Shown here: piece after piece, positions 1-64,000 of the stretch
How the letters are laid out: every line of letters starts with the position of its first letter
Position numbering within the stretch: position 1 is the first letter of the stretch
Source of the DNA: Candidatus Zixiibacteriota bacterium
GTDB lineage: Bacteria > Zixibacteria > MSB-5A5 > GN15 > JACZUZ01
Assembly: GCA_024280835.1 (NCBI GenBank)
Contig: JAJRPJ010000011.1
Span: forward strand, 308,404-372,403
Direction: 5' to 3'
Length of the DNA: 64,000 nucleotides
The notes under the pieces: model-generated
Told to the model about the DNA's origin: nothing
Database searches by the model: none
What the model saw: only the letters and a program-made list of their open reading frames with translations
Program-made: the position numbers and the translations under genes

Positions 1-989
1 CGGCGCTTGAAGGTGTCGGACTGAAAACCCATGACTTCCTGCTCAGCTCAGATTTATCAACCAAAGACTTATCTGCGATACTAATCAGTGGCTCTGATGG
101 TGACACCAACACTAGGCGCAGATATTTTCGTCCAATTCCGAATTTAATGTTCACTCGCGATGTCGGGGCTTTCATTGGCCAGACGGTGATTTTGGCGCAT
201 CCCGCCAAACGTGTGCGGCTTCGTGAAGGATTATTGGCACAATATATTTTCCGTTATCATCGACTGTTTGCTGAGACTCAGATAGTCGACATACTTGATG
301 ACGCAGCTACTATTACATCAGGCGAAGCAGTGCATATAGAAGGCGGCGATGTCATGGCGCTTGATAGTGAGACATTGGTCGTCGGTACAGGTCAGCGAAC
401 TACAAAACTCGCAGTTGAGCTTTTGGCACAACGCCTACTTAGCGAAGGCATAATCAAACGTTTAATTATGGTTGAACTTCCCGCCGAACGCGCAACCATG
501 CATCTCGACACTGTCTTCACTGTAATTGGTCCCGAGGACTGTGTCTATTTCCCACCACTCTTCAGTGAAGATGACACTACAACCATACCAGCGCGCGCCT
601 TGACCTACGAACTAGTAAATGGCCAAGCGCAAGTCACACATGACTCAAGCCCAGGAGGACTTTTCTGTGCGCTAGAGAGAATCGGATACAGTTTCCCAAA
701 TCGCTTTAAGTGCGGTGGAGACTCGCCGCTGTTTCAATCGCGAGAACAATGGACCGATGGCGCCAATTTGTTTGCCGCTCGCGAAACTGTCGCTTTCATT
801 TACGAACGCAACACCGAAACCATCGCCTCCTTTGAAGAAGCTGGCTATAGTATTGTGACACCCGCAGAGTTTCTAAAGCTTGACCCATCCACTGTAGAGA
901 AGACTTTGGTCTCGGTCAATGGCGCCGAACTTTCCCGCGGTCGAGGTGGCGCACGTTGCATGACCATGCCAATCTCACGACATAGCTAA
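1..989 (+). CDS. arcA: Arginine deiminase (5' end outside window)
   Basis: Frame is open from position 3 (…RPIPNLMFTRD). Contains IEGGD, MHLDTVFT, EQW.DG.N and ELSRGRGGARCMTMP motifs of the amidinotransferase/ADI family. Confidence 0.9.
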   Translation, partial: ALEGVGLKTHDFLLSSDLSTKDLSAILISGSDGDTNTRRRYFRPIPNLMFTRDVGAFIGQTVILAHPAKRVRLREGLLAQYIFRYHRLFAETQIVDILDDAATITSGEAVHIEGGDVMALDSETLVVGTGQRTTKLAVELLAQRLLSEGIIKRLIMVELPAERATMHLDTVFTVIGPEDCVYFPPLFSEDDTTTIPARALTYELVNGQAQVTHDSSPGGLFCALERIGYSFPNRFKCGGDSPLFQSREQWTDGANLFAARETVAFIYERNTETIASFEEAGYSIVTPAEFLKLDPSTVEKTLVSVNGAELSRGRGGARCMTMPISRHS

Positions 990-1254
990 TTCATCAAAAA
1001 CTCCAACACCTTCAAGCGCTCTTTATCGCTCTCTCTTTAACGTTCCTTGTGTAGCGCCTCCTTCAATTTCACCAACCTCAATCTCTATCACTTAGAACTA
1101 AGCCTCGCTTTAGCGACCTTCTTTTGTCAAATAGGTCGCTTCTTCTTTTTGTTGGATTCTGATAGAAACATTGCAAAATGCGTCGATTTTCACTCCGAAA
1201 ACACATTTTGGGTAAACTTTAGCTGAAAAAGTGTGAAAAAAATGCACAAATCGC

Positions 1255-1281
1255 CAAAGGTTCTGTCGGACAAGCCGATAA
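1255..1281 (+). promoter_or_regulatory. sigma28/FliA-like promoter of the histone-like gene
   Basis: CAAA-N15-GCCGATAA versus the consensus TAAA-N15-GCCGATAA, oriented toward 1503. Confidence 0.7.
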
Positions 1282-1502
1282 CTAAAACAAATTCATCGTG
1301 TTATGTGGATTAGTGTGATTTTTGAAATGCATTTCCGCTACGTGATGAGAACAGAAAAAGAAGATAACAGAAGAACTAAGTAACCTAATCACAAAGAAGG
1401 GGATGACGTTCGGAGAAGACGCTTTTGTTTGAGTATCAAATATGAGCGCTGGATTCTTGCGAAGTTCCGTTTGAGCATTAACACATTGAAAGGAGCCATC
1501 AC

Positions 1503-1979
1503 ATGGCTTTTCGTAAAACAACCGCACGTCGTAAACCAGCAGCCAAGCGCAATGCTACACCGCGCGCCACAACCCGTCGCAGCGCCACCAAGCGCGGCGC
1601 CACAGTTCGCGTAAAAGTTTGGTCCGCCAGTGAGATCAGCCAGTTGCGTAAAAAATATCGCAACACAACCAACACCAAAATTGCCAAGTCACTTGGTCGT
1701 ACAGTTGCTTCTGTCCGCGCCAAAGCTGGTTCATTGAGCCTCAAGAAGAACAAAAACTTCTTGTCAATGGTCGCCAAGACTGCTGGTAACGGTGGTATGA
1801 AAACCCGCAAGAGCACAGCTCGCAAGACTGTCGCCCGTAAGGCCAGTTCAATGCGCGGTAAAGCTACCAAGCGCACCGCCGCGAAGCGTAATGCTCCAAA
1901 GCGTAAAACTTCAGCTCGTAAGAGCTCGACACGTCGCGCCACTTCATCCATGAAGCGTAAGGCCACACGTCGTCGCTAG
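1503..1979 (+). CDS. Histone H1/Hc2-like basic protein with a central Myb/SANT-like HTH
   Basis: RBS AAGGAG. 53 of 158 residues are K/R, with one acidic residue. Basic pentapeptide-like tails flank WSASEISQLRKKY…IAKSLGRTVASVRAKA. Followed by its own terminator. Confidence 0.8.
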   Translation: MAFRKTTARRKPAAKRNATPRATTRRSATKRGATVRVKVWSASEISQLRKKYRNTTNTKIAKSLGRTVASVRAKAGSLSLKKNKNFLSMVAKTAGNGGMKTRKSTARKTVARKASSMRGKATKRTAAKRNAPKRKTSARKSSTRRATSSMKRKATRRR

Positions 1980-2016
1980 TCGTTGAAATGACATTCAGCT
2001 CGTAAGGGTTGAATTG

Positions 2017-2051
2017 AAAAAGCCCGACAGCGAGACTGTCGGGCTTTTTTT
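2017..2051 (+). terminator. Rho-independent terminator
   Basis: AAAAAGCCCGACAG-cgaga-CTGTCGGGCTTTTTTT. Confidence 0.9.
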
Positions 2052-2179
2052 GTGCTTATGACACTAGGGAAAACTTAGGCATGGCTCTGCCAGTTTTGAA
2101 CCTGTTAGTATCTAGTCCAGATTCGAGTACCTCACCTGAAGTCTGCAGCAATCATGTCTCGAATGTCTTACTACAATCA

Positions 2180-2208
2180 AACGAAGCCCGACAGATATAC
2201 TGCCGGGC
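2180..2208 (-). terminator. Probable terminator of the spondin gene
   Basis: Minus-strand GCCCGGCAG-tatat-CTGTCGGGC followed by TTCGTTT. Confidence 0.6.
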
Positions 2209-2271
2209 CTCATTTTGCTGCTCTTTCGTAGCTTTATTGTAGGGCTAATGCTAAGAGTTTAAAGTCTTCGA

Positions 2272-3162
2272 CTAATCGTCGTCTCCATCGTCGTCATTGT
2301 CGTTGTCATGATCAGACTCACCGCCAGAAATGAGTTCGATAGTGACTTTCGTAATCTTCTTTTCGATGACATTGGCATATGGGTCGAGATCGCCATTACC
2401 CTGTGTGCCTTTATGCTTTTTGATGCGCTGATGTGGGCTCGAGTCGACAGCATCGTTTTCATTGCCATTGGGATCACCCGCTAGAGCAATAGCTCCCAAA
2501 GCGCTACAACCATCAACAATGTCTGAACTATTCTCGGTATTGTATTCTGTGCCAGCGTCATAGGCCTTTGTGTAATAAACTCGTTTGCCTTCTTTCGGTA
2601 ATTTGACCGAATTCAAACCAGTGAATCCGTCATTTGTGCAGATCAACATCGCCGCAATCGAAAGACGGTCATGCTTCTTACCTGTGATTTCAAAGGTAAC
2701 ATAGTCTTTGAAATTGCCGACCATTGTGCCATAACGTGTCAGTGGCATACCAACATTGACAGCATCAGTCGAAGACGATGAAGCGCTGTAGCGATTGAAC
2801 ATCAATGAGACATCACCATTCTCTGCGATGGCCTCCAAACCACGCGAGGCGAGCTTGCCGACTTCAAACATTGTAAAACCTTTGACATGAGTGGCAATAA
2901 CTGGTGGGGCTAGCGGCTGTCCGACACTCAGGTTCTTGATAGTAACACGATAAGTACGCAGCCCATCACTGTCTTCGGAATCATCGGAGTCTGATTCGTC
3001 GCGCGAGCTACGGTATAGAGTTTGGAACTCTGGTGTTTCGTTGTCTGATGTAGTGGCGCTTGACGCATCGGAATTTAACATAGTGTCGTTTCCGCTACAA
3101 CCTACGAATGTCGCGCCTGATAAGGCGAAGACCGCTAGTAGTGTCAGCATTGATTTCTGCAT
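2272..3162 (-). CDS. Spondin_N-domain lipoprotein
   Basis: Start at MQKS after the GGAGG RBS; lipobox FVGC. Motifs YRVTIKNL..GQPLAP, IAENGD, AMLICTNDGFTG and YDAGTE are typical of bacterial spondin domains. Acidic C-terminal tail. Confidence 0.8.
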   Translation of the reverse strand: MQKSMLTLLAVFALSGATFVGCSGNDTMLNSDASSATTSDNETPEFQTLYRSSRDESDSDDSEDSDGLRTYRVTIKNLSVGQPLAPPVIATHVKGFTMFEVGKLASRGLEAIAENGDVSLMFNRYSASSSSTDAVNVGMPLTRYGTMVGNFKDYVTFEITGKKHDRLSIAAMLICTNDGFTGLNSVKLPKEGKRVYYTKAYDAGTEYNTENSSDIVDGCSALGAIALAGDPNGNENDAVDSSPHQRIKKHKGTQGNGDLDPYANVIEKKITKVTIELISGGESDHDNDNDDDGDDD

Positions 3163-3306
3163 ACTGAAAAACCTCCCTAAAAATGTAAGAAATTGTTTAG
3201 CGAACAATGTTTAGTAAATGTCTTCTGGCAAATGTCGTTTACCAAGCATTGAGCGCGCGCTTGAGGCGCCAGTCGGAGAGCTGGAGCTTCGTTGTTGTCA
3301 TGGAGG

Positions 3307-3335
3307 AATACGATATGAAGCTGTAAATTGGATTG
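3307..3335 (-). promoter_or_regulatory. ECF-type promoter upstream of the spondin gene
   Basis: CAATCC-N17-CGTATT; matches the motif upstream of the adjacent ECF sigma gene. Confidence 0.55.
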
Positions 3336-3387
3336 AATAAATCTATTTATTTCTTCGAAAAGCTTCAGGAAGCTAGACTTGGATGGC

Positions 3388-4218
3388 TTAGTGAATTTTG
3401 CTAAGCGTATTGTAGCCAAGGAGATAGCGCATGCCGGTTGGCTCTTTGACACCACCAATTGGCTCAATTGTGACCATGAAGGAATCAATCGAAGCAACAG
3501 TTGGCAAACCGCGGAATTTCAGGAGCGCATAACCATCATTCTGAACTGTGAAGACACCAACACTTTGGGTGACACTATCGTGCTTAATCCAAGCCTGATA
3601 CTCGCGGCCTTCGGGTACATCGGGCAATTTATAGGCATAGAATACGCCGAAATCTTCGTCGGGATGGAGGAAGAGTTTTGCGAAAGCCTGTGGGTTTGGT
3701 TCAACACCTGCGAGATCAACTAGTCGAGTGCAGGGTTTGCCGAGTAAGATTGTGGCGTCGTTTTGAATTGAATTGTCGTCGGCTAAACGATCGAGTTTGA
3801 TACTTGAATTGGCGAGTTCGTTTTGAAGATTTGAGATTTTTGAATTGAGTGTAACATTCCAGAACGCCAACACAACGACTGCAACTGCGCCTGTCATAGT
3901 TAGAGCTTTTGACCATTTCAACCATGCCGAGCTGGTCTCTGTGGGTGAGATGTTTGAACTAGTTGAATCATCTGATGTTTTTGAAATGACAGTTGTTTTG
4001 CTGACTTGCTGCATCAGAGACACTTTTAAACCTGCTGACGGAGATGATTCTTTTAGGCCTTGGGCAAGATAGAGCGAAACATCGCCGACTTCTCGTAGCC
4101 GCGCATGGCAAAGAGAGCACTTGGTATGCAAGTGTTCTTCGACCGCTTGATATTCGGCATCGGATAGGGCGCCGAAAACGTAGGCGTCTATGAGTTCGTA
4201 GGCTTCTTTGTGTTCCAT
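3388..4218 (-). CDS. RskA-family anti-sigma factor
   Basis: N-terminal zf-HC2-like AYVFGAL…HL..CSLC, one TM helix, C-terminal LP..PEGREYQAW…VTIEP.GG..EPTG. Confidence 0.85.
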   Translation of the reverse strand: MEHKEAYELIDAYVFGALSDAEYQAVEEHLHTKCSLCHARLREVGDVSLYLAQGLKESSPSAGLKVSLMQQVSKTTVISKTSDDSTSSNISPTETSSAWLKWSKALTMTGAVAVVVLAFWNVTLNSKISNLQNELANSSIKLDRLADDNSIQNDATILLGKPCTRLVDLAGVEPNPQAFAKLFLHPDEDFGVFYAYKLPDVPEGREYQAWIKHDSVTQSVGVFTVQNDGYALLKFRGLPTVASIDSFMVTIEPIGGVKEPTGMRYLLGYNTLSKIH

Positions 4219-4241
4219 CTGTCTTATTTGTACTACTCTGG

Positions 4242-4862
4242 TTATGCTTCTGTGTCCAGTAGAGTTCTTAGTTGAGAGATTGCCGCTCTTAGTCGACTTT
4301 TGACGGTTCCGAGTGGTGTGTCTATTTGTTCGGCTATTTCGGCATGCGAAAGACCACCGTAATAGGCCAATTCTATAACTTGTCTTTGATCGTTACTCAA
4401 CTTTTCTAGTTTCTTGAGCGCTCTGCCAACTACCATGCCAAGAGCTATTTGTTCGCTTTCTCTACCCGCCTCTGATCGCACAGCCTCTTGACCAGCTTTT
4501 GAGGTGACTTCGGGTTCAAGCTCTACCGTTACTTTTTGAGAGCGGTGATGTTTGGAGCGAGTTCTATCGATTGCTAGTCTTCTAGCTATCGTCACTATCC
4601 AAACTACGACACTGCCTCGGTTGGGGTCGAAACTTTGCGCCTTTTCCCAAATGCGCAAAAATACCGCCTGCGTGACTTCTTCGGCATCATCGGCATTGCG
4701 CACTACATTGAGGATAATACTATAAACTAATCCAACGCGACTATCATAGAGAGCCGAGAGAGCGTTTTGGTCACCAGTTTGGATTCTACCAAGTAGAATA
4801 CCGTCGAGGTGACCCGCCACATCGAAATTCCCGTTATTCCCTGTAGTCTCATTAGCCGACAT
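4242..4862 (-). CDS. ECF RNA polymerase sigma factor (SigK-like)
   Basis: DAEEVTQAVFLRIW; region 4 LAYYGGLSHAEIA…PLGTVKSRLR; adjacent to an RskA gene. Confidence 0.9.
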   Translation of the reverse strand: MSANETTGNNGNFDVAGHLDGILLGRIQTGDQNALSALYDSRVGLVYSIILNVVRNADDAEEVTQAVFLRIWEKAQSFDPNRGSVVVWIVTIARRLAIDRTRSKHHRSQKVTVELEPEVTSKAGQEAVRSEAGRESEQIALGMVVGRALKKLEKLSNDQRQVIELAYYGGLSHAEIAEQIDTPLGTVKSRLRAAISQLRTLLDTEA

Positions 4863-4885
4863 AGTCTCTCCACCGGCTATTAGCT

Positions 4886-4913
4886 AATACGAGGATATTT
4901 CTGATTTCGATCA
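4886..4913 (-). promoter_or_regulatory. Autoregulatory ECF promoter
   Basis: TGATCG-N16-CGTATT, 24 nt upstream of the sigma start codon. Confidence 0.55.
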
Positions 4914-5013
4914 CTGGAAATTGCATGGACTAGGAAAGTACATCTTTGGACGCGTTGTAGCAACAACATAATTTGCATGCCCGTAACCGTATGTTATTAT
5001 TCCGCTTATAACG

Positions 5014-5035
5014 AAAATGGGTTCGTTTTGCATAT
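5014..5035. repeat. Left copy of a 22-bp inverted repeat
   Basis: AAAATGGGTTCGTTTTGCATAT matches the reverse complement of 7411-7432 at 21/22. Confidence 0.8.
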
Positions 5036-5220
5036 ACAAGTTATCAGCGTTGGTAGATTGTTGTCTTTTTGTGATTTTGGTGGTTTCTGGTCTGATTTGG
5101 TTGATTCTGTTGTTCTGCTCTCATGCTATAGGTCTTGAGTTGTAATCTAGTGTAGGTTGGTTGTTTCTTCCCTCCAAATGGCATTGCGGGGACAACCCAA
5201 GCCTTGATTACTATGATTGT

Positions 5221-5520
5221 TTAATCCACGACGGTTAATCGGCGGATGTTTAGTTCTTCAGCTAGCAGGTCTGGTAGTTTGGCTATTGCCTCTTGGAGAT
5301 GGGGGCTGGCTAGATGAGCGTTGAGATGGGCTTCGCTTTGCCATTCTTCGATGAAGACAAACTCGCTGGGATCGGCATTATTGCTGTGCATTTCGTAGCG
5401 GATGTAACCGTCCTCTTTGGTGGTCGGCTCGATTAGGGTTTTCAGGTAGTCGCAAAGTTCCTGCTCTTTGCCAGATTTGGCTTTGAGGATGGCGACTACT
5501 CTTAGTGTTTTTTCTGACAT
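5221..5520 (-). CDS. ABM-family (putative quinol) monooxygenase
   Basis: VVA.LKAK.GKE…EDG.IRYE.H…FVFIEEW.SEA.L.AH..SPH pattern. Confidence 0.85.
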   Translation of the reverse strand: MSEKTLRVVAILKAKSGKEQELCDYLKTLIEPTTKEDGYIRYEMHSNNADPSEFVFIEEWQSEAHLNAHLASPHLQEAIAKLPDLLAEELNIRRLTVVD

Positions 5521-5552
5521 GTTCTTTCTTCCCTTGTTATAAGTTTGTCTGG

Positions 5553-6068
5553 CTAATATACGTAAAAATCATCCTTGGAGCTTCTAGAAAGATGGAAACT
5601 TGAAAGCAATTCGTATTCTTTGGCGCTTTCTAAACTATAGAGCAATTGCAGACCTACAGTCTCGATAGAGTCAGCTAACTCTAAGTAATTTAAGAGCAGC
5701 ATCGCCTCTGGAGTGATCTGGTTGGTCCTGTCTAGTTTCTTGACGATTGGTAGACGCAGCTCCCCTGCTAGTTCGGCGCTCGTTATGACGAAACTGTCGA
5801 TTCGTAGTAATTGGTTTAGCAGGGTTTGTTGATAGGTTGCATCGGTGACTCCAGTTGGACTAATCTCGGCGAGTTCGCAAAACACAGCGAGACTGTAATA
5901 GTTTTTTCTATGTGGGTAACCGCTATCGTCTAATTCTTGTTTGAGCTGGGCACCAATATGGATTCCGTCCTGTGTCCATTTCGCTTCTTGGGTGAATTGA
6001 TGGAAGACAGATAAGGCGCAGGCGAGCATAAAGAGGTAGAGCATCAGAGGTTTGGTATTCTTGGTCAT
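5553..6068 (-). CDS. Hypothetical exported/membrane-anchored protein
   Basis: 171-aa ORF with an N-terminal hydrophobic segment; start overlaps the HNH stop (ATGA). Confidence 0.55.
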   Translation of the reverse strand: MTKNTKPLMLYLFMLACALSVFHQFTQEAKWTQDGIHIGAQLKQELDDSGYPHRKNYYSLAVFCELAEISPTGVTDATYQQTLLNQLLRIDSFVITSAELAGELRLPIVKKLDRTNQITPEAMLLLNYLELADSIETVGLQLLYSLESAKEYELLSSFHLSRSSKDDFYVY

Positions 6069-7165
6069 GGAATCCGGATTCCTGCGCGGTTTAGTTCAGA
6101 CACTTTGAAGTCAAGTTTCACGTTCACCCAATCATAATATTCTCTTTTCTCAACGCTCGGGAAAGGTATTATGACAATTTCCGAACTCTTGAATGGAAAA
6201 ACAAATGCTTTGTCTAGCAAACTCAATATCTTTGAATCATGCGAACCTATTTTCGTCAAGAGAAACCAACTTTGTATGTGAGTGAATAGACCTACTTCGC
6301 ACCAAAGCACCCCACTCGGTGTAACTCGTAGCATAGCATGGTGAAATCTCTTGAATGGAATCTCTCTTAGGTTTTCGCACGTCCTAAAACAGACATCCGT
6401 GTTTGACACGACAAAGTCAGAAATCGAATCATGAATATTGAACGGTGCTTTTGACTCAGAATCGTGTCGCTTAATATACGAATCAAGTATAGGACCTATG
6501 ATAGGATGCTCTAAGAAGTTCAACATTGCCAAAAATTCGTATACAATCTTGAAAACAAGTGCTGGGGCGGGGTCCCTTGTAAGGTCTTCTATCCTTAACT
6601 CTGCCATTGCTTCAGGATGTTCAGTTGTAGAATATTTATAGCCATCGAAAGAAAACAATCCGGTTTTTCCTTCCTTGAAGAAATTTTCAAGCGGAGTCAC
6701 ATCAATTTCAGGATTTCTCCTCTGTGCCCTCTTGGCGAAATAACTCGCACGCTCTTCTGGAGTTCCAACAAACTTGTTATCAGCCTCGCCAATCGGCTTC
6801 GGAATAGGAGAGACACCGCCTTGAGTACCGATCTTCATTTCTAGACCAGTTTCTTGGTCCCAGATTCGTGCATGTCGAAACGCTTCGCGGGATGTCGCAA
6901 GTTCTAGCTTTTCTATCCCTTGAGTAAGAAAAACGTTTCTCAGGACTTTACTTTCTACACTATGTCCAAGATAGTTATTGCACCCCACACAGCTGAGATG
7001 TGTAAAAAATCCTCCACCTAAGCACTCTGGGAACAAATGTGTTCTCGATGGTGGTATCTGTTTTAGGCACCAAATGCAGATTGGTGATGTAACTCGTCCA
7101 CTTCCGTCCAAGGATACTGGTGGAATCAACCTTTGTTTGGGTGTATTGTCGCTTGCTGGTTCCAT
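6065..7165 (-). CDS. HNH endonuclease-domain protein
   Basis: CxxC…THLFPECLGG…CxxCNNYLG. Likely start MEPAS after AAGGA; the ORF track's upstream 96 aa is probably not translated. Confidence 0.75.
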   Translation of the reverse strand: MEPASDNTPKQRLIPPVSLDGSGRVTSPICIWCLKQIPPSRTHLFPECLGGGFFTHLSCVGCNNYLGHSVESKVLRNVFLTQGIEKLELATSREAFRHARIWDQETGLEMKIGTQGGVSPIPKPIGEADNKFVGTPEERASYFAKRAQRRNPEIDVTPLENFFKEGKTGLFSFDGYKYSTTEHPEAMAELRIEDLTRDPAPALVFKIVYEFLAMLNFLEHPIIGPILDSYIKRHDSESKAPFNIHDSISDFVVSNTDVCFRTCENLREIPFKRFHHAMLRVTPSGVLWCEVGLFTHIQSWFLLTKIGSHDSKILSLLDKAFVFPFKSSEIVIIPFPSVEKREYYDWVNVKLDFKVSELNRAGIRIP

Positions 7166-7410
7166 GTATTCCTTTTTCTCGCCAGAGTACCCATGAAGGC
7201 AATTTCCACTAGGCAACGCCCCAAATCCCTCTTGTGGGAAACAATATACTACAAAATATAGCCTAGCCCTCGTTCTATACATAAACAACCGATCAACTTT
7301 GGTACAGAACCAAAGTAGTTTCATGACCTCCTTATTATGATGGAATGTCTCTTGTTTGAATCCCCTCTTGTAAGCTGTAAAACTACAACATCCCTCCCTG
7401 AGCGACCTAC

Positions 7411-7432
7411 ATATGCGAAACGAACCCATTTT
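7411..7432. repeat. Right copy of the 22-bp inverted repeat
   Basis: ATATGCGAAACGAACCCATTTT. Confidence 0.8.
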
Positions 7433-7573
7433 GGCAGGCCTCTTCACCCTCAACTACCAGATTTCCGAGCGCATCTGCGACTTTTGCCCATATCAGTACA
7501 TATTCAGCGCTTCAAAGCTCGAATTTCGGTAGCGGTGATAGAAAGTGGATGGTATTTTCTCGTTATGGTGGTC

Positions 7574-8128
7574 ATGAGCGAAAGAGTCTTGAGTGAAGAG
7601 CGGATGGCGCGGGCTATGCGTGAGAGTGATGGGGGGTTTGATGGGCGGTTTTATGTCGGGGTGCATTCGACTCGGATTTATTGTCTGCCCTCTTGTCCTG
7701 CGAAATTGCCGTTGCTGAAAAATGTGCGGTTCTATGCTACTCGTGAGCAGGCGATTGCCGCGGGACTTCGTGGATGTAAACGCTGTAAGTCAGAATTCTA
7801 TCCTGATGTTTTACCTGAGTGGTATCATGCGGCTTTGAAGTATATGAAAGCGAATCTTTCTGAGAAACTGGATGAAGAAAAATTGATGAGTCTGACGGGT
7901 GTCGAGATTTCCACTTTGCGGCGGACATTTAGTAAGCGAATTGGTCAGACACCATTGGCATTCCATCGGGAGCTGCGCTTGCGTCAGGCTCGGAAGTTGA
8001 TTGAAGGCGGCGCTGATTATTTGGGCGCAGGTTTTGATTGTGGTTGGGAGTCGGCTAGTGGGTTTCGTGCGGCGTTTGAAAAACAATTCGATGTGACACC
8101 TGGTAGTATTCGGAAGAGTAGGAATTGA
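7574..8128 (+). CDS. adaA: Ada Zn-binding/AraC transcriptional activator (AdaA-like)
   Basis: DGRFYVGV.ST.IYCLPSC…GCKRC plus an AraC HTH. Start at 7565 or 7574. Confidence 0.88.
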   Translation: MSERVLSEERMARAMRESDGGFDGRFYVGVHSTRIYCLPSCPAKLPLLKNVRFYATREQAIAAGLRGCKRCKSEFYPDVLPEWYHAALKYMKANLSEKLDEEKLMSLTGVEISTLRRTFSKRIGQTPLAFHRELRLRQARKLIEGGADYLGAGFDCGWESASGFRAAFEKQFDVTPGSIRKSRN

Positions 8129-8685
8129 GAGGGAGTAAGAATAGTTTGGATTATCGGATTAGCTATGTTGATGATATTGAAAGTCCGCTGGGACCGATGA
8201 TAGCTGGAGCGACTGAGGATGGTGTTTGTTTTCTTGAGTGGCATGACCGCGGTGGTGTGGAAGTGATACTTGGTCGGATTGAGAAGCGGTATCTTTGTAC
8301 GCCTGTAAAGAGTGCGACTGCCAGCGCTCATATTGAAATGTTACGTGAGGAACTGACGAGGTATTTTCAGATGACGCTGAAAGAGTTCACAACTCCGATT
8401 GATGTTTATGGTACGCCGTTTCAGAGAAAGGTTTGGCGAGAGTTGCTGAATATTCCCTATGGAAGGACTCGGAGCTATGGTCAGCAGGCGGCGAATTTGG
8501 GTAAGTCTGAGGCGGTGCGGGCTGTGGCTACTGCCAATGGAGCCAATTACTTGTCGATATTGATTCCATGCCATCGGGTGATTGGCGCTAATGGTTCATT
8601 GACTGGCTATGGTGGTGGACTGTGGCGCAAGAAGCGTTTGCTGGAGTTAGAGTCAGGTGTGACACAAGAAGTCATCGCGGCATAG
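8125..8685 (+). CDS. ogt: Methylated-DNA--protein-cysteine methyltransferase
   Basis: GTPFQRKVW, IPYG.T.SYG and the PCHRVIG active site. Confidence 0.93.
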   Translation: MRGSKNSLDYRISYVDDIESPLGPMIAGATEDGVCFLEWHDRGGVEVILGRIEKRYLCTPVKSATASAHIEMLREELTRYFQMTLKEFTTPIDVYGTPFQRKVWRELLNIPYGRTRSYGQQAANLGKSEAVRAVATANGANYLSILIPCHRVIGANGSLTGYGGGLWRKKRLLELESGVTQEVIAA

Positions 8686-8709
8686 GTCAGTATTAAAAGG
8701 ATAACAGTA

Positions 8710-9180
8710 ATGATTGATTTTCAGATAGTTGGGCTTCCCTTGAAGACTTTTTCGCACCTCTTCTCTCTCTCGGATGCAGAATTACGTGAGCATGACGCGA
8801 GGCGATTTATCGCTGACACTAAGCCTGGCTCTCCTTGTCGAGTTAGTTTGGAGGAAGCGGAAGTTGGCGAGCGAGTGATTTTAATCAATTATGCTCATCA
8901 TGATGTTGCCTCACCTTATCGAGCTTCGGGCCCAATCTTTATTCGCGAAACTGCGGTTGAGGCGACACTTGGCAAAAGTGAGATTCCTGTTGTGCTCAAC
9001 AATCGGCGGCTTTCTGTTCGGGGGTATGATAGTGACGCGATGATGATTGGCGCTGATGTGACTAGCGGCGATGCAGTAGTTGAATGTATTGGCAGGCTAT
9101 TTGAGGATGATGCGGTTGTTTATTTGCATATTCACAATGCGAGCCCAGGGTGTTTTAGTTGCCAAATTGAGCGGGTTTAA
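8710..9180 (+). CDS. DUF1203-family protein
   Basis: PCRVSL, SPYRASGPIF, LSVRGYD, YLHIHNA.PGCF. Confidence 0.85.
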   Translation: MIDFQIVGLPLKTFSHLFSLSDAELREHDARRFIADTKPGSPCRVSLEEAEVGERVILINYAHHDVASPYRASGPIFIRETAVEATLGKSEIPVVLNNRRLSVRGYDSDAMMIGADVTSGDAVVECIGRLFEDDAVVYLHIHNASPGCFSCQIERV

Positions 9181-9203
9181 CGTCAGGTCTGAGGACCTGA
9201 CGT
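9180..9203. repeat. REP-like perfect hairpin between convergent genes
   Basis: ACGTCAGGTC-tgag-GACCTGACGT; same core as the hairpins inside the 11818-11979 element. Confidence 0.7.
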
Positions 9204-9237
9204 AACGGATGAAAGAAAGCTTGGTTAAGAGTCTGAG

Positions 9238-9777
9238 CTACTGATTTTTGACAAAGTTGCTATAGGTAACTGAGTACTCGTCATCGAAATAGATTTCGGT
9301 TATGTCCGAGTATTCAATACTGTGCATTGGTTTGTTCCATTCCAAATCCGTGTCAAAACTCTTCAGAATCACTGCCTTGTCTTTGAGTGAGTAAATGTAA
9401 CCCATTACGAATGAGTTTCTTGCAACTATACTCCTCTCTATGCAAACACACTTCCTTTGTGTTTTTAGGCAAGTGAGAAGGCTTTTCCAGCTACCAATGC
9501 GCAGCCAACTTGGCGAGAAGTGATTCTCCATTTCTCCAGTTGATTTGAGAATCTTTTGACCAACTATTTCGACATTGCTCCTTCTTACCTTGACGATATC
9601 TTTTAGTCTGATAACTCTAATTCCATCAAAATGGAATTCGCGAATGTCGTGGATCGCTACCAAAGAACGAGAGAGTCGAATTGGTATTCCCGAATATTCA
9701 TCGTTTTCACTAGGGGTATCGAGATATATTTTTATCTTACTGGATTTCGCGAGATATTTTTCTAGACGATCTTTCAT
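9238..9777 (-). CDS. Hypothetical protein, paralogue of 9785-10330
   Basis: Gap-free alignment to its neighbour (GIPI, IRLKDIV, SWKSLL, LKSFD, YSDITE, DEY). Confidence 0.75.
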   Translation of the reverse strand: MKDRLEKYLAKSSKIKIYLDTPSENDEYSGIPIRLSRSLVAIHDIREFHFDGIRVIRLKDIVKVRRSNVEIVGQKILKSTGEMENHFSPSWLRIGSWKSLLTCLKTQRKCVCIERSIVARNSFVMGYIYSLKDKAVILKSFDTDLEWNKPMHSIEYSDITEIYFDDEYSVTYSNFVKNQ

Positions 9778-9784
9778 TGGATAA

Positions 9785-10330
9785 TCATTTCTGAGAGCTA
9801 TTGACGAACTCGCTGAAACTCACTGTGTACTCATCACCGAAACCAACTTCGGTAATATCAGAGTATTTGATTTTGTGCTTTGGTTTGCACCATTTGCCAT
9901 GGGCATCAAAGCTCTTTAGTACGACACAATCGTCACTCAGGGAATGTACTTCCCCTATGGCAAAAACATCGACTTCAATTAGACCGCTCTCGACCTTTGC
10001 GCATACACTTTCTTTTTTCACAAATGCTAGCAGACTTTTCCATGAAGTTATTCGCAACCCACTTGGTTTTGCTAGATTCTTGAGCGCTCCTATCTCTTTC
10101 AGAATTCTCTGCTTGGTAACCTCAAATTCATTTCTCCTGATTCCGACAATATCTTTCAGTCTTATGATTCTGAATCCATCGAGATGGAATAGATCGATTT
10201 CGTAAAAAGTAACCAACGTTCGGGAACGCAGAATTGGTATTCCGTAGAACGAATCGTCTTCGCCCTCAATTTCAAGTTCAATTTCGATGACGCTGGAATT
10301 GGCTATGTGCTTATCGATTCGCTCTTTCAT
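9785..10330 (-). CDS. Hypothetical protein, paralogue of 9238-9777
   Basis: As above; 7-nt intergenic spacing. Confidence 0.75.
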   Translation of the reverse strand: MKERIDKHIANSSVIEIELEIEGEDDSFYGIPILRSRTLVTFYEIDLFHLDGFRIIRLKDIVGIRRNEFEVTKQRILKEIGALKNLAKPSGLRITSWKSLLAFVKKESVCAKVESGLIEVDVFAIGEVHSLSDDCVVLKSFDAHGKWCKPKHKIKYSDITEVGFGDEYTVSFSEFVNSSQK

Positions 10331-10400
10331 TGTGGGACACCTTCAAAACATAAGTAACGAAAGTTACTCTGACAAATATGTAACTGACAATACTATTCGC

Positions 10401-10835
10401 TTAAGTTGCGGGTTTGAATTCTAGGCTTGATTTCAGGGCCGTTAGGTCTTCGGGGATGTCTTCGTAGATTTCGTTGGCGGCTTGGACGAAACTGGCGCGG
10501 TCGATGGCTTTGTCGCGAGCTACTGCTTCGATCATGTCGTAGTGACGCGCGTCTTCGAGCAAGTCGATGGTGCGATTTAGGAAGTTGATGAATTGTGCGC
10601 GCATTTCATCAGCGAGGGACATGACTTTTTCGGGATCACAGCCAGCAAAAAAATTCGCGAGACGCTCTAGTGATTTTATTCTATCGACACCAAAGATGTT
10701 TGGTTGTTCGTCGAGCTCTTCGTCGGGTGTGTTATCGGCGGCAAAATACTGAAAACCGTCCTCGCGATTTGTAATTCGGCGCTGGAGTTCTTCAATCAAT
10801 TCGAGTTTGCTTTTTATTTCTTTTTTTTGTCCCAT
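10401..10835 (-). CDS. Hypothetical acidic helical protein
   Basis: 144-aa ATG-initiated ORF co-oriented downstream of mazG. Confidence 0.65.
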   Translation of the reverse strand: MGQKKEIKSKLELIEELQRRITNREDGFQYFAADNTPDEELDEQPNIFGVDRIKSLERLANFFAGCDPEKVMSLADEMRAQFINFLNRTIDLLEDARHYDMIEAVARDKAIDRASFVQAANEIYEDIPEDLTALKSSLEFKPAT

Positions 10836-10894
10836 AATTGCCAGCCCTATATCAGTAGTTGCGCTTGACCCCTAGATGTCATTCCGGCTCTGCT

Positions 10895-11704
10895 TTATTT
10901 CGTTTCTGCCTTTTTGGCCTGAGTCCAGCGACTCTCGAGTTCTGCGAGAGAGAATTCGTCCCAAGGCTTGCCTGAGTCGATGACACTCTCTTCTATAAAG
11001 GTAAACCGTCGACGAAACTTTTGCAATGATCCTTTTAGCGCTTGTTCGGGATTTATGCCTAATTTTCGAGAGAGAGAGCAGACAACAAACAGTAAATCTC
11101 CGACTTCTTCGGTCTGTTTATCTAGGTTTTTTAGATCAATAGCTTCTTGTAATTCGCTGAGTTCTTCGTTGATTTTTTCGACTATCGGCGCTGAGTCTGG
11201 CCAGTCGAATCCGACACCTGCGGCTTTTTCACCGAGACGAAACGCTAGAGTTAAGGCGGGCATTGATTTTGGAGCGCCGTCGAGCAGGCGTTTTTGTTTT
11301 CCGTCGGCTTGGGTTTCACTGAGTTTTTGTTTTTCCCATTGCTGACGAACTTCAGCGGCGCTAGCGAGTTTGGCGTTGGCGCCGAAGACATGCGGGTGAC
11401 GGCGAATTAGCTTTTCGACCACGCCTGTGATTACTTCATCAAGCTTAAAACTTTGGCGCTCTTCGCCAACTATTCCATGGAAAACAAATTGCACCAGCAA
11501 ATCACCGAGCTCTTCTTTGAGTTGTTCGGGTTGGCCTTCTTCGATGGCGTCAATTACTTCGTAGCATTCCTCAATTAGGTACGGAATAAGTGTTTCATGG
11601 GTTTGTTTGGCGTCCCACGCGCAACCATCTGGGGCGCGGAGGATTTTCATTAGAGTTACTAGACGCTCAAACGGCGGTAGGGATTTATCGGGTGGTGTCG
11701 GCAT
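10895..11704 (-). CDS. mazG: Nucleoside triphosphate pyrophosphohydrolase MazG
   Basis: LR..DGC.WD..QTH, EE.YE, EELGDLL, KLIRRHPHVF, GFDW, EVGDLLF. Confidence 0.95.
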   Translation of the reverse strand: MPTPPDKSLPPFERLVTLMKILRAPDGCAWDAKQTHETLIPYLIEECYEVIDAIEEGQPEQLKEELGDLLVQFVFHGIVGEERQSFKLDEVITGVVEKLIRRHPHVFGANAKLASAAEVRQQWEKQKLSETQADGKQKRLLDGAPKSMPALTLAFRLGEKAAGVGFDWPDSAPIVEKINEELSELQEAIDLKNLDKQTEEVGDLLFVVCSLSRKLGINPEQALKGSLQKFRRRFTFIEESVIDSGKPWDEFSLAELESRWTQAKKAETK

Positions 11705-11817
11705 ACACTTATCGTTCTTTCACTGATTTGGAATTATCTCATTGTCTCAGGCAGACTGAATTGGCCTGCCCATTATGTATATTGTATCAACTCAATTCTG
11801 ATTGAGCAACCGCTCTG

Positions 11818-11979
11818 AGGCCTGTTGATAAAGTCCCATTTGTTGTGTCAGGTCTTGATTTTCGCTTTTTGAAAATTGTGACCTGACACTCGCTCAGATG
11901 GAAAGCGTCGGGTCACACAACGGCAAAAAGCGCCGTCGCAAGACCCAACGCAACGGTTTCGGGGTTTATCAACAAGCCC
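11818..11979. mobile_element. 162-bp MITE with internal REP-like hairpins
   Basis: TIRs AGGCCTGTTGATAAA / TTTATCAACAAGCCC (13/15). Direct TCTG on both flanks (11814-17 and 11980-83). Two internal inverted hairpin units. Confidence 0.7.
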
Positions 11980-12072
11980 TCTGCGGCATTCTTGAGATAT
12001 TTTGCCATGTAACTTGTTCCAGCGCATGGCGATAGTGATTATTGGCATAGTGTAAAGTTGATTAAGATAGTA

Positions 12073-12101
12073 TTGACTTCGTGTCGATGATAAAATATGT
12101 T
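12073..12101 (+). promoter_or_regulatory. sigma70 promoter of valS
   Basis: TTGACT-N17-TATGTT. Confidence 0.55.
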
Positions 12102-12270
12102 TTCGGCCGTCAGAGTAGTAGCGAATCTCTGGGGTATTATACCATATATATAGCTCGGCATTTGGCGATATGGACAAGCGCTGGAAATGCCAATCACACT
12201 CAGCCAGAACGGCAGAATTACCACAACAGTATTAGTAGAGCAGTATTTTAGAAAAGATGATTGTAAGAAT

Positions 12271-14991
12271 ATGAGTAAACAAGCAGACAAGACATCAGAG
12301 TCAACAGATTCCCAGACTGATTCACAGGCGCTGACCGCCAAGCCATATGATCCACATGAGGTCGAAGAGCGTTGGTTGGATAGCTGGGAGAAGTCAGAAT
12401 ATTTTCACGGCGATCCTCAGAGTTCAAAAGACCCGTACAGTATTGTCATACCTCCGCCGAATGTGACGGATATTCTCCATTTGGGTCATGCGCTCAATAA
12501 CGCGATTCAGGATATTTTGATTCGTAAACATCGCATGAGCGGCTATGAAGCCAATTGGTTCCCTGGCGCTGATCATGCGGGAATTGCGACTCAGGTTATG
12601 GTCGAGAAGAAGTTGCACAAAGAGGGCAAGACTCGTCGCGAGTTGGGGCGTAAGAAGTTTTTGGAATTGACCCGCGGTTGGGCTGACACTAACAAAGAGA
12701 AGATTCTCGGACAACTGCGTCGAATTGGTTGTTCTTGTGATTGGCAACGCACGGCATTTACGCTTGATGAGTCACGGTCTTTGGCGGTGCGTGAGGCTTT
12801 TGTACGTTTGTATGACAAGGGTTTGATTTACCGCGGTAACCGAATTGTTAATTGGTGTCCTTCTTGTCAGACTTCGCTCTCTGATGATGAAGTTGAGCAT
12901 ATCGACAAGAGTGGTTCGCTGTGGTATATCCACTATAAGATTGCTGGCGTTGAGGAATATTTGACAGTCGCTACTACTCGTCCTGAGACTATGCTGGGTG
13001 ATACGGCTTTGGCGGTTAATCCGTCTGATCCGAGGTTTAGTAAGTATGTTGGCAAGAGCGCTATTTTGCCGCTTTTGGATCGGGAGATTCCGATTGTCGC
13101 TGATGAATATGTTGACGCTGAGTTCGGCACGGGCGTGGTTAAGATTACTCCCGCGCATGACCCGAATGATTTTGAAGTTGGTAAACGTCATGAGTTGCCG
13201 AGTATCAATGTTCTGACACATGACGGACATATCAACGAAAACGGTGGTCGTTTCAAAGGGCTGGATAGGTATGAGGCGCGTAAGCAGATTATTGCCGAGC
13301 TTGAGAAACGCCATCAGCTTGAGAAGACCGAAGATCATGCGTTGAATGTTGGAACTTGTTATCGCTGTCACACAGTTGTTGAGCCATATTTGTCTGACCA
13401 GTGGTTTGTGAAAATGGGACCTTTGGCGAAACCTGCGCTTGAGGCTTTTCACGAAAAGAAACTGCGTTTCCATCCTGAGTATTGGGGCAAGACATACTTG
13501 CATTGGATGGACAATATACGTGATTGGTGTATTTCCAGACAACTTTGGTGGGGACATCGGATTCCGATTTTCTACTGTGATGACTGTAGCGAGGTTTCTG
13601 CGAGTGTCGATGTTTTGAGCGCTTGCCCGAAATGTGACTCTACTAATATCAGGCAAGAAGAAGATGTGCTTGACACATGGTTCTCGTCATGGCTGTGGCC
13701 GATGACGACTATGGGTTGGCCTGCGAAAACACCTGAGCTTGAGTTTTTCTATCCGACAAAGGTTTTGGTGACGGGTTCGGAGATTATTTTCTTGTGGGTT
13801 GCTCGGATGGTGATGGCTGGTTATGAGTTCCAAGGCGAGTTGCCGTTTAATGATGTTTATATTCACGGCACTGTGCGTGACGACAAGGGCGTTAAGATGT
13901 CCAAGTCACTGGGCAATGGCATTGATCCGCTGGAGGTGATTGAGCAATACGGCGCTGATTCATTGCGTGTTTCGATGATACTCGCCACACCTGACGGACA
14001 AGACCCTTGGCTCTCTAAAAACTCATTTGAGCTTGGGCGTAATTTCATAAATAAGATTTTTCAATCCTCGCGCTTCTTGCAAATGCGCACACCTGAAGGT
14101 TTCAGTTGTGATGTCTCATCTGCACCTGCTAAAGCTGGATTGGCCCTACCTGATCGTTGGATTCTCTCCAAATTGCAGAGCGCGATCGAAAATATTGAGA
14201 AGTCATTCAATAGTTTCCGTCTCTCTGCGGCTTTGAAAGAGCTGTATGATTTTGCTTGGAATGATTTCTGTTCGTGGTATATCGAACTTATCAAACCTGA
14301 CACGCAAAACACTCCTATACAGGAACAGTCTTTGAGGGTGGCCTATTATGCGCTTGATTCTATTTTGCGCTTGATGCATCCGTTTGCGCCATTCTTTTCT
14401 GAGGAACTTTCGACTCGTTTGCGAGATGCTGGAATAACCAAGACTGGTGATCGTCAAACACTTTCTTTTGGACCTTGGCCAAAAACAGATTCATCACTAA
14501 CTGATGACACCGCTGAAGCGTCATTGAATTCGATCAAGGCGGTTGTTGATGGTGTGCGTTCTCTGCGTGCAGAGATGAATGTTCCGCCAGGGAAAACTTG
14601 TGACTTGTATGTCAAAGTTAGTGACGAGAGTTACGGCAAGACACTTGAAGAGTATCACAGTTATTTCCGTTCATTGGTCAAAGTTGAGAACTTGACAGTT
14701 GGTCCTGCGGTTAAGAAGCCGCCACTTTCAGCTTCGGTTGTGGTTACTGGCGCCGAGATATTTGTGCCGCTGGAGGGACTAATTGATGTTGAGAAAGAAC
14801 GCTCACGTCTTGAGAAGGAGTTGGACAAGCTCAAGGGCTTGTTAGATCGTCTACGGCGTAAGTTGGCCAATGCTGATTTCCTCAAGAACGCTCCAGATAC
14901 AATCGTGGCTCTTGAGAAGACTAAGCAAAGTGACCTAGAAGATCGGATTGCTAAGCTTGATAGTAATTTGGAGCAGTTGACTGGATGGTAG
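12271..14991 (+). CDS. valS: Valine--tRNA ligase
   Basis: PPPNVT..LHLGH (HIGH), DHAGIATQ, ISRQLWWGH, KMSKS, C-terminal coiled coil. Start MSKQ chosen. Confidence 0.97.
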   Translation: MSKQADKTSESTDSQTDSQALTAKPYDPHEVEERWLDSWEKSEYFHGDPQSSKDPYSIVIPPPNVTDILHLGHALNNAIQDILIRKHRMSGYEANWFPGADHAGIATQVMVEKKLHKEGKTRRELGRKKFLELTRGWADTNKEKILGQLRRIGCSCDWQRTAFTLDESRSLAVREAFVRLYDKGLIYRGNRIVNWCPSCQTSLSDDEVEHIDKSGSLWYIHYKIAGVEEYLTVATTRPETMLGDTALAVNPSDPRFSKYVGKSAILPLLDREIPIVADEYVDAEFGTGVVKITPAHDPNDFEVGKRHELPSINVLTHDGHINENGGRFKGLDRYEARKQIIAELEKRHQLEKTEDHALNVGTCYRCHTVVEPYLSDQWFVKMGPLAKPALEAFHEKKLRFHPEYWGKTYLHWMDNIRDWCISRQLWWGHRIPIFYCDDCSEVSASVDVLSACPKCDSTNIRQEEDVLDTWFSSWLWPMTTMGWPAKTPELEFFYPTKVLVTGSEIIFLWVARMVMAGYEFQGELPFNDVYIHGTVRDDKGVKMSKSLGNGIDPLEVIEQYGADSLRVSMILATPDGQDPWLSKNSFELGRNFINKIFQSSRFLQMRTPEGFSCDVSSAPAKAGLALPDRWILSKLQSAIENIEKSFNSFRLSAALKELYDFAWNDFCSWYIELIKPDTQNTPIQEQSLRVAYYALDSILRLMHPFAPFFSEELSTRLRDAGITKTGDRQTLSFGPWPKTDSSLTDDTAEASLNSIKAVVDGVRSLRAEMNVPPGKTCDLYVKVSDESYGKTLEEYHSYFRSLVKVENLTVGPAVKKPPLSASVVVTGAEIFVPLEGLIDVEKERSRLEKELDKLKGLLDRLRRKLANADFLKNAPDTIVALEKTKQSDLEDRIAKLDSNLEQLTGW

Positions 14992-15044
14992 GTGACAAGA
15001 GAAGATAGAACTCTGTTGGACGTGAGTTTGGCTCACCGAATATG

Positions 15045-15090
15045 AAAAGCCCCGCTACGAAGTTTTGACTTCGCAACGGGGCTTTTGTTT
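15045..15090. terminator. Bidirectional terminator
   Basis: AAAAGCCCCG…CGGGGCTTTT between the convergent valS and regulator genes. Confidence 0.85.
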
Positions 15091-15107
15091 TGGGATGTTC
15101 TTGACTG

Positions 15108-16562
15108 CTATTTGATTTCGTTGAGTGCGTACTCTTTGATTTTGTAGAGCAAAGAACGATAGCTGATGTCCAGTAGCTGGGATGCTTTGCGGCGATTCCA
15201 ATTGGTCTTGGTTAGCGCCGCTCGAATCAACTGACTTTCCTCTTTGGTGACGACTTTCTCAATGCGCGCTTTGAGAGAGTAGCCATCGGTCTCTGGATCA
15301 AATGACGCGGAAAACTTCTCGTGAATGTGAGCTGTTGGGGTTGTGCTATAGCTGCCATTTGTCTCATATGGCGCTTGTGCCACAACACGAGATGAAGTTG
15401 CCAGTAGGTCATTGACAATCGATTCGTCATTGCGGACTACCATTTGTTTGATGAAGTTTTCAAGTTGACGAACATTGCCAGCCCACTCAAAATCGATGAG
15501 CTTTTTCATTGTCTCAGATGAAATATCTGGCAGTGACTTCTTGTACATCTTATTGTAGCGCTCGATAAAGTGATTTACCAAGAGCGGAACATCATCAGGT
15601 CGTTGACGCAGTGGCGGCAAGCCGAGAGTGATCTCATTGAGGCGATAGAATAAATCGTCGCGGAATTGTTTAGCGCTAATGGCTTCTTCGAGATTCTTGT
15701 TGGTCGCACTGACAATTCGCACATCCACGCGAATGTTTTGCACTCCACCCACTCGCACGAATTCTCGCTGTTCGATGGCTTGCAAGAGTTTTGACTGTAA
15801 CTCAATGGGCATATCACCGATTTCATCAAGAAAGATTGTACCCTTGTCGGCGACTTCGAAGCGTCCCTGTTTGGTTTTGTGAGCGCCAGTGAAAGCGCCT
15901 TTTTCGTAGCCAAAGAGTTCGGCCTCAAGCAGGTCACGTGGGATTGCGGCGCAATTGACTTTGACGAAAGGTTTCTTGGCGCGAGGTGATTTGCTGTGTA
16001 ATGTGCGCGCGGCAATTTCTTTGCCTGTGCCAGATTCACCACGAATTAGGACTGTTAGTTCTGATGGAGCAACTTGCTCGACAAGCTCTCGCACTTTGGC
16101 CATGGCGGCTGATTCGCCAATAAACATATTGCCGTCACGTGAGGCGCTCAACTCTTTTTGTAGGCCGACAACTTTGTTTTTGAGTTTACGACGTTCGATG
16201 GCGGTTTTCAGATGAATACCGACTTCTTCGATTTCGAAGGGTTTTTTGATAAACTCAGTCGCGCCACGTTTCATGGCTTCGACAATCATTTCGGTCTCGG
16301 CGTGACCTGAGAGCATGAGCACATCAGGGTGATTTTCAACTTTCTTTAGTTTGTCTAAAACTTCGAGGCCGCTCATACCTGGCATTTTGATATCTAGCAG
16401 GATGATATCAGGCGACTCGGTAGTCACCATTTGGATGCCTTCGATACCGTCTCGGGCGGATTTGAATTCAAAATCACCAGAAAGGCCTTTGTTCAGCATC
16501 CATGACACATTTGGATCATCGTCGATTACTAGCACTTTCAATTGTTCTGACTTGCGCGGCAT
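15108..16562 (-). CDS. sigma54-dependent NtrC/AtoC-family response regulator
   Basis: REC domain, GESGTGKE, intact GAFTGA, FLDEIG, W.GNVRQL, Fis HTH. Confidence 0.95.
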   Translation of the reverse strand: MPRKSEQLKVLVIDDDPNVSWMLNKGLSGDFEFKSARDGIEGIQMVTTESPDIILLDIKMPGMSGLEVLDKLKKVENHPDVLMLSGHAETEMIVEAMKRGATEFIKKPFEIEEVGIHLKTAIERRKLKNKVVGLQKELSASRDGNMFIGESAAMAKVRELVEQVAPSELTVLIRGESGTGKEIAARTLHSKSPRAKKPFVKVNCAAIPRDLLEAELFGYEKGAFTGAHKTKQGRFEVADKGTIFLDEIGDMPIELQSKLLQAIEQREFVRVGGVQNIRVDVRIVSATNKNLEEAISAKQFRDDLFYRLNEITLGLPPLRQRPDDVPLLVNHFIERYNKMYKKSLPDISSETMKKLIDFEWAGNVRQLENFIKQMVVRNDESIVNDLLATSSRVVAQAPYETNGSYSTTPTAHIHEKFSASFDPETDGYSLKARIEKVVTKEESQLIRAALTKTNWNRRKASQLLDISYRSLLYKIKEYALNEIK

Positions 16563-16659
16563 ATTGCAGTATCCTTACTCACACTCCGTGACAACTGCTC
16601 TAAGGAACAGTTTGTGGCAACTTTTCTTAGAGGCTTGTATTTAGCGCCTCTATTGATTT

Positions 16660-16686
16660 GTATCGGCTGGAGAGTGTGAAAAGTGG
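16660..16686 (-). promoter_or_regulatory. sigma28-like promoter of the sigma54 activator
   Basis: CCAC-N15-GCCGATAC, 98 nt upstream of the start. Confidence 0.55.
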
Positions 16687-16812
16687 AGCGACTTTGCGGC
16701 AATTAGATTCGCATGTGCAATGCTAGTTCATTCTTACCAGAGACATGTGACAAGCTAGCGTCCATATTGAAACAACTGGGACTAGCATTACTTAAGGGCA
16801 TAAACGCAAGCG

Positions 16813-19011
16813 TCAGATATTGCTATCAACAGTTATGTCTTCCATAGGAAAATACAGAGTAAAGGTAGCGCCTTCATCTTCCTCGGACGTTACTGTGATT
16901 GTTCCGTTGTGTGCGGACATGATTCGTTCGACAACAGCCAAGCCAAGTCCAGTGCCAGTTTCTTTGGTAGTAAAGTATCTATCAAATAGCTTTGAAATAT
17001 CTTGTTTCTTGATGCCTGTTCCCGTGTCCATGATTGAGAGGGCTAGGTAGTCACTACTTTTGAAATCTGGACGGTCAATTTTTCCCCTAACAGTTAATTC
17101 TCCACCGTCAGGCATGGCATCCACGGCGTTCATCATCAGATTTAACAAGACTTCAAACACTTGATTTTTGTTTACAATCACTTCCCAGTTTGTGTCGGAG
17201 AAGCTAAATTGTGTGGTGATGCGATGCTTTTGCAAGTCGGGTGCGACTAACTCAATCGCTCTGACAACTAGGCGCCGTAGGTCTGTTTTTTCGGCTTCGT
17301 ATTTGTGAGGTTTCGAAAAGTCAACTAGCTCACTGACTAGTTCGTTTAGCCGATGTGACTCTTCTTCAATTAGCCGAATCAATTGCGAGCTATCTTCGCT
17401 GGCGCTATCGCCGATTTCTTTTCTGAGAAGGCCGATTGAGCCTTTGATGGCTGTTAGTGGCTTACGTAAATCGTGCGATATCTCTGATATCATATTGCCC
17501 ATAGTTAAGAGCCGTGAAGCATTTAGCATGGCTCTTTCCTTTTCGAACAGCGAAGCCGATTGGGATACAACAATATCTGCTAGAGAGCGCTCATGGATAT
17601 TGTAGTCATCCAAGTAGCTAGTGCCGAAGCAAAACAAATAAGTCACTGCCCCCCCCCGACTAACTGGCGCTACCATGAAGGCATCGTTAGCATCGCATCC
17701 AAGGCCAATACGTGGCAGGCATTCGGCGATATACGTTTCCAAGTCTTTGCGATTTGATGTTTCCATGCGCTCAACCGCTACGCCACGGATTACAGGATCG
17801 CTTACTTTGTCATCACCGAAAACAATATTCCCAGAATCGGAGTATTCCATTTGCTTTCCGTAGGCGCCAACGGCTTTTAGAGTTTGTGTACGATTGTCGT
17901 TTTGGAGCCAAATACAATATTCAAGAGGTATCAATTAACTTAGTGTTTTGAATACTAAAGCTAACATGTCTTTTTGTGAAGTCACGAACTTCATTTTTTC
18001 AGTTAGATCATGAATTGCGCGGAACTCTGCTAGTTGTCTTGAGATTTCATCGAACTGACGTGAATCATTGATTACCACTGCCGCCTGCGCGGCGAACATA
18101 ATTGCCAAACGCAAGTCTGCCTCACTAAAGACGGCGCCGTCTGTTTTGCGCGACAGATTAATGACACCTAGGATATTGGAGCCGACTTTTAGAGGCACAC
18201 ATATCAGTGAGGCATTGCCATACCGCGCGCCGCTCTTGCGCTTGAATCGCGCGTCCTCTTCCACATTCTCAATCAATAGCGGGTCTCCTGATTTGGCGAC
18301 ATAACCTGAGATTGACTTGCCTAGTGGCTGACGGACTTCGTGGACGATTTGCGATTCTAATCCCAATGCGGCGGCAATCGTCAAGTAGGCGCCTGACTGA
18401 TCGATGAGCATTATCGAGCCGACTGTTGCGTGGGTAACTTTGGCTGCCAACGCTAGAATATTTTCTAGAAGGGCTCTAGTGTCTGAGGTTGAAGACAATG
18501 ACACGCTGGCATCATAGAGAGCATTTATTTCATCAAATCTACTAGATAGTTGGCGATTCGATTCTCCGAGTGTCTCTAGTAGATTCCGTTTGTGTGACTC
18601 GAGATGTTGACGTTCACGCGCTTTTTTAAGTGATGAATGTAATCTGTCAATACTCACTGGTTTGATGAGATAGTCGGAGGCTCCCATGCTCAGCGCCTCG
18701 ATTGCAGTTTCGACTGTAGCGTGGCCAGTGAAGAGAATTACGCAGACGTTGTTGTCGGCTTCCCGTGCTTTTTTTAGAATTTCCAGGCCATTCAAGCCAG
18801 GCATTTTCAAGTCTGTTAGGATTATATCCCAACGATTGGTACTGATTTCCAAGTAGGCTTTTTTCGGATCTTCGAAGGCTACGACCTCGTAGCCGTCCTC
18901 AGTGAGAATCTGACGAATGGATTCTAAGACTGACGGCTCATCATCAATGAGCATCACACGCTGAACTGTGGAATTCTGATCTTTGGCGCTTGTTTCTCTG
19001 GTTTGTTTCAA
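16813..19011 (-). pseudogene. REC-GAF-GAF-HisKA-HATPase hybrid kinase interrupted by one in-frame TAA (17935-17937)
   Basis: The two ORFs abut in the same frame (KTLS*LIPLEY). H-box EISHDLRKPL, N/G boxes and GTGLGL are in the distal part. Confidence 0.75.
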
Positions 19012-19145
19012 GAGTATTTTCTCAGCTGAATTTGTTTAATGGTTCATCGACACTCTACAACACCTAGTAACGCCCAACAATAAAGTCGAAGCATTATTCG
19101 AACTAGAAATGTTGCATTTGTTTCCGAGCTTTGTCTATGAATATG

Positions 19146-19172
19146 TTATCGGCCCGAAAGCCAACATCCTCA
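19146..19172 (-). promoter_or_regulatory. sigma28-like promoter of the hybrid kinase
   Basis: Perfect -10 GCCGATAA with a weak -35 (TGAG) at N15. Confidence 0.5.
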
Positions 19173-19263
19173 TAGAGAGAATTTCAAAACTGGATTTTCA
19201 CAATGAAACACGAGCTGTGCTGAAATTACAAGACTTGATTACTGGAAGTGTTGAACCTTAAAC

Positions 19264-20538
19264 TTAGAGAGCGTCTTGCTGACGTAGGAATTCACCGACG
19301 AGATAGTGCGAACCGACGACTATTATCAAGTCTTTTGGTTGGGCTTGACGGAAGCACCAACGGAACGCCGCTTGAGAGGATTTGTAGGTTGTAACCATGG
19401 GAGAGTTGTTTTTATTATTGAAACTCTCTGTTATTTTTTGAAGTTCCAAAGGGTCAGACGTTCGGCGAGTTTTGACTGATGTCAGAGCCATTGACGCTGT
19501 GATAGATAGTAGTTTTTTCAAGGCGTGACTGTGATCTTTCTTCTTCACGAAGCCTGCGACAACATAGGCCTTTCGCTCTGGAAACTTTTGTTTGAAGGTT
19601 TTGACGAAAGCGTCAATGCCTGTTTCATTGTGAGCCACATCTAGAATTACTGTCGCGCCGTTGAGGTTTCTGATGATTTGAAAGCGTCCAGGCCAACGAG
19701 TTTTTTGCAGGGCGCATTTTATGTTTGTCTCGCTTAATTTATAGCCGCGCGTTCTTAGAGACGAAACAACTGTCAGCGCTAAGCGAAGATTATCTCTCTG
19801 GTGCTCACCAACTAAAGCCAGTGAGGGTTGATAACGCTTTAGTATTCGCTCAGACACTAAGGGGACTACTTTTGAGGAACGTTTCAGAGCTATTCTGCGA
19901 AGTGTTCTCTCGGCAGAAGGCTGCATGACACCCAGCGCTAGCGGCACGTTGGGCTTGATTATACCGCCTTTTTCTTTGGCGATTGCAGGCAATGTGTCAC
20001 CGAGGATTGTCGTGTGGTCTAAGCTGATTTCGCTAATCGCACAGGTGATTGGTAGCAATATGTTTGTGGCGTCTAGTCTTCCGCCGAGGCCAGTTTCAAT
20101 TATGGCGATGTCGACATTTCTGCTAGCGAAGTAACTCAGCGCTAGGGAGACCATGACTTCGAAGTAAGTGATTTGTCGAGTTTTGATCTCAGGTTTGTGG
20201 CGCTCGATAAAATTCGTGATGTATGTCTTACTAATCTTTTGACCATTGATGGTGATGCGTTCGCGAAAGTCCACCAAATGGGGTGAAGTAAATACGCCAG
20301 TTTTGTAGCCCGACTCCTTGAGAATTGAGCCGAGCATTTTGACAGTTGAACCTTTGCCGTTTGTACCCGCAACATGAACTGTGGGGAAATTATCCTGCGG
20401 TTGGCCAAGGTGTTCTACGAAATCGCGGACGTTGTCCAGTCCGAGTTTCATGCCGAAGAATTCACGTGATTCGATAAAGCGTAGCGCCGAATTATAGCGC
20501 GCTGATGTTGCAGGTACTTTCACGGACGCTTTCACCAA
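19264..20538 (-). CDS. folC: Folylpolyglutamate synthase/dihydrofolate synthase
   Basis: HVAGTNGKGS, FTSPHL, ETGLGGRLDATN, WPGR, LDVAHN. Confidence 0.95.
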   Translation of the reverse strand: MVKASVKVPATSARYNSALRFIESREFFGMKLGLDNVRDFVEHLGQPQDNFPTVHVAGTNGKGSTVKMLGSILKESGYKTGVFTSPHLVDFRERITINGQKISKTYITNFIERHKPEIKTRQITYFEVMVSLALSYFASRNVDIAIIETGLGGRLDATNILLPITCAISEISLDHTTILGDTLPAIAKEKGGIIKPNVPLALGVMQPSAERTLRRIALKRSSKVVPLVSERILKRYQPSLALVGEHQRDNLRLALTVVSSLRTRGYKLSETNIKCALQKTRWPGRFQIIRNLNGATVILDVAHNETGIDAFVKTFKQKFPERKAYVVAGFVKKKDHSHALKKLLSITASMALTSVKTRRTSDPLELQKITESFNNKNNSPMVTTYKSSQAAFRWCFRQAQPKDLIIVVGSHYLVGEFLRQQDAL

Positions 20539-20580
20539 GTGGGTTGTTGTGATAGAAATTTAGGCGCGGTTATTGACAGA

Positions 20581-21453
20581 TTACATTGCTGAAGAATTGC
20601 GATTAGCTTTGCAATTATCGGTGAAATAATGCAGGAACAGACTGAGTGTGTGTTGGAGGACATTGCGCGGAACGACTTTGTCGAGGAAACCTCTTTCACG
20701 GAAGAACTCTGAAGACTGGAAGCCTTCTGGAAGCTCTTGTCCGATTGTTTGCTGAATGACACGCGGTCCTGCAAATCCTAGTAACGCTCCTGGTTCGGCA
20801 ATAATCACATCACCAAGTGAGGCATAGGAGGCCATCACTCCTGCTGTGGTTGGATTAGTCAGGATTGAGACATATGGTAGACCGCGTTCAGCGAGTTTGG
20901 CTAGAAGGGCTGAAGTTTTGGCCATTTGCATTAGTGACAAAATACCTTCCTGCATTCTGGCGCCACCCGAGCAGGAGACAATCACAAGTGGGATTTCTCT
21001 CTCGATGGAGCGTTCAATGCCGCGAGCTATTTTTTCACCAACTACAGAGCCCATCGAGCCGCCGATAAACGAAAAGTCCATGATGACAAACGAGACAGGC
21101 AAATTGTCTATCGTCCCAAGTCCCGCCATGATTGCATCGTTGCGACCTGTTTTCAGTTGTGCGGCTTTGACTCGGTCCGGGTAGCGTTTGGAATCTTTGA
21201 ACTCCAGTGGGTCACAGCTAGTGAGGTTTTGGTCGAATTCTTCTAATTTGCCATCATCGAGCAATAGCTGGATGTATTTTTTGCTGGAGATGCGGAAATG
21301 GAAATCGCAATTTGGACAAACCCATTGTGATTCCTCGAGAGTTTTTGTATAAATGATTTCCGAGCAGGATGAACACTTCGTCCACAAGCCATCGGGGATG
21401 TCTTTTTTGGGTTGGCTAACCAGAGCGGGTTTTGTTTTCTTAAACCATTCCAT
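20581..21453 (-). CDS. accD: Acetyl-CoA carboxylase carboxyltransferase beta
   Basis: LWTKC..C Zn finger, GGSMGSVVGEK, SGGARMQEG, GFAGPRVI. Confidence 0.96.
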   Translation of the reverse strand: MEWFKKTKPALVSQPKKDIPDGLWTKCSSCSEIIYTKTLEESQWVCPNCDFHFRISSKKYIQLLLDDGKLEEFDQNLTSCDPLEFKDSKRYPDRVKAAQLKTGRNDAIMAGLGTIDNLPVSFVIMDFSFIGGSMGSVVGEKIARGIERSIEREIPLVIVSCSGGARMQEGILSLMQMAKTSALLAKLAERGLPYVSILTNPTTAGVMASYASLGDVIIAEPGALLGFAGPRVIQQTIGQELPEGFQSSEFFRERGFLDKVVPRNVLQHTLSLFLHYFTDNCKANRNSSAM

Positions 21454-21467
21454 TTGTCTTAACTCGC

Positions 21468-21956
21468 TTAATTCTTACTCGCGTCTTGAACGTTTTCAGG
21501 CAACTCTTTTATGAGTACGATGGCATCTTCAGTGGGTTTCGAGTAATAGCGCCTGCGTCGGTACAATTCAGTAAATCCGTGATTTGCATACAATTTTTGT
21601 GCGCCAACGCTTGATTCGCGGACCTCTAGAAACACCGCCTCACTACTGGCGGCCTTGGCTTCAGCAAAGATAGCTTCAAGAAGCCGATTGGCAACCTTTT
21701 TTCGGCGATAACTTTCGGCAACAGCTATATTAGTCAAATGCGTTTCGCCAGCGACGCTATAATAACAGGCATAGCCAACAATTTCAGACCCATCCTTGGG
21801 TTTCTCGCCGTTTTCATGTGCGACAACGAAACCGCCGCCACCCGAAAAATCGAGGGAATCGAGAAAAGCCACTTTTGACCAAGGTTCTGGAAAGATTTCC
21901 AATTCATGGACAAGAATCGCTGGGATATCCGTCTCATACATTTTTCTAATTTGCAT
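21468..21956 (-). CDS. rimI: Ribosomal-protein alanine N-acetyltransferase
   Basis: PWS, NIAV, LEVRES, RRRYY..P.EDA. Confidence 0.9.
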   Translation of the reverse strand: MQIRKMYETDIPAILVHELEIFPEPWSKVAFLDSLDFSGGGGFVVAHENGEKPKDGSEIVGYACYYSVAGETHLTNIAVAESYRRKKVANRLLEAIFAEAKAASSEAVFLEVRESSVGAQKLYANHGFTELYRRRRYYSKPTEDAIVLIKELPENVQDASKN

Positions 21957-22653
21957 TCTGGCTCTTTTCTGCGCGTAGCTCTGCGGCTGAGCGTTGAATG
22001 TAGAGCGGCTCTAAATCGGTCCAAGAAGTGGCTATTCCGTTTTTTGAGATTTCTAATCCTGAATTGAAGAGAGATTCTAAGCTTGAGGAAACAGTAAACA
22101 CCTTAAGGAATGTTTTGGAATCTGGTTGCTGGTCATCAATAGTCGGGATTTGGCAATCAATGAAACAGAGAGAGCCCCCACTGTTTACGATTTCTTCAAT
22201 CGTCACTACGTCAACCGCGCCCTCTTCCTTCTTGGCTGAATTGCAGCGATAATAGCTATCAGCTTTGAGATGGATGAACATTGAATCTGGAACGGCTTGA
22301 CCTTCGGTGTTCAATTGCCAGAGAACTTGTTGAAAACGTGTCACTCCAATCAAATCAATCTCGCTGGCGGCAACTAGACCTTTGGCAAATGAGAGGCCAA
22401 CCCTTAGGCCAGTGAATGAACCAGGCCCAAGAGCAACAATCACAGCGCTGACATCTGCAAATGTTAGAGACAAGGACTCTAGTAGCTCATTGGTGAGCAC
22501 TGCTATGTTCCTTTGGCGTGATTCTGCGCGGCCGGCACTTAGCGAATGTATTTTGCCTGCCAGATTTATGGCGCTGATTATTGTCTCGCCCGATGTATCG
22601 AGAGCCAAGAGAATTGGCGACTCCTGATTGTTACTATCGCTGTCTTTACGCAC
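21946..22653 (-). CDS. tsaB: t6A biosynthesis protein TsaB
   Basis: LLALDTS, GPGSFTGLRVG, LEPLY. Probable GTG start overlapping the tsaE stop. Confidence 0.88.
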   Translation of the reverse strand: MRKDSDSNNQESPILLALDTSGETIISAINLAGKIHSLSAGRAESRQRNIAVLTNELLESLSLTFADVSAVIVALGPGSFTGLRVGLSFAKGLVAASEIDLIGVTRFQQVLWQLNTEGQAVPDSMFIHLKADSYYRCNSAKKEEGAVDVVTIEEIVNSGGSLCFIDCQIPTIDDQQPDSKTFLKVFTVSSSLESLFNSGLEISKNGIATSWTDLEPLYIQRSAAELRAEKSQNAN

Positions 22654-23143
22654 AAGAATCTTTTCCATCGATAGTGATTGCACGCACGGCATCAGCGGAG
22701 TTGATTTTGACACCCAGACAATTGGCTGGTAGAAGTGATTCTATTATTTCGGGCCACTCAATGAGGATAACTGCTTCTCTTTGGAGATAGTCTTCCCAAC
22801 CGATTTGTAGCGCCTCTTCGGCCTTGTTCATGCGGTAGCAATCGAAGTGTAGGACATCTATTGTTCCATTGTACTCATGGACAATTGAAAATGTGGGTGA
22901 GCGCACATCACTGGGATTGACACCGAGTCCATCGGCGATTCCACGGCAGAGAACTGTTTTGCCAGCTCCAAGATCACCTGTGATACAAACAATATCACCA
23001 GCGCTAAGGTCCAGCGCTATGCGCCGTCCGAGCACAAGTGTCTCTTCTTCAGTCACACAGATATGTGTTCCCGCCTGAACCCTCTCTAGAGGAGTGTCAT
23101 CTGCTTGTGCGTTATCGCCTTGTTTGTTGTAGTTGTCTGACAT
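22646..23143 (-). CDS. tsaE: t6A biosynthesis ATPase TsaE
   Basis: GDLGAGKT, SPTF, HFDCYR, IEW. Confidence 0.95.
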   Translation of the reverse strand: MSDNYNKQGDNAQADDTPLERVQAGTHICVTEEETLVLGRRIALDLSAGDIVCITGDLGAGKTVLCRGIADGLGVNPSDVRSPTFSIVHEYNGTIDVLHFDCYRMNKAEEALQIGWEDYLQREAVILIEWPEIIESLLPANCLGVKINSADAVRAITIDGKDSCA

Positions 23144-23145
23144 TA

Positions 23146-24717
23146 TCAGCGAGGTCTCAGAATTGAAAGCGGAATTATCATCTCTTCGAGAGAAACGCCG
23201 CCATGTTGAAATGAGTTTTGGAATTGACGGACATGCTCGTTGTAGCGATTTGGATAGACAAAGTAATAGTCTTCCTTGGCGATCAAATAGGTTGTGGCCA
23301 AACGAGGTTTCGGGAGGCGGTAGTCACTGGGGTTGCGAACAATGATTCCTTGTTTAGGATCGCAATTAAGATTGTCACCGTATTTGTAGCGCAATGTTGT
23401 TGAGGTGTCTTTCTTGCCATGCGCTAAAGCGCCACGATGACAGAGCTTCGAGCCGTGGTCGGTGGTGATGATGACTGTATGTCCATGCGCGGCGAAATCT
23501 CTGAGGGCTTTGAACAATGAACTATGGGCAAACCAACTCAAAGTTATTGAACGAAAAGCGCTTTCATCACTGGCGATTTCTTTGAGAATCATATTGTTTG
23601 AACGCCCATGTGACATGATGTCCAAGAAATTCACAACAATTGTTGAAAACTCGCGTGTGTAAAAATCAGAAATCCTCTTGTAGACCGTATCCATTTCTTT
23701 GTTATTGAAGACCTTGGCATATTTGACACCGGACTTCGGACTGACATTACGTTTATTAAGCGCCTCGTTAATCATCTTCTCCTCAAAACGATTTAACGAA
23801 CCTGCATCGTCGGCGCTCCAAATATCAGGATAGCGCTCGTTGATCTCATCAGGGAACATGCCTGAGAAAAGCGCATTGCGCGCGTAGGGTGTCGCAGTTG
23901 GCAATAGTTAATAGAACTCACGGCTCTCAATATTGAAATATTCCGCTAGCAACGGTTCGATCGCTGTCCATTGATCTAGGCGCATGCAATCGATAACAAC
24001 TAGAACCACACGATCAGATTTTTTCATCTCGGGGATAACTGTTTCGTCAATGATATCTGGCGGTAGTAGTGGGCGGACACCCGCTTCGTATGGTTTCTTG
24101 AGCCACGAGACATAGTTCTTCTCTATGTACTTAGTGAACTCATTGTTCCATTCTGTGTGTGAGCCTGCATGTGTATGTGACAAACCAGTATCGGGAAACT
24201 CTGCAAATTCGATATCCCATTCGGCCAAAATCGAGGCGGCTTCGTACCAATCCTCTGGCGCCATGGGGCCATAGAGCTTTTGATTGAAGCGGTTTATATC
24301 GGAGATATAGCGTTGGCCAAGTGCATCAGAGCGAATTTTTCGTGAGTCAAGAATGCGTTTGATGGCCATTAGCGCTTGTGACGGGTTCAGCGGTTTGGTT
24401 AAGTAGTCGGCAATGTTTTGACCGGTGGCCTGTTCCATCAGTGACTCTTCTTCGGATTTTGTTACCATCACTACTGGTAAATGGGGGCTGATTTCCTTGA
24501 GCTGTTCAAGAGTCGCCAAACCATCCATACCTGGCATCATTTCATCGAGTAAGACTAAGTCGAAATGTTCACCACGAACAAGTTCGAGGCCTTCCTCGCC
24601 AGATGAACAGCCGACTACGGAATAGCCTTTGCTTTCGAGAAAGAGAATATGCGGCTTGAGTGTTGCTATTTCATCGTCTATCCAGATGAGTTTCTTGTAG
24701 GTTGCTGTTTTTGGCAT
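23146..24717 (-). pseudogene. porX: PorX-like REC-PglZ response regulator interrupted by one in-frame TAA (23908-23910)
   Basis: WIDDEI..LKPHILFL, TKSEEE, IDCMRLDQW, then FY*LLPTATPYARNALFSG, TTDHG and FQHGG.SLEE in the same frame. Lies upstream of tsaE, as in Bacteroidota. Confidence 0.8.
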
Positions 24718-24777
24718 AGAATGTTTCGGGCGTTATTTTCTAAACGCTGTTTCCGCTTGTGTAATGATTCTTGGACG

Positions 24778-26082
24778 TTATGATTGTTCCGCTGATCTGT
24801 CTACTGTCGAGATACTGATGAGGAACACTGTTTCTCCTGGAGAACTGCGAACTAGCGACAGTTTTCCGCCATGATATTCATCGATGATTCGTTTCGCTAG
24901 TGTTAATCCTAGCCCCCAGCCACGTTTTTTGGAACTGAATCCAGGTCTGAAGATTCGGCGTTGCACCCCCAATGGAATACCACGACCATTGTCTGTAATT
25001 TCCAAATGCGCTCGGCGCTTGTCATCCGACAAATAGGACCGCAAAGTTATCACGCCAGTACGTGAATCAACTGCATCAAGCGAGTTTCGAATCAAGTTCT
25101 CTACTGTCCAGCCGAAAAGCTCAGGATTTAGTAGCGCCGCTGAAACTCCGCCTTGATTGAATTCTAGTGTGGCGCCTTCACTGCCAAACGGTAAGCGCCG
25201 CTGAAAGTATTCTACAATCTCATTGATACATTTGTCGAAATCGCAGGTTCCTAATTCTGGTGTGCTGCCGATTTTTCCGAATCGATTGGCGACTTTCTTG
25301 AGGCGTTCGACATCTTCGCTCATGGAATCTAGCGCTGAAAGTAGGGTTACTGTTTCCAGAGACTCACGTCCATCGGTCACTGTATCATCCTTTGGGTTGG
25401 CGTATTTTTCTTTGAGTAACTCTAGCCAGCCCATGAGGGCTGAAATTGGTGTGCCTAATTGATGGGCGGTTTCTTTGGCCATACCGACCCAAATGTGACG
25501 TTCGTCAGACTTTTTGATATTGGCAAAACCGACTATGCCGATAAAGAGGACCGAGATGACCATCGCAATTTGGATATAGGGTACAATTTTCAAATTTTCT
25601 ACGAGGTGTGAGTCACCGTAGTAGAAATAATTGACACCAATGGTACTAGTTGAAGAATCGGCGCTTACTCCAAAGATGATTTCTATCTCGCCATGCTCGC
25701 GCTTCATCTTGTCCATTATGCGCTTTATGTCGCGAATGTTTTCTTCACTACGTTCGGTATCAGTTATCTCTGGAATATTGCGCCAAAAATTTGGCTCGCG
25801 CTCGGCTGAGGCGACGATGATTGGGAAATTTGCGCGAGAGATAATCTCATCGAATATCAATTGTGTTTCGGCGCTAGGAGTAGCAGGATCGACCGCCTTC
25901 ACCCAAAGGCGCACAAAGGATTCGACCTTCCCTTGCGCTTCTTTTTGCAATTGACTGATGACATCATAGGTGTACCACATAAAGACAAAGGACACCACAA
26001 CCACCGCCGAGAGCAAGAAGAGTTTGAAGATGGTTGAACCAGCTATATGAATTTTAACTCGTGAGTCTTCCACGAAACACAC
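24778..26082 (-). CDS. porY: PorY-like sensor histidine kinase
   Basis: Two TM helices, WVGMAKETAHQLGTPIS, KKRGWGLGL; adjacent to porX. Confidence 0.82.
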   Translation of the reverse strand: MCFVEDSRVKIHIAGSTIFKLFLLSAVVVVSFVFMWYTYDVISQLQKEAQGKVESFVRLWVKAVDPATPSAETQLIFDEIISRANFPIIVASAEREPNFWRNIPEITDTERSEENIRDIKRIMDKMKREHGEIEIIFGVSADSSTSTIGVNYFYYGDSHLVENLKIVPYIQIAMVISVLFIGIVGFANIKKSDERHIWVGMAKETAHQLGTPISALMGWLELLKEKYANPKDDTVTDGRESLETVTLLSALDSMSEDVERLKKVANRFGKIGSTPELGTCDFDKCINEIVEYFQRRLPFGSEGATLEFNQGGVSAALLNPELFGWTVENLIRNSLDAVDSRTGVITLRSYLSDDKRRAHLEITDNGRGIPLGVQRRIFRPGFSSKKRGWGLGLTLAKRIIDEYHGGKLSLVRSSPGETVFLISISTVDRSAEQS

Positions 26083-26106
26083 TCCCTGAGGAATACAGAA
26101 AATACC

Positions 26107-27369
26107 TTAGCCGATTTTTGTTAGACCGCCCATATAGGACTGGAGAACTTTGGGAACAGTGATTGTTCCGTCAGCGTTTTGATAGTTCTCCATGATTGCT
26201 GGAATCAAACGCGCCAAAGCTAAACCACTGCCATTAAGTGTATGCACAAATTTTGGTTTGCCTTTGTCATCACGGTACCGAGTGTTCATGCGCCGCGCCT
26301 GAAAATCTCCAAAGACGGAGATCGATGAAATCTCAAGCCAACTGGCGACGCCCGCTGACCAAAGTTCTATGTCATATGTCTTGCTGTAGGCAAAGGACAA
26401 ATCGCCAGTGGCCAGCAGGAGAACTCGATATGGTATCTCTAGTCCTTGCAGAATCTTTTCGGCCTGAGCGACTAGGGTTTCTAATTCAGCATAGGCAGTG
26501 TCGGGGTGGACAATTTTGACCATTTCGACTTTGTCGAATTGGTGGACACGAATCATGCCGCGTGTGTCTTTGCCGGCCGCGCCAGCCTCTCTGCGAAAGC
26601 AGGGTGTGTATGAACAATAGGAAATCGGTAATGACTCGGCTGAGAGAATCTCTTCGCGATGTAGATTTGTCACAGGGACTTCACCAGTTGGAATTAACCA
26701 GAGATCGTCCTTGGCGATATGGTACATGTCATCACGGAGTTTGGGTAATTGGCCTGTTCCTTGCATTGAAGCAGAATTGACAACAAACGGTGGAGCGATT
26801 TCAGTGAAACCATCGGCACCGTGTGTATCGAGCATATAGGAAATCAAGGCGCGTTGCAGACGAGCGCCTGCGCCTTTGAGCGCATAGAAACCAGAGCCAG
26901 AAATTTTAACGCCAGCGGCCATGTCGAGTATGTCGAGTTGTTCGCCGATTTCCCAATGTGGCTTGACTGCAAATTCTGGTTTGGCGATTTCGCCCCATTC
27001 GCGAATTTGTTGGTTGGCGCTTTCATCGCCGACGGGAACTGACTCGTGTGGGATATTTGGCGCTTTGAGCATCAAATCTGAAAGTTTCTCATCGATTTCG
27101 CGCAAAGTATCATCCAACTCCGTAATACTCTCTCCAACTTCGCGCATGCGTTTGAAAATATCTTCAACTGGTTCACCAGCTTTTTTGCGCTTGGGGATTT
27201 CAGCAGAAACTGCATTGCGCTCAGATTTTAGCTCGTCAGCTTTGGAGATTAGCTCGCGCCTTTTGGTATCCAGTTCCAAAATTGCATCTACCTCAACTGG
27301 ATCGCCTTTGTTGGCTGAGGCTTGTTTTACTAAGTCTGGATTCTCTCGTATGACTCGAATATCTAACAC
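26107..27369 (-). CDS. serS: Serine--tRNA ligase
   Basis: MLDI, GTGQLPK, PTGEVP, FRREAG, HQFDKVE, TLNGSGLA. Confidence 0.97.
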   Translation of the reverse strand: MLDIRVIRENPDLVKQASANKGDPVEVDAILELDTKRRELISKADELKSERNAVSAEIPKRKKAGEPVEDIFKRMREVGESITELDDTLREIDEKLSDLMLKAPNIPHESVPVGDESANQQIREWGEIAKPEFAVKPHWEIGEQLDILDMAAGVKISGSGFYALKGAGARLQRALISYMLDTHGADGFTEIAPPFVVNSASMQGTGQLPKLRDDMYHIAKDDLWLIPTGEVPVTNLHREEILSAESLPISYCSYTPCFRREAGAAGKDTRGMIRVHQFDKVEMVKIVHPDTAYAELETLVAQAEKILQGLEIPYRVLLLATGDLSFAYSKTYDIELWSAGVASWLEISSISVFGDFQARRMNTRYRDDKGKPKFVHTLNGSGLALARLIPAIMENYQNADGTITVPKVLQSYMGGLTKIG

Positions 27370-27450
27370 GGTTGTTCTCGCTTGTTCTCGCTACTGTACT
27401 GTTTTATAGCTTATACCTGTTCTCTATCTACCATGACTATTGGGCTTTCT

Positions 27451-27492
27451 CAGACTGGCTTTTTCAAACTGGCTTCTTCAAACTACATTTTT
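27451..27492. repeat. Three degenerate 14-bp tandem repeats upstream of serS
   Basis: CAGACTGGCTTTTT CAAACTGGCTTCTT CAAACTACATTTTT. Confidence 0.5.
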
Positions 27493-27790
27493 CGAAAGAC
27501 TGTAAGAAGCCGAACGCCAGCCCTATAGTAGCATTTTCGCCTCAATCTTCCTAGCAAACACCGACCAGATTGGTAATTTGAGCCGACCAGGACGCATTAT
27601 TTTCATCTATTGATCTATATATATAGAATGATATGAGTTGATTCTGAGAGGCGCGGAGTCATAATTGGGACATTCTTCCGTATGTGCTGCGCATAAACCA
27701 ATGTGTACCATGCTCTTACCTCTCGCCCAGCTCTTATGGGACGGGTTTAGTTATTCTAACGATGGCCAGTTAGATTTGCCAAACTTAGGC

Positions 27791-27818
27791 TTGCCAGAGA
27801 GAGAAAAAGCGTTATATT
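27791..27818 (+). promoter_or_regulatory. sigma70 promoter of rpmB
   Basis: TTGCCA-N16-TATATT, identical hexamers and spacing to the rpmA promoter. Confidence 0.65.
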
Positions 27819-27963
27819 CGTTGGCTCGCATCGCATAAGAGATGTAGGTGGATGTGAGCTACAGTATTGCTTTAAAAAGTATTGATTCAGAAGAAGATTA
27901 AAAAAAGTAGCAGTTTGACAAAAGTATAGACGAGAGATTCTCGCGAAGCAGGATTATTCTATC

Positions 27964-28191
27964 ATGGCAAAGATATGCGAATTATGCGGCAAAAAGCCGA
28001 TGTTTGGTCACAATGTTTCCCACGCGCACAATATCACCAATCGCCGTTGGAATCCGAATTTACAATTAGTGCGTGCAATGGTTAACGGTCAGCCGAAACG
28101 GCTGAAAGTTTGCACGTCCTGTATTAAGGCTGGCAAAGTGCTCAAACGCGCTTCAGTCAAGAAAGCACGCCCTGCAGCTCCTGCTGCATAG
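27964..28191 (+). CDS. rpmB: 50S ribosomal protein L28 (Zn-binding type)
   Basis: CELCGK…VSHAH…RRWNPNLQ…VCTSC. Confidence 0.95.
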   Translation: MAKICELCGKKPMFGHNVSHAHNITNRRWNPNLQLVRAMVNGQPKRLKVCTSCIKAGKVLKRASVKKARPAAPAA

Positions 28192-28217
28192 GTATTGTAA
28201 GTTCCACAAGAAACGAT

Positions 28218-28252
28218 AAAGGCGCTCGTCAGAAATGGCGAGCGCCTTTTTT
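28218..28252 (+). terminator. Rho-independent terminator
   Basis: AAAGGCGCTCGTC-agaaat-GGCGAGCGCCTTTTTT. Confidence 0.85.
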
Positions 28253-28329
28253 ATGTCACTTCAACTTTCGCGGCTACACGAACTTTTTCGGCTACACTTT
28301 GTTCGCCTACATTTTTTCATTAATTGACA

Positions 28330-29100
28330 CTATGGTTTTGAACGTAGGAGCGAGAGTACATTCTCTTTGTTAAGATTTGAATGCGCTTCTAGGGCTGTAT
28401 TGATTTGTATTTGCCGGATTTCTTTCATGAACTCCATTAGAGCTGACATGAAATCAGACAGCGATGGTCCTTGTGAGGCTTGAATGTTCTGGACTGCGAC
28501 CTCCATCGAACTTCTCGACGAATTGAGATCATTCTTGATGGAAGATCCAAGACGCACTCGCACTGAGTCGACTTTTGTTGCGGCAGCATCGACCATCTCT
28601 ATTGCCGCCTGTGCGCCTTCGACTGTAGTGACATCAATCGCTCCTAATTCTGGAATATTAGTTAGCGAACCGGCGCTACCGTCGAGTAAGTTGGCTCCAT
28701 TGTATCCAGCAGTTGAGATAGTGTCATTAAAGGCCTGACGAAGTAGTTCGGCTTCAGCATTGAGAGCGGCTTGGCTGGCGCTATCTAGGGTTGCGGTATT
28801 TGAGGCGGCAATGGTATTGACACGAATGTCTGTCAGGATAGAGCGTGCACGTCCTAAATAGACATCAGCGGTTTCGTACTTGGCAATTGTTGCCGTTGTA
28901 TTTGCGATACGCTGATTCAAGGAGGCAATTTGCGATTTCATTTGCTCTGAGATCATAAGGCCCGCCGGATCATTGGATGCAAGTGGAGAATTAGTTGTAT
29001 TTGTCAATTTGTTCAACGCATTTGACAATCTGTCGTATGATGAGAGAATGCTGAGACTTGATGGACTTCCCAGTGTTCTGATAAAGAATAAGCTATTCAT
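28330..29100 (-). CDS. Orphan minimal flagellin-like protein
   Basis: AS.DPAGLMISEQM, ETAD, AASN, YNGANLLDGS, AQAAI..VDAA, RLGS, VLSLL; no D2/D3 domains. Confidence 0.85.
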   Translation of the reverse strand: MNSLFFIRTLGSPSSLSILSSYDRLSNALNKLTNTTNSPLASNDPAGLMISEQMKSQIASLNQRIANTTATIAKYETADVYLGRARSILTDIRVNTIAASNTATLDSASQAALNAEAELLRQAFNDTISTAGYNGANLLDGSAGSLTNIPELGAIDVTTVEGAQAAIEMVDAAATKVDSVRVRLGSSIKNDLNSSRSSMEVAVQNIQASQGPSLSDFMSALMEFMKEIRQIQINTALEAHSNLNKENVLSLLRSKP

Positions 29101-29234
29101 AGTCCTTACCCCATTGCACTAATTCCTTGCCGATTCTGTTCCAAGATCATCCATCAAGAGTAACCCATTATGCGTAGGAACAGTTAGGATTCGTATTTTC
29201 GCCTAGAATCGGCTCTACTAGGCATTATAGAATA

Positions 29235-29250
29235 AGCAATAATGCCGCCA
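29235..29250 (-). promoter_or_regulatory. sigma54 (-24/-12) promoter of the flagellin-like gene
   Basis: TGGC-GGCATTA-TTGCT with exact GG-N10-GC spacing. Confidence 0.65.
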
Positions 29251-29464
29251 TGAAGATTGCTGGGCATCAGATTAAGTAACTGACATAGTGACAGCGAGTT
29301 GGATTATTCGGCAATTTCAGGGAAGAAAGAAACTGTAGGGTAATGACCATACATTATGGAAATCAACCTACAACATTTGTCACAATCAATATTCGGTACA
29401 ATCATTTCTGATTCAGAAAACATCTTATTGAATAACAATATCTCAATAAATAACTACCAGATAC

Positions 29465-29500
29465 AAAAAGGCCGCCGGCAGGACAACGTTACCGGCGGCC
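29465..29500 (-). terminator. Terminator of the dcw cluster
   Basis: GGCCGCCGG…CCGGCGGCC followed by TTTTT on the minus strand. Confidence 0.8.
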
Positions 29501-29504
29501 ACTA

Positions 29505-29582
29505 TTTGTACAATACTGCTTTGAAACAATACTTATTTGAAGCAATACATACTTGAAACAAACTTCATTGAAACAAAAACTA
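29505..29582. repeat. Five degenerate ~16-bp tandem repeats (TTGAAACAATAC) in the ftsZ 3' UTR
   Basis: tttgtacaatac, tttgaaacaatac, tttgaagcaatac, cttgaaacaaac, ttgaaacaaaaac. Confidence 0.6.
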
Positions 29583-29691
29583 CAAAAAGCAAAATACAAA
29601 AAACTGTTTTAGAATATTGGAACCGTGTGATTGGCGCCTTTAGAAGGAACCGTCCCCACGATATTCTATATGTGTGATAAGTTTTTCTTTA

Positions 29692-30870
29692 TTAGTCTTC
29701 CATCCTCCTCATGTATGCTGGAATAGTGCGATTATCTTCTTCGAAAGAAGGGAGTCGACTACGCCCACTGTTTACACTAACTGCTTCTCTTTCTTTAACT
29801 GCTTGTGGCGCCGCCTCAGTAAACAACGACATAGACTTTCCAGGTGTGGCGCTGGTATTATTTGACATAAACATTTCTTCAACAACAGCTTGCTCGCCAG
29901 CGTTGAATCCAGTGGCGATAACTGTGACGTGCATTTCATCAGTGATTTCAGGATTGATTACCGCTCCAAAGATGATATTGGCATCGGCTCCTGCGGCGTC
30001 ATAGATGACTGAAGTCGCAGCATTGACATCAAACAATGTCATATCCGCGCCACCAGTGATATTGATAAGCACACCTTTGGCGCCTTCGATTGAGACTTCC
30101 TCAAGTAGTGGTGATGAGATCGCGAGCTTCGCGGCAGTGGTGGCTTTCTCTCCGCCAATACCTACGCCAGTTCCCATCAGAGCCTCGCCCATTTCTTGCA
30201 TAACTGTTTTGACATCTGCAAAGTCACAGTTAATCAATCCAGGAATTGTAATCAAATCAGAAATACCTTTTGTGGCTTGATGTAAGACGTCATCAGCAAA
30301 ACGGAAAGCGTCCGTCAAAGTTGTTGTTTGATCGACAATCCCGAGCAAGCGCTCATTTGGAATAGTGATAAGCGTATCAACTTTTTGCTTGAGCTCTTCG
30401 AGTCCTTCGTCGGCGCGAGTTATTCTCTTCTTGCCTTCAAAACGAAACGGTCTAGTGACAATCGCTACTGAGAGCGCGCCAATTTCACGAGCTATCTCTG
30501 CGATTACTGGAGCGCCGCCTGTGCCTGTGCCGCCACCCATTCCAGCAGTGATGAAGACCATATCGGAGCCGTCAAGCGCTTCGAGAATAGTGTCTCTATC
30601 TTCCTCGGTTGCGCGTCGTCCGACATCAGGATTGGCGCCCGCGCCGAGACCTTTGGTTAGTTTTTCACCTACACGAATTTTCGTATCGGCCAAATTGCTC
30701 TTGAGAACCTGGGCGTCGGTATTGATAGCGACAAACTCCACGCCGCTTAACTTTTCCTCGATCATTCGATTGAGCGCGTTACCACCTGCGCCTCCAACAC
30801 CAACTACACAAATTTTTGCGTAATTATTGAAGGAATCATCGATGTTGATGCTCAGACCTTTCTCAGACAT
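29692..30870 (-). CDS. ftsZ: Cell division protein FtsZ
   Basis: GVGGAGGNA, GMGGGTGTG, C-terminal IPAYMR; start MSEK after GAGGAG. Confidence 0.97.
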   Translation of the reverse strand: MSEKGLSINIDDSFNNYAKICVVGVGGAGGNALNRMIEEKLSGVEFVAINTDAQVLKSNLADTKIRVGEKLTKGLGAGANPDVGRRATEEDRDTILEALDGSDMVFITAGMGGGTGTGGAPVIAEIAREIGALSVAIVTRPFRFEGKKRITRADEGLEELKQKVDTLITIPNERLLGIVDQTTTLTDAFRFADDVLHQATKGISDLITIPGLINCDFADVKTVMQEMGEALMGTGVGIGGEKATTAAKLAISSPLLEEVSIEGAKGVLINITGGADMTLFDVNAATSVIYDAAGADANIIFGAVINPEITDEMHVTVIATGFNAGEQAVVEEMFMSNNTSATPGKSMSLFTEAAPQAVKEREAVSVNSGRSRLPSFEEDNRTIPAYMRRMED

Positions 30871-30920
30871 AACTGTCTCCTCTTCTCTGGATTTCTCCAG
30901 TCCCTGTTTTTCAGACGCGC

Positions 30921-32147
30921 TTAAAAACGTCCTGTTATCCAATTCTCTAATTTCTTCATCATACCGCGCATACCACCTGCGCTATCGTGCATTTCAACTT
31001 CGTTTTCATTGGCGTGCAGAATCAAACCCAAGACAGTCGCGTACTCTGGACCACTGACACCATCGGGCAGATTTTCAACTCCCGAGGCAGTTCCGACTTT
31101 CACAGGCAAGTTTAGCGTTTGCTCAGCTAAGTCGACTAATCCTGGGAGAAGTGAGCCGCCACCTATCAATGTCACACCGGCATTCAAACAATCGTCGAGA
31201 TCTACGCGCCGTAATTCGCGGTCAACGAGTGTCAATATTTCTTCGGCGCGCGCTTCAATTATTGTCGCTAGCACGGTTTTGCCGATACTGCGCTCTGGCC
31301 GACCGCCTGAGGCTGCGACACTCATCATGTCTTTGACATTGACTTTAGAAGCCAGCGCTGAGCCATAGGTAATTTTCAAACGCTCGGCTTCGTCAACTGC
31401 TATTCGTAATCCAATAGCGATGTCATTGGTGATATTCTGGCCACCTAGTGTCACACAGCCACTGTGTCTAATGCAGCCATCTTTGAAGACAGCGACTTCG
31501 GTTGTTTCGCCACCAATATCTACTAGAGCGACACCTAATTCTTTTTCTGCCTCAGTCAGTCCAGCGTAGGATGCGGCATAAGACTCAAGTGCAAATCCGC
31601 CTAGCGCCAATTCGCAGCGTTCGAGCGCGCGGAATATATTTTTGGCCGAGGCCGCCGAGCAAGTTACGATATGCGATTCGACTTCTAGACGTGAACCTGT
31701 CATGCCTATTGGATTGCGAATGCCACCCTGCCCATCGACTGTGTACTCCTGCGGTAACACGTGAATTATTTCTCGGTCACTAGGTATGGCAACATCACGA
31801 GCTGTTGCAATGACGTTGCTAATGTCCGAGCCGAGTATTTCATTGTCTGAACGAGAGACATTGATGACGCCATGCGAATTGATTGAGCGAATATGATCGC
31901 CTGAAATTCCTACAAGCAGAGAATCAACACGCAGATTTGCCTGTGATTCCGCTTCCTCGACAACTCGTGTAATCACACGGGTGACTTTGTCCATATTGAC
32001 AATCACGCCACGTTTGATACCCTCGGCGGGAGTTTCGGCATAGCCTAGACAATAGACAGCGTCATCCTCGAAGGCCTGCGCAATCATTACGCGGAACTTT
32101 GTGGCGCCGATTCCCAGTACGGCTATAATTCTCTGTTCGTCAGCCAT
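30921..32147 (-). CDS. ftsA: Cell division protein FtsA
   Basis: VDIGGETT, ITNDIA, amphipathic C-terminal helix; start MADEQ. Confidence 0.95.
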   Translation of the reverse strand: MADEQRIIAVLGIGATKFRVMIAQAFEDDAVYCLGYAETPAEGIKRGVIVNMDKVTRVITRVVEEAESQANLRVDSLLVGISGDHIRSINSHGVINVSRSDNEILGSDISNVIATARDVAIPSDREIIHVLPQEYTVDGQGGIRNPIGMTGSRLEVESHIVTCSAASAKNIFRALERCELALGGFALESYAASYAGLTEAEKELGVALVDIGGETTEVAVFKDGCIRHSGCVTLGGQNITNDIAIGLRIAVDEAERLKITYGSALASKVNVKDMMSVAASGGRPERSIGKTVLATIIEARAEEILTLVDRELRRVDLDDCLNAGVTLIGGGSLLPGLVDLAEQTLNLPVKVGTASGVENLPDGVSGPEYATVLGLILHANENEVEMHDSAGGMRGMMKKLENWITGRF

Positions 32148-32907
32148 TTCGCCTCTTCTTGGTCCGCTTGCTTTTTGATTCTTTTTCACCAGGGATAATC
32201 ATCAATCCCTCAAAGCGCATGTCTATGATTTTCGATTCTTGTGTTAGGTCTGAGGCGCCAAAGACAATTGCTTGTAATTGCTCTATTGATTCACCCACAT
32301 TTAGCGATGTGGTTAGAAGTAACAGCTCAGTATTTAGAAAGCTGACAGTTAGGTAGCTTTCTTCTGAGCAATCTATGACGCTGACAGCGGCAAATATTTC
32401 TTGGTCTCTCTCTTGCAAAGCTCGTAGGCCATGCGCAATTTCTTCAAGTCGAAAATCTTGTGGCCGCTCAAAGAGTTTCAACCCTGCCAGACCGATAAAC
32501 ATCGGCGCTGACTTGAAGCCACTCTCGGTATCTAATGGGGCGACTATCAATTCCTTCGTCAGAGCGCGTAGACGTTTGCTCTTGGCATCGTGTATTAAGA
32601 ACTCTGGTTCAAATTGGTTAGTTCTAATATCAATAGTGTGCGCAGAAGTAACTGCTACATGCGCGGCCCCAATTCCAACTCGACGGCACATCATAACCGC
32701 TGTGGCATCCAGTGATTGACGCAGGACACTCGATCCTGGAGCAAAGCCGAGAGCCAGACTGGCTTCCAAAGGAACTACTTCTCCGTCTAGTGTCACCTGT
32801 TTCAACGAGAATGCGCCGAATGTATCCAGCGCGAAGAGCAGAACAGCGGAACTAACTGTTACGATGAAGAGCGTTTTGTAGGCAGTGCGAATTCCGCTGA
32901 TCATCAA
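32140..32907 (-). CDS. ftsQ: FtsQ/DivIB-like protein (divergent)
   Basis: One TM helix, position between murC and ftsA, C-terminal IDMRF. Confidence 0.7.
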   Translation of the reverse strand: MMISGIRTAYKTLFIVTVSSAVLLFALDTFGAFSLKQVTLDGEVVPLEASLALGFAPGSSVLRQSLDATAVMMCRRVGIGAAHVAVTSAHTIDIRTNQFEPEFLIHDAKSKRLRALTKELIVAPLDTESGFKSAPMFIGLAGLKLFERPQDFRLEEIAHGLRALQERDQEIFAAVSVIDCSEESYLTVSFLNTELLLLTTSLNVGESIEQLQAIVFGASDLTQESKIIDMRFEGLMIIPGEKESKSKRTKKRRNG

Positions 32908-34310
32908 TCGCTCTCCCCTGCTTTGATACTTAGCTCTTTCAAGAGCGTCTGACTCAAACGACAGACATTCCCAGCGCCCATAGTAAAAACTATGCTCTTA
33001 TGAGAGCTGAGGGCCGCTGTTACCGCGGGTGTAATTGCATTTTCGACTGCGCCAACATAGGTGAAGTTTGTATGGCCTTGTTCCTGAGCGGCTAATTGAA
33101 CCAATTCGGTAGTGACACCTTCAATCGGTTTCTCACGAGCGGGATAAATATCAACTAGAATCACTTCATCGGCGGCAGATAATGCGCTGGCGAAATCACT
33201 GGCAAAGTCACGAGTACGAGTGAACAAGTGCGGCTGAAAAATGACCGTCACATGCCTGTCAAACTCTCGGGCAGCTTCTATAGCTTTGCTGACTTCAGTT
33301 GGGTGATGCGCATAATCGTCATAGACAAGGACATCGCTTGAGTCACTCTTCACTGAGCCGATTAATTCAAAGCGACGCAGGACACCGCCAAATTCGCTCA
33401 AGCCTCTCTGGATATCAGCAAAAGGAATCTCAAGTTCGAGTGCAACGCAGGCTGCGCAAAGCGCGTTTTGCAAATTGTGTTCTCCTGCCAGAGGTGAAAT
33501 CAACTCACCGAGCGCTTTCCCGTGATGACTGAGAGTGAAGACTGTTTTATCTGACTCTCGTCTTTGTGATGTCACAGTGTAATCCGCTTCGTCGCCCATG
33601 CCGAATGTCACTATTGGCCGTTTCAATCGCGGAACCAATTCCATCAAGTTGGCATCATCGGCATTGAGAATTATCTGGCCGTAGAAAGGAGTGCGGTTGA
33701 GATATTCGCAAAAAGCGTTCTTGAGATCGGCGAGGTCCGCATAACAATCGCGGTGGTCCTCTTCGAGATTTGTTGCAACTGCAACTGTTGGGAACATGAC
33801 TAAGAACGATCTGTCGTATTCATCCGCCTCGGCAACCAAATATTCGCCAGAGCCAACTTTGGCGCCGATTGATGCATCGGTGACACGACCGCCGACGATG
33901 ACAGTTGGATCGACGCCTGCGCTTTTTAGAATGGCGCCGACTAGCGCTGTGGTGGTGGTTTTTCCATGGGCGCCTGCAATGCCGATTGAATATTTGAGAC
34001 GCATCAATTCTCCGAGCATCTCTGCGCGTTTGATGACAGGGATTCCGAGTCTACGCGCTTCGGCTACTTCGGCATTGGAATCATTGACCGCAGCGGAAAT
34101 TACCACGAGATCAACATCGCTGACATTGCTAGCGGCGTGCCCTTGATGGACAGCTATGCCTTGGTTTTGTAGATGTTCAGTCACTTCTGTTGGTGAATTG
34201 TCTGAACCGCTGATTGTAAAGCCGATATCAGCGAGAATCTCGGCCATACCTGACATTCCGGCGCCTCCGATTCCAACAAAGTGTAATTTTTTATAACGAC
34301 CGAATATCAT
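32904..34310 (-). CDS. murC: UDP-N-acetylmuramate--L-alanine ligase
   Basis: HFVGIGGAGMSG, GAHGKTTT, EADEYD, DDYAHHPTE; start MIFG. Confidence 0.96.
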   Translation of the reverse strand: MIFGRYKKLHFVGIGGAGMSGMAEILADIGFTISGSDNSPTEVTEHLQNQGIAVHQGHAASNVSDVDLVVISAAVNDSNAEVAEARRLGIPVIKRAEMLGELMRLKYSIGIAGAHGKTTTTALVGAILKSAGVDPTVIVGGRVTDASIGAKVGSGEYLVAEADEYDRSFLVMFPTVAVATNLEEDHRDCYADLADLKNAFCEYLNRTPFYGQIILNADDANLMELVPRLKRPIVTFGMGDEADYTVTSQRRESDKTVFTLSHHGKALGELISPLAGEHNLQNALCAACVALELEIPFADIQRGLSEFGGVLRRFELIGSVKSDSSDVLVYDDYAHHPTEVSKAIEAAREFDRHVTVIFQPHLFTRTRDFASDFASALSAADEVILVDIYPAREKPIEGVTTELVQLAAQEQGHTNFTYVGAVENAITPAVTAALSSHKSIVFTMGAGNVCRLSQTLLKELSIKAGESD

Positions 34311-34378
34311 GCTGGCTTCCGTTGTTTGTCTGCGAAAAGTCAATGCTCTTTTTTCTAGAGAGATTGACGCTGTAACAT

Positions 34379-35578
34379 TCACAATGCCTGTTCCTTTTGG
34401 ATCACTAGTTTCAATAAATCATCAGCAATCATTTCTGAGGCAGGCGCTTCAGCCTGCATATTCCATGATCGCAATTCATTTTGCATTTTCTGGGCTTCAC
34501 CTGAATCGAGAGCGCTTTGCGCTATCTCAATGATGTTTATCTCTGGCAGCTCCGCATTAGGAACTATCTTGGCGCCGTTTCTTTTTTCTACGGAGCGGGC
34601 ATTCATCATTTGATGGTTTGCGGTTGCCAGTGGATAGGGCACAAGAATCGCTGGTGTCACTGAAGCGATTAGCTCCGCGATTGTCAACGCTCCTGCGCGA
34701 GTGATGGCGATATCTGCGGCGGCATAGGCCATTTCGATTTTATCACTGAAGGCGAAAAGTCGGACATTTGGATTTGAACCGACAGCGCTGACTAATGTGT
34801 CATATTGTGCGCGCCCAGTCTGCCAGAGTAATTGACGATTGGCAGAGAGTGAGTCGATATTTTTAAGTGTCGCATCATTGATTGATTGCGCTCCCTGACT
34901 TCCGCCCAAAACCAGAATCGTTTCTTTCTGTGTATCCAAACCAAAGGCCGCTAGTCCTTCGGCGCGATCAACTGAGCCGATTTCTGAGCGGACAGGATTT
35001 CCCGTGGTTAAGGCGGTGAGTCCAGCGGGTAAATGTTTCCGAGCATCATCGAAACCGAGAAAGACACGATCAACTTTTCCTGCCAATCGACGCGTTGTAA
35101 ACCCAGGGTATGAGTTCTGCTCCTGAATCGCTGTTGGAATTTGATTGGCTACGGCTCGTGAGACTATTGGCCCTGAGACGTACCCCCCTGTGCCCACGAC
35201 GAGGTTGGGCTTGAACGACTTCAACAATTTGTTTGACTTCCATAAAGCGCGAATGAGCATGAAAGGAAATGTGGCATTGCGCCAATGTATTTTTCTCAGG
35301 AAACCACGGACATTGATTAGTTCGAGTGGGTAACCTAGTGATTCACGTAGGCGGTACTCTATGCCTCTTTTTGTGCCGACGAAAATGAACTCGCAATTGT
35401 CGGCGCCACGTTTTTTCTCTAGAGCTTGGGCGATAGCCAAGGCTGGGTAGAGATGGCCACCTGTTCCACCGCCAGCGAAAATCGCACGCAATGTCCCTGT
35501 GTTCTTCTGGGACACCGTGTTCTTCTGGGACGCTGTGTTTTTCTGGGACGCTATGGGATTAGTTGTCATTGACACCAT
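34379..35578 (-). CDS. murG: MurG glycosyltransferase
   Basis: GGGTGGHLYP, GTGGYVS, GNPVR, GGSQGA. Confidence 0.96.
   Translation of the reverse strand: MVSMTTNPIASQKNTASQKNTVSQKNTGTLRAIFAGGGTGGHLYPALAIAQALEKKRGADNCEFIFVGTKRGIEYRLRESLGYPLELINVRGFLRKIHWRNATFPFMLIRALWKSNKLLKSFKPNLVVGTGGYVSGPIVSRAVANQIPTAIQEQNSYPGFTTRRLAGKVDRVFLGFDDARKHLPAGLTALTTGNPVRSEIGSVDRAEGLAAFGLDTQKETILVLGGSQGAQSINDATLKNIDSLSANRQLLWQTGRAQYDTLVSAVGSNPNVRLFAFSDKIEMAYAAADIAITRAGALTIAELIASVTPAILVPYPLATANHQMMNARSVEKRNGAKIVPNAELPEINIIEIAQSALDSGEAQKMQNELRSWNMQAEAPASEMIADDLLKLVIQKEQAL
35499..35552 (-). repeat. 3 x 18-bp in-frame tandem repeat in the murG 5' end
   Basis: GTGTT(C/T)TTCTGGGAC(A/G)C(C/T) x3, encoding (A/V)SQKNT x3. 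Confidence 0.85.
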
Positions 35579-36687
35579 CCATCTCTTCGTCGTGATAGAT
35601 TTAGCAGGATTGCAATTCCCAAGAGTGTCACCATCAGTGACGAGCCGCCATAAGACATTAGCGGCAAGGGCAAACCTGTTGTTGGAATCAACGAAGTTAC
35701 AACACCAATATTGATTGCGATATTGAAGAACAACAAGAGCGTGATTCCAGAAGCCAGCAAATAGCCAAATCTATCTGGCTGATAGGAAGCAATCTTGAGA
35801 CCGCGGTAGAGAACAGTCATGAACAGTCCCAGGACTGCCAGCAACCCAACAAATCCTAGTTCCTCACCAGCCGCCGCAAAAATGAAATCGGTGTGCGGAT
35901 AGGGTAAGAAGAAATGTTTCTGGCGGCCATCGCCTAGACCAGAACCCCAGAAACCACCAGCGCCAAGAGTTAGGATGGCTTGTTTGACTTGATAACTACC
36001 TTGCAGTGGGTCCGATAGTGACGTTAGATAGGTCTTGATACGAGTGATTTTGTATCCCAAACCAAAAACCAGAACCCCGCCACCTATCACTAACGGAGAG
36101 ACAGCAGTGGCCAGATGCAAGAGACGCGCGCCAGCCATGTATAGTAGTGACATTATAGTTAGCCCTAATATTATGACTGTGCCAAGGTCAGGTTCGAGCA
36201 TGATTAACAAGGCCATCACACCAATTAGTGGGGCATGCGGCAATAGTGATTTGCGGTAGTCGCGAATATCGCAGTTGGCGCGAGAGAGTGTGTGTGCCAA
36301 ATAATAGAGCAGGACAATCTTGGCTATCTCAGAGGGTTGCAAAGCGAACGGTCCGAGGAATAACCAGCGATGTGAGCCATTACGTGCGGGCATTAGAAAT
36401 ACCAGCGCCAACGCTATGATGACTACGACAATTGCCAAAGGTGTGTATTGCCCCATGCGCTTCAGATCCAACTTCATGACAGCCCACATCACACCTGCTG
36501 AAATAAATAGCCAGATCATTTGGCGCTTGATGAAGAATAAATGAGACCCAAAGCGTTGTTCGGCCAAAAGGGATGATGTCGAGTAGACCATAATTGCCCC
36601 TATAATCGCCAAGGCGACTGTGGCATAGAACAATGTCCAATCTATGGGACAACGCGCTTTCATCTTAGACGCTTTTCCCTTTCCCAT
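35566..36687 (-). CDS. ftsW: SEDS glycosyltransferase FtsW
   Basis: QPSEIAK, EPDLG, HTDFIFA..GEELG, SYGGSS. Confidence 0.95.
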   Translation of the reverse strand: MGKGKASKMKARCPIDWTLFYATVALAIIGAIMVYSTSSLLAEQRFGSHLFFIKRQMIWLFISAGVMWAVMKLDLKRMGQYTPLAIVVVIIALALVFLMPARNGSHRWLFLGPFALQPSEIAKIVLLYYLAHTLSRANCDIRDYRKSLLPHAPLIGVMALLIMLEPDLGTVIILGLTIMSLLYMAGARLLHLATAVSPLVIGGGVLVFGLGYKITRIKTYLTSLSDPLQGSYQVKQAILTLGAGGFWGSGLGDGRQKHFFLPYPHTDFIFAAAGEELGFVGLLAVLGLFMTVLYRGLKIASYQPDRFGYLLASGITLLLFFNIAINIGVVTSLIPTTGLPLPLMSYGGSSLMVTLLGIAILLNLSRRRDGWCQ

Positions 36688-38122
36688 TTGATTGATTGGT
36701 GACTAGAGAATTGACTGCGTTTTTGAACGCAGCTCCACGCTCTTCAAAATCGGTAAACATATCGAAGCTAGCGCAGCCCGGTGAAAGCAAGACGACTTCG
36801 CCCGCCTGCGATGCGTTTGAAAGTCGAACAGTCGCTTCTTCTAAGCTTGCGCTAAACTCCACTGGGACTGTCTTTCCAAGCGCGGTGAAGATTTCTTCTT
36901 TGGTTTCACCAATCGCAACTATGCTTTTTACTTTTCTGGCGACGATATCCTGCAAATCGTTGAAGTTTTCGCCTTTACCTTGTCCACCGAGAATTAGACG
37001 CACAGGAGCTTCAAGGGCTTCGAGGGCACAAATTGTTGCCGCTAGATTTGTTGCTTTGGAATCGTTAATCCATTTTACGCCGTCGACACTGGCAACATGC
37101 TCAATACGATGTTCAACACCCGTGAAAGCAATTAGACCTTTGCGAATCGTATCGAGAGTGACACCAAAAGCTAAACAGCATGAGGCCGCCGCCATCGCGT
37201 TTTCAAGATTGTGCTGGCCGGGGACTTGCAATTGCTTGGTGTCGATGAGTTTCACATTGGCGCCGTTGACTGGGGCATAAAGCGCATCACCACGTTGGAA
37301 GACTCCCCGCAAATCGGATTCGACAGAGGCTTTGTTCATTGTCTCTTCGGAGCCGAACATCACTTTGCGCGCCAAAGATTGAATTGATAATGCGTCTACC
37401 CCACTATCATCGATATTCAAAATCAATGATTGAGATTTGCCTTGACTAGCGCTGATACGCAGCTTGGCGAGCCGATAATTTTCGATTGTGCCATGACGAC
37501 TCAAATGGTCGGGCGTGATATTCAATATCGCCGCGACACTTGGAGCAAATTGATCGACAAATTCAAGCTGGTAACTTGAGACTTCGACCACAGCGACGCT
37601 ATCTCGATTCAAATCTTTGACAGTCGAACTTAGTGGTGTTCCGATATTACCGCACAGCAGAGATGTGTAGGAGCCGGCCCGAAGGATTTCGTGAATCATG
37701 GTGACAGTTGTGGTTTTGCCATTGGCGCCCGTCACAGCGATGATTTTGCCCTCGACAAACCATGAAGCGAATTCGAGCTCAGAGAAAATTGGTGTGCCCG
37801 CTTCTTGTAGTTTTTGCACTATCGCGCTTTTTGATGAAATCCCTGGGGAGATTATTACATAATCTGAATCAAGCAGAACATTGGTATGGCCGCCTGTTTC
37901 GAATTTGACATTGGCGGCTTTCAGTGTTTCTGCCTCTGCAGATAGATCACTTTGCTTGCGAGTGTCACTGACGAAGACATCGGCCCCGAGCTCATGAGCC
38001 AGAATTGCGCAGGCCATTCCAGAGCGCGCCATACCAATCACACCGACATTGCGTCCCTGCACGCGGTCGCGATTGTCAGCTGCGGTCATTGCTTTGGGTA
38101 TGTCCATCATCATGGTTTCCAT
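36665..38122 (-). CDS. murD: MurD ligase
   Basis: TG.NGKTT, EVSSYQL, DHL.RH, NDSKATN, LSPGCASFD. Confidence 0.95.
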   Translation of the reverse strand: METMMMDIPKAMTAADNRDRVQGRNVGVIGMARSGMACAILAHELGADVFVSDTRKQSDLSAEAETLKAANVKFETGGHTNVLLDSDYVIISPGISSKSAIVQKLQEAGTPIFSELEFASWFVEGKIIAVTGANGKTTTVTMIHEILRAGSYTSLLCGNIGTPLSSTVKDLNRDSVAVVEVSSYQLEFVDQFAPSVAAILNITPDHLSRHGTIENYRLAKLRISASQGKSQSLILNIDDSGVDALSIQSLARKVMFGSEETMNKASVESDLRGVFQRGDALYAPVNGANVKLIDTKQLQVPGQHNLENAMAAASCCLAFGVTLDTIRKGLIAFTGVEHRIEHVASVDGVKWINDSKATNLAATICALEALEAPVRLILGGQGKGENFNDLQDIVARKVKSIVAIGETKEEIFTALGKTVPVEFSASLEEATVRLSNASQAGEVVLLSPGCASFDMFTDFEERGAAFKNAVNSLVTNQSNGKGKSV

Positions 38123-38147
38123 AAATCTAATTAGTCTATCTGTTCAA

Positions 38148-39233
38148 TCAACGTATCTTCAAAGTTGAGAGCGCGAGCATTGCAAACAACGCTCCAAGTA
38201 TCCAAAAGCGCACGACTACTTTTTGTTCAGGCCAGCCGAGTAATTCAAAATGGTGATGTATTGGCGCCATTTTGAAGATTCGTTTGCCGCGCAATTTATA
38301 TGATCCGACTTGCAAAATCACAGAGAGCGCTTCGATGACAAAAACACCACCGAGAATCATCAGCAAAAGTTCTTGTTTCAAAAGAATAGCCAACACACCG
38401 ATGACACCACCGAGAGTCAAGGCGCCGGTGTCACCCATGAACACTTCGGCGGGGTTTGAGTTGAACCACAGGAAGCCAAGCGAGGCGCCAACTGCGGCGC
38501 CGCAATAGACGGTTAACTCTCCAGCTCCTGGTAGGAACTCCATTTGCAAGTATTGCGAATAGTCAAAGCGGCCTGTTATATAGGCAAGAGCAGCTAAGGT
38601 TAGGAAACAGATTCCACACAACCCAATAGCTAGTCCGTCGAGTCCGTCGGTGAGGTTGACTGCATTTGAAGTTCCGGTGATGACGACAATAATGAGTGGA
38701 ACATAGAGAGCGCCCCAAGCTATGACATGGTCTTTGAAGAATGGAGCAATTGAAAAACTGTAGCGTGCTTCTTCGGGGGCGAACTGGGCGATAATCAACC
38801 AAACAAGTAACCCTAGAGAGATTTGACCAAATAGTTTGAAACGCCCGACTAGTCCTTTTTTGCTTTTCTTGACTATCTTGAGGTAGTCATCAACAAAACC
38901 AAGAACGCCCAGCCAAACTGTCACTACCAAAGCTGTCAATACAAAAAAGTTACGCATATCCGCCCAAAGCAGTGTTGGAACTATTATGCCCATGATGATT
39001 ATCAGGCCACCCATGGACGGAGTTCCAGCTTTTGATTGGTGTGATTCGGGGCCATCTTTTCTGATTGTTTCTTTGATTTGATATTTCTTCAAGAGATTCA
39101 CAAAGAATCCACCAAAAATCAAACAAATGATAAGCGCTGTCACCATCGCGCCCGCAGTGCGGAATGTGATGTAACGAAATAGATTGAATACCGAAAATTG
39201 ATCGGCTAAGGGATAGAGATATTCGTAGAACAT
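38148..39233 (-). CDS. mraY: Phospho-N-acetylmuramoyl-pentapeptide transferase
   Basis: TPSMGG, NAVNLTDGLDG, FMGDTG, APIHHHFE. Confidence 0.97.
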   Translation of the reverse strand: MFYEYLYPLADQFSVFNLFRYITFRTAGAMVTALIICLIFGGFFVNLLKKYQIKETIRKDGPESHQSKAGTPSMGGLIIIMGIIVPTLLWADMRNFFVLTALVVTVWLGVLGFVDDYLKIVKKSKKGLVGRFKLFGQISLGLLVWLIIAQFAPEEARYSFSIAPFFKDHVIAWGALYVPLIIVVITGTSNAVNLTDGLDGLAIGLCGICFLTLAALAYITGRFDYSQYLQMEFLPGAGELTVYCGAAVGASLGFLWFNSNPAEVFMGDTGALTLGGVIGVLAILLKQELLLMILGGVFVIEALSVILQVGSYKLRGKRIFKMAPIHHHFELLGWPEQKVVVRFWILGALFAMLALSTLKIR

Positions 39234-39261
39234 CGTCAGTTCAAGAAACTGCAGCTCGCAG

Positions 39262-40710
39262 TTAGGCTTGACTCCTCGCTTTCAATTTTGTTAATGCCTG
39301 TTCCAAAGCTATGCCCCGTGAGGCTTTTAGATAGACCATGTCACCTGAACGCAACATATCAGCTAGTAATGCGCCCGCCTCTTGCGCATTTTCCACTGAG
39401 TGAATAGTCACACTTGTCGCGTCAATTGAATCCATTAGAGATTCGGCGCTCAACCGCGCGCGCTGGCCAACAGTGATGATGACATCAATGGATCCAGAGT
39501 TTTTCAGCAAGTCCGCAATGTATCCCCCCAAAGCTATGTGCTCTTGAGATTCTAGAGAGCCGAGTTCGAGCATATCCCCTATGAGAGCTATTTTCTTCTG
39601 CCCTGTGGCTTTGGGTTGCAATAATGCGAAGGTCTTTAGCCCTGCCTTCATCGATGTTGGATTGGCATTGTAGCAATCGACAATGAAATTCACTCCATCT
39701 ATTTCTTGCCGCTCACCGCGTAGCGCTAAGGCCGCAGAAGAGAAACTCTCAAGCGCCGCCATTTCGACTTTAACTCCAAGCGCCTGACAAATGGCAAATG
39801 CGCACAATGCATTAGCAACTTGTTCTTGCCCGAAGACTGGCAATTTGACTCTTTGACTTTCAAAGAAGAACGACACAAAGCCTGTTTCCGAATCCAATTG
39901 GACTTCACTGGCGACAATATCTGCGCCATTTGTATTGAACTGTTTTGAATCGGCCACTGCGAATGTCAGGACATTGTCGCATAGTCCTTTGGCGGCTTGC
40001 GTTAGTTCTTTGTCTGCGCCATTGACGACAGCTCTACCAGACTCTTGCAAATTCTCTAGCAAAGAAAGTTTTTCGCGGCGGACGCCTTCAAGTGATCCAA
40101 GGGCTTCGACATGCGTCTCGCTGACATTGGTTATCACACCTACAAGCGGTTTTAGAATTGGCGCCAATCGACTCATCTCATTGACGGTCGAAATCCCCAG
40201 CTCAAAAACTCCATATTGTGCGCTTGAGTCCATTTGCAATAGCGATAGCGGCAGGCCATAGAGATTGTTCAAGTTTCCAGCTGAAGCATGGACGGTGGCG
40301 CCCGAAGTTTCTAATAGATGACGTGTCATTTCTTTGACTGTTGTTTTTCCGACTGAACCAGTTATTCCAGTTGTCTTGGACGTCACTTCTTTTCTATGCG
40401 CTATTGCCAAGTCTATCAATGCCTGATGCGAATCTTCAACAACGATCGCTGGTAGTGACGCGGAGAGTTTCTCGGTGAGGAGTTCGACACCGCTTGGCTC
40501 TATTAAAGCTGCGGCAGCTCCACCAGCTAGAGCTTGCGTGAGGAACTTGTGTCCGTCGTGATTGGCCCCTCGAATGGCGACATATAGCTCACCACTATTG
40601 AGAGTGCGTGTGTCAATCGACACTCCTCCAATAGAAGTAGAGGCTGATTCAGGTGTCAGCAACTTTCCTTGTGCAATTTCTGTGACTTGTTGTAAACTCA
40701 ATTTTCTCAC
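39262..40710 (-). CDS. murF: MurF ligase
   Basis: TGSVGKTTVKE, DCYNANP, GDMLELG, KASRG. Confidence 0.95.
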   Translation of the reverse strand: MRKLSLQQVTEIAQGKLLTPESASTSIGGVSIDTRTLNSGELYVAIRGANHDGHKFLTQALAGGAAAALIEPSGVELLTEKLSASLPAIVVEDSHQALIDLAIAHRKEVTSKTTGITGSVGKTTVKEMTRHLLETSGATVHASAGNLNNLYGLPLSLLQMDSSAQYGVFELGISTVNEMSRLAPILKPLVGVITNVSETHVEALGSLEGVRREKLSLLENLQESGRAVVNGADKELTQAAKGLCDNVLTFAVADSKQFNTNGADIVASEVQLDSETGFVSFFFESQRVKLPVFGQEQVANALCAFAICQALGVKVEMAALESFSSAALALRGERQEIDGVNFIVDCYNANPTSMKAGLKTFALLQPKATGQKKIALIGDMLELGSLESQEHIALGGYIADLLKNSGSIDVIITVGQRARLSAESLMDSIDATSVTIHSVENAQEAGALLADMLRSGDMVYLKASRGIALEQALTKLKARSQA

Positions 40711-40712
40711 CG

Positions 40713-42203
40713 CTAACCAACTGCTGTATTTGCTTGATAGCCGAGCTGACCTAGTGCGCTCAGCGCTTCATGTTCTTCGCTATAGGCTTGTTTTCCTGAA
40801 GCCGTGATTTCATACTGCTCAGCGCCTTTGCCGAGTAGCAACACTGTATCGCCTTCTTGAGCGAGACTGAGCGCCTCTTTTATTGCTTCGCGGCGATTGA
40901 CAATAGCTTTGTGTTCGCCCGTCACTCCTTTGAGTGTCTCATCAATAATCGCCTGCGGATTTTCGCTACGTGGATTATCTGATGTGACAATAACTATCTC
41001 AGCTGCGCTGGCGGCCTCTCCCATTGGGGCGCGTTTGCCAGAGTCACGGTCTCCGCCACATCCATAGAGCGCAATAAGCTTTCCCTTGGTGAAGCGCCTT
41101 GCCGCTTGGATAACACGCGCAATTGCATCGGGTGTGTGGGCATAATCGATTATCACCGCAAAAGGTTGACCGCAATCAATCTGCTGAAAGCGTCCAGGCG
41201 CTGGCTCAACTTGTTCGAGAGCGCGCACTGCTGTGTCTAAATCTACTCCTGAGGCTAAGCCTGTTGTCAAAGCTCCGAGCATGTTCATCAGGTTGAACTC
41301 GCCACATAGTTTGGCTTGAATGGTGCGTGTCCCCATCGGAGTGACAACATCAAAAATTGTTCCATTGGCTGAATAATCTCTGGCAGTGGTGTAAACATCA
41401 GCGCTTGTATCTTGTAGTGAAAAACTTAAGTAGGCCGAAGAGATTCTACCGAATAGTTCGCGGAACTCGGGCACATCGAGATTGATGACAGCGTATTTCA
41501 TAAGCCCGTCGAGTTTGGTCAAGAGCAAGGCTTTGGATTCAAAATAGCTTTTCATGTCACCATGAAAATCGAGATGATCGCGAGTGAGGTTTGTAAATAG
41601 TCCGACTCGGAACTCAACATTCTCTACCCTGCCTAGTTCGAGAGCATGTGATGAGACTTCCATGATTACATTCGAGCATCTATTCGAGCGCATTAGAAAC
41701 AATAAGCGCTGTATATCCAATGATTCGGGTGTAGTGCGTTCAGCTTCAAAGATTTCACCCGCGGTGTCATAACCGAGCGAACCAATCAAACCAACTTTTT
41801 TGTTGCGACCTTCAAGAATTGCTTTTAGGAGATAGGCCGATGTGGTTTTGCCGTTTGTGCCAGTGATTCCGCATACCTTGAGCGCTTTGCCTGGGTAGCG
41901 GTAGAACTTTGCCGCCAAATCAGATAGAGCCTTGCGGCAATTGTCGGTTTTCACCCAGGTCACAGACAAATTATTTTCGTTTTCGCGCTCTGAGATGATT
42001 GCCAGCGCTCCTTGTTCGACAGCGGCGGCGGCATAGTCGAAACCATCAACAGAAAATCCAGGTACAGCGACAAACACTGATCCAGATTTTACTTGGCGCG
42101 AGTCATATTCAAGACCAGCGACAAGTCCATTGACAGGACCTGAGACTTCGCATGAATCTAAGGCGCCAATAAGTTCTTCTAATTTGAGGGACACGTTGCT
42201 CAT
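40713..42203 (-). CDS. murE: MurE ligase (mDAP type)
   Basis: TGTNGKTT, MEVSSH, DHLDFH, DYAHTPD, DNPR. Confidence 0.96.
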   Translation of the reverse strand: MSNVSLKLEELIGALDSCEVSGPVNGLVAGLEYDSRQVKSGSVFVAVPGFSVDGFDYAAAAVEQGALAIISERENENNLSVTWVKTDNCRKALSDLAAKFYRYPGKALKVCGITGTNGKTTSAYLLKAILEGRNKKVGLIGSLGYDTAGEIFEAERTTPESLDIQRLLFLMRSNRCSNVIMEVSSHALELGRVENVEFRVGLFTNLTRDHLDFHGDMKSYFESKALLLTKLDGLMKYAVINLDVPEFRELFGRISSAYLSFSLQDTSADVYTTARDYSANGTIFDVVTPMGTRTIQAKLCGEFNLMNMLGALTTGLASGVDLDTAVRALEQVEPAPGRFQQIDCGQPFAVIIDYAHTPDAIARVIQAARRFTKGKLIALYGCGGDRDSGKRAPMGEAASAAEIVIVTSDNPRSENPQAIIDETLKGVTGEHKAIVNRREAIKEALSLAQEGDTVLLLGKGAEQYEITASGKQAYSEEHEALSALGQLGYQANTAVG

Positions 42204-42226
42204 TACTTGTGTTCTCGTCGCTCTGC

Positions 42227-44512
42227 CTAGAGCTGACTTGAACCCTTTTGGTTTTCCAGCGTGATATCCATAGAAATAGCATAATGCTCACGCTCAGAAC
42301 GTGTCATTGAATACTGCTTGCCTGTAACTCGCTGACAACTAAGTGTCAGTGTGCCTCCTGTGCGTATTATACTTCCGGGGACAGGTTTCTGACTCAGAAT
42401 TTTTCCAGCGCCATCTAGAACAAATTGAATATTTAGGCGAGTCAATAATAGTGACGCCTGACTGGCTGTCATCCCAACTACATCTGGCATTTGAAAATCC
42501 TTGGCGCTTTTTGAAAGAGGCGGCTGAGTTTGAATTGCTACAATACTTCCTGGAAGTATCTTGGCTCCAGGCGCTGGAGTTTGCCAGAAGACAACACCAG
42601 AATATGGGTCACAATCGTTGCAGTAATCTCCTTTGACAGTCACATCCAACCCAGCGCCTTTGCTATTTGCGGCTTTGGAGGTCAAGCCAATAAACTTTGG
42701 CGTAACAACATAATTCTCTTCGAGTTCAGCTGGATCATCTTCAAGCGTCAGCCTGTGTGAGGCAGGCCCGAATTTGGACGGGTTAGAAAGAGCATAGCTT
42801 TCGGCAATCCGCCTAAATGCTGGGCCACTGGTTAGACCACCATAATGAATTGGCTCAGGCTGATTCAATAGTACGATACCCGCAATTAGTGGCGAATCGG
42901 CGGGAAAGTACCCTGCGAAAGAGGCATTGAACTTGTTCTTCAGATAACCTCTGCCATCATTTCGCGGCACTTCCGCTGTGCCAGTTTTTCCAGCTATGGA
43001 GATAATTGCTGACTGCAACTCTTTGGCTGTGCCACTATCGACTACATTTTTCAACATCGCCTGCAAGGGCGCAACACTCTTGGATTTCATGACACGCCAT
43101 AATTCTTCGGATTCACTCAAATCACGAATTTCACCATTGGCGCTGATTATTCCGCGCACCAATCGAGGACGATAGAGCATACCGCCATTGGCCACCGCCG
43201 ACATCATCATCGCCATTTGCAAAGGAGTCACCGCTACTGAATGGCCAATTGAGAGGGCTGCTATATTGAACTCTGACCAGCGCATATCTGTGTGCAGCAT
43301 ACCGCGCTGTTCACCAGGATATTGAACCATCGTTTTTTGTCCTATACCAAACCGCTGTGAGGCTGCGGCCAACTTTTCTCCACCCAGTCCAATAGCGAGC
43401 TTAGCAACACCGATGTTGCTTGAAAAAGTTATTATATCATGGAAAGACATTTCTCCATGCTCTTCATCATCATTGAGATAGCGCCTACCACATAGCCAAC
43501 GTCCATTTTCGCAATCAATGACTGAATCCACTGAGACAACACCTTCATCGAGAATCGCGGCGGCGGTTATAACTTTGTAAATTGAGCCGGGTTCAAACGA
43601 ATCTGTGATGGCTTTGAGCTTGGTTGGCCTTTCGGGATTTTTTTCGAGTGGATCATAATGGGCAATAGCTAAAATTTCACCTGTGTTACAATCCACAAAA
43701 ACTGCGGCGCCACCGAGAGCGTTGAACTCATGCGTGGCCTTGCGAAGCTCTCGCTCAACTATTCCCTGAAACTCCCAATCAATTGTTAGCGCCAGAGACT
43801 TTCCAGCAATTGAAGGCGTTTGCGCCTTTTCATCGACTTGGTAAAAATTCGCATGTCCATCTTTGCGGCCAACGGCAATTCCGACCGTTCCTGTTAGAAC
43901 TGAATCAAAGCGAGACTCAATTCCTGAGATACCTTTATTGTCGATGTCTGTGTAGCCGAGAATTTGTTTGCCAATTGTGCCATAGGAATATTTCCGTCCT
44001 TGCTCTTTGCGAACATAGACTCCTCGGCGAGCGTCTTTGCGAATACGGCGGAGATGATCATCAGAGAGACCACGGCGAATCCATGAGAACTTGCCAGCTT
44101 TGATGCGATGCTTCTTTAGCGAAGTTCCTGATTTTCTCTTGAAGAGCTTATCAAAATATCTTCCGAGCTCACGCGCTTCTTTTTTGGTACGTGGATGCAC
44201 ATAGGCGCTGAAACGAATGACATTGACAGCGACTTCTTTGCCAAAACGGTCATAAACTACTCCACGTGCAGCTGGAATTTTGATCTTTCCAGTTGATCGT
44301 TTTTTGGCAATTTGAGCATAGCGCGAACCATTTGTGACTTGAATAGACCACAGGCGATAGCCGAAGACACCAAACGTTAGGGCCATGACAACCAAAACCA
44401 AAGCTAGACGCCTGCGTTCACCTGCGACATTGCGCGCGCTGGAACTGCGACTGCCCTGGCGAGCAGCGCTACTTCGACTCTCTTTTGGGTTTGCTTTTCT
44501 TGACCTAATCAC
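42227..44512 (-). CDS. ftsI: Division transpeptidase FtsI/PBP3 with PASTA domains
   Basis: EPGSIYK, SSN and KTGT motifs; two C-terminal PASTA-like repeats. Confidence 0.93.
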   Translation of the reverse strand: MIRSRKANPKESRSSAARQGSRSSSARNVAGERRRLALVLVVMALTFGVFGYRLWSIQVTNGSRYAQIAKKRSTGKIKIPAARGVVYDRFGKEVAVNVIRFSAYVHPRTKKEARELGRYFDKLFKRKSGTSLKKHRIKAGKFSWIRRGLSDDHLRRIRKDARRGVYVRKEQGRKYSYGTIGKQILGYTDIDNKGISGIESRFDSVLTGTVGIAVGRKDGHANFYQVDEKAQTPSIAGKSLALTIDWEFQGIVERELRKATHEFNALGGAAVFVDCNTGEILAIAHYDPLEKNPERPTKLKAITDSFEPGSIYKVITAAAILDEGVVSVDSVIDCENGRWLCGRRYLNDDEEHGEMSFHDIITFSSNIGVAKLAIGLGGEKLAAASQRFGIGQKTMVQYPGEQRGMLHTDMRWSEFNIAALSIGHSVAVTPLQMAMMMSAVANGGMLYRPRLVRGIISANGEIRDLSESEELWRVMKSKSVAPLQAMLKNVVDSGTAKELQSAIISIAGKTGTAEVPRNDGRGYLKNKFNASFAGYFPADSPLIAGIVLLNQPEPIHYGGLTSGPAFRRIAESYALSNPSKFGPASHRLTLEDDPAELEENYVVTPKFIGLTSKAANSKGAGLDVTVKGDYCNDCDPYSGVVFWQTPAPGAKILPGSIVAIQTQPPLSKSAKDFQMPDVVGMTASQASLLLTRLNIQFVLDGAGKILSQKPVPGSIIRTGGTLTLSCQRVTGKQYSMTRSEREHYAISMDITLENQKGSSQL

Positions 44513-44569
44513 TTGACCATCTATTCTGTTATACCAAACTGCGTTGACTAAACTACGCGAAACAGTTCT

Positions 44570-45055
44570 CTATTTATCTCTATCATCAAATATGTCCGCG
44601 GCTACTGCGCTCGAACTTTCTAGTGAGGGAGCATTTTTCATCGACAAGCGCAAAGCGCTCCACATCTGACGGATTCCATTGTCACCAGGCGCCTCCTCTC
44701 CGAAACGCACTGCATACAAGCGCTCTGGCAGAACTTGGACGAGACCAAATTTTTGATTGGCTAAATCTGAAATTCGGCCAAAGCGTGACAATTCCGCCAC
44801 GTCAGTTTCGGTCTTCATCAAAATATCACGGCGCAAGCGATTAACTTCTTCGAGTTGCGCGACTTCATTTATCAGGTCCAAAGCCACGACTCTTTGCCAG
44901 ACATACAAACAGGCGGCAACCATAAATAGTGAAAGCACAAACAAAGTCGTCAGCGACCTGCTAGCGACCATCCGCCGAATTGGGCCTGCTTTGCCTTGAG
45001 TAACATTTTGCCGCAAGGCTTTCAGGGCGTTCATCGTATTCTGAGAGCTATTCAT
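44570..45055 (-). CDS. ftsL: FtsL-like cell division protein
   Basis: TM helix plus coiled coil (RI..LA…GL) between rsmH and ftsI. Confidence 0.7.
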   Translation of the reverse strand: MNSSQNTMNALKALRQNVTQGKAGPIRRMVASRSLTTLFVLSLFMVAACLYVWQRVVALDLINEVAQLEEVNRLRRDILMKTETDVAELSRFGRISDLANQKFGLVQVLPERLYAVRFGEEAPGDNGIRQMWSALRLSMKNAPSLESSSAVAADIFDDRDK

Positions 45056-46073
45056 TATTCCCCTCAGTGGATGCGCCAGCGGAGTTAGCTAGCTCTACAC
45101 GTTCAGCAATGCGAAATTTCGCCGAGCGAGAACGAGGATTGATTTCGAGCTCTCTTGCGCTGGCTCCAATTGGCTTCTTGACTAATGGCTGTAACTCTTT
45201 TTGAGCGCCACAGACACACATCGGCATCCCTGGCGGACAGACACATTTTCCCGCATAGCGCGCGAAAGTTTGTTTGACTATTCTATCTTCGAGAGAGTGG
45301 TAAGAAATCACTCCAACACGTCCGCCAACCTCCAGAGAGTCAATAACCTGCGGTAATACTTTTTCTAGTTCACCAAGTTCATCATTGACTGCGATTCTTA
45401 GCGCTTGAAAAATCCGAGCTAAGGTGCGTGTCAGATTCGCAGGACCGACTGTAGAGCTGATGATATTGCGTAAGTCACCTGTGGTGACTATAGGCTGAGT
45501 GTCACGCGCCGCGACAATTGCTTTTGAGATTCGACTAGAGCGTTTTTCTTCGCCGTATTTCCAAAAAATAGCTGATAGCTCAGAGACACCAAGAGAGTTG
45601 ACCATCTCAGAGGCAGTTGTTGTTTGTTGCTGTCCCATGCGCATATCCAGTGGAGCGTCTCCTTGAAACGAAAAGCCACGCTCCGCCCAGTCGATTTGAG
45701 GTGAGGAAACACCTAAATCTAACAGAGCGCCGCTAATTGTTTCTATCTCAAGCTCCTTGATGACCGATGAAAAGGTCGAAAAAGGAGCGTTTATTATTCG
45801 CTTAACCTGCGGGTAAGTACTAAGTCGCTTCGTCGCGACAGAAACCGCCAATTCATCGCGGTCCAATCCGTATAGATTTGCTCCCGAAGCTGAGAGCTTG
45901 GCCAAGGCTTCCAAATGCCCTGCGCCACCGACCGTGAGGTCGAAGAACACTCCACCGAGTGTGTCACTAACTGCAATCGAAAGCCATTGTATAACTTCAT
46001 CAAGAAGAACGGGCTGATGCGAAAAAGTCTTGTCATCTCGTGTGACATCGCCTTTGTCTTTATCTGTGCACAT
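45048..46073 (-). CDS. rsmH: 16S rRNA m4C1402 methyltransferase
   Basis: HQPVLL, DLGVSSPQ, PLDMRM, SYHSLEDRIVK, NPRSRSAK. Confidence 0.96.
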   Translation of the reverse strand: MCTDKDKGDVTRDDKTFSHQPVLLDEVIQWLSIAVSDTLGGVFFDLTVGGAGHLEALAKLSASGANLYGLDRDELAVSVATKRLSTYPQVKRIINAPFSTFSSVIKELEIETISGALLDLGVSSPQIDWAERGFSFQGDAPLDMRMGQQQTTTASEMVNSLGVSELSAIFWKYGEEKRSSRISKAIVAARDTQPIVTTGDLRNIISSTVGPANLTRTLARIFQALRIAVNDELGELEKVLPQVIDSLEVGGRVGVISYHSLEDRIVKQTFARYAGKCVCPPGMPMCVCGAQKELQPLVKKPIGASARELEINPRSRSAKFRIAERVELANSAGASTEGNNE

Positions 46074-46142
46074 GCTTTTGGACTTGTCTGCAATCTTGTC
46101 TTCACTTTTTCGTCTTGAGCGTTTGTCCCGCCAATTTTACGC

Positions 46143-46610
46143 TCAACTCTCAGAGCCCGAATTGCGACCAAACAGGCGCTCAGATATTTCTTCAAATGTT
46201 CCAGTCGTTTCGCCGCTGGACATTAACTTTTCATAACGTTCAGGATCCCAGATTTCAATTATTGTATCCACTCCGATAACCATGACCTGATCATTTAGGC
46301 CCGCCTTCTCGATAAGCCTGTCAGGGATTAAGAATCGACCTTGCTTATCTGGAGTAACTTTTGCGCTTTTCGGAAAGACTAAACGGTGAAACAAACGAGC
46401 ATCTCGGCCGCCATAATTGAGAGAATTTAGCTTGGTCGTGAGACGCTCCCATTCGTCTGGCGTATAGAGAGTTAAACAGCCATCTAAGCCTGGGGCCAAG
46501 GTCAATTGCAGAGGCGAGCCGTCCTCATCGCGAGGGCGGATTTTTGATGGAAGCGCAATTCTGCCCTTTTCATCAAGATTTACATTGTATTCGCCGTAAA
46601 AACTGTCCAC
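46143..46610 (-). CDS. mraZ: Transcriptional regulator MraZ
   Basis: LDEKGRI.LP, DKQGR, IEIWD; GTG start downstream of the promoter. Confidence 0.93.
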   Translation of the reverse strand: MDSFYGEYNVNLDEKGRIALPSKIRPRDEDGSPLQLTLAPGLDGCLTLYTPDEWERLTTKLNSLNYGGRDARLFHRLVFPKSAKVTPDKQGRFLIPDRLIEKAGLNDQVMVIGVDTIIEIWDPERYEKLMSSGETTGTFEEISERLFGRNSGSES

Positions 46611-46710
46611 CTTGCAATTGTTCTCGCTTATCGGGGCCAAAATTGAGGGATTTACTGATCTCTTTTTCAGTCTAGTTTCAGGTTTTTCGGGCCAGATTGG
46701 CGGCAAACTT

Positions 46711-46764
46711 CCCCACAACCCACCACGATTCACCATTATAGGGGTTTCCCCTATCAATAGTCAA
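46711..46764 (-). promoter_or_regulatory. dcw promoter with three MraZ boxes
   Basis: TTGACT-N18-TATAAT followed by TGGTG/TGGTG/TGGGG at a 10-bp period. Confidence 0.8.
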
Positions 46765-47125
46765 GTGATTCCTCTGCATTAGTCTGAGGATATTTCGCTT
46801 GTAACTCAATTTGTCTCAATGAGTAACGGATGATGAAATTGATAATTTTCGGAACTCCAACAACTACAGCCAAATCGACGTAGAATCACAGACTCCGATT
46901 AACTACTAGTTGAATCTTTTTTTATCGAATTTGCCCCATACTTAGCGGCCATTTCCAATTCTCAATGCCTGAATTCCAACCTATTGTTGGCTTGAGGCCA
47001 TTATTTTACATGAGCTAAATAGCTATATAACAACAACATAGAGCTTCCCTGCTCTCAGTGACCATCTTCGGCGCCTTCGTTGCAACTCATACTTATTGTC
47101 CGAGTTGAAACACGAAAGGGAAACT

Positions 47126-49558
47126 ATGAAGACGCTTGACCAAATCCTGGGCGGGGTAAAGTCAATCACCAATACGGCAAATCCGACCTCATTTCGGCGC
47201 CGTACAACTCTCTCCATCTGCGCAATCCTGTTGTGCGGTCTGAGCTATAGCTCTGCCTTAGCGGAGAGTAAGGCTCTGCGTCTTGGCTTTGATGAGACGA
47301 AAATATCCGCCGATCCTGCTAATAGCGCCTTTCTGTATTCAGATTATTCACCATTGACTCTGCCATCTGGGCTACGATTGGCTGTTCAGACTGTCACTAT
47401 TCCGATTCAAACAGCAGGTGAGACACCAACAATTACCGTTACCACAGAACGCGGGGATTGGATTGGAGCAATTGCTCCTGAGTCATTCGCACAGGTGGAT
47501 ATACCAACAGCCGATGACAGACGCTACGATGAAGTCAGACCCGCAATCGCGGAGTTGTTTGAGAATGGATTTTCTGGAGCGTTCCTTGAAGCAATTCGAC
47601 CTAGCGCCAATGGAGCAGTTGCTCAATTGACTATTTCGCCGTATGAGATTGATAGCGCTGGTAATGTTTATGCGGTCAAAGGAATTACTCTTTCGGTTGA
47701 CGCTGCGACACAGGTGATTATTGGGGAACCGCAGTATGGCGCAGCAAGTAGCAGTCCGTTTTCATCACCATCCGCGAGCCCTCTGCTGGGTTCATCAGCG
47801 ACAAGTATGAATTACATCATAGTCACTAACAAAACACTTGAGCCTGAGATGCAGCGTTTGGCTGACTATAAGAACGCCACTGGTGTTTCTACTCACGTTG
47901 AATTGATAGAAGATATTTTGGCGACCTACACAGGTGTTGATGACGCTGAGGCGCTGCGCAATGCTTTGAAAGATTATTTTGAACTGGGTGTGACACATGT
48001 CATGCTGGCAGGTGACGAGAATGTCGTACCGATTCGGCATACTTATTATTACAATACAAATACTATGCCGTTGGTCGAGAACATGATGGTCACTGATTTG
48101 TATTTTGCTGATTTGACTGGTGATTGGGACACTGACGGAGATGGTATTTGGGGCGAGCCGACACAAGACAATCCTGATTTAACACCTGAATTGCATATTG
48201 GCAGATTGCCTATCAGCCGCATTGATCAGGCTAAGAACTATGTCGACAAACTGATTGTTTATGAAACAAATCCAGGGTTTGGTGACGCCACCTATTTGGG
48301 CAAGACAGTTATTTATTCGTCAGATCAGATGCGTGATTTCTCCAATGGCGGACAGCATGCGATTATCGCCAATGCTATACCTGACTACTATTATGTGGAC
48401 ACATCATCAACAATCGAGTTTCCATCTGGAAGTTCAACTACACCAAACAACGAAAGCGCTGCCAATACAATCACTACACTTGATCAAGGTTACGGTGTCA
48501 TCAATATCATTGCGCATGGTCGGCACGATGGATTTAGTGTACGCACTACGGGATACAATGCGTGGCCAAAATCGTATTTGCTAAGCGAGGGCGCCAATGG
48601 CACACATGGGTCGCTAGATCAATTGGCGCCCAATGGCAAAATTGGACTCTATGTGGCGCTCTCTTGCGATTTGGGTGGCTTTGATATGGATGCGCCGCCA
48701 TTTGTCGCCACTTCTCCGTCGTTTGTCGAAAGTGTTGTCTCGACTGAACTCTCGGGGGCTGTAGGTATGGTTGGGTATTCGCGTTGGGGTTGGGTATATT
48801 CGAGTTATCGTTTGCATGAATCGTTTTGGGGGCATTTGTATGGCGACGCCGAAGGTGATGTTGTTGTGGCGATGAATATGGCGGCGGCTGATTTTCCTTA
48901 CTATCGCGATTTGATTTATGGACAGAATTATTATGGCGACCCGACCGTTCAGATTCATCTGGATATTCCACAAGAGGTGGCGCTAACTGTCTCAGCAGGA
49001 GATTGGGCGCAGAATACAATAGAGGTTAGTGTTTCCTCAAAAGGTTCGGCTTCACGCGGCGCGGCTATCGCTGGCGCTAAGGTAATTCTTTCTGCTGATG
49101 GAGTTGTTTTGGCGGAGTCTGTGACTGACGCAGCAGGTAATGCTAATTTCGTCTACGAGTTTCTCCTCGGAGTTGATTATCTCGTCGCGACACATCCAAC
49201 TGGAGCTCTTGTGCAACTCACTCAGTTCACGCCGAGCATTGTCACGGGTGTTGATGATGACGAGCAGAGCGTATTGCCGCAAGCATTTTCATTGCAACAA
49301 AATTATCCAAATCCATTCCACCCCAGCACAACTATCGAATGGGATTTGCCACGTAGTTCAGATGTCAGTTATCGTGTAATAGATATTCTCGGACGCACAG
49401 TCACACAAGCAAACCTCGGCCGTCTACCTGCTGGCCGTCACTCACTAAACTGGGAAGCCCAGAACATCAACGGCGCTGCTTTGGCCAGCGGTGTCTATTT
49501 CTTCCAGCTAGTGACAGAGGAGAATATTGCCTCAAGGAAGATGACTTTGTTGAAGTGA
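47126..49558 (+). CDS. C25 (gingipain-like) cysteine peptidase with a C-terminal FlgD-Ig/T9SS-type sorting domain
   Basis: Signal peptide, LAGD..VVP, TDLYFAD, IGRLP, catalytic AHG and LSC, YYGDP; QNYPNPF…ASGVYF…KMTLLK. Confidence 0.9.
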   Translation: MKTLDQILGGVKSITNTANPTSFRRRTTLSICAILLCGLSYSSALAESKALRLGFDETKISADPANSAFLYSDYSPLTLPSGLRLAVQTVTIPIQTAGETPTITVTTERGDWIGAIAPESFAQVDIPTADDRRYDEVRPAIAELFENGFSGAFLEAIRPSANGAVAQLTISPYEIDSAGNVYAVKGITLSVDAATQVIIGEPQYGAASSSPFSSPSASPLLGSSATSMNYIIVTNKTLEPEMQRLADYKNATGVSTHVELIEDILATYTGVDDAEALRNALKDYFELGVTHVMLAGDENVVPIRHTYYYNTNTMPLVENMMVTDLYFADLTGDWDTDGDGIWGEPTQDNPDLTPELHIGRLPISRIDQAKNYVDKLIVYETNPGFGDATYLGKTVIYSSDQMRDFSNGGQHAIIANAIPDYYYVDTSSTIEFPSGSSTTPNNESAANTITTLDQGYGVINIIAHGRHDGFSVRTTGYNAWPKSYLLSEGANGTHGSLDQLAPNGKIGLYVALSCDLGGFDMDAPPFVATSPSFVESVVSTELSGAVGMVGYSRWGWVYSSYRLHESFWGHLYGDAEGDVVVAMNMAAADFPYYRDLIYGQNYYGDPTVQIHLDIPQEVALTVSAGDWAQNTIEVSVSSKGSASRGAAIAGAKVILSADGVVLAESVTDAAGNANFVYEFLLGVDYLVATHPTGALVQLTQFTPSIVTGVDDDEQSVLPQAFSLQQNYPNPFHPSTTIEWDLPRSSDVSYRVIDILGRTVTQANLGRLPAGRHSLNWEAQNINGAALASGVYFFQLVTEENIASRKMTLLK

Positions 49559-49600
49559 TCTGCCGAAACCGCGGTGGTTTTGATTCGCGTTTTCTGTATT

Positions 49601-50626
49601 CTACCGAACAGTATCCCGTTCATTTCCGAGTTGGCAAAGTTCTGTGTTTAACCACTTGAGCGTTTTTCGTGACTTGTAGCCAACAGGAAAATCAGGGTTA
49701 ATCGAAAGAAAACCGATCTGCTCACCGTACTGGTTAACAATTCTTGGAGGCTTAGTTCCAGTCGGATTACACGGGCACGATTCTGAATTAACATCACCAA
49801 ACATACTTTCAGGGTTCCATATTGATTTCTCAGCCCGCCTTCCAAATGTGCCATAAGAATTGAATATCGCATCAATATCAAATTCTGGACATGATACGCA
49901 ACCCAAGTCAATGTCCCCATGCTCACCGCCAATCAATCTCACTTCGTCAGGTAGCTCTTGAAATCCTTCAGCAATGATTCCATCCAGTATAAGTTTTTCG
50001 GAAATCTCGCGAATCGCATCAGCTAGAACCTTTGACGTTGAAGTAATAAAATCTCCTGATGTAGTTGAATTTGCTCTCCATATTACTTCTGGCTCTTTAT
50101 TCAACTCAATCCGAACAACTCTGGCATCAAGTTTGACATTTGACTGCGTCAGTGTCATGCCTGGTATATGTCGGGTTGTAGTGGTACTGGATCCTGCTTC
50201 AGTAGTAGACACTGAAAAGAGATTACCCCATCTCTGAATTGTACTGCTTGAAACTCCAGTGCTTTGAGTCTTCGAGACTGTCTTACCAGGTGTAGAAAAA
50301 TAATCAACCCAAAAATCACTAACCGCGACAATGACCAAAGCCTCGATATTTCTAGACACAAGAGTCTCTGAGATTTCACTCTGAGTATAACTCTTCAGCG
50401 GCGGTAGGACATCAATTGCCCTATATACTTTGACATTCGCATTGCTAAGTTTCTGCATACAAAGATTCTCGATTTTCGACTTCATTTCCAGATTATCATA
50501 AGGAGCTGAAACGACAATTGAGTGAAACGTTGGTCTCATCTGCGGACTCTGCTTGACAGATACAACTGATGTTTTGGTGCAGGACACGCACAACACAGTC
50601 AGAACGAATAACACAACATTCTTCAT
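49601..50626 (-). CDS. Hypothetical lipoprotein
   Basis: Lipobox CVSC; C-terminal LGC..C..FD.D.IFN.YG.FG…SIWN…PP.IV module. Confidence 0.7.
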   Translation of the reverse strand: MKNVVLFVLTVLCVSCTKTSVVSVKQSPQMRPTFHSIVVSAPYDNLEMKSKIENLCMQKLSNANVKVYRAIDVLPPLKSYTQSEISETLVSRNIEALVIVAVSDFWVDYFSTPGKTVSKTQSTGVSSSTIQRWGNLFSVSTTEAGSSTTTTRHIPGMTLTQSNVKLDARVVRIELNKEPEVIWRANSTTSGDFITSTSKVLADAIREISEKLILDGIIAEGFQELPDEVRLIGGEHGDIDLGCVSCPEFDIDAIFNSYGTFGRRAEKSIWNPESMFGDVNSESCPCNPTGTKPPRIVNQYGEQIGFLSINPDFPVGYKSRKTLKWLNTELCQLGNERDTVR

Positions 50627-50748
50627 TTAATATTCCTCTCGACACATCATCTTGTACGTCATTGAAACTTCTATTTCATTCTATCAATTCTAGTCGTGGT
50701 ATACATGAATTCCTTCTAACAACTTTTACAGCATCCAGCCGTACAAAC

Positions 50749-52197
50749 CTATTTCGCCACCCCTGGCGTTACCATCTTCTTCAAGTCCAAGACTTTCTTG
50801 ACTTCGGCGGGGGTCATTAGGCCCATTGAGACTATTACTTCTGGGATTGGTTGGCCTGTGGCTAGGGATCGTTTGAAGACTTCGGCGGCTTTGCTGTAGC
50901 CGATGATTGGGTTGAGGACTGTCACTAAGGAACTGGTGGTCATCGCATAACGCAAACACACCTCTTTGTTAGCAACTACTCCCGCTACACACTTTTCGTT
51001 GAACGTCTTCAGGCAGTTGGTCATGATGGTGAACGACTGCGGCAAGTTCCAAGCGATGAGCGGCATCATGACATTCAACTCCATCTGCCCCGCCTGCGCG
51101 GCCCAGAGAATGGCTTGATCATTTCCGAGAATTTGGAAGCAAATCATATTTGTCATCTCAGCAATCACTGGGTTAACTTTGCCAGGCATGATCGACGACC
51201 CTGGTTGGACTGTCGGCAATTTGATTTCAGCTAGTCCGACATTGGGCCCCGAAGAAAGCAAACGCAGGTCATTGGAGATACGCGAAATATCCTGCGCAAG
51301 ATTTCTCAGAGCGCCAGAGACTGCGACAAACGGAGCCAGTGATTGCATGCGCTCGAAATAATCCTTGGCGGGTTTGATTCCAAGTTTGGTTTGTTTTTGT
51401 AATTGAGCGGCGACTGCTTTGCGGTATTTGGGATGACTGTTGATACCTGTGCCCACAGCTGTTCCGCCAAGACCAATTTCTTGCAGTTCAGGCAAAGTGG
51501 CTTTGACTCCCGCAATCAGTTTTTCGACAGCGGTGGCATAGGCGCCCCATTCCTGACCGAGTGTTACAGGAGTGGCGTCTTGCCAATGTGTGCGTCCTGA
51601 TTTGAAAATCTTATCGAAAGCCTTGGCTTTTTTGCGGAATGATTTGGCTAGCGCGGTACCTTCGGCAATTAGCTCTTGGGCAAGTGATAGAGTTGCCAAG
51701 CGGATGCAAGTTGGGATGACATCATTGGTGGACTGGCCGAAGTTGACATGGTCATTGGGATGGACTTGGGTGTAGGTTCCGCGTTTGCGGACACCGAGCA
51801 ATTCATTGGCGCGATTAGCCAGAACTTCGTTGAGGTTCATATGGTGGCTAGTTCCAGCCCCTGCCTGATAAACATCGACAACAAACGAATCGGTAAATTT
51901 TCCAGTCAACGCTTCATCTGCGGCTCGCACAATTGCCTTGGACTGTTTCTTGCCGATGGTCTTTAGGTTGCCATTGACAATGGCAGTGGCTTTTTTCAGC
52001 TGTAAGCCAGCCCAGACAAAACGCTCATGCGGTTTCTGCCCCGAGATTTGGAAGTTCTCCACGGCGCGCGCTGTTTGAGCTCCATAGTAGGCGCTCGATG
52101 GGATTTTCATTTCGCCCATTGAATCGGACTCGATGCGGTAGGATGTCTGTTTTGTAGCTTGCTTGGCTCTCGTTTTTGTCATCTTCTTTTTCGCCAT
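50749..52197 (-). CDS. Aspartate ammonia-lyase / class II fumarase family
   Basis: RIE.DSMG, HPNDHVN..QSTND, GRTH.QDA, GSSIMPGKVNP; K/R-rich N-terminal tail. Confidence 0.92.
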   Translation of the reverse strand: MAKKKMTKTRAKQATKQTSYRIESDSMGEMKIPSSAYYGAQTARAVENFQISGQKPHERFVWAGLQLKKATAIVNGNLKTIGKKQSKAIVRAADEALTGKFTDSFVVDVYQAGAGTSHHMNLNEVLANRANELLGVRKRGTYTQVHPNDHVNFGQSTNDVIPTCIRLATLSLAQELIAEGTALAKSFRKKAKAFDKIFKSGRTHWQDATPVTLGQEWGAYATAVEKLIAGVKATLPELQEIGLGGTAVGTGINSHPKYRKAVAAQLQKQTKLGIKPAKDYFERMQSLAPFVAVSGALRNLAQDISRISNDLRLLSSGPNVGLAEIKLPTVQPGSSIMPGKVNPVIAEMTNMICFQILGNDQAILWAAQAGQMELNVMMPLIAWNLPQSFTIMTNCLKTFNEKCVAGVVANKEVCLRYAMTTSSLVTVLNPIIGYSKAAEVFKRSLATGQPIPEVIVSMGLMTPAEVKKVLDLKKMVTPGVAK

Positions 52198-52289
52198 GAT
52201 TTGTGCCCCATTAATGCATGATTCGATTTATCAGAATTCACTGATCTTCCAGCCTCGCCTCCGCGGCCTGTGTTCATTTATGATAGAGA

Positions 52290-52316
52290 TTATCGACGTC
52301 TCTGTCCACTAAGTGA
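52290..52316 (-). promoter_or_regulatory. sigma28-like promoter of the aspartase/fumarase gene
   Basis: TCAC-N15-GTCGATAA. Confidence 0.5.
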
Positions 52317-52414
52317 TATTGGTTATTTTTGGATACGCCGCCGCCTAATGGTTCACAGTGAAACTTTAGAAGAGAAGTGTTTCTATTGTTGGCTCCAATG
52401 TGCGCTTCAGCCTG

Positions 52415-52442
52415 TCAAGAGAGTCCTTACAGCATCCGATAT
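52415..52442 (+). promoter_or_regulatory. sigma28-like promoter of the truncated Hb operon
   Basis: TCAAG-N15-TCCGATAT. Confidence 0.5.
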
Positions 52443-52504
52443 ACTATAGAACAGGTACGAATTGTCAAAATTTAAACATTTCTAATTTATAGAGGAGAGT
52501 CAAC

Positions 52505-52876
52505 ATGGCAAACGAAACATTGTTTGACAAAATCGGTGGTGAAACGGCAGTTAATGCGGCAGTGGATATTTTCTATCGCAGGGTTTTGGGCGATGACACA
52601 TTGGCTGCATATTTTGACGGTGTCGATATGGATGCCCAACATGCCAAGCAGAAGTCATTTTTGACAATGGCTTTTGGTGGACCGAACAACTACACAGGCA
52701 AGGACTTGCGCGAAGCGCACAAGGGAATGGTCGCTCGTGGTATGAACGGGTCGCATTTTGCTTCTGTTGCTGGACATTTGCAAGCTACACTTGAGGAATT
52801 GAATGTCCCTGAGGACTTGATCGGCGAAGTTATGGCTATCGCTGGCTCGACCAAAAAAGATGTCTTGAACGTCTAG
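52505..52876 (+). CDS. glbN: Group I truncated haemoglobin
   Basis: LF..IGG, FY.RV..D, FGGP..YTG..L..AH; strong RBS GAGGAG. Confidence 0.93.
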   Translation: MANETLFDKIGGETAVNAAVDIFYRRVLGDDTLAAYFDGVDMDAQHAKQKSFLTMAFGGPNNYTGKDLREAHKGMVARGMNGSHFASVAGHLQATLEELNVPEDLIGEVMAIAGSTKKDVLNV

Positions 52877-52881
52877 CCCCT

Positions 52882-53934
52882 ATGGGAAGTGACAAAGTCA
52901 TACTTTCCATAGACGGGCAAGAAATTGTCTGTCAAGAATCAGAAACTGTTCTAGATGCGGCTCTGCGCTGTGGCGTGCCAGCTAGGTATTCCTGTCGAAA
53001 TGGGATTTGCCAAAGCTGTATGCTCCGCGCAACCGCGGGACAGCCTTCAGAGATGTCGCAAAAAGGGTTGAAACCCGCTGTTGCATCTCAGGGCTATTTC
53101 TTGGCGTGTCAACATGTACCCACAGAGAGCCTAACTGTCTCGCTTGATGAGGCCAAGGGCACATACTCCTCTGTTTCGATATTGTCGAATGAGGCTCTTA
53201 GTGGCGATGTTTATAAAATTAGCCTGTCTCTCCCAAAGGAGCGTGAGTACAAGACAGGGCAATTTGTCAATCTCCGCAAGGATAGCGGCGAGATACGCTG
53301 CTATTCACTGGCTTGTGTTTCGGAGGCTAGAGCGACTCTCGAATTACATGTCCGACTTATTCGAGGTGGAGCTGTCTCTACTTGGCTTTGCAACACGGCC
53401 AATGTTGGGCAAAAAGTAGAAATTTCTGAGGGGCGCGGTGATTGCGTCTTTGTTCCAGATAGAAGTAAGGCTGACAAGCCAATTTTACTGATGGGCACTG
53501 GCACGGGACTCTCATCATTGTATGGGACAATCAACATTGCTCTTGAAAGTAATCACTCAGGGGAGATATTTCTCTATCATGGAGCATCTAAGAAACATCA
53601 ACTATACCTTGTTGATGAATTACTTGCTCTTGAGGACCGTCACCCAAACTTTCATTATGTACCTTGTGTTTCAGGCGAGGCGGGAAGTTTCGGATTTCGA
53701 GAAGGTCGCTCTCATGATCTTGCACTCAAAGATAACAAAGAGCTGAAAGAGTACTTGGTTTTCACATGCGGTAACCCTGAAATGGTCCGTAGCGCTAAAC
53801 GCAGAGCCTATATGCAAGGTGCTACGCTCCATAATATTTTCGGTGACGCCTTCGTTCGCGCTCATGCTTCTAACTCTGCATCAGAGTCTGGCAAGGTGAA
53901 CATCAGGAATTTAAAGTTCACCACTTCTTCATAA
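52882..53934 (+). CDS. 2Fe-2S ferredoxin-FAD/NAD(P)H oxidoreductase
   Basis: C-x4-C-x2-C…LAC, RCYS, G..S.W, GTGTG, CGNPEMV. Confidence 0.9.
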   Translation: MGSDKVILSIDGQEIVCQESETVLDAALRCGVPARYSCRNGICQSCMLRATAGQPSEMSQKGLKPAVASQGYFLACQHVPTESLTVSLDEAKGTYSSVSILSNEALSGDVYKISLSLPKEREYKTGQFVNLRKDSGEIRCYSLACVSEARATLELHVRLIRGGAVSTWLCNTANVGQKVEISEGRGDCVFVPDRSKADKPILLMGTGTGLSSLYGTINIALESNHSGEIFLYHGASKKHQLYLVDELLALEDRHPNFHYVPCVSGEAGSFGFREGRSHDLALKDNKELKEYLVFTCGNPEMVRSAKRRAYMQGATLHNIFGDAFVRAHASNSASESGKVNIRNLKFTTSS

Positions 53935-53966
53935 TCAATTGCTTACTCATTGCGAATAGACCCCAC

Positions 53967-53996
53967 AAAAAAAGCCCGCAGGTTACTGCAGGCTTT
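53967..53996. terminator. Terminator between convergent genes
   Basis: AAAAAAAGCCCGCAG-gtta-CTGCAGGCTTT. Confidence 0.8.
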
Positions 53997-54047
53997 CAAT
54001 ACTTTTGTGAATTTCTTGATGAAATCTGTTTGAATCGGTGAATCAAA

Positions 54048-54299
54048 TTACGGATGCACTGAGGCAAATTTACGGCTACCACCGCGTGTCTCATATTTCA
54101 CGACACCAGTGATTTTTGCAAACAATGTGTAGTCACTGCCCATACCGACATTTTCACCTGGATGGATCTTGGTACCACACTGACGAACGATAATTGAACC
54201 AGCCGGAATCGCTTGTCCGCCGTATACTTTGACTCCACGTCTTTGACCTTGAGAGTCGCGACCGTTTCGTGAGGAGCCTACACCTTTCTTATGAGCCAT
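54048..54299 (-). CDS. rpmA: 50S ribosomal protein L27
   Basis: [16 protein letters not shown]…GSIIVRQ.GT. Confidence 0.97.
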
Positions 54300-54352
54300 A
54301 CCGTAATCTTTCTACAATCTTACTTTTCTAATTGAATTCTATCTGATGTTAT

Positions 54353-54410
54353 CTCTCAGGGTAATAGTTGAACCCTCGGAGATTCCACAAATAGGAGTCT
54401 CCGCTGAGAG
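54353..54410 (-). ncRNA. Candidate structured 5' leader of rpmA
   Basis: CUCUC/GAGAG closing stem enclosing the hairpins GGAGA-C-UCC/GGA-A-UCUCC and AGGGU/ACCCU; begins at the predicted TSS. Confidence 0.45.
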
Positions 54411-54416
54411 TCGGCT

Positions 54417-54444
54417 AATATACAATAAAATGCCTATTTGGCAA
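54417..54444 (-). promoter_or_regulatory. sigma70 promoter of rpmA
   Basis: TTGCCA-N16-TATATT. Confidence 0.65.
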
Positions 54445-54532
54445 GCGGATATTCAACTCTCTTGTCTGACTCGGCCCCAGTCTCACTTCCCAGAGAGCCG
54501 CTACTACTCCGTGAACTCTTGTGCGCTTAATC

Positions 54533-54568
54533 AAAAAACACCTCGTCGCGACATTGCGACGAGGCGTT
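54533..54568 (-). terminator. Terminator of clpC
   Basis: Minus-strand AACGCCTCGTCGC…GCGACGAGGTGTTTTTT. Confidence 0.85.
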
Positions 54569-54612
54569 AACTTGATGGAATTCAATGCATTACAAGACAG
54601 CTAGGTACCGAA

Positions 54613-57108
54613 CTAACTACTCACAGTCTCTGGCTTGTCAGCGGCGCCCGCTTCGTCACCAGTCTCTTCGGTTCCTGAATCACCTTTTGAAAAGTTGAAA
54701 GTCAGGGCCTCTTCGGCGTCATCAACACCAATTATCAGATCCACATCTCCAGCATACTGGCCACGCAGGATCTCTTCAGAGAGCGGATCCTCAAGGTATC
54801 TCTGCAAAGCTCTCTTCAGCGGTCTGGCGCCATAGGCGGGATCGAAACCGACTTTGGCAAGGAATGACTTGGCCTCTTCCGTCAGGTTGAAACTGATGCC
54901 TTTATCGGCGAGACGTTTGGCGATGTCAACCAACAGAATGTCAACAATCTGTTTGATATGTTTCAATTCCAAATTGTGGAAAATGATACTCTCGTCGATA
55001 CGGTTGAGTAGCTCTGGATTGAAGAGCTTCTTCAATTCCTCGGTCACACGTTTCTTGACATTATCATAGGTCTGGTCGGCGTCTTGATTTTCAAAGCCAA
55101 CTGTCTTGTTCTCGCCGATTTGGCGAGTGCCAACATTCGAGGTCATAATGATAACAGTGTTCTTGAAATCAATTTTTCTGCCAAAACTATCGGTGATGTG
55201 TCCATCATCCAGTAGTTGCAAGAGAATATTGAACACTTCTGGATGAGCTTTTTCAATTTCATCGAGAAGCACAACAGAGTATGGCTTACGGCGAACTTTC
55301 TCCGTTAGCTGACCACCCTCTTCATATCCGACATAACCTGGAGGCGCGCCTGTTAGACGACTGACTGCAAATTTTTCCATGTACTCGGACATATCAACAC
55401 GAATCAAAGAATCTGGGTCATCAAAGAGGAACTCAGCTAAAGTGCGAGCTAGCTCGGTTTTGCCGACACCAGTTGGCCCGAGGAAGATGAATGAACCGAT
55501 AGGACGACGTGGATCACCCAAACCTGAGCGAGCGCGACGAATTGCGCGACTGACCGCTTCGATAGCCTCTTCTTGGCCGACGAGACGTTTCTTGAGTTCG
55601 TCTTCCATACGCAACAAGCGTTTGGATTCTTTTTCTTCGAGACGGAACAATGGAATACCAGTGATTTGTGACAGTACAGCGGCGATATCTTCGCTGGTCA
55701 GCACAGTTTTCTTCTCTTCACGCTGCTCTTCCCATTCACGCTGTAACTCAACCAGACGTTCGCGCTCGGCTTTGAGTTCGTCACGCAATTGCGCGGCGGT
55801 TTCAAAGGCCTGATTTTTGACCGCTTGCTCTTTCTTGATTTGAATATCAGCGATGCGGGTTTCGATCTCGGCGAACTCTGCTGGTTTGGTATAGGAAGAC
55901 AAATGCGCCCGCGCTCCAGCTTCATCGATTAGATCAATCGATTTATCTGGCTGGAACCGACTACTGATATAACGAGTCGAAAGTTTGACAGCGGATTCTA
56001 TCGCTTCATCAGAGATAACAATCTTGTGATGATCCTCATATCTAGCGCGCAGACCTTTGAGGATTTGAATTGTATCAACTTCAGATGGTTGCTCAACTGT
56101 GACAGTTTGGAAACGTCTGTCGAGGGCGCCATCTTTTTCGATGAACTTGCGATACTCATTGAGAGTTGTCGCGCCAATACACTGTAACTCACCGCGTGAC
56201 AATGCTGGTTTGAAGATATTGGAAGCATCGAGTGAGCCTTCTGCGCCACCTGCTCCAACAATTGTGTGCAACTCATCAATGAAAATGATAACGTCCTTGG
56301 AATTGACAATCTCATTCATCACAGATTTGAGGCGTTCCTCAAATTGTCCACGATACTTTGTGCCCGCCACCAGTGAGGCCATATCGAGTGTGACAACTCT
56401 CTTGCCTTCAAGTGTCTGCGGAACTTTGCCTTCGACAATACGCTGTGCCAAACCTTCGGCGATAGCGGTTTTGCCTACACCGGGCTCACCGATGAGCACA
56501 GGGTTGTTCTTTTTGCGACGAGAAAGAATTTGCGAGACACGCTCAATCTCGGTTTCTCTACCGATGATAGGATCGAGACGCCCGCGACGCGCATACTCTG
56601 TTAGGTCACGTCCGAAATGATCAAGCGCTGGTGTCTTTGATTTTTTGCGTTTCTTCTTGAATGATGAAGGCTTACCGTTTTGAATATTCTTCAGCTCTTC
56701 ATAGGCTTCTTTGTAATCAATCTCAAACATCGAGAGCACTTGCGCGGCGATACCTTCTTCATCTTTGAGAAGCGCCAAGAGAATGTGCTCTGTGTCAATG
56801 TCTTTGGATTTCAACGCGCGAGCTTCTTGCCCAGAAACTTCGAGCGTTTTCTTAGCGCGCGCTGTCAGTGGCAATTGACCAATTGTCATTGTTCCACCTG
56901 ATGGCTGGACGACATCTTCAATGGAAGTCTTTAGGTCCATCATATCTAAGCCCAGGTTGGCTAAGAGTTCAGCAGACCGTCCTTCACCCAGGCGTATGAG
57001 CCCGAGAAGAAGATGTTCTGTCCCGATGTAGTCGTGACGCAAACGAGCAGCTTCATCACGAGCATACTCGATTGATTTTCGCGCCATTTCTGTGAACATC
57101 TCATTCAT
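54613..57108 (-). CDS. clpC: ATP-dependent Clp protease ATPase ClpC
   Basis: Clp N repeats, [11 protein letters not shown]-like M domain, [11 protein letters not shown] loop; start MNEM. Confidence 0.96.
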
Positions 57109-57193
57109 GTCTTTATTTCCTTCCAATCTTTCTAACACAAAAATAGCGCTTGTAGTTCATTCTTAGCAACAGAATTATTTTGCGCTAGGTTGT

Positions 57194-57220
57194 CTATCGT
57201 CGTCTTGTCCGTCTTCTTTG
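57194..57220 (-). promoter_or_regulatory. sigma28-like internal promoter of clpC
   Basis: CAAA-N15-GACGATAG. Confidence 0.6.
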
Positions 57221-57343
57221 CTATATTTCTGTCACTACTCTACAACTGCTTTGTTCTTGTTAGTCTTGAACTTATGCGTTAAACGCGCGTAGTTGTTACA
57301 CGCAAACAAAGTTTGCGTGACTTACTCGTTTTCTATCAACAAA

Positions 57344-58420
57344 CTAAGGATCACTGCGTCTATCACTTATACGTAACCGCTCGCGAACCATTTGTGCTCG
57401 CACTGCATCACGTTTGGATTGATCCATTTCTTCGCCATAATACATTTGTAAATGCGCTGGTTGCGAGAGCAAAAGTATTTCATTGATTTGATCCAAATCA
57501 ATGAATGAGACTCTACCGAGAGCCACGCCAAAGCGTACCGCCGAAAGCATATTCATAACTTCTTCTGAGGTTAGTGAGCGCGCGTACTTGAGAATACCAT
57601 AAGCGCGCCAAACTTTATCGTCGATTTGGTTTTCAGCTTCCTCGACCAATCGATTACGCGCATCACCTTCTTCGGTGATAATTGATTCGGTAATCGTCAC
57701 AATACTTTTGAGGATTTCATTTTCGGAGGCGCCCAATGTTGTTTGATTGGAAATCTGAAATAGATTCCCGAGCACATCAGAGCCTTCACCATAGAACCCT
57801 CTGACCACCAAACCCATTTTTGAGATTCTAGCGATGACATTGTCTATCTCACCAGTGAGAACCAGCCCAGGCAAATGGATAAGCACCGAAGCGCGCATGC
57901 CTGTGCCGACATTGGTTGGGCATGCGGTCAGAAATCCAAAATCCGGATCATAGTCTATTTCAAGTGAACTACATAAATCACTGTCTAGTTCATTGGCGCG
58001 TTCGTAGGCGCGGTAGAGATGCAGCCCAGGGTACATTGACTGCATGCGCAAATGATCTTCTTCGTTAATCATGATTGAGGTGCGTTCATCTTCATCAATA
58101 TATAGCGCGCGATTCGGTTCATCATCGAGGAATGTCGGAGAGATCAAATGTCTCTCGACAAGGAAGTCCCGTGTCAATGAACTGAGTTCATTGGACTCAA
58201 TAAATCCTTCATTAACTAATGAGCTTGAACGATCAATCGCAGTTTTGACATAGCTTACAACTTTCTGCATGGTCTCGCTGTCGGCGGAATTTGGATAGCG
58301 CAAACCACTAATATTACGCGCCAAACGCACGCGCGAAGAAAGCACCACCGATGTCTGCTGCCCAGGGGCTGTTAGCCATGAAGCTGGGCGACGAGCCATT
58401 TTATCAAAATCTGGTGTCAT
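57344..58420 (-). CDS. mcsB: Protein arginine kinase
   Basis: SSRVRLARN, NEEDHLR, CPTNVGTGMRAS, FQISNQ.TLG. Confidence 0.95.
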   Translation of the reverse strand: MTPDFDKMARRPASWLTAPGQQTSVVLSSRVRLARNISGLRYPNSADSETMQKVVSYVKTAIDRSSSLVNEGFIESNELSSLTRDFLVERHLISPTFLDDEPNRALYIDEDERTSIMINEEDHLRMQSMYPGLHLYRAYERANELDSDLCSSLEIDYDPDFGFLTACPTNVGTGMRASVLIHLPGLVLTGEIDNVIARISKMGLVVRGFYGEGSDVLGNLFQISNQTTLGASENEILKSIVTITESIITEEGDARNRLVEEAENQIDDKVWRAYGILKYARSLTSEEVMNMLSAVRFGVALGRVSFIDLDQINEILLLSQPAHLQMYYGEEMDQSKRDAVRAQMVRERLRISDRRSDP

Positions 58421-59010
58421 TACTTATTGACCTCATTTTCTTCGTGCTCTGCCTTCTCGGATGAATCTTCTGAACGCTTTTCGTTTTCAAGGGCCTCTTT
58501 GACTTGCGCGCGAATCTCTCTGAGTCGATCACGTAAATCCGCAGCGCGTTCAAACTCTTCGCTCTCGATTGCGCGCTGATATTCTGACTCGAGACGCTCT
58601 TGCTCCTGAACACTTATGACACCGTTGTCTTCAGAGTTTGGTAGTTTGCCGCGATGAATACTGTTGCCATGTATTTTGCGGAGAATAACCTCAAGCCTTG
58701 GACGGAAGACTTCATAGCAGGCGCCACAACCAAAGCGCCCTTGTTGGGAAAACTCGGCAAATGTCATTCCACATTGCTGACAAGACGAATTTTCAGAATC
58801 ATCATCAAGTGGCGCTAGTGATTGATCGACTATACTGCCGAGAATTTTTGCAAGCGGAAAAGGATTTTGGTCCAAAGGATTATGAAAACCCATCGCTGAA
58901 GCGCACTCTCTACAGAGTGTCAAGACAGTCTTTTGACTGCCGCGAACTTGAGTAATCTTCAGTGAACCGTCAGCGTCTTTACCGCAGTTATGGCATTTAA
59001 TTTTGTCCAT
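58420..59010 (-). CDS. mcsA: McsB activator McsA
   Basis: Four CxxC motifs, HG…H.GK, C-terminal UVR (E.FERAA.LRD). Confidence 0.93.
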   Translation of the reverse strand: MDKIKCHNCGKDADGSLKITQVRGSQKTVLTLCRECASAMGFHNPLDQNPFPLAKILGSIVDQSLAPLDDDSENSSCQQCGMTFAEFSQQGRFGCGACYEVFRPRLEVILRKIHGNSIHRGKLPNSEDNGVISVQEQERLESEYQRAIESEEFERAADLRDRLREIRAQVKEALENEKRSEDSSEKAEHEENEVNK

Positions 59011-59122
59011 GGCGCTCTTCCAAACAGTTTGTCTAACTATCCATGTAGCTCAGAGGTTAATAAGTCGTAATTGCTATTGTAGTCTGCAATAGTTTCTATC
59101 CAGCCACCTCATATATGTTTAA

Positions 59123-59149
59123 CTATCGGCAGTTCTAGCTGAACCTATT
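59123..59149 (-). promoter_or_regulatory. sigma28-like promoter of mcsA-mcsB-clpC
   Basis: AATA-GGTT…(N15)-GCCGATAG. Confidence 0.6.
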
Positions 59150-59326
59150 CATCCTATAATGCTTACTAGTAAAGTTTCTCACAGAATCTAGTCCCTTTGT
59201 GTTTCAAAACTGTACACTTGCAGAAATCACTTAGAGCCATTTTCACTGATTTTTCACAGAGAAACGGGCTAAGCAGATTCAACGGCTTGGCATGTTCTGA
59301 ACCAACTTCCCACGCTGGACTTTCCG

Positions 59327-60028
59327 CTAGGATGGATTCATGACCAAGGCGCCCTCTATAAACTTGTACACCGCAGAGCAGCGTTTGGCTAACTCTGGAT
59401 TGTGTGTGGCGATAACAAATGCGCTGCCTTCGCGCTTGTTTATCTCAACAAGTAAATCGTGCAAACGTTCAGCGGTGGCGAGGTCTAGGTTGCCAGTAGG
59501 TTCGTCGGCAAGGAGCAATTTGGGACGATTGGCCAAAGCTCGGGCAACCGCCACTCTTTGTTGTTCTCCGCCCGAAAGCGCAGAAGGCAAATGACTTGCG
59601 CGATCTGAAAGTCCAACTGCTTCTAGTAATTCCTCTGCCCGTTCCTTGGCTTGGGCGCGTGTGGCGCCTGAGGCTAATTGGGGTAGCATGATATTTTCAA
59701 TCGCATTGAAATCTTCGAGCAAATGGTGAAACTGAAAAACAAAGCCAACATTCTGATTGCGAAACTTTGAACGAGCGTCCTCACTTAGCGCTACGATATT
59801 AGTTCCTGCGCATTGAATTGTCCCAGATGTGGGTACATCTAGTCCACCTAGTAAATGAAGCAAGGTCGACTTGCCGACTCCGGATTCTCCGACGATGGCC
59901 ACCATCTCTGAGCCTTTGACTTGCAATGATAGATCACGCAGAACTTCCAAGGTACCTGTGGCGGTTGAGAAACTTTTTGTGAGTTTCTGGACTTCCAAGA
60001 GAGGTGTCTTTGTCACTGTATTAGTCAT
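59327..60028 (-). CDS. lolD: Lipoprotein-releasing ABC ATPase
   Basis: GESGVGKST, GFVFQFHHLL, LSGGEQQR, ADEPTGNLD. Confidence 0.93.
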   Translation of the reverse strand: MTNTVTKTPLLEVQKLTKSFSTATGTLEVLRDLSLQVKGSEMVAIVGESGVGKSTLLHLLGGLDVPTSGTIQCAGTNIVALSEDARSKFRNQNVGFVFQFHHLLEDFNAIENIMLPQLASGATRAQAKERAEELLEAVGLSDRASHLPSALSGGEQQRVAVARALANRPKLLLADEPTGNLDLATAERLHDLLVEINKREGSAFVIATHNPELAKRCSAVYKFIEGALVMNPS

Positions 60029-60053
60029 GGATGTCTCTTAGTTTTTTAGAATC

Positions 60054-61340
60054 TTAGCGTCTGAGAGCTTCAATTACAGGTTGTCTGGCGGCGGTGTAGG
60101 CAGGATAAAGTCCCGCCAGAAAAGTCATGACCAAAGTGCCAGCGCCAATGTACATGAAGTCCGCCAAACGTGGATCAAATGGTAGATACGATATGAAGTA
60201 GACATCAGCTGGTAGCGCGATAATACCAAAAGTGTTTTGTACCCAAACCAAGACCAGCGCCAAAGCCCAGCCACTGAGAGTTCCGACCACACCAACTGTC
60301 AGTCCATTGTAAACAAAGACTTTCCTAATTGAAGAGCTAGTCAGGCCGATTGTCTTGAGAGCCGCAATCTCTGAGCGTTTTTCCAAAGCAATCATAATTA
60401 GAGTTGAAACCACCGAAAAAGCCACGATGATAATCATCAAACCAAACACTAAATAGATCAATCGTTTTTCCAGCTCCACCCAAGTAAACAGATTTGCATA
60501 CAATTCATTCCAAGGCACAACATCATAGCGCGAGTCCAGTTTTTCTTGGACAAGTGGAGCCATCGCTTCGGCGTCGAAGATATTGCGCACCTTGAGATGC
60601 ACGCCCGTGACGACACCGCCAAGGTTGAATAATTCTTGTGCGTCGGGAATCGAAATATAGGCTAGTTGGGCGTCGTATTCGATGAAACCAGTTTTAAAAA
60701 TACCAGTGACACGGAAGAATCCTTTTTTGGGCACTGATGTCGGTGACAGAGTACGGTCGCTAATTGAATAGAGAATAATTGGGTCGCCGATTCCTGCGCC
60801 GAGACGATTAGCCAAGTCTGTTCCGAGCATGATTCCTGCTATTTGTTTCTTAGATGTGGGCTGCTTGGCTTTCCCTGAATCGTTTTCAGTGTCATCGGAT
60901 GGATCGGATGAAACTGTGAATGAATACTCGCCGCGTTGGATACTTTCGGAAAGCGCTCCAGTGGTGGCTTCCAAATCGAGGTCAATTCCGCGGACTACTA
61001 TGCCATCACCTGTTGAGCGACTTTGGATGCCTGTTTTGTAATAAATAAATGGCGCGGCGCCAAGAACATCGGGCATCGATAACGCAGTAGCCATGACACT
61101 GTCGGATTCGTGCATTAGGTTGTCTTCGGTACCGACTGCGAAGATTGTGATATGCGAAGTTCCCCCAAGAATGCGAGTGCGGATTTCGCGCTCGAAACCA
61201 TTATGCGCCGCTAGAAACAAACATACCGCGCCAACACCGATGCCCACGCCAATAGTGGTTATCATCGATGACATCGAGGTGAAATATTTGCCAGAACGCA
61301 AATAGCGTTTGGCGATGAATAACTCAAGATTGTATGACAT
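60054..61340 (-). CDS. Lipoprotein-releasing ABC permease LolC/E
   Basis: FIAKRYL, MacB/FtsX topology, EIA.LK.IG, YPA..AAR..VIEALR. Confidence 0.9.
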   Translation of the reverse strand: MSYNLELFIAKRYLRSGKYFTSMSSMITTIGVGIGVGAVCLFLAAHNGFEREIRTRILGGTSHITIFAVGTEDNLMHESDSVMATALSMPDVLGAAPFIYYKTGIQSRSTGDGIVVRGIDLDLEATTGALSESIQRGEYSFTVSSDPSDDTENDSGKAKQPTSKKQIAGIMLGTDLANRLGAGIGDPIILYSISDRTLSPTSVPKKGFFRVTGIFKTGFIEYDAQLAYISIPDAQELFNLGGVVTGVHLKVRNIFDAEAMAPLVQEKLDSRYDVVPWNELYANLFTWVELEKRLIYLVFGLMIIIVAFSVVSTLIMIALEKRSEIAALKTIGLTSSSIRKVFVYNGLTVGVVGTLSGWALALVLVWVQNTFGIIALPADVYFISYLPFDPRLADFMYIGAGTLVMTFLAGLYPAYTAARQPVIEALRR

Positions 61341-61498
61341 TGCTTCTCAAATGATAAAAGTTCTGGCCCAATTTTGTTATCAATCTACTTTGTGAATAGA
61401 CTGATAATCCACGCTGAAGCCATTGCCCCAGTGAGGGCGGAAGTATAGGTGATTTTAGTAGGTGAAGGTACTGTAAAAGGGGCGCCCTTTTCGACGAC

Positions 61499-61699
61499 GT
61501 AGGGGCACAGCGTGCTGTGCCTTTTGCCCAACAAGGTCAGCGCTCAAAGTTCAAACAACTCCCACCAATCATAGGGGCGGGGTCTCCCAGCCCTTGCCAT
61601 GATTCTGTAACCCACAAAGAAAAAGGCGCCGAAACGGCGCCCTTACGGATTGGGATATTTCCATTGAATCAAATAGGGCACAGCACGCTGTGCCCCTAC
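61499..61699. repeat. REP cluster (GTAG-type, REPIN-like)
   Basis: GTAGGGGCACAGCGTGCTGTGCC (61499) and its inverted copy (61675-61699) enclose two related hairpins (61571-61593, 61625-61646). Confidence 0.8.
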
Positions 61700-61714
61700 T
61701 ATGATGAATAGTTC

Positions 61715-62653
61715 TTACTTCTTTGCTCCGCCTAGATAGATGGCTCCGAGTGTTAACGCGGCTCCGGAGAGTTGGAGGATGGTCATGGATTCGGAGAAAA
61801 GTAGAGCTCCCCAAATTGTGGCGAAGGTCGGTTGCAGAAGTAGAATTAGCGCTGAACGCGAGGCGGGAAGTTTTGCGAGTGAAGAATAAATTAGTAGCCC
61901 ACCGACAACTTGCGCCACTAGAGCCAGACCGAAACTATAGAGCCAACTTAGACCTGTTTGCGGTATTGCCGTTTCTCCCTCAACCACTCCTAGAAGAAAC
62001 AGCAACGCTGCAGAGATAAACGATATCCAACCAAGTAGTGTTGCTGTCTCAGTCAGCGCGCTGAATTTTTTTGGAGGTTCGCTGGCGCTTTCGCTTGGCT
62101 GGCTGATTGTCTTTGATGAACTCTTTAGCGAAATGATGTAAAGCGCGTAGGCGACCGCGGTCGAAAGTCCGAGACCAACCCCGAAGAGATATTCAGAGCT
62201 GAAAACAATATCCGAGCCGACACCAGTTAGCAATATCACTCCGATAATTCCGAGCGGCGCGGCGAGTTTGAACATAGCGCTGAGGCGCTCTTTGAAAATG
62301 ACGCGGCCCAGAATTGAAGTCGCGAAGACTTGCATGTTTCCGAGAATAGTCGCCATGCCAGCGCCAACAATCAAGATTGACTTGTGCCAAACGAAAATAT
62401 CAACGCAAAACAATGCTCCAGCTACAAAAGCCCACTTGCTGGCGCCAACGCGGAGCTTGAGTGAGCCACTTAGTGAGAGTGACACTACAAAGAAAAGCAC
62501 ACCACCAAAAAGCAATCTCCAAACTCCTATCGGAGTTGGCGCCATGCCTTCTTGCAAAAGTAGTTTTACAAAAATAGGCGCAAAGCTGATGCAAATTGCG
62601 CCCAGCGCCAAACGGATGGCGTATTTTGTTGTTGGTTCTGTCATGTTTGTCAT
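61715..62653 (-). CDS. EamA/DMT-family transporter
   Basis: About ten hydrophobic segments in two EamA repeats; LLQP..A..W..LLF.E. Confidence 0.9.
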   Translation of the reverse strand: MTNMTEPTTKYAIRLALGAICISFAPIFVKLLLQEGMAPTPIGVWRLLFGGVLFFVVSLSLSGSLKLRVGASKWAFVAGALFCVDIFVWHKSILIVGAGMATILGNMQVFATSILGRVIFKERLSAMFKLAAPLGIIGVILLTGVGSDIVFSSEYLFGVGLGLSTAVAYALYIISLKSSSKTISQPSESASEPPKKFSALTETATLLGWISFISAALLFLLGVVEGETAIPQTGLSWLYSFGLALVAQVVGGLLIYSSLAKLPASRSALILLLQPTFATIWGALLFSESMTILQLSGAALTLGAIYLGGAKK

Positions 62654-62702
62654 TTGTTGTTGATTGAGATCGTGATTACGAAAATGAACAAACAATACAT
62701 TC

Positions 62703-62730
62703 GTAGGGGCACAGCGTGCTGTGCCCCTAC
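62703..62730. repeat. REP palindrome
   Basis: GTAGGGGCACAGC-gt-GCTGTGCCCCTAC, third copy of this REP. Confidence 0.85.
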
Positions 62731-62749
62731 AAGAAGATATATTATTGCT

Positions 62750-64000
62750 CTACTTCGTTTCAGGACGCAATTGTGGGAAAAGCAGTACGTCACGGATGCT
62801 GTGCTGATTAGCGAGAATCATCACTATCCGATCTATGCCAAAGCCCCAACCCGCTGTCGGTGGCATGCCATGCTGTAATGCGGTGATATAATCTGTGTCA
62901 TAAGTATTTGGCGCTTCTTCATCACCTGACTTGGCCTGCTCGACTTGCGAAAGGAATCTGTCACGTTGATCATCAGGGTCATTGAGTTCAGAAAACGCGT
63001 TGCCACATTCCATACCCGCGATGAACACTTCCCAGCGCTCGGTTAGACGTGGGTTATCACGGTGACGTTTGGCCAGCGGAGAAATATCCACAGGGAAATC
63101 CATCACGAATGTTGGTTGAGTCAATTTTGGCTCGACAAATTTCTCAAAACAGGCTTCGACTACTTTGCCCCAATTGGTGAGGCGTTCGGTTTCGACATCA
63201 AGTTTCTTTGCCGCAGCAATTGATTCCTCATAGGACATTTCAAGCAGATCAACACCTGTTTCATCAGTCACCGAACCGACCATAGTGATTTTTGCAAACG
63301 GCTTTTCGAAATCTAACTCTATCTCTTCAAAAGTCACTTGAGTTGAACCACAGGCAGTCTTGGTGATAAAGCGATACAGCTCTTCAGCGAGTTGCATCAT
63401 GTCTTTGTAGTCAGCATAGGCCCAGTATAATTCGACCATAGAGAACTCTGGGTTATGCAATCGGTCCATGCCTTCATTGCGGAAGTCTTTGCAATACTCC
63501 CAAACTTTTTCAAAACCGCCAACAACGAGACGTTTGAGATATAGCTCATCAGCGATACGCAGGTACAATGTTGCATCGAGCGCATTGTGATGTGTCACAA
63601 ACGGCCGCGCCGCCGCGCCGCCATAGAGCGGTTGCAAGACCGGAGTTTCAACTTCTAGAAAGTCTTTGCCATTGAGAAAGTCGCGCACAGCGCGGACAAT
63701 TCTTGAGCGTAGCTGAAAGACTTTGCGCACTTCGGGGTCCATAATCAAATCGACATAGCGCTGACGATAGCGCATTTCTTTGTCGACAAGCCCCGCGTGT
63801 TTATCTGGTAGCGGATGCAATGACTTGCTGAGCATCTCAACTTTACTGAGCTGTAAAGTGCGTTCGCCCTTGCGTGTCACAAAAAGTTCGCCTTCGACAC
63901 CAATTATATCACCAATGTCGAACTTTTCGAACAGACGGAATTGTTCCTCACCGATTTTGTCGATTTTTAGATAGATTTGTATGCGCTGGTCTTGATCGCG
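62750..64000 (-). CDS. lysS: Lysine--tRNA ligase class II (5' end outside window)
   Basis: Frame is open to the window edge; YRQRYVDL, GGAAARPF, FRNEG, HNPEF, GIDR. Confidence 0.96.
   Translation of the reverse strand, partial: RDQDQRIQIYLKIDKIGEEQFRLFEKFDIGDIIGVEGELFVTRKGERTLQLSKVEMLSKSLHPLPDKHAGLVDKEMRYRQRYVDLIMDPEVRKVFQLRSRIVRAVRDFLNGKDFLEVETPVLQPLYGGAAARPFVTHHNALDATLYLRIADELYLKRLVVGGFEKVWEYCKDFRNEGMDRLHNPEFSMVELYWAYADYKDMMQLAEELYRFITKTACGSTQVTFEEIELDFEKPFAKITMVGSVTDETGVDLLEMSYEESIAAAKKLDVETERLTNWGKVVEACFEKFVEPKLTQPTFVMDFPVDISPLAKRHRDNPRLTERWEVFIAGMECGNAFSELNDPDDQRDRFLSQVEQAKSGDEEAPNTYDTDYITALQHGMPPTAGWGFGIDRIVMILANQHSIRDVLLFPQLRPETK

Follow-up and report, generated by a model that had tools for sequence, protein, structure and literature searches.

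Class-3 flagellar promoters of Escherichia coli and Salmonella follow the consensus TAAAGTTT-N11-GCCGATAA, and in Chlamydia the late histone-like gene hctB is under sigma-28 control. A broad FliA (sigma-28) regulon as such is already known from Bdellovibrio bacteriovorus, for which the cited passages of Karunker et al. (2013, PMC3627812) describe FliA as the global attack-phase regulator and place TTAAG-N16-CCGATA in 92 of the 140 mapped attack-phase promoters. For E. coli FliA, the cited passages of Fitzgerald et al. (2014, PMC4183435) give 52 binding sites, 30 of them intragenic, and the excerpted review PMC3930126 puts sigma-54 before FliA in the flagellar hierarchies of Vibrio, Pseudomonas, Campylobacter, and Helicobacter.

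We analyzed a 64,000-nt stretch of DNA (the window) from a flagellated Candidatus Zixiibacteriota member, and it probably samples a genome-wide FliA regulon. An initial annotation had proposed seven sigma-28 promoters in the window, belonging to a non-flagellar regulon for a developmental or dormancy programme. All seven strings lie where it placed them and on the same strands, each facing its downstream gene, and its distances of 63–222 nt agree with the gene starts called. The -35 words that it listed (CAAA, CCAC, TGAG, TCAC, TCAAG, CAAA, and AATA) are too loose alone; the signal is in the -10 element, which is canonical or near-canonical at five of the seven sites, with GCCGATA before the H1-like, activator, kinase, and mcsA genes and TCCGATA before the globin; the sites before aspartase and clpC are at background by held-out score. 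Held-out scores were calculated with a 14-column model trained with the window's contig excluded, and gene calls came from a crude home-made ORF picker (2,703 genes, 87% coding). The features are summarized in Table 1.

Table 1. Predicted promoter elements, rejected motifs, and genes in the window (coordinates count from its first nucleotide).
Feature	Position	Strand	Remarks
Predicted sigma-28-type promoter, H1-like gene	1255..1281	+	CAAAG (-35), GCCGATAA (-10, 1274-1281), ~222 nt upstream of start codon
158-aa basic protein	1503..1979	+	K/R/T/A-rich tails on either side of short globular core; called "H1-like" on composition alone
NtrC-type sigma-54 activator	15108..16562	-	Receiver, AAA+ sigma-54 interaction domain, HTH_8
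Promoter-like element before sigma-54 activator	16660..16686	-	Conserved -10 GCCGATAC; CTCCAC at -35, not sigma-28-like
Split hybrid sensor kinase	16813..19011	-	Receiver+GAF 17935-19011; HisKA+HATPase 16813-17934 (Pfam)
-10-like element GCCGATAA before receiver-GAF(-kinase) gene	19146..19172	-	142 nt upstream of gene; TGAGGA at -35 does not fit
Flagellin-family gene, 256 aa	28330..29100	-	Flagellin_N + Flagellin_C
Aspartase/fumarase-family lyase	50749..52197	-	Pfam Lyase_1 297.5 bits, FumaraseC_C 63.2
Proposed aspartase motif (GTCGATAA, 52290-52316) inside sigma-70-type promoter region	52280..52316	-	Rejected
Predicted sigma-28-type promoter, truncated-globin operon	52415..52442	+	TCAAG-N15-TCCGATAT, 63 nt upstream of start
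Truncated globin (52505-52876), then ferredoxin-reductase-like gene (53020-53934)	52505..53934	+	Pfam
mcsA-like (58420-59010), mcsB (57344-58420), clpC (54613-57108)	54613..59010	-	Pfam
Proposed clpC motif (GACGATAG)	57194..57220	-	Rejected
Doubtful site before mcsA	59123..59149	-	AATAGG-N..-GCCGATAG, 120 nt upstream of start

The search for fliA returned a single FliA above curated cut-offs (TIGR02479, 251.7–253.5 bits, cut-off 189.6; NF005413, 231.4, cut-off 201), encoded by a gene that adjoins flhA and FlhF/FlhG-like genes. The remaining sigma-70-family genes of the genome encode ECF types and a single short RpoD-like protein, and no FlgM was found in the genome with PF04316. The FliA of the window's genus bears an H1-like basic N-terminal tail. 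The regulon cannot be called non-flagellar: the genome has FlhA, FliD, flagellin-family, and rod genes, both FliA and FlhA were found in 31/31 genomes searched in the order, and the best-scoring site of the genome stands before the flagellar cap gene fliD, where a neighbouring ORF also has a site. The fliD site is kept in the family relatives G001 and G003, and members of families f4 and f2 have CTGAA/CTAAA-N15-nCCGATAA. The rod operon site scored 14.3 bits. The three flagellin-family genes of the genome showed weak matches only (6.2, below 1, and 9.2 bits in-sample), and sites at four MCP genes scored 0.1–10.5. The best sites upstream of the flagellin-family gene in the window, which matches NCBIfam flagellin models under their cut-offs, were weak at 9.2 and 6.6 bits in-sample.

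Genome-wide, intergenic GCCGATA occurred 77 times oriented toward the downstream gene and 15 times away from it, chiefly 50–300 nt upstream of start codons, and the intergenic enrichment proposed as a check on the motif was thus borne out, with orientation and promoter-like positioning. The toward-strand expectation was 16.2 under a Markov-1 model (P ~1e-27) and 18.4 under a Markov-2 model (P ~1e-24), with 11 expected on the away strand. Among 14,846 heptamers ranked by orientation bias, GCCGATA was second, behind the sigma-70 box CTTGACA, and of the 64 words of the form NNNGATA, GCCGATA (77/15) and GTCGATA (43/10) alone stood out, the pooled NNNGATA ratio being 1.25. The -10 word has a partner at fixed spacing, giving (C/G)T(T/C)AAG-N15-GCCGATA, and with rising -35 quality the toward-oriented sites numbered 17 against a background of 8.0, 24 against 6.6, 26 against 2.7, and 5 against 0, those with a poor -35 being only ~2-fold enriched. 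The first motif model was overfitted (134 versus 22.6 in-sample), and the excess was smaller after cross-validation. Two-fold cross-validation gave 32 toward versus 4.0 away at a score of at least 14 bits, 53 versus 10.7 at 13 or above, and 102 versus 34.3 at 11 or above, which suggests that the genome holds ~70–125 intergenic promoters of sigma-28 type. The motif statistics, gene content, and conservation are observations; from them we infer that FliA most likely reads the two-box element and that these promoters would fire. No RNA run containing the window sequence turned up.

Because some sites have no -35, GCCGATA might instead be bound by a regulatory protein, or belong to a repeat element, rather than serve as a promoter -10. 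We regard this as extremely improbable in view of the strict strand bias toward genes, the -35 partner at a fixed distance, the identity with the sigma-28 consensus, and the top match at fliD; moreover, the flanks are not repeated sequence, and every site has a different context.

Within the window, GCCGATAA with at most one mismatch matched 66 times versus 45.8 ± 6.8 in shuffles, 1/100 of which reached 66; this excess is weak, and the majority of the matches are in coding sequence. The window makes up 1.9% of the genome length and holds 4 of 79 oriented GCCGATA sites, with ~1.5 expected, and is no hotspot for them. A match count barely over shuffles and 4 of 79 oriented sites, together with the arbitrary -35 words and two of seven sites at background, are what an ordinary small class-3 flagellar regulon would produce if the seven motifs were chance matches to a loose pattern. 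This is very unlikely, since ~57 excess GCCGATA words occur genome-wide on the oriented strand alone, the cross-validated excess is 70–125, flagellar genes account for only a handful of sites, and the site before the H1-like gene is invariant in five family genomes.

Assignment of the 40 top targets by Pfam gave 1 flagellar, 3 pilus-related, 10 signalling, and 16 other genes and 10 without a family; 39 of the 40 scanned had no flagellar Pfam domain, and in that the majority of high-scoring targets are non-flagellar, the initial annotation is supported. Named targets were dominated by pilus and chemosensory-type signalling genes. Spore_YtfJ and SpoIIE-domain genes also occurred among the top targets. 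With dozens of predicted sigma-28-type promoters lying mainly before non-flagellar genes, the flagellar sigma factor is probably a broad lifestyle regulator.

As far as the cited passages go, this picture matches Bdellovibrio FliA in consensus and spacing, in the number of promoters (about a hundred; 92/140 mapped there versus ~70–125 predicted here), and in combining a flagellated host with mainly non-flagellar targets (surface proteins, proteases, and regulators), whereas starts there were mapped by 5'-end sequencing and promoters here are predicted from sequence. Zixibacteria also belong to a different phylum (FCB-group), and among the targets predicted in this genome are the H1-like gene, pilus genes, rpoN, and the gene of a sigma-54 activator. 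We know of no predatory or biphasic life cycle in Zixibacteria. The E. coli/Salmonella class-3 system shares the -10 element and fliD as a target, but flagellin-family and MCP genes here are without strong sites, and the intergenic set predicted here exceeds the excerpted E. coli FliA set several-fold and is mostly non-flagellar.

Two loci of the window are likely to be under direct FliA control, the H1-like gene and the truncated-globin/reductase operon. The H1-like promoter scored 15.8 bits in-sample and 12.7 held-out, and its -35 CAAAG is shifted by 1 nt and invariant in five genomes. Alignment of the five family genomes showed that, the ribosome-binding site aside, AAAG and GCCGATA are invariant in a diverged upstream region; the relatives' -35 reads AAAGTTT, as in the class-3 consensus. 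Upstream matches of at least 10.7 bits were found at 15/29 homologous loci in sense versus 1/29 in antisense, which upholds the gene as a conserved target, although the relatives compared are kin and so not independent samples. Orthologues with 56–77% identity are present in 4/4 family genomes. Neither Pfam nor NCBIfam yielded a family for the protein at default thresholds, PF07382 (HC2) being its sole weak match (E 0.0019, 18.8 bits, cut-off 40); membership in this chlamydial Hc2/HctB family was rejected as below the curated threshold. The locus is like Chlamydia hctB in that a predicted sigma-28-type promoter precedes a small, very basic, low-complexity, DNA-binding-type protein, with HC2 the only Pfam family of any similarity to it, and unlike it in that the HC2 match is compositional and the Zixibacteria organism is flagellated. 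To our knowledge, the organism is free-living, and we know of no developmental cycle in it. The globin promoter, whose -10 core is TCCGATA, reached 14.0 bits in-sample and 14.6 held-out, of which the -35 contributed +4.9 to +5.3, and the sole true globin orthologue found (G002, 85% identity) is preceded by CTTCAG-N15-CCCGATAA (12.4 bits). The globin matched Bac_globin at 67.3 bits, and the reductase-like gene matched FAD_binding_6 and NAD_binding_1.

The promoters of the hybrid kinase and the sigma-54 activator are probably targets as well, with a conserved -10 and a weak or ambiguous -35. In-sample and held-out scores of the kinase element were 13.0 and 10.2, with -2.2 to -3.9 for its -35 part, and GCCGATA(A/T) lies upstream of the kinase orthologue in 4/4 family relatives (G001, 10.1; G002, 14.1; G004, 11.5; G003, 13.7). 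For the activator element, the in-sample score was 13.5 and the held-out score 13.7, with 0.6–0.8 for the -35 part, and its -10 G(C/T)CGATA is retained at d = 99–105 in G001, G002, and G004. The activator (Sigma54_activat, 242.8 bits; Response_reg, 89.9; HTH_8, 41.8) follows the kinase gene in 29/30 loci, and the best match in the gap has the CGATA core in 18/29. The domains of the annotated hybrid kinase are present, but not as a single gene: an in-frame TAA (17935-17937) separates the two halves in the window genome, whereas the relatives have a single open frame of 604–800 aa, with AAG or AAA (Lys) for this TAA in G001 and G002.

Elsewhere in the genome, the rpoN site scored 14.4 bits in-sample. 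The best match upstream of rpoN has the CGATA core in 30/30 genomes of the order, and the element lies 50–75 nt from the first start in 25/26 genomes outside the family. It reached at least 8 bits in 24/30 genomes in sense versus 8/30 in antisense, and in 27 of the 28 checked the site was free of sense frames longer than 100 aa. The proposed sigma-54 link was supported in that both the activator in the window and rpoN carry elements. Like the organisms of the excerpted RpoN-then-FliA hierarchies, this flagellated bacterium has sigma-54, sigma-28, and NtrC-type activators; unlike them, it has sigma-28-type elements upstream of rpoN and of an activator gene, which suggests that the direction is reversed or that there is feedback. 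No report of FliA-dependent rpoN was found in literature searches or in the available passages of review PMC3930126.

Of the five window sites retained, those of the kinase, activator, and mcsA have no sigma-28-like -35 (-35 scores, -3.9 to +0.8), and genome-wide, sites of this kind exceed background by only ~50%. It is possible, though in our judgment doubtful, that only the two-box sites (H1-like and globin) are sigma-28 promoters and that the kinase, activator, mcsA, and same-family rpoN sites are of sigma-70 or other type, with a -10 of GATAAT, GATACA, or GATATT after a chance CC. Outside the family, the activator -35 is CTTGATT, and a sigma-70 reading, TTGATT-N16-GATAAT, fits there as well; its region there reads CTTGATT-N16-GA(T/C)... 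with varying prefixes (GAC, ACC, and GTC) and GATTAAT in f3. In the window's family (f1) and f3, rpoN has CTTGA(A/G)-N16/17-GATAnT, CTTGACA is the top oriented heptamer of the genome, and GCCGATA sites with a poor -35 show only a 2-fold enrichment. By contrast, the full G(C/T)CGATA is kept amid diverged surroundings at the kinase in 4/4 relatives and at the activator in the 3/3 having the gene, the activator -35 CTCCAC of the window's family fits sigma-70 no better, the genome-wide enrichment belongs to the GCC prefix and not to GATA as such, and rpoN in f2 and f4 has the classical sigma-28 form TAAA-N16-nCCGATAA. TTGA stands at the -35 position of 9/73 GCCGATA sites versus 3.8% in background, a subclass that includes rpoN in the window's family and f3 and the activator promoter of other families. 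These sites fit TTGAnn-N16/17-GATAnT, and the primary sigma factor could read them.

Whether mcsA is a target is uncertain. Its site scored 11.6 in-sample, in a bin with equal toward and away counts (8 versus 8), and 8.5 held-out; the -10 is retained only in two same-genus genomes, within a longer conserved block, while G004 has ACCGATAC and G003 nothing. Among 29 relatives, 9 had an upstream match of at least 8 bits, mostly at other positions. The Pfam matches of mcsA, mcsB, and clpC were UVR, ATP-gua_Ptrans (215.1 bits), and AAA_2/Clp_N/ClpB_D2-small, respectively. clpC and aspartase are not targets. The clpC site GACGATAG is at background level (3.3 in-sample, 3.2 held-out), with no counterpart in the mcsB–clpC gap of the closest relative (best score, 0.5). 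At the aspartase site, the in-sample score was 3.3 and the held-out score 4.4, with -4.3 to -7.2 for the -35 part, and GTCGATAA lies between the two boxes of a sigma-70-type promoter, TGGACA (52308-52303)-N17-TATCAT (52285-52280), which is retained in G002 where the CGAT core is gone (GTAGATTA). As sigma-28 promoters, then, the H1-like and globin sites of the initial annotation stand, the kinase and activator sites keep a conserved -10 with a poor or ambiguous -35, the mcsA site is doubtful, and the clpC and aspartase sites fall.

These outcomes bear on the proposal that sigma-28 drives a developmental or dormancy programme apart from motility, in which nucleoid condensation, pArg proteolysis, and NO/O2 handling are joined to a sigma-54 tier. 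The H1-like gene as a conserved target, the globin operon, the conserved elements before rpoN and the activator, the Spore_YtfJ and SpoIIE-domain genes, and the precedent of Chlamydia hctB would all suit it. We nevertheless consider it unlikely: this genome and each of the 31 searched in the order are flagellar, the best site belongs to fliD, the named targets are dominated by genes for pili and chemosensory-type signalling, and the sequence data give no sign of dormancy or a second cell type. With the clpC and aspartase sites failing, pArg proteolysis is left with one doubtful mcsA site. A regulon of the motile phase or lifestyle, like that of Bdellovibrio FliA, is more economical than the unsupported developmental reading.

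In such a lifestyle regulon, RNA polymerase with the single FliA-family sigma factor would recognize (C/G)T(T/C)AAG-N15-GCCGATA, a word that may have spread to the predicted intergenic promoters. Its flagellar part would comprise fliD and the rod operon, and its larger, non-flagellar part type IV pilus genes, genes for surface proteins, some metabolic genes, and a large number of genes for two-component and c-di-GMP signalling. Given the likely and probable targets in the window and the rpoN and activator elements, FliA activity would couple the motile-phase state to nucleoid protein supply and globin expression and, via rpoN and the NtrC-type activator, would also reach part of the sigma-54 system. 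We put forward only tentatively that FliA stands above sigma-54 and the nucleoid protein throughout the order, with rpoN, the NtrC-type activator, and the H1-like gene as core sigma-28 targets. If true, the flagellar assembly state would gate chromatin state and the sigma-54 regulon, in a motile-phase differentiation circuit of a free-living uncultured phylum that would be convergent with Chlamydia sigma-28/hctB and would run opposite to the classical RpoN-then-FliA hierarchy.

All seven sigma-28-like motif strings of the initial annotation were located at the stated positions, on the strand of their downstream genes. Within the window alone the motif hardly exceeded chance, with 66 one-mismatch matches to GCCGATAA, mostly in coding sequence, versus 45.8 ± 6.8 in shuffled sequences; genome-wide it did exceed chance. 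Genes of the source genome (G000; 3.31 Mb, 20 contigs, 96% complete), in which the window spans C13:308404-372403, were called with a simple dicodon-score open reading frame (ORF) picker, a crude method that yielded 2,703 genes and a coding fraction of 87%. Each intergenic strand was then classed by whether it reads toward the start of the next gene or away from it. The density of GCCGATA per 100 kb was 17.0 toward, 4.2 away, and 9.6–9.9 in coding sequence. Its orientation bias (77 toward vs 15 away) ranked second among 14,846 heptamers, each occurring at least 15 times (p = 4.6e-8; approximately 7e-4 after Bonferroni correction for the 14,846 heptamers, unbiased test). Markov-1 and Markov-2 models predicted 16.2 and 18.4 toward and 11.0 and 11.2 away, confirming the oriented intergenic enrichment over background that the proposed regulon implied. 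The top-ranked heptamer was CTTGACA, the sigma-70 -35 box (119 toward vs 26 away), and the housekeeping -35 element therefore seems to have a conserved C ahead of TTGACA. GCCGATA and GTCGATA (43 vs 10) were the only ones of the 64 NNNGATA words to stand out, the pooled bias being 1.25-fold; the signal is therefore not that of a generic GATAAT-type -10 box. ZOOPS-type expectation maximization across all upstream regions was abandoned after drifting toward a T-rich signal, and the reverse complement of upstream regions was a poor control because of the divergent promoters within it.

Alignment of the oriented sites revealed T at position -20 and A at positions -18 and -17, and iterative refinement gave the consensus (C/G)T(T/C)AAG-N15-GCCGATA. 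Both word and spacing are those of the Bdellovibrio motif TTAAG-N16-CCGATA, which is present in 92 of 140 attack-phase promoters and was assigned to FliA (Karunker et al., PMC3627812). With a spacer variation of ±1 allowed, GCCGATA enrichment climbed with -35 quality: toward and normalised away counts were 17 and 8.0 for -35 scores below 0, 24 and 6.6 for 0 to 2, 26 and 2.7 for 2 to 4, and 5 and 0 for 4 or more. A TTGA subclass (9 of 73 GCCGATA sites vs 3.8% background) can be read ambiguously as sigma-70 or sigma-28. Our first, 34-column model was overfitted (134 vs 22.6 sites in-sample at ≥11 bits), with unstable held-out scores for the seven sites, and was replaced by a 14-column model with two-fold cross-validation; in-sample scores serve for ranking only. 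Pooled held-out counts, toward vs length-normalised away, were 32 vs 4.0 at ≥14 bits, 53 vs 10.7 at ≥13, 77 vs 21 at ≥12, 102 vs 34.3 at ≥11, 134 vs 55.4 at ≥10, and 249 vs 123.5 at ≥8. The excess of predicted sites is thus roughly 70–125; for comparison, E. coli has 52 FliA binding sites, 30 of which are intragenic (PMC4183435). Most in-sample sites (108 of 134) lay 50–300 nt upstream of a start codon. A search for RNA sequencing runs containing the window returned none.

The search for fliA and flagellar genes called for in the initial annotation found both. One protein exceeded the curated NCBIfam cut-offs for FliA (TIGR02479, 251.7 > 189.6; NF005413, 231.4 > 201), and its gene lies three genes after flhA (FlhA, 891 bits). 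The genome also encodes three Flagellin_N proteins, five rod or hook-type matches, FliD (Pfam scan of targets), and RpoN, and FliA above cut-off together with FlhA was found in 31 of the 31 order genomes searched. The organism is therefore not "non-flagellar", as the regulon had been labelled, in contrast to the first Zixibacteria genome, which was predicted to be non-flagellated (PMC3903129). FlgM (PF04316) had no match in the 96% complete genome.

Eleven sigma-70-family genes were found, the three longest of which were scanned with NCBIfam; besides FliA, these were an RpoD-like protein and an ECF type. The window itself holds an ECF-type gene without link to the motif, and the remaining seven ORFs (183–219 aa) were taken as ECF from size alone. 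The sole RpoD-like sigma aligned only to the C-terminal part of RpoD models, and one of similar length was the second FliA_WhiG-model match in all 30 relatives except G003, a same-family genome with one match only. A short primary sigma is known in Bacteroidetes. From its predicted start codon, FliA carries approximately 140 K/T/A/S-rich residues of H1-like composition ahead of the sigma domain; this extension was basic and about 109–183 aa long in same-genus genomes, mixed or acidic in the same-family genomes G003 and G004, and only approximately 40 aa in other families.

Coordinates of the features discussed (window positions unless a contig, C, or locus, L, of the source genome G000 is given)
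Feature	Location	Strand	Remark
H1-like leader	1282-1502	plus	
H1-like gene	1503-1979		158 aa
ECF-type sigma gene	4242-4862	minus	Sigma70_r2, r4_2, Sigma70_ECF
NtrC-type sigma-54 activator	15108-16562		
Conserved block upstream of activator promoter	~16690-16740	minus	L182-L184
Hybrid kinase, HisKA-HATPase	16813-17934	minus	
In-frame TAA in kinase	17935-17937	minus	
Hybrid kinase, receiver-GAF	17935-19011	minus	
Flagellin-family gene	28330-29100	minus	256 aa
Region upstream of flagellin-family gene	29101-29691		
Aspartase/fumarase-family lyase	50749-52197		
Truncated globin	52505-52876		
Truncated globin and reductase	52505-53934	plus	reductase FAD_binding_6 + NAD_binding_1
clpC, mcsB, mcsA-like gene	54613-59010		
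FliA ORF	L004:973-2196 = C12:212815-214038		407 aa; sigma domain aa 145-400
RpoD-like sigma	L002:1006-1845 = C10:76852-77691	minus	279 aa
rpoN element	L302:~3020-3050 = C7, about 114,930	minus	order loci L279-L308
ORF excluded from target scan	C11:2086-2244		52 aa
ORF excluded from target scan	C2:525-4904		1,459 aa

Pfam confirmed most of the gene names first assigned (activator, truncated globin, aspartase/fumarase-family lyase, clpC, mcsB, and mcsA-like), and the seven sites proposed as promoters of one kind fell into several grades. The H1-like protein, with K/R/T/A-rich tails, matched no family at default thresholds, its sole weak match being the chlamydial HC2 family (18.8 bits vs a cut-off of 40). 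Its site scored 15.8 bits in-sample and 12.7 held-out, with CAAAG one base nearer the -10 box than the model optimum. When five family genomes were aligned (protein identity down to 56%), no block upstream of the ribosome-binding site was invariant other than AAAG and GCCGATA, with AAAGTTT at the -35 position in three relatives. Across the order, a sense match of at least 10.7 bits was present upstream of 15 of 29 homologues versus 1 of 29 antisense, a count drawn, like all order-level counts here, from relatives that are kin. These patterns make it very likely that the predicted sigma-28 promoter is real. The leader would then be approximately 215–220 nt long; within the genus its last 45 nt or so, TTCCGTTTGAGCATTAACACA...TTGAAAGGAGCC, are conserved, and no Rfam family reached its gathering score in the window, this leader included. 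The globin site, TCAAG-N15-TCCGATAT, scored 14.0 in-sample and 14.6 held-out and is retained as CTTCAG-N15-CCCGATAA in the sole true orthologue (same-genus genome G002), so that this predicted sigma-28 promoter is likely real as well. The globin-reductase gene order resembles a split flavohaemoglobin.

The kinase site, GCCGATAA with a non-fitting -35, scored 13.0 in-sample and 10.2 held-out, and its -10 box, GCCGATA(A/T), is retained in all four family relatives while the surroundings have diverged, which points to a probable promoter. Order-level matches seemingly upstream of the kinase (GGCGGATG...CTGCCGATAGA and similar) lie where the coding sequence of the kinase gene before it ends (…LPIE) and were not counted as promoters. 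The kinase is a single frame of 604–800 aa in relatives; in G000 it is divided by an in-frame TAA, where the same-genus genomes G001 and G002 have AAG or AAA (Lys), and this could reflect a pseudogene, a strain polymorphism, or an assembly error.

The activator gene follows the kinase gene in 29 of 30 loci and is absent from that of G003. Its site has a perfect -10 and no -35 (13.5 in-sample, 13.7 held-out), and the -10 box G(C/T)CGATA is retained in all three family relatives having the gene. In the kinase-activator gap, the best match contained a CGATA core in 18 of 29 loci and reached at least 10 bits in 13 of 29 on the sense strand versus 4 of 29 antisense. In genomes outside the family its sequence is CTTGATT-N14/15-TG(C/A/T)CGATAA (...CGATTAAT in family group f3), which also fits a sigma-70 promoter, TTGATT-N16-GATAAT. 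The element appears to be a conserved promoter that may be read by sigma-28 or by sigma-70. Directly upstream of it, a second block conserved in four family genomes, TTGCACAT(n)GAATC(n)A(n)TTGCCG(n)AAA, is a candidate site for binding of a regulator, although the -24/-12 spacing of sigma-54 does not fit it.

The mcsA site is uncertain as a sigma-28 promoter: its in-sample score of 11.6 falls in a bin with equal toward and away counts (8 vs 8), it scored 8.5 held-out, and it was retained only in the two same-genus genomes, where it is part of a longer conserved stretch. CTCAG-N15-(G/T)CCGATAT occurs 60–64 nt before mcsA in a few f3 genomes. The clpC site (3.3 in-sample, 3.2 held-out; none in the closest relative) and the aspartase site (3.3 and 4.4; CGAT core lost in G002) were rejected. 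The aspartase motif is explained by a TGGACA-N17-TATCAT promoter that spans it and is retained in both G000 and G002.

An element was also found before rpoN (14.4 bits in-sample in G000), where the best upstream match contained the CGATA core in 30 of 30 order genomes; G003 (76% complete) had no rpoN match. At least 8 bits was reached on the sense strand in 24 of 30 versus 8 of 30 antisense, and 27 of the 28 loci checked had no sense-strand frame longer than 100 aa over the site. The distance to the first start codon was 50–75 nt in 25 of 26 genomes outside the family and 102–136 nt in four family genomes. The -35 box is a classical TAAA in f2 and f4 (GTAAAC, CTAAAT), and CTTGA(A/G), ambiguous with sigma-70, in f1 and f3. 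In known flagellar hierarchies RpoN acts ahead of FliA (review PMC3930126), whereas here a sigma-28-like element precedes rpoN; no description of rpoN with a sigma-28 promoter turned up in a literature search that included passages of that review.

Genome-wide, the highest-scoring site (19.5 bits in-sample) lies before fliD and the second-best before a 144-aa ORF without a family match, three genes downstream of fliD; a rod-protein operon carries a 14.3-bit site. G002 and G004, whose matches are truncated at the 5' end, and the relative G006, which has no locus, are omitted from the fliD site comparison. The target scan covered 40 of the top 43 distinct genes, the H1-like gene (scanned separately) and two ORFs being excluded. 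Of these 40, one was flagellar, three were type IV pilus or type II secretion-related (T2SSE ATPase, PilM, and an N_methyl pilin-like protein), 10 were signalling genes (three single-domain receivers, several kinases, GGDEF-GAF, HDOD, and SpoIIE), 16 were others (including a subtilase with dockerin, a Big_1 adhesin, transaldolase, epimerase, LepA, and AspRS), and 10 had no family. The three flagellin-family genes had weak matches only (6.2, below 1, and 9.2 bits) and four MCP genes scored 0.1–10.5, which, with FlgM not found, argues against a textbook class-3 regulon. One of these flagellin genes lies in the window and was absent from the initial annotation; upstream of it are the weak matches GCCGAATA (9.2 bits) and GCCGATTC (6.6) and a GC-rich hairpin with a T-run, resembling a terminator of the preceding gene.

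Instead of the sigma-28 regulon separate from motility first proposed, the targets indicate an extension of the flagellar regulon, not its replacement. In the proposed mechanism, fliA would be transcribed from the flagellar cluster and FliA activity presumably held by a putative anti-sigma factor, as is inferred from the family, until the hook-basal body is complete. Active FliA would then bring polymerase to about a hundred promoters, with expression of the filament cap, pili, many sensors and c-di-GMP enzymes, the basic H1-like protein, and the globin and its reductase as the outcome; probably rpoN and an NtrC-type activator would be switched on too, leading to a second tier. By analogy, this would be the Bdellovibrio pattern in another phylum.

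Zixibacteria are uncultured and, to our knowledge, their gene regulation is unknown; our literature search found nothing on Zixibacteria sigma factors. If the proposed mechanism is right, it would provide a regulatory code by which about a hundred promoters of an uncultured organism could be read, and a second, phylogenetically distant case of FliA having become a global regulator. It would also predict that the H1-like gene is driven by sigma-28 and that rpoN is preceded by a sigma-28 element throughout the order, both testable with cloned DNA alone.

Follow-up and report, generated by a model that had tools for sequence, protein, structure and literature searches.

Bacterial chromatin proteins are poorly known outside a few model phyla. 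Among the closest described systems is chlamydial Hc2 (HctB), an extremely basic protein, rich in short Ala/Lys/Arg/Thr repeats, for which DNA condensation is established; it is essentially all basic repeat tail and has no conserved folded domain. Mycobacterial HupB (Hlp) and Streptomyces HupS join an HU fold to a single C-terminal Lys/Ala-rich tail that increases compaction. In the linker histones H1 and H5, a short basic tail is followed by a small globular DNA-binding domain, a winged helix, and then by a longer basic tail. The hctB gene is a bona fide sigma-28 target, one of only two in the chlamydial organism (PMC12282069).

Two further systems bear on the folded domain described below. 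In GcrA of Caulobacter (PF07750; structures 5yiu, 5yiv and 7ye1), an N-terminal helix–turn–helix (HTH) domain is accompanied by a sigma-70-interacting C-terminal domain. Its phosphate-contact positions are W3, W15, T32 and K39, and its base-reading positions for methylated GANTC are N34, I37, H41 and R42 (PMC5887438). The archaeal protein Cbp2 (2lvs) is described as a CRISPR-repeat-binding homeodomain protein (PMC3597662). Cbp2 and the multi-repeat HTH proteins of bacteria and phages chain several HTH units, without long polycationic tails.

Here we analyse a gene in a 64,000-nucleotide stretch of DNA (the window) from a Candidatus Zixiibacteriota bacterium (GCA_024280835.1, contig JAJRPJ010000011.1, positions 308,404 to 372,403). 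Its product belongs to none of the Hc2, GcrA, Myb and H1 families, and it shares features with several of these systems. Like Hc2, it is extremely basic and carries short Ala/Lys/Arg/Thr-rich repeats, and the sigma-28-type promoter of its gene recalls the sigma-28 control of hctB. There is, however, no homology between the two (Pfam and NCBIfam scores fall below their cut-offs), and the protein, unlike Hc2, contains a conserved HTH core, about 55 residues long and predicted with confidence to be folded; DNA condensation is proposed for it here. Its host is flagellated, with sigma-28 as the flagellar sigma factor, whereas chlamydiae are non-flagellated. The principle of a folded DNA-binding domain plus a basic tail is shared with HupB/Hlp and HupS, but the domain is an HTH of the GcrA/Myb type flanked by a tail at either end, and this genome encodes HU as a separate protein. 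With H1 and H5 it shares the order of short basic tail, small globular DNA-binding domain and longer basic tail, and its family likewise conserves the charge of the tails while their sequence varies; the paired variants found in Zixibacteria genomes also recall H1 variants. Its globular part, however, is predicted to fold as a three-helix HTH of the Myb/GcrA type, where H1 and H5 have a winged helix, and any similarity to H1/H5 is convergent.

Table 1. Features of the locus, in window coordinates.
Feature	Position	Strand	Details
Predicted sigma-28 (FliA)-type promoter	1255..1281	+	14/16 consensus match
Inferred long 5' leader	1289..1502	+	~215 nt from the putative start
Coding sequence	1503..1979	+	158 aa plus TAG stop
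N-terminal polycationic tail	1503..1613	+	residues 1–37, 13 K+R, no acidic residue
Folded core	1614..1793	+	residues 38–97, pLDDT 88–96
C-terminal polycationic tail	1794..1976	+	residues 98–158, 27 K+R, no acidic residue
Intrinsic terminator	2022..2051	+	9-bp G+C-rich stem, 5-nt loop, T7

Polycationic tails around a folded core

The 158-residue product contains 26 lysines and 27 arginines, 53 basic residues in total, and only one acidic residue (E44), as an earlier note on this DNA had counted; its calculated pI is about 12 and its net charge about +51. It ranks third in basicity among the 5865 ORFs of at least 80 aa in the genome, behind its own paralogue and a SWIB-domain protein that is rich in lysine. 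Because the SWIB domain is fused to a similar tail, (VAKKK)n, such tails are modular in this genome. In the protein studied here, the tails together make up about 60% of the length and are predicted to be disordered, with pLDDT values of 48–65 and no secondary structure in the N tail and of 42–50 in the C tail. Pentapeptides that the earlier note had placed on both sides of the core are found there, starting at residues 7 (TARRK), 12 (PAAKR), 109 (TVARK) and 125 (TAAKR), and dibasic pairs recur every five residues in the N and C tails alike. This pattern exceeds chance: K/R positions show their highest autocorrelation at lag 5 (N tail, z = 3.9; C tail, z = 3.7; 2000 shuffles), and lags 2–3 are depleted. 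The protein contains no S/TPKK motifs. An antisense ORF at 1499–1966 (−), encoding 155 aa, was rejected as a mirror artefact of the biased composition, because the ribosome-binding site (RBS), the terminator and all conservation lie on the + strand.

Among homologues, the N tail varies in length and sequence and keeps its charge. Over 26 aligned family members, N tails span 22–100 residues and C tails 13–82, the C tail being absent from a short subfamily; composition ranges from R-rich to K-rich, with K+R kept within 27–47% and few acidic residues. Judged from these alignments, such variation with charge retained looks like selection on bulk charge.

Between the tails, the structure prediction that had been suggested as a check on the core gave a confident HTH of the GcrA/Myb type, with helices at residues 42–51, 57–64 and 68–78, plus a fourth helix at 84–95, at a pLDDT of about 95 over residues ~38–95; the model is entirely helical and has no beta wing. 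The tripartite layout and the Myb/SANT-like HTH that had been read from the sequence are thus both recovered. The core stretch from W40 to K82 is likewise real and forms the conserved part of 19 close homologues, and 23 of the 26 columns invariant among them lie within residues 37–82. Seven residues (W40, E44, A61, R66, K74, L78 and K82) are invariant across the 26 family members, and the recognition helix is conserved very strongly (S70, V71, K74 and A75), being nearly invariant across the phylum.

The best structural match of the core was the DNA-binding domain of GcrA (5yiu_A; 47 of 49 residues aligned at 30% identity, rmsd 1.3 Å), with a Z score of 7.1, which lies under the value of about 8 that the tool takes to mark a match beyond a common arrangement. 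SANT, Myb and Tc3 HTH domains came next (Z of 6.2–6.4 for CoREST SANT2 and 5.3–5.9 for c-Myb repeats), and two mitochondrial ribosome chains were among the weaker matches (Z of 4.7–5.4). Foldseek superposed the core on 5yiu with a TM score of 0.81 and an rmsd of 1.1 Å, and returned zero PDB matches at E ≤0.001. No linker-histone globular domain was among the 50 VIA-align matches listed, an absence that is no proof that the folds differ. In sequence-profile searches of the PDB with the family, Cbp2 was the best match (2lvs_A, E = 2e-4), followed by GcrA (E = 0.013) and the SANT domain of DnaJC1 (E = 0.034). The family shares its HTH module with Cbp2 but, unlike Cbp2 and the multi-repeat proteins, has one HTH unit and two tails.

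Core and GcrA have in common the motif W-x3-E...L...(W/Y)...IA..LG...V..K..LGL, and the profile alignment to full-length GcrA (7ye1_G) stops in the linker; the sigma-70-interacting domain is missing from our protein, which has polycationic tails there (the C-terminal 61 residues are disordered and K/R-rich), and its HTH is not N-terminal. In an HMMER alignment, the phosphate-contact positions of GcrA correspond to W40, Y52, T67 and K74 and are conserved, whereas the base-reading positions correspond to A69, R72, G76 and S77 and are replaced. The alignment would fit DNA binding without GcrA specificity.

The Pfam GcrA model (PF07750) gave no match to the protein at E ≤10 and none among 26 family members at E ≤1. 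The Myb/SANT models (PF00249 and PF13921) gave no match to the protein and one, below threshold, among the 26 members (E of 0.03–0.04); of the aromatic positions of Myb/SANT, W40 and Y52 are conserved and the third is aliphatic. Pfam Linker_histone gave no match at E ≤10. The convergence on the H1 layout that the earlier note had proposed stands for the order of tail, domain and tail, but not for the globular part, which is no winged helix in the model. The likeness of the tails to Hc2, also proposed there, holds for composition and does not extend to membership: the protein scores 18.8 bits with HC2 (PF07382; cut-off 40, E = 0.0019) and 10.2 bits with NCBIfam NF038052 (cut-off 135), and only 3 of the 26 members match HC2 at E ≤1. 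Matches to the phage family phrog_323, annotated as a transcriptional regulator, reached E values of 1.7e-5 to 2e-9, and many relatives elsewhere carry 3–12 tandem copies of the same HTH. Neither Pfam nor the predicted structure revealed a second domain that could contact RNA polymerase or sense a ligand.

Predicted promoter, leader and genomic setting

The predicted promoter consists of a −35 block, CAAAGGTT, at 1255–1262, an 11-nt spacer and a −10 block, GCCGATAA, at 1274–1281; the sigma-28 consensus is TAAAGTTT-N11-GCCGATAA. It matches 14 of the 16 positions, a score that no other site in the window reaches on either strand, in agreement with the claim that it was the best sigma-28 promoter there, and among the 12 sites that reach this score in the 3.3-Mb genome none scores higher. 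Sites of the same type precede motA, fliD, pilM, a T2SSE ATPase gene and the genes for three stand-alone receiver proteins. FliA is present in 11 of the 11 genomes tested, including this one, in which it scores 253.5 bits against TIGR02479, above the cut-off; matches to Flagellin_N and FHIPEP mark flagellar genes in the same genome. Because the main flagellin gene has no clean match to the promoter motif, and no clean −10 element, within 260 nt upstream, the local sigma-28 consensus is not independently established. The −10 block on its own is uninformative, with 182 copies genome-wide against about 97 expected, most of them inside ORFs.

Conservation sets the promoter apart from its surroundings. 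At five of five orthologous loci, a block of the form xAAAGTTT-N11/12-GCCGATA is kept while the flanks diverge. A score of at least 13/16, which occurs in 0.9% of random 350-nt windows, was found at 11 of 13 loci when the tripartite R-rich (A) and short (C) subfamilies are taken together, at one of 12 loci of a second R-rich subfamily (B) and at none of 22 K-rich loci; the counts lack independence, since the loci are the best search matches and are relatives of one another, and the subfamilies were assigned by eye, without a tree. Subfamily B keeps a weaker promoter block at −108 to −114, and a sigma-70 scan at the K-rich paralogue yielded one 9/12 site, which is at chance level.

Downstream of the promoter, a Shine–Dalgarno sequence (AAGGAG, 1490–1495) lies 7 nt 5' of the ATG, and both the RBS and the N-terminus (MAF/MAY) are conserved in orthologues. 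The orthologue leaders (n = 5) are 228–305 nt long, with conserved blocks near the RBS. A small hairpin across the start codon, in which GAGCCAU pairs with AUGGCUU, is invariant in five of five and so offers no evidence of covariation. The fold of the whole leader is ordinary (z = −1.1), the consensus fold of the five leaders has a weak energy and only three compensatory pairs, and an Rfam search of 1000–2300 gave no match to the leader and three sub-threshold matches over the terminator region. The terminator consists of the stem GCCCGACAG/CTGTCGGGC at 2022–2044 and a T7 run at 2045–2051; it was missed by a simple terminator scan and confirmed by folding of 1980–2060 (ΔG of −33.6 kcal/mol, z = −4.5, with none of 200 shuffles as stable). 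An equivalent hairpin and T-run follow the gene in five of five orthologues and were seen, by eye and without a formal count, downstream of most of 27 family loci.

The earlier description of the gene as monocistronic, with a strong RBS and a terminator, also holds up: the upstream gene, of the arginine deiminase family, ends at 989, and the downstream gene (2272–3207) lies on the opposite strand. Arginine deiminase, Spondin_N and an ECF sigma/anti-sigma pair make up the neighbourhood, all of them ordinary for a chromosome; no mobile-element genes adjoin the gene within 1–6000, and no linkage to ribosomal or translation genes is seen. Elsewhere, the genome already has an HU gene, an observation that counts against the architectural reading given below. 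With weights from ribosomal-protein genes, the codon adaptation index (CAI) is 0.82 for the gene and 0.80 for its paralogue; both values exceed those of all 1361 ORFs of at least 300 aa and of all 21 ribosomal-protein genes tested, although the value for the gene derives from few codon families (158 codons, mostly for R, K, A and T) in a genome in which codon bias is weak (background s.d. of 0.027). All 27 arginine codons are CGT or CGC.

Family distribution and paired variants

The survey of homologues and of their promoters that the earlier note had called for found the family in 178 of 285 genomes of the phylum, with 1–4 matches per genome and seven GTDB families almost fully covered, and the sigma-28-type block in a second clade besides the five orthologues. 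Fifteen of the two-copy genomes were examined pairwise: in each, a K-rich copy that lacks a sigma-28-type promoter is paired with an R-rich or short copy, which in most cases has one. As had been supposed, the family appears to be undescribed. It has no Pfam model, all source names of its members are 'hypothetical protein', a cluster look-up gave no names for close homologues, and the clusters found in an atlas search, from Zixibacteria or Planctomycetota, were all unnamed; the literature searched on nucleoid-associated, GcrA-like, H1-like, histone-like bacterial or Zixibacteria proteins contained no account of such a family. The family would bring in a new architecture, in which two H1-like tails flank a single GcrA/Myb-type HTH, and it spans most major families of a candidate phylum without a functional name.

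Proposed role and rival explanations

Given the folded HTH core, the basic tails, the phylum-wide family and the conserved sigma-28-type promoter, we read the protein as a probable chromatin-like DNA-binding protein that is produced along with the motility genes. The fuller version of this reading, to which we give about an even chance, is that of an architectural DNA-binding protein that is abundant and whose expression accompanies that of the motility regulon, in analogy with the sigma-28-dependent chlamydial hctB; we infer its DNA binding, abundance, compaction of DNA and FliA dependence from the features described above. In such a mechanism, the HTH would seat in the major groove through the backbone-contact positions W40, Y52, T67 and K74, and the disordered tails, with their dibasic pairs every five residues, would neutralise phosphate charge and reach neighbouring duplexes, so that DNA would be coated, bridged or compacted. 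The monocistronic gene would be read from the FliA-type promoter through its leader of about 215 nt, and the protein would thus be made together with the motility regulon.

The main rival of the architectural reading is a sequence-specific regulator of the motility programme, that is, an HTH protein of class III, dependent on FliA, by which a defined set of genes would be repressed or activated and in which the tails would only raise affinity or aid sliding. We consider this possible, if clearly less probable. It stays alive because regulators with sequence specificity (GcrA, Cbp2 and those of phages) contain the closest homologous modules, and the relatives of the core with known function, including phrog_323, Myb and the Tc3 HTH as well, are specific DNA binders. 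The nearly invariant recognition helix would suit a specific site, and a sigma-28 promoter sets the gene inside a regulatory cascade. However, a site-specific factor would not usually carry a net charge of +51 over two tails, the evolution of the tails in length and K/R content is that of bulk-charge modules, and codon usage is at the top of the genome. The protein also has no second domain of the kind sought above, and a paralogue built on the same core has no sigma-28 promoter at any of 22 K-rich loci.

Ribosome-associated proteins, too, are typically very basic and disordered and have codon usage like that of ribosomal proteins, and the mitochondrial ribosome chains among the weaker structural matches point the same way. 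Another polyanion could be the ligand, whether rRNA or ribosomes (in hibernation or assembly), mRNA or polyphosphate, with the HTH-like core acting as an RNA- or protein-binding module. We regard this as unlikely, because the best matches in sequence and structure are all HTH domains that bind double-stranded DNA, the phosphate-contact positions of GcrA are conserved, and the gene is not linked to ribosomal or translation genes. More improbable still is a relic or domesticated regulator of a phage or mobile element with no role in host chromatin: the PHROG matches and the tandem HTH copies of many relatives elsewhere would suit such an origin, but the family is kept across the phylum, the promoter, RBS and terminator are conserved in orthologues, and the chromosomal neighbours are ordinary.

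Within the architectural reading, the K-rich paralogue without a sigma-28 promoter would be the other of two variants. We tentatively extend this, as an idea that we hold to be rather doubtful, to a two-variant, linker-histone-like chromatin system in Zixibacteria built on a GcrA/Myb-type HTH, in which a K-rich form serves housekeeping and an R-rich or short form is switched on by the flagellar sigma factor and re-packages or condenses the chromosome in the motile, dispersing state. Such a system, if true, would be an independent invention both of the chlamydial logic of Hc1/Hc2 and sigma-28-driven hctB and of eukaryotic H1 variant and protamine switching. The repeated association of the gene with a sigma-28-type promoter points to a possible coupling of chromosome packaging to the motile state among free-living bacteria, a coupling so far documented mainly for the non-flagellated chlamydiae. 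While its core stays constant, the family also varies in tail length and K-to-R composition as a natural series, which makes it useful for studies of DNA compaction by disordered polycations.

Composition and predicted fold of the target

The target, a 158-residue basic-tailed HTH protein, contains 26 K and 27 R but only one acidic residue (E44), as the earlier note had claimed, together with 25 A, 21 T and 17 S. Among 5865 genome ORFs of at least 80 aa it is the third most basic; only its paralogue and a SWIB-domain protein rich in K rank higher. The four Hc2-like pentapeptides named previously are present, starting at residues 7, 12, 109 and 125. Relative to 2000 shuffles, K/R autocorrelation peaks at lag 5 (z 3.9 in the N tail, 3.7 in the C tail) and is depleted at lags 2-3, indicating dibasic pairs every five residues; the impression of repeats is statistically sound. 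The gene layout was also as described: AAGGAG lies 7 nt 5′ of the ATG, a 9-bp G+C-rich hairpin followed by T7 forms a terminator (the fold of 1980-2060 has z -4.5, with 0/200 shuffles as good), and the gene was judged monocistronic because it is flanked by an arginine deiminase family gene and an opposite-strand Spondin_N gene (Table). An antisense ORF, supported by neither RBS, terminator nor conservation, was rejected as a by-product of biased codon composition.

The proposed HTH core is borne out by a confident predicted fold and by the GcrA DNA-binding domain as its top structural match. Nineteen close homologues share 71-100% identity across residues 34-95 and differ in their tails; AlphaFold2, using an alignment of close homologues, gave pLDDT 88-96 at residues ~40-90 and <50 over most of both tails. 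Foldseek returned no match as good as E 0.001; by geometry its best match was the GcrA domain (TM 0.81, rmsd 1.1 Å, 45 columns, 31% identity). Exhaustive structural alignment against 48,161 PDB representatives ranked the same domain (5yiu_A) first, with 47/49 residues aligned, rmsd 1.3 Å and Z 7.1, a value below 8 and thus in the range in which, by the tool's own caution, a match may reflect a common arrangement; CoREST SANT2, Tc3 transposase HTH, Reb1 and c-Myb repeats followed (Z 5.3-6.4). The HTH assignment therefore rests on structure and sequence jointly. Searched against the PDB, a 26-member family profile matched Cbp2 (2lvs_A, E 2e-4; identified through PMC3597662), GcrA (E 0.013 and 0.025) and a human SANT domain (E 0.034). 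The target contains no Pfam domain, a sub-threshold compositional HC2 match being the sole trace, and neither Pfam nor NCBIfam holds a family model for it.

GcrA contact residues were mapped through the HMMER alignment of the family profile to GcrA. The phosphate-contact residues given in PMC5887438 (W3, W15, T32 and K39) align with W40, Y52, T67 and K74 of the target, which are invariant or nearly so across the 26 aligned members, whereas those that the same text describes as reading the methylated GANTC site (N34, I37, H41 and R42) align with A69, R72, G76 and S77. The target lacks GcrA's C-terminal domain for sigma-70 interaction. We therefore infer that the core would dock on DNA as a GcrA or Myb HTH does; the target is not a GcrA family member.

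Distribution of the family and kinds of copy

The homologues anticipated by the earlier note exist: searching all 1.84 billion representatives with HMMER yielded 877 proteins with E no higher than 1e-3. In most of the top 150, the core unit occurs 3-12 times in tandem, with a repeat of ~50 residues (W..E...L...YP......IA..LGRT..AV..KA..LGL.K; for example, in proteins P0020, P0021 and P0023). A Pfam scan of 12 tandem-copy proteins, in which scores are whole-protein sums over repeats, matched GcrA in 8/12, Myb_DNA-binding in 11/12 and Sigma70_r4_2 in 12/12. One tandem-HTH protein carries the source name 'CsgD family transcriptional regulator'.

The form seen in Zixibacteria has a single unit and basic tails. 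A family match was found in 178/285 genomes of the phylum (131/198 among good-quality genomes), with coverage by numbered GTDB family of 4/4 (f1), 95/108 (f2), 13/14 (f3), 30/33 (f4), 21/21 (f5), 6/6 (f9) and 6/6 (f10); f16 gave two weak matches only, and the 12 remaining families of the 285-genome survey gave none. Members are labelled Zixibacteria in their records, except for one Calditrichaeota record and one Planctomycetota Atlas cluster, and every source name is 'hypothetical protein'. Across the 26 aligned members, W40, E44, A61, R66, K74, L78 and K82 are invariant, and tails span 22-100 (N) and 13-82 (C) residues. K+R makes up 27-47% across the family, with tails varying from nearly all K to nearly all R, the pattern expected if selection acts on bulk charge, not sequence.

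We sorted 47 loci by eye, without a tree, into group A (R-rich and tripartite, the target's type), group B (a second R-rich type), group C (short, without a C tail) and group D (K-rich). All 15 genomes with two examined copies had one D and one A, B or C (15/15); the loci are best search matches and mutually related, and such counts describe the sample, not independent trials. The K-rich paralogue in the target's own genome combines the same HTH core with a K-rich N tail of 100 residues and a C tail of 40, and has its own terminator. Upstream of its orthologues in sister genomes lies CTTGACAT, a possible sigma-70 -35 element.

Promoter and expression signals

Promoter scores count matches over 16 positions to the textbook sigma-28 (FliA) consensus. 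The claim that the target has the best such site in the window held: CAAAGGTT-N11-GCCGATAA scores 14/16, the only site of at least 14 there and one of 12 genome-wide. The site is also conserved: the block xAAAG(T/G)TT-N11-GCCGATA is kept in five distinct group A orthologous loci, 228-305 nt 5′ of the ATG, with an N12 spacer in one and diverging surroundings. Within 350 nt 5′ of each gene, and against a background of 3000 random 350-nt windows of the target's own genome (0.9% at least 13, 4.9% at least 12 and 27% at least 11), scores were 14, 14, 14, 14 and 11 in group A; 13, 11, 13, 15, 13, 13, 13 and 13 in group C; 10-13 in group B (at least 13 in 1/12); and 9-12 in group D (at least 13 in 0/22). 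The K-rich paralogue has no sigma-28-type promoter. Most group B loci have a conserved T(A/C/T)AAG(G/T)AT-N11-xxCGATxA block at -108 to -114. FliA exceeded its curated cut-off in 10/10 further genomes tested, comprising five whose best copy has the promoter and five whose best copy lacks it, and the between-group difference is therefore not due to a missing sigma factor.

In the target's own genome, FliA likewise exceeds the cut-off, and flagellin and FlhA are matched too. Intergenic sites of the same type lie 5′ of motA, fliD, pilM, three stand-alone receiver proteins (single-domain response regulators), a PilT/PilB-like T2SSE ATPase and an invasin-like Big_1 surface protein. Judged from these sequences, this genome appears to use the motif, and the sites suggest that type IV pilus genes also belong to the FliA regulon; evidence against such use comes from the main flagellin gene, which has no clean match in the 260 nt 5′ of it. 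A further caveat is that the position weight matrix used here was trained on a set including the target's own site. A weak Flagellin_N match within the window (50.7 bits, in a 262-aa open frame) may mark a divergent flagellin or FlgL-like gene.

The leader contains blocks conserved in orthologues (AAGAAGGGGA..CGTTCGG and GTTCCGTTTGAGCATTAACACATTGAAAGGAGCC) and a 7-bp hairpin in which the Shine-Dalgarno end pairs with the start codon; this hairpin, invariant in 5/5 orthologues and hence showing no covariation, could be a translational control element. With CAI weights taken from the S10-spc region (21 ribosomal-protein genes), the target (0.82) and paralogue (0.80) exceed all 1361 ORFs of at least 300 aa (99th percentile 0.78) and 21/21 ribosomal-protein genes (maximum 0.79), and the target uses CGT or CGC for 27/27 Arg and GGT for 6/7 Gly. 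As a sign of high expression this is supportive, not decisive: codon bias across the genome is weak, and the short coding sequence has a skewed composition.

Features of the target, its surroundings and related loci (G000:Cn, contigs of the target's own genome; Lnnn, loci examined; other positions are those of the window)
Feature	Location	Strand	Remarks
Target ORF	1503-1979	+	158 aa
Predicted helices of target	residues 42-51, 57-64, 68-78, 84-95		AlphaFold2 model
Sigma-28-type site	1255-1281		14/16
Leader	1289-1502		predicted long 5′ leader of target; 228-305 nt in orthologues
Terminator	2022-2051		3′ of target
Arginine deiminase family gene	ends 989		flank of target
Spondin_N gene		opposite	other flank of target
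Antisense ORF	1499-1966	-	155 aa, rich in L, R, A, V; rejected
ECF sigma factor (Sigma70_r2/r4_2/ECF), then zf-HC2/RskA_C anti-sigma factor	3388-4862	-	
Weak Flagellin_N match	28675-29049	-	
K-rich paralogue	G000:C7, L002 1498-2046	-	183 aa, 59 K, 26 R
Sigma-28-type site loci, own genome	L044, L052, L045, L049, L051, L047, L048, L046		upstream of motility/pilus/surface genes
Main flagellin gene	G000:C14:48407-48823	-	
Polycationic SWIB protein	L053 1-663 = G000:C19:85785-86468	-	221 aa, same genome
Very basic ORF	G000:C4	-	169 aa

Interpretation and other basic proteins

The best-supported reading is that the target is a candidate abundant architectural DNA-binding protein. Its HTH core would anchor in the major groove, and the two polycationic pentad-periodic tails flanking it would neutralise and bridge DNA. 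In its clade, the gene would be read from a FliA promoter, so that the protein would be made together with the motility regulon, and expression of the K-rich paralogue would be driven in another way. The main rival, a sequence-specific regulator of the motility programme, draws on the known functions of the HTH's relatives and on the strongly conserved recognition helix. Binding to RNA or the ribosome and a mobile-element origin are both less likely.

A folded DNA-binding domain with an H1-like tail is already known in bacteria (HU-tail fusions); what appears undescribed in the literature searched is a GcrA/Myb-type HTH between two H1-like tails, as do the phylum-wide spread and the recurrent pairing with a sigma-28-type promoter. 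Functionally, the closest analogue is chlamydial Hc2: according to PMC12282069, sigma-28 has only two targets in that organism, the Hc2 gene hctB among them, and Hc2 condenses DNA. Hc2 is a known all-tail protein, whereas the target places an HTH between two tails. Of the suggested convergence on eukaryotic H1, the tail-core-tail layout stands; the likeness to H1, as to Hc2, is one of layout and composition, not descent.

The ECF sigma/anti-sigma pair near the target is ordinary and without evident link to it. The SWIB protein, the second most basic ORF in the genome, fuses an N tail of ~145 residues of (VAKKK)n, matching HC2 below threshold (33.6 bits), to a SWIB/MDM2 domain (94.7 bits). The very basic ORF on contig C4, with an N-terminal hydrophobic segment, KTTRKTTRKTTRKTT repeats and a K/S/T-rich C-terminus, may encode a secreted or membrane-anchored polycationic protein.

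Follow-up and report, generated by a model that had tools for sequence, protein, structure and literature searches.

The mcsA-mcsB-clpC locus

The window analyzed here is a 64,000-nucleotide stretch of a Candidatus Zixiibacteriota genome (G000). Toward its end, on the minus strand, lie three intact genes in the order mcsA, mcsB, and clpC. The first (58420-59010) encodes a 196-residue activator with four CxxC motifs and a UVR domain, which matches NF053706 at E 2e-36, under that model's Bacillus-specific cut-off. Its stop codon overlaps the start of mcsB (57344-58420), the gene for a 358-residue protein arginine kinase with an ATP:guanido phosphotransferase domain (PF00217). McsB scores above the cut-off of NCBIfam NF002194 and matches PDB entry 6fh1 (E 2e-92), with which its intact NEEDH and CPTN motifs, which we take to be catalytic, are aligned. 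The third gene, clpC (54613-57108), encodes an 831-residue Hsp100 unfoldase with Clp_N, two AAA domains, and a UVR middle domain in Pfam, and its top PDB match is B. subtilis ClpC (E 3e-283). Translation starts at the conserved ATG at 57108 (MNEMFTE) rather than at the GTG at 57138. A terminator-like hairpin with a 13-bp stem and a T tail (54537-54568, minus strand) closes the operon.

The pArg pockets of ClpC contain E32 and E106, with T7 and R9 at or near pocket 1 (PMC12583610). The pocket glutamate motifs GTEH and DTEH are retained here, and the equivalents of E32, E106, and T7 are kept in all 53 sequences read. The R9 equivalent is Met in family f1, to which this genome belongs, and Arg in 9 of the 53. 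ClpP and an orthologue of the phosphatase YwlE are also encoded, away from the operon. McsA-McsB-ClpC is predicted to form a pArg proteolysis unit. An atlas look-up at a threshold of at least 0.9 returned unnamed clusters only. The idea that the spacers before mcsA and clpC conceal a vanished gene or an RNA was rejected, as these hold no coding-strand ORF of at least 60 aa and no Rfam match at E ≤ 0.1.

Absence of ctsR and conservation of gene order

In the genome search that the initial annotation had proposed, ctsR (PF05848) gave no hit at E ≤ 0.1; the genome is 96% complete. The gene was found in 0 of 151 genomes of the phylum with a search that detected the B. subtilis and L. lactis positive controls; McsB is present in all 151 and FliA in 149. 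The reported lack of CtsR heptads upstream of mcsA was likewise borne out: using the heptad consensus that we assumed for the operator scan, no exact copy occurs in the mcsA or clpC spacer. A single loose tandem match occurs at 59247 (3 mismatches in 14 positions); two of four relatives also have loose matches, but at positions that do not correspond to it. Both hallmarks of the CtsR regulon (class III heat shock), the ctsR gene and a tandem heptad operator, are missing.

Upstream of mcsA, on the same strand, lie lolD (59327-60028) and a lolC/E-like permease gene (60054-61340), the upstream genes of the ancestral transcription unit, and the lolD-mcsA interval contains no terminator-like site. 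The order lysS-lolE-lolD-mcsA-mcsB-clpC is repeated in several other phyla. The ctsR-less, lolD-linked order was found at loci labelled Zixibacteria, Eisenbacteria, WOR-3, Latescibacterota, Gemmatimonadota, Lentisphaera/Victivallis, and Verrucomicrobia. Because this layout is the common state of the phylum and neighboring phyla, the description of the operon as "rewired" from CtsR is unsupported, and we reject a recent rewiring away from CtsR, of which there is no sign.

A conserved FliA-type box upstream of mcsA

Among 59 parsed loci, the lolD-mcsA spacer is at most 98 bp in 54 (at most 24 bp in 43 of them); the five longest, at 199-316 bp, are those of the five members of family f1. Within this spacer, a 12-bp block (59123-59134, minus strand) is identical in all three members of the genus (G000 and its sisters G035 and G135), and the rest of the spacer has diverged. 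The block contains a FliA-type -10 box, GCCGATAG, at 59130-59123, 120 nt ahead of the mcsA start. The site has a matrix score of 13.0, which 2 of 1,239 antisense control regions reach.

The -35 position (59145-59150, minus strand) reads GAATAG, a weak match, and both sisters have AGCGAG, with only the final AG in common. At a spacing of 15-16 bp, the -35 scores of the five family f1 members are 0.1, -4.4, -4.4, -0.7, and 0.2 bits. The -35 element expected of a FliA promoter is lacking at mcsA. Of the sigma28-like site originally proposed here, the -10 half holds in three of three genomes, but no conserved -35 accompanies it. Across family f1 the box is not uniform, because of the two other genera one has ACCGATAC (G152, score 10.7) and one only AACGATAG (G151, score 2.6). 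A second box, TGAAACAC (59199-59206, minus strand), lies about 70 bp upstream of the -10 in all three genus members and is possibly an activator site; genome-wide, it shows neither strand bias nor a partner motif.

FliA and its candidate regulon

The sigma factor FliA, which has a basic N-terminal extension, is encoded at the end of a flhB-flhA-flhF-fleN cluster, and together with the conserved sense-strand -10 box its presence points to a FliA promoter at mcsA. No 7-mer is more enriched ahead of genes than GCCGATA (51 seen versus 10.2 expected), which the GCCGATAG box matches exactly; in non-divergent upstream regions this 7-mer occurs 35 times in sense and 8 times in antisense orientation. 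In a footprint control that compared 279 upstream regions of orthologous genes with those of G035 (683 kb of this one sister genome), 10 of 15 sense GCCGATA sites were conserved, compared with 0 of 3 antisense sites, 0 of 4 GACGATA sites, and 5.9% for any 7-mer. Several of the conserved sites likewise have no clear -35. The learned -35 is CT(A/C)AAG at 15-16 bp; sense counts from the matrix include its training sites, the antisense count alone being independent.

Overall, the box stands upstream of dozens of genes with strong strand-specific enrichment, and its bearers presumably include fliD, motA, cheW, pilM, pilT paralogues, and rpoN. A whole-genome motif-spacing test without gene calls gave no signal, the signal being confined to upstream regions. 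In 400-kb samples from other families, enrichment was modest or nil (16 versus 8.9 in G034; 6 versus 3.8 in the flagellin-less G037). FliA control of the operon across the phylum was rejected, as CCGATA does not peak ahead of lolE (2 of 30 in sense, 4 in antisense), and the CCGATA matches in the 3' end of lolD, at about nine loci, are at scattered, unaligned positions. The FlgM model had no match in the genome; this model is short, and its silence does not imply absence.

The mcsA box could instead be the site of another factor or a neutral remnant, the operon being transcribed only by read-through from lolE-lolD and from an RpoD-type promoter. The missing -35, the poor box of G151, and the unobstructed read-through would all fit, and 2.4% of all 12-mers in G000-G035 orthologous upstream regions are equally perfectly conserved. 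However, the box matches the top upstream 7-mer exactly, is correctly oriented, lies about as far from the start codon as such boxes usually do, has been kept in three genomes amid diverging flanks, and has a score that antisense regions rarely equal. We therefore regard an inactive box as unlikely; were it inactive, the locus would be ordinary.

The region upstream of clpC

A second sigma28-like promoter had been placed before clpC (57194-57220, minus strand; CAAA at 57220-57217, N15, GACGATAG at 57201-57194). The letters are present, but the -10 carries a core mismatch, and the aligned G035 and G135 sequences lack the site. Its matrix score is 8.7, a value that 30 of the 1,239 antisense controls attain; the corresponding regions of the sisters have scores of 2.3 and -1.2. 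Upstream of genes, GACGATA is not enriched (13 seen versus 9.4 expected) and is conserved in none of the four testable cases. We judge this site, mismatched in its core, non-conserved, and built on an unenriched motif, to be a chance match, and the claim of a second promoter is not upheld.

Closer to clpC, a block conserved within the genus (57120-57169, minus strand) can be read as an RpoD-type promoter, with TTGCTA at 57169-57164, an 18-bp spacing, and TATTTT at 57145-57140. About 42 of its 50 positions are identical with G035, a value equalled by some window in 65 of 250 control regions, and a sigma70 scanner made no call at the block. The RpoD-type reading is accordingly held with low confidence. 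A hairpin in the clpC spacer (57299-57319) is not conserved.

A basic HTH protein with a FliA-type promoter

Outside the operon, a gene on the plus strand (1503-1979) encodes a 158-residue protein with 27 Arg, 26 Lys, and one acidic residue. The initial annotation called it an Arg-rich H1-like protein; Arg-rich it is, but it matches no Pfam or NCBIfam model, including the curated H1-like and Hc1/Hc2 models. Its helical core has weak Myb, GcrA, and HTH matches and superimposes on the GcrA DNA-binding domain with an rmsd of 1.1 Å over 45 residues, at an E value that is not significant. The structural model favors an HTH of the GcrA/Myb kind over the fold of a linker histone, and the core contains invariant arginines. 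The Arg/Lys-rich tails are disordered (pLDDT about 50), and they and the overall composition would be compatible with DNA condensation. The protein has a Lys-rich paralogue, encoded at C7:3515-4066.

Upstream of this gene lies a full bipartite FliA-type promoter (1255-1281, plus strand; CAAAG..., 15 bp, GCCGATAA), conserved in all three genus members, and the bipartite motif is found at 14 of 30 homologous genes, in three families. Because both mcsA and the basic HTH gene carry conserved FliA-type boxes, their shared regulation is likely; the co-regulation proposed earlier stands to that extent, without its clpC promoter.

Phylogenetic co-occurrence, which had been put forward as a check on a link between kinase and basic protein, does not support one: of the 151 genomes, all with McsB, 40 yield no match to the basic protein and 8 yield weak matches only. 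In over a dozen genomes from the order, the gene lies within about 14-72 kb of mcsB; in no genome compared do the two share an operon, and in many they are far apart or on different contigs. This synteny is weak, with a background drawn from one genome only.

An altered arginine phosphatase

The YwlE-type orthologue is linked to tsaC and has YwlE (4pic) as its best PDB match; an orthologue occurs in 40 of 41 genomes. At P-loop position 5 (Thr11 in YwlE), the three genus members all have Ile, and the 25 others read (G151, G152, and 23 other genomes) all have Thr. This replacement of the specificity Thr in the genus is new here, and by its sequence the enzyme lacks the residue expected of a pArg phosphatase. 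In the consulted parts of PMC8001253 and PMC7772506, the Thr-to-Ile change lowers pArg activity and raises pTyr activity. S. aureus PtpA, a pTyr-type phosphatase, is described in the consulted portion of a preprint as retaining substantial pArg activity (bioRxiv 10.64898/2026.01.13.697720), and the tag may therefore still be reversible. On balance, the Ile variant would fit a one-way tag for degradation better than a switch that can be reversed.

A probable FliA-responsive proteolysis unit

We regard the operon as a known system whose regulation varies in this lineage. Our best explanation, which we think probably correct, is a standard ctsR-less McsA-McsB-ClpC unit whose mcsA box is a FliA promoter, so that expression rises in the motile state and many proteins are tagged for ClpCP. 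Basal expression would come from lolE-lolD read-through, perhaps together with the RpoD-type promoter at clpC. FliA would supply a second start spanning mcsA, mcsB, and clpC, since no terminator-like site separates them; given the weak -35, this promoter would be weak or activator-dependent. In motile cells, McsB may tag many proteins, which ClpCP would destroy. With the phosphatase apparently shifted toward phosphotyrosine, the tag would be mostly one-way, remodeling the proteome rather than toggling a single protein. The many substrates may include the basic HTH protein, but nothing marks it out from the rest. Because the spacer gain, the exact box, and the phosphatase change are single events each, their coincidence is statistically untestable.

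A dedicated nucleoid switch would go further: FliA would co-induce the basic protein and McsAB-ClpC, McsB would phosphorylate the protein and so free it from DNA, ClpCP would degrade it, and the chromosome would decondense as the motile cell settles. The conserved boxes at both genes are consistent with this, as are the disordered basic tails, the invariant core arginines, and the recurrent 14-72 kb proximity. According to the consulted part of PMC8957991, McsB favors unfolded substrates and stops CtsR and HrcA from binding DNA, and in that of PMC10597470, Chlamydia hctB is a sigma28 gene and mcsA and mcsB drop upon late sigma factor knockdown. Against it stand the many McsB genomes without the basic protein, the separation of the two genes, and their uneven distribution, with a FliA promoter in 10 of 10 family-f5 homologues and the long mcsA spacer only in family f1. 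FliA has dozens of candidate targets, this protein being just one, its GcrA-like core does not speak for condensation, the eraser phosphatase carries a pTyr-type residue, and a kinase made together with its substrate would require a further gate. We consider the switch speculative and improbable. Just as doubtful is a motile FliA cell type of this genus, akin to the Bdellovibrio attack cell or the chlamydial elementary body, with its chromosome packed by Arg-rich HTH proteins and McsAB-ClpC loaded from the new FliA promoter. In such a cell, with the arginine phosphatase turned into a tyrosine-type enzyme, an irreversible pArg trigger would strip off and destroy the packing protein at regrowth.

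A conventional heat-shock operon with HrcA or an ECF sigma, instead of CtsR, as its regulator is very improbable and such control is unsupported: HrcA is encoded, the clpC block can also be read as TGAAC-N17/18-GTT, which we take to be an ECF-like consensus, and the TGAAACAC box lies ahead of the mcsA promoter, but CIRCE-like elements occur at groES and hrcA and in neither operon spacer, and neither the ECF-like pattern (24 sense, 25 antisense) nor TGAAACA (92 and 101) is strand-enriched.

Comparison with known systems

Arginine phosphorylation tends to be regarded as a heat-shock mechanism of Gram-positive bacteria. Gram-negatives are generally thought to lack the pArg machinery, according to the consulted portion of a preprint (10.64898/2026.01.13.697720). 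Across this Gram-negative phylum, kinase, activator, unfoldase, and phosphatase recur without CtsR, and in one lineage the unit appears to have come under the control of the motility sigma, with a change in the eraser as well. The B. subtilis ctsR-mcsA-mcsB-clpC operon with YwlE shares the three genes, their order, the kinase motifs, and the ClpC pocket glutamates. Unlike that class III heat shock operon, the one here has no ctsR or operators, is linked to lysS-lolE-lolD, and carries a FliA-type box at mcsA; the ClpC Arg9 equivalent is Met in the family, and YwlE Thr11 is Ile in the genus.

The parallel with Chlamydia, which the initial annotation noted as another bearer of McsAB-ClpC, is real (PMC10597470, consulted part). 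In the consulted parts of PMC10128030, PMC10597470, and PMC11708050, C. trachomatis has a Gram-negative McsAB-ClpC whose mcsA and mcsB need late alternative sigma factors, HctB is a sigma28-controlled basic DNA-binding protein, and pArg-triggered degradation is proposed for differentiation. From the same portions, mcsAB lies apart from clpC there, whereas the three genes are contiguous here, and knocking down sigma28 by itself reduces hctB and tsp only. In our genome, in contrast, the set of candidate FliA targets is large, with flagellar and pilus genes among them, and the core of the basic protein is an HTH.

Attack-phase FliA of Bdellovibrio bacteriovorus similarly controls a wide range of genes in a motile cell type, and our learned motif is close to its consensus, TTAAG-N16-CCGATA, present in 92 of 140 mapped promoters (PMC3627812, consulted part). 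Those promoters were mapped experimentally, whereas ours are predicted from sequence, and mcsAB-clpC goes unmentioned in the consulted part of that paper. If our reading is true, the locus would offer a counterpart, in a non-pathogen, to the unsettled matter of which proteins McsB tags as Chlamydia differentiates, and a natural Thr-to-Ile phosphatase variant amenable to purified-protein work.

A ctsR-less pArg operon behind lolD

The genome under study (3.3 Mb, 96% complete), whose contig C13 holds the window, carries intact mcsA (58420-59010), mcsB (57344-58420), and clpC (54613-57108) genes on the minus strand, and a terminator-like hairpin then follows. McsB scored above the NCBIfam arginine-kinase cut-off and aligned to structure 6fh1 over 343 residues; the nearest match of ClpC is that of B. 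subtilis. A ClpP-like gene was identified by motif. Two ClpC glutamates are described as key pArg determinants (PMC12583610). Both are kept here and, with the Thr7 equivalent, in 53/53 distinct parsed ClpC sequences. Arg9, described as anchoring the resting state in S. aureus (PMC12583610), is replaced by Met in the family of this genome and is Arg in 9 of the 53 sequences; in the phylum this position can be L, S, R, A, M, N, K, G, or Q, whereas the adjoining residues are invariant.

The CtsR model found no match in this genome or in any of 151 genomes sampled from the phylum, bearing out the initial annotation on the absence of ctsR, and McsB was found in all 151. This is a known pArg system, without ctsR throughout the phylum sample. 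The same annotation described the operon as rewired; we saw no sign of recent ctsR loss, and the ctsR-less, lolD-linked order recurs in other phyla. Among 80 loci compared, the arrangement lysS-lolE-lolD-mcsA-mcsB-clpC, whole or for the most part, is also seen under the labels Eisenbacteria, WOR-3, Latescibacterota, Gemmatimonadota, Lentisphaera/Victivallis, and Verrucomicrobia, where the evidence is at locus level: lolD, not ctsR, lies directly before mcsA. HrcA is present, with CIRCE-like elements preceding groES and hrcA and none in the mcsA-mcsB-clpC operon.

A candidate FliA promoter precedes mcsA

The genome encodes a single FliA, which lies above two curated cut-offs and ends a flagellar export cluster. 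Using our own gene calls (2671 genes) and the stretch 35-220 nt upstream of each gene, we found GCCGATA to be the most over-represented 7-mer (51 occurrences versus 10.2 expected), outranking the RpoD -35; non-divergent upstream regions held 35 sense and 8 antisense copies. The learned -35, CT(A/C)AAG at a spacing of 15-16 bp, is close to the mapped FliA consensus reported for Bdellovibrio (PMC3627812). When 279 orthologous upstream regions were compared with 683 kb of the sister genome G035, GCCGATA was conserved in 10/15 sense and 0/3 antisense cases, against 5.9% for any 7-mer.

With mcsA and clpC excluded from training, the mcsA site obtained a matrix score of 13.0, matched by 2 of 1239 antisense controls. 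This score derives almost wholly from the -10, and several GCCGATA sites conserved in G035 likewise have no clear -35. Of the two sigma28-like promoters initially proposed, the one before mcsA is retained as likely on -10 enrichment and conservation, and we consider this box a probable working FliA promoter. No terminator-like site was found at gene borders from lolD to the region upstream of clpC; therefore, transcription initiated ahead of mcsA could extend through all three genes.

The lolD-mcsA gap was measured by script in 59 distinct loci, those parsed from a set of 71 taken as Zixibacterial on handle or similarity. It is ≤98 bp in 54 of the 59 and ≤24 bp in 43; the remaining five gaps, of 199-316 bp, belong to exactly the five genomes of the family under study. 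The spacer differs among the three members of the genus except in short blocks, chiefly two boxes on the minus strand: an identical 12-base block holding GCCGATAG (59134-59123) and the box TGAAACAC (59206-59199), kept in all three. In the two other genera of the family, ACCGATAC stands at about the same distance in one (G152), and the other (G151) has AACGATAG only. A likely FliA promoter appears to have been gained in this lineage.

The second proposed site, GACGATAG before clpC, was rejected: it has a core mismatch in the -10, its motif is not enriched upstream of genes (13 versus 9.4 expected) and is conserved in G035 in 0/4 cases, and the site is missing from the aligned sister-genome sequences. 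We read a conserved block before clpC (57169-57120, minus strand) only tentatively as an RpoD-type promoter, because its conservation is unexceptional (equalled by 65/250 regions) and a sigma70 scanner called no promoter there.

The arginine phosphatase has changed in the genus

The YwlE orthologue, an LMW phosphatase downstream of tsaC (L141:1441-1956, contig C10:63672-64187), carries Ile at the specificity position. A search of 41 genomes detected orthologues in 40. Twenty-five of the resulting loci were read at P-loop position 5, which is Thr in 23 and Ile in the two from the genus; it is also Ile in the sister genome G135, and Thr in G151 and G152, so that Ile is confined to the genus among loci read. 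A second LMW-family protein has a loop that we take to be arsenate-reductase-like. The promoter-spacer and phosphatase changes each amount to one event on the tree. Papers citing the original work state that the P-loop Thr directs pArg specificity and that Ile shifts it toward pTyr (PMC8001253, PMC7772506); S. aureus PtpA is reported to prefer pTyr yet retain pArg activity (10.64898/2026.01.13.697720). The genus-specific Ile would fit one-way tagging.

In Chlamydia, pArg-triggered degradation has been proposed to act in differentiation (PMC11708050, PMC10128030, PMC10597470), and mcsA and mcsB are described as falling when late sigma factors are knocked down (PMC10597470). The concept is already in print for that organism; what appears new here is the likely lineage-specific gain of a FliA promoter and the genus-specific phosphatase change, on a known system. 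Among the papers listed by a full-text literature search, which covered few subscription papers, none dealt with McsB or FliA regulation in Zixibacteria and none was seen to have McsB acting on a histone-like protein; pArg substrate lists from proteomics studies could bear on the latter point.

The basic protein as a proposed McsB substrate

An Arg-rich, H1-like protein (1503-1979) had been proposed as a McsB substrate in a pArg switch of nucleoid condensation and decondensation. It contains 27 Arg, 26 Lys, and one acidic residue. Its predicted structure has a confident helical core of ~55 residues with low-confidence tails; the core gives weak Myb/GcrA/HTH matches and superposes on the Caulobacter GcrA DNA-binding domain at 1.1 Å over 45 residues, with a non-significant E-value. 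The FliA promoter before its gene is complete (top 9 of 1791 regions, as a training site) and precedes 14 of 30 homologous genes (three in the family under study, ten in family f5, and one in f3). A core profile search of the 151 genomes gave 103 strong matches, 8 weak, and 40 without a match. Because the families with strong matches all bear flagellin but McsB is universal, co-occurrence lends no support to a dedicated pair. More than a dozen genomes place the gene within ~14-72 kb of mcsB, and in many further genomes the two are far apart or on separate contigs; a background check in one genome showed little other synteny outside the core block. This proximity may be a weak hint of a link. 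A reversible switch needs an eraser, and the eraser carries Ile, which weakens the reversible part of the proposal. Overall, we regard the nucleoid switch as improbable.

Two further very basic proteins are encoded in the genome. One (C7:3515-4066), rich in Lys, is a paralogue of the protein at 1503-1979 and shares its HTH core; the other (C19:85782-86447) is a KKVAK-repeat protein with no FliA box on the sense strand upstream and a C-terminus that is presumably a SWIB-like domain.

Other FliA-associated and neighboring features

The FliA gene (L067:17816-19039, contig C12) encodes an N-terminal extension of ~150-170 aa rich in Lys/Thr/Ala/Arg, resembling a histone H1 tail; FliA open frames span 359-433 aa in the genus versus mostly 250-320 elsewhere. 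FliA occurs in 24 of 26 phylum genomes without detected flagellin, which suggests non-flagellar targets in such genomes. In one flagellin-negative genome (G037), the motif was little enriched over a 400-kb sample. Upstream of C7:113377-114726, which we take to be rpoN-like, lies a FliA-type -10 box that is conserved in G035; the following gene (C7:112648-113007) is presumably ribosome-hibernation-factor-like. A FliA-to-sigma54 cascade through the former is possible. In the window, several GC-rich palindromes, some repeated and two terminator-like, lie between a DMT-like gene and lolE (61500-61700), and, within 52435-53934, a well-scoring FliA-type promoter precedes truncated-globin (52505-52876) and ferredoxin-reductase (52882-53934) genes.
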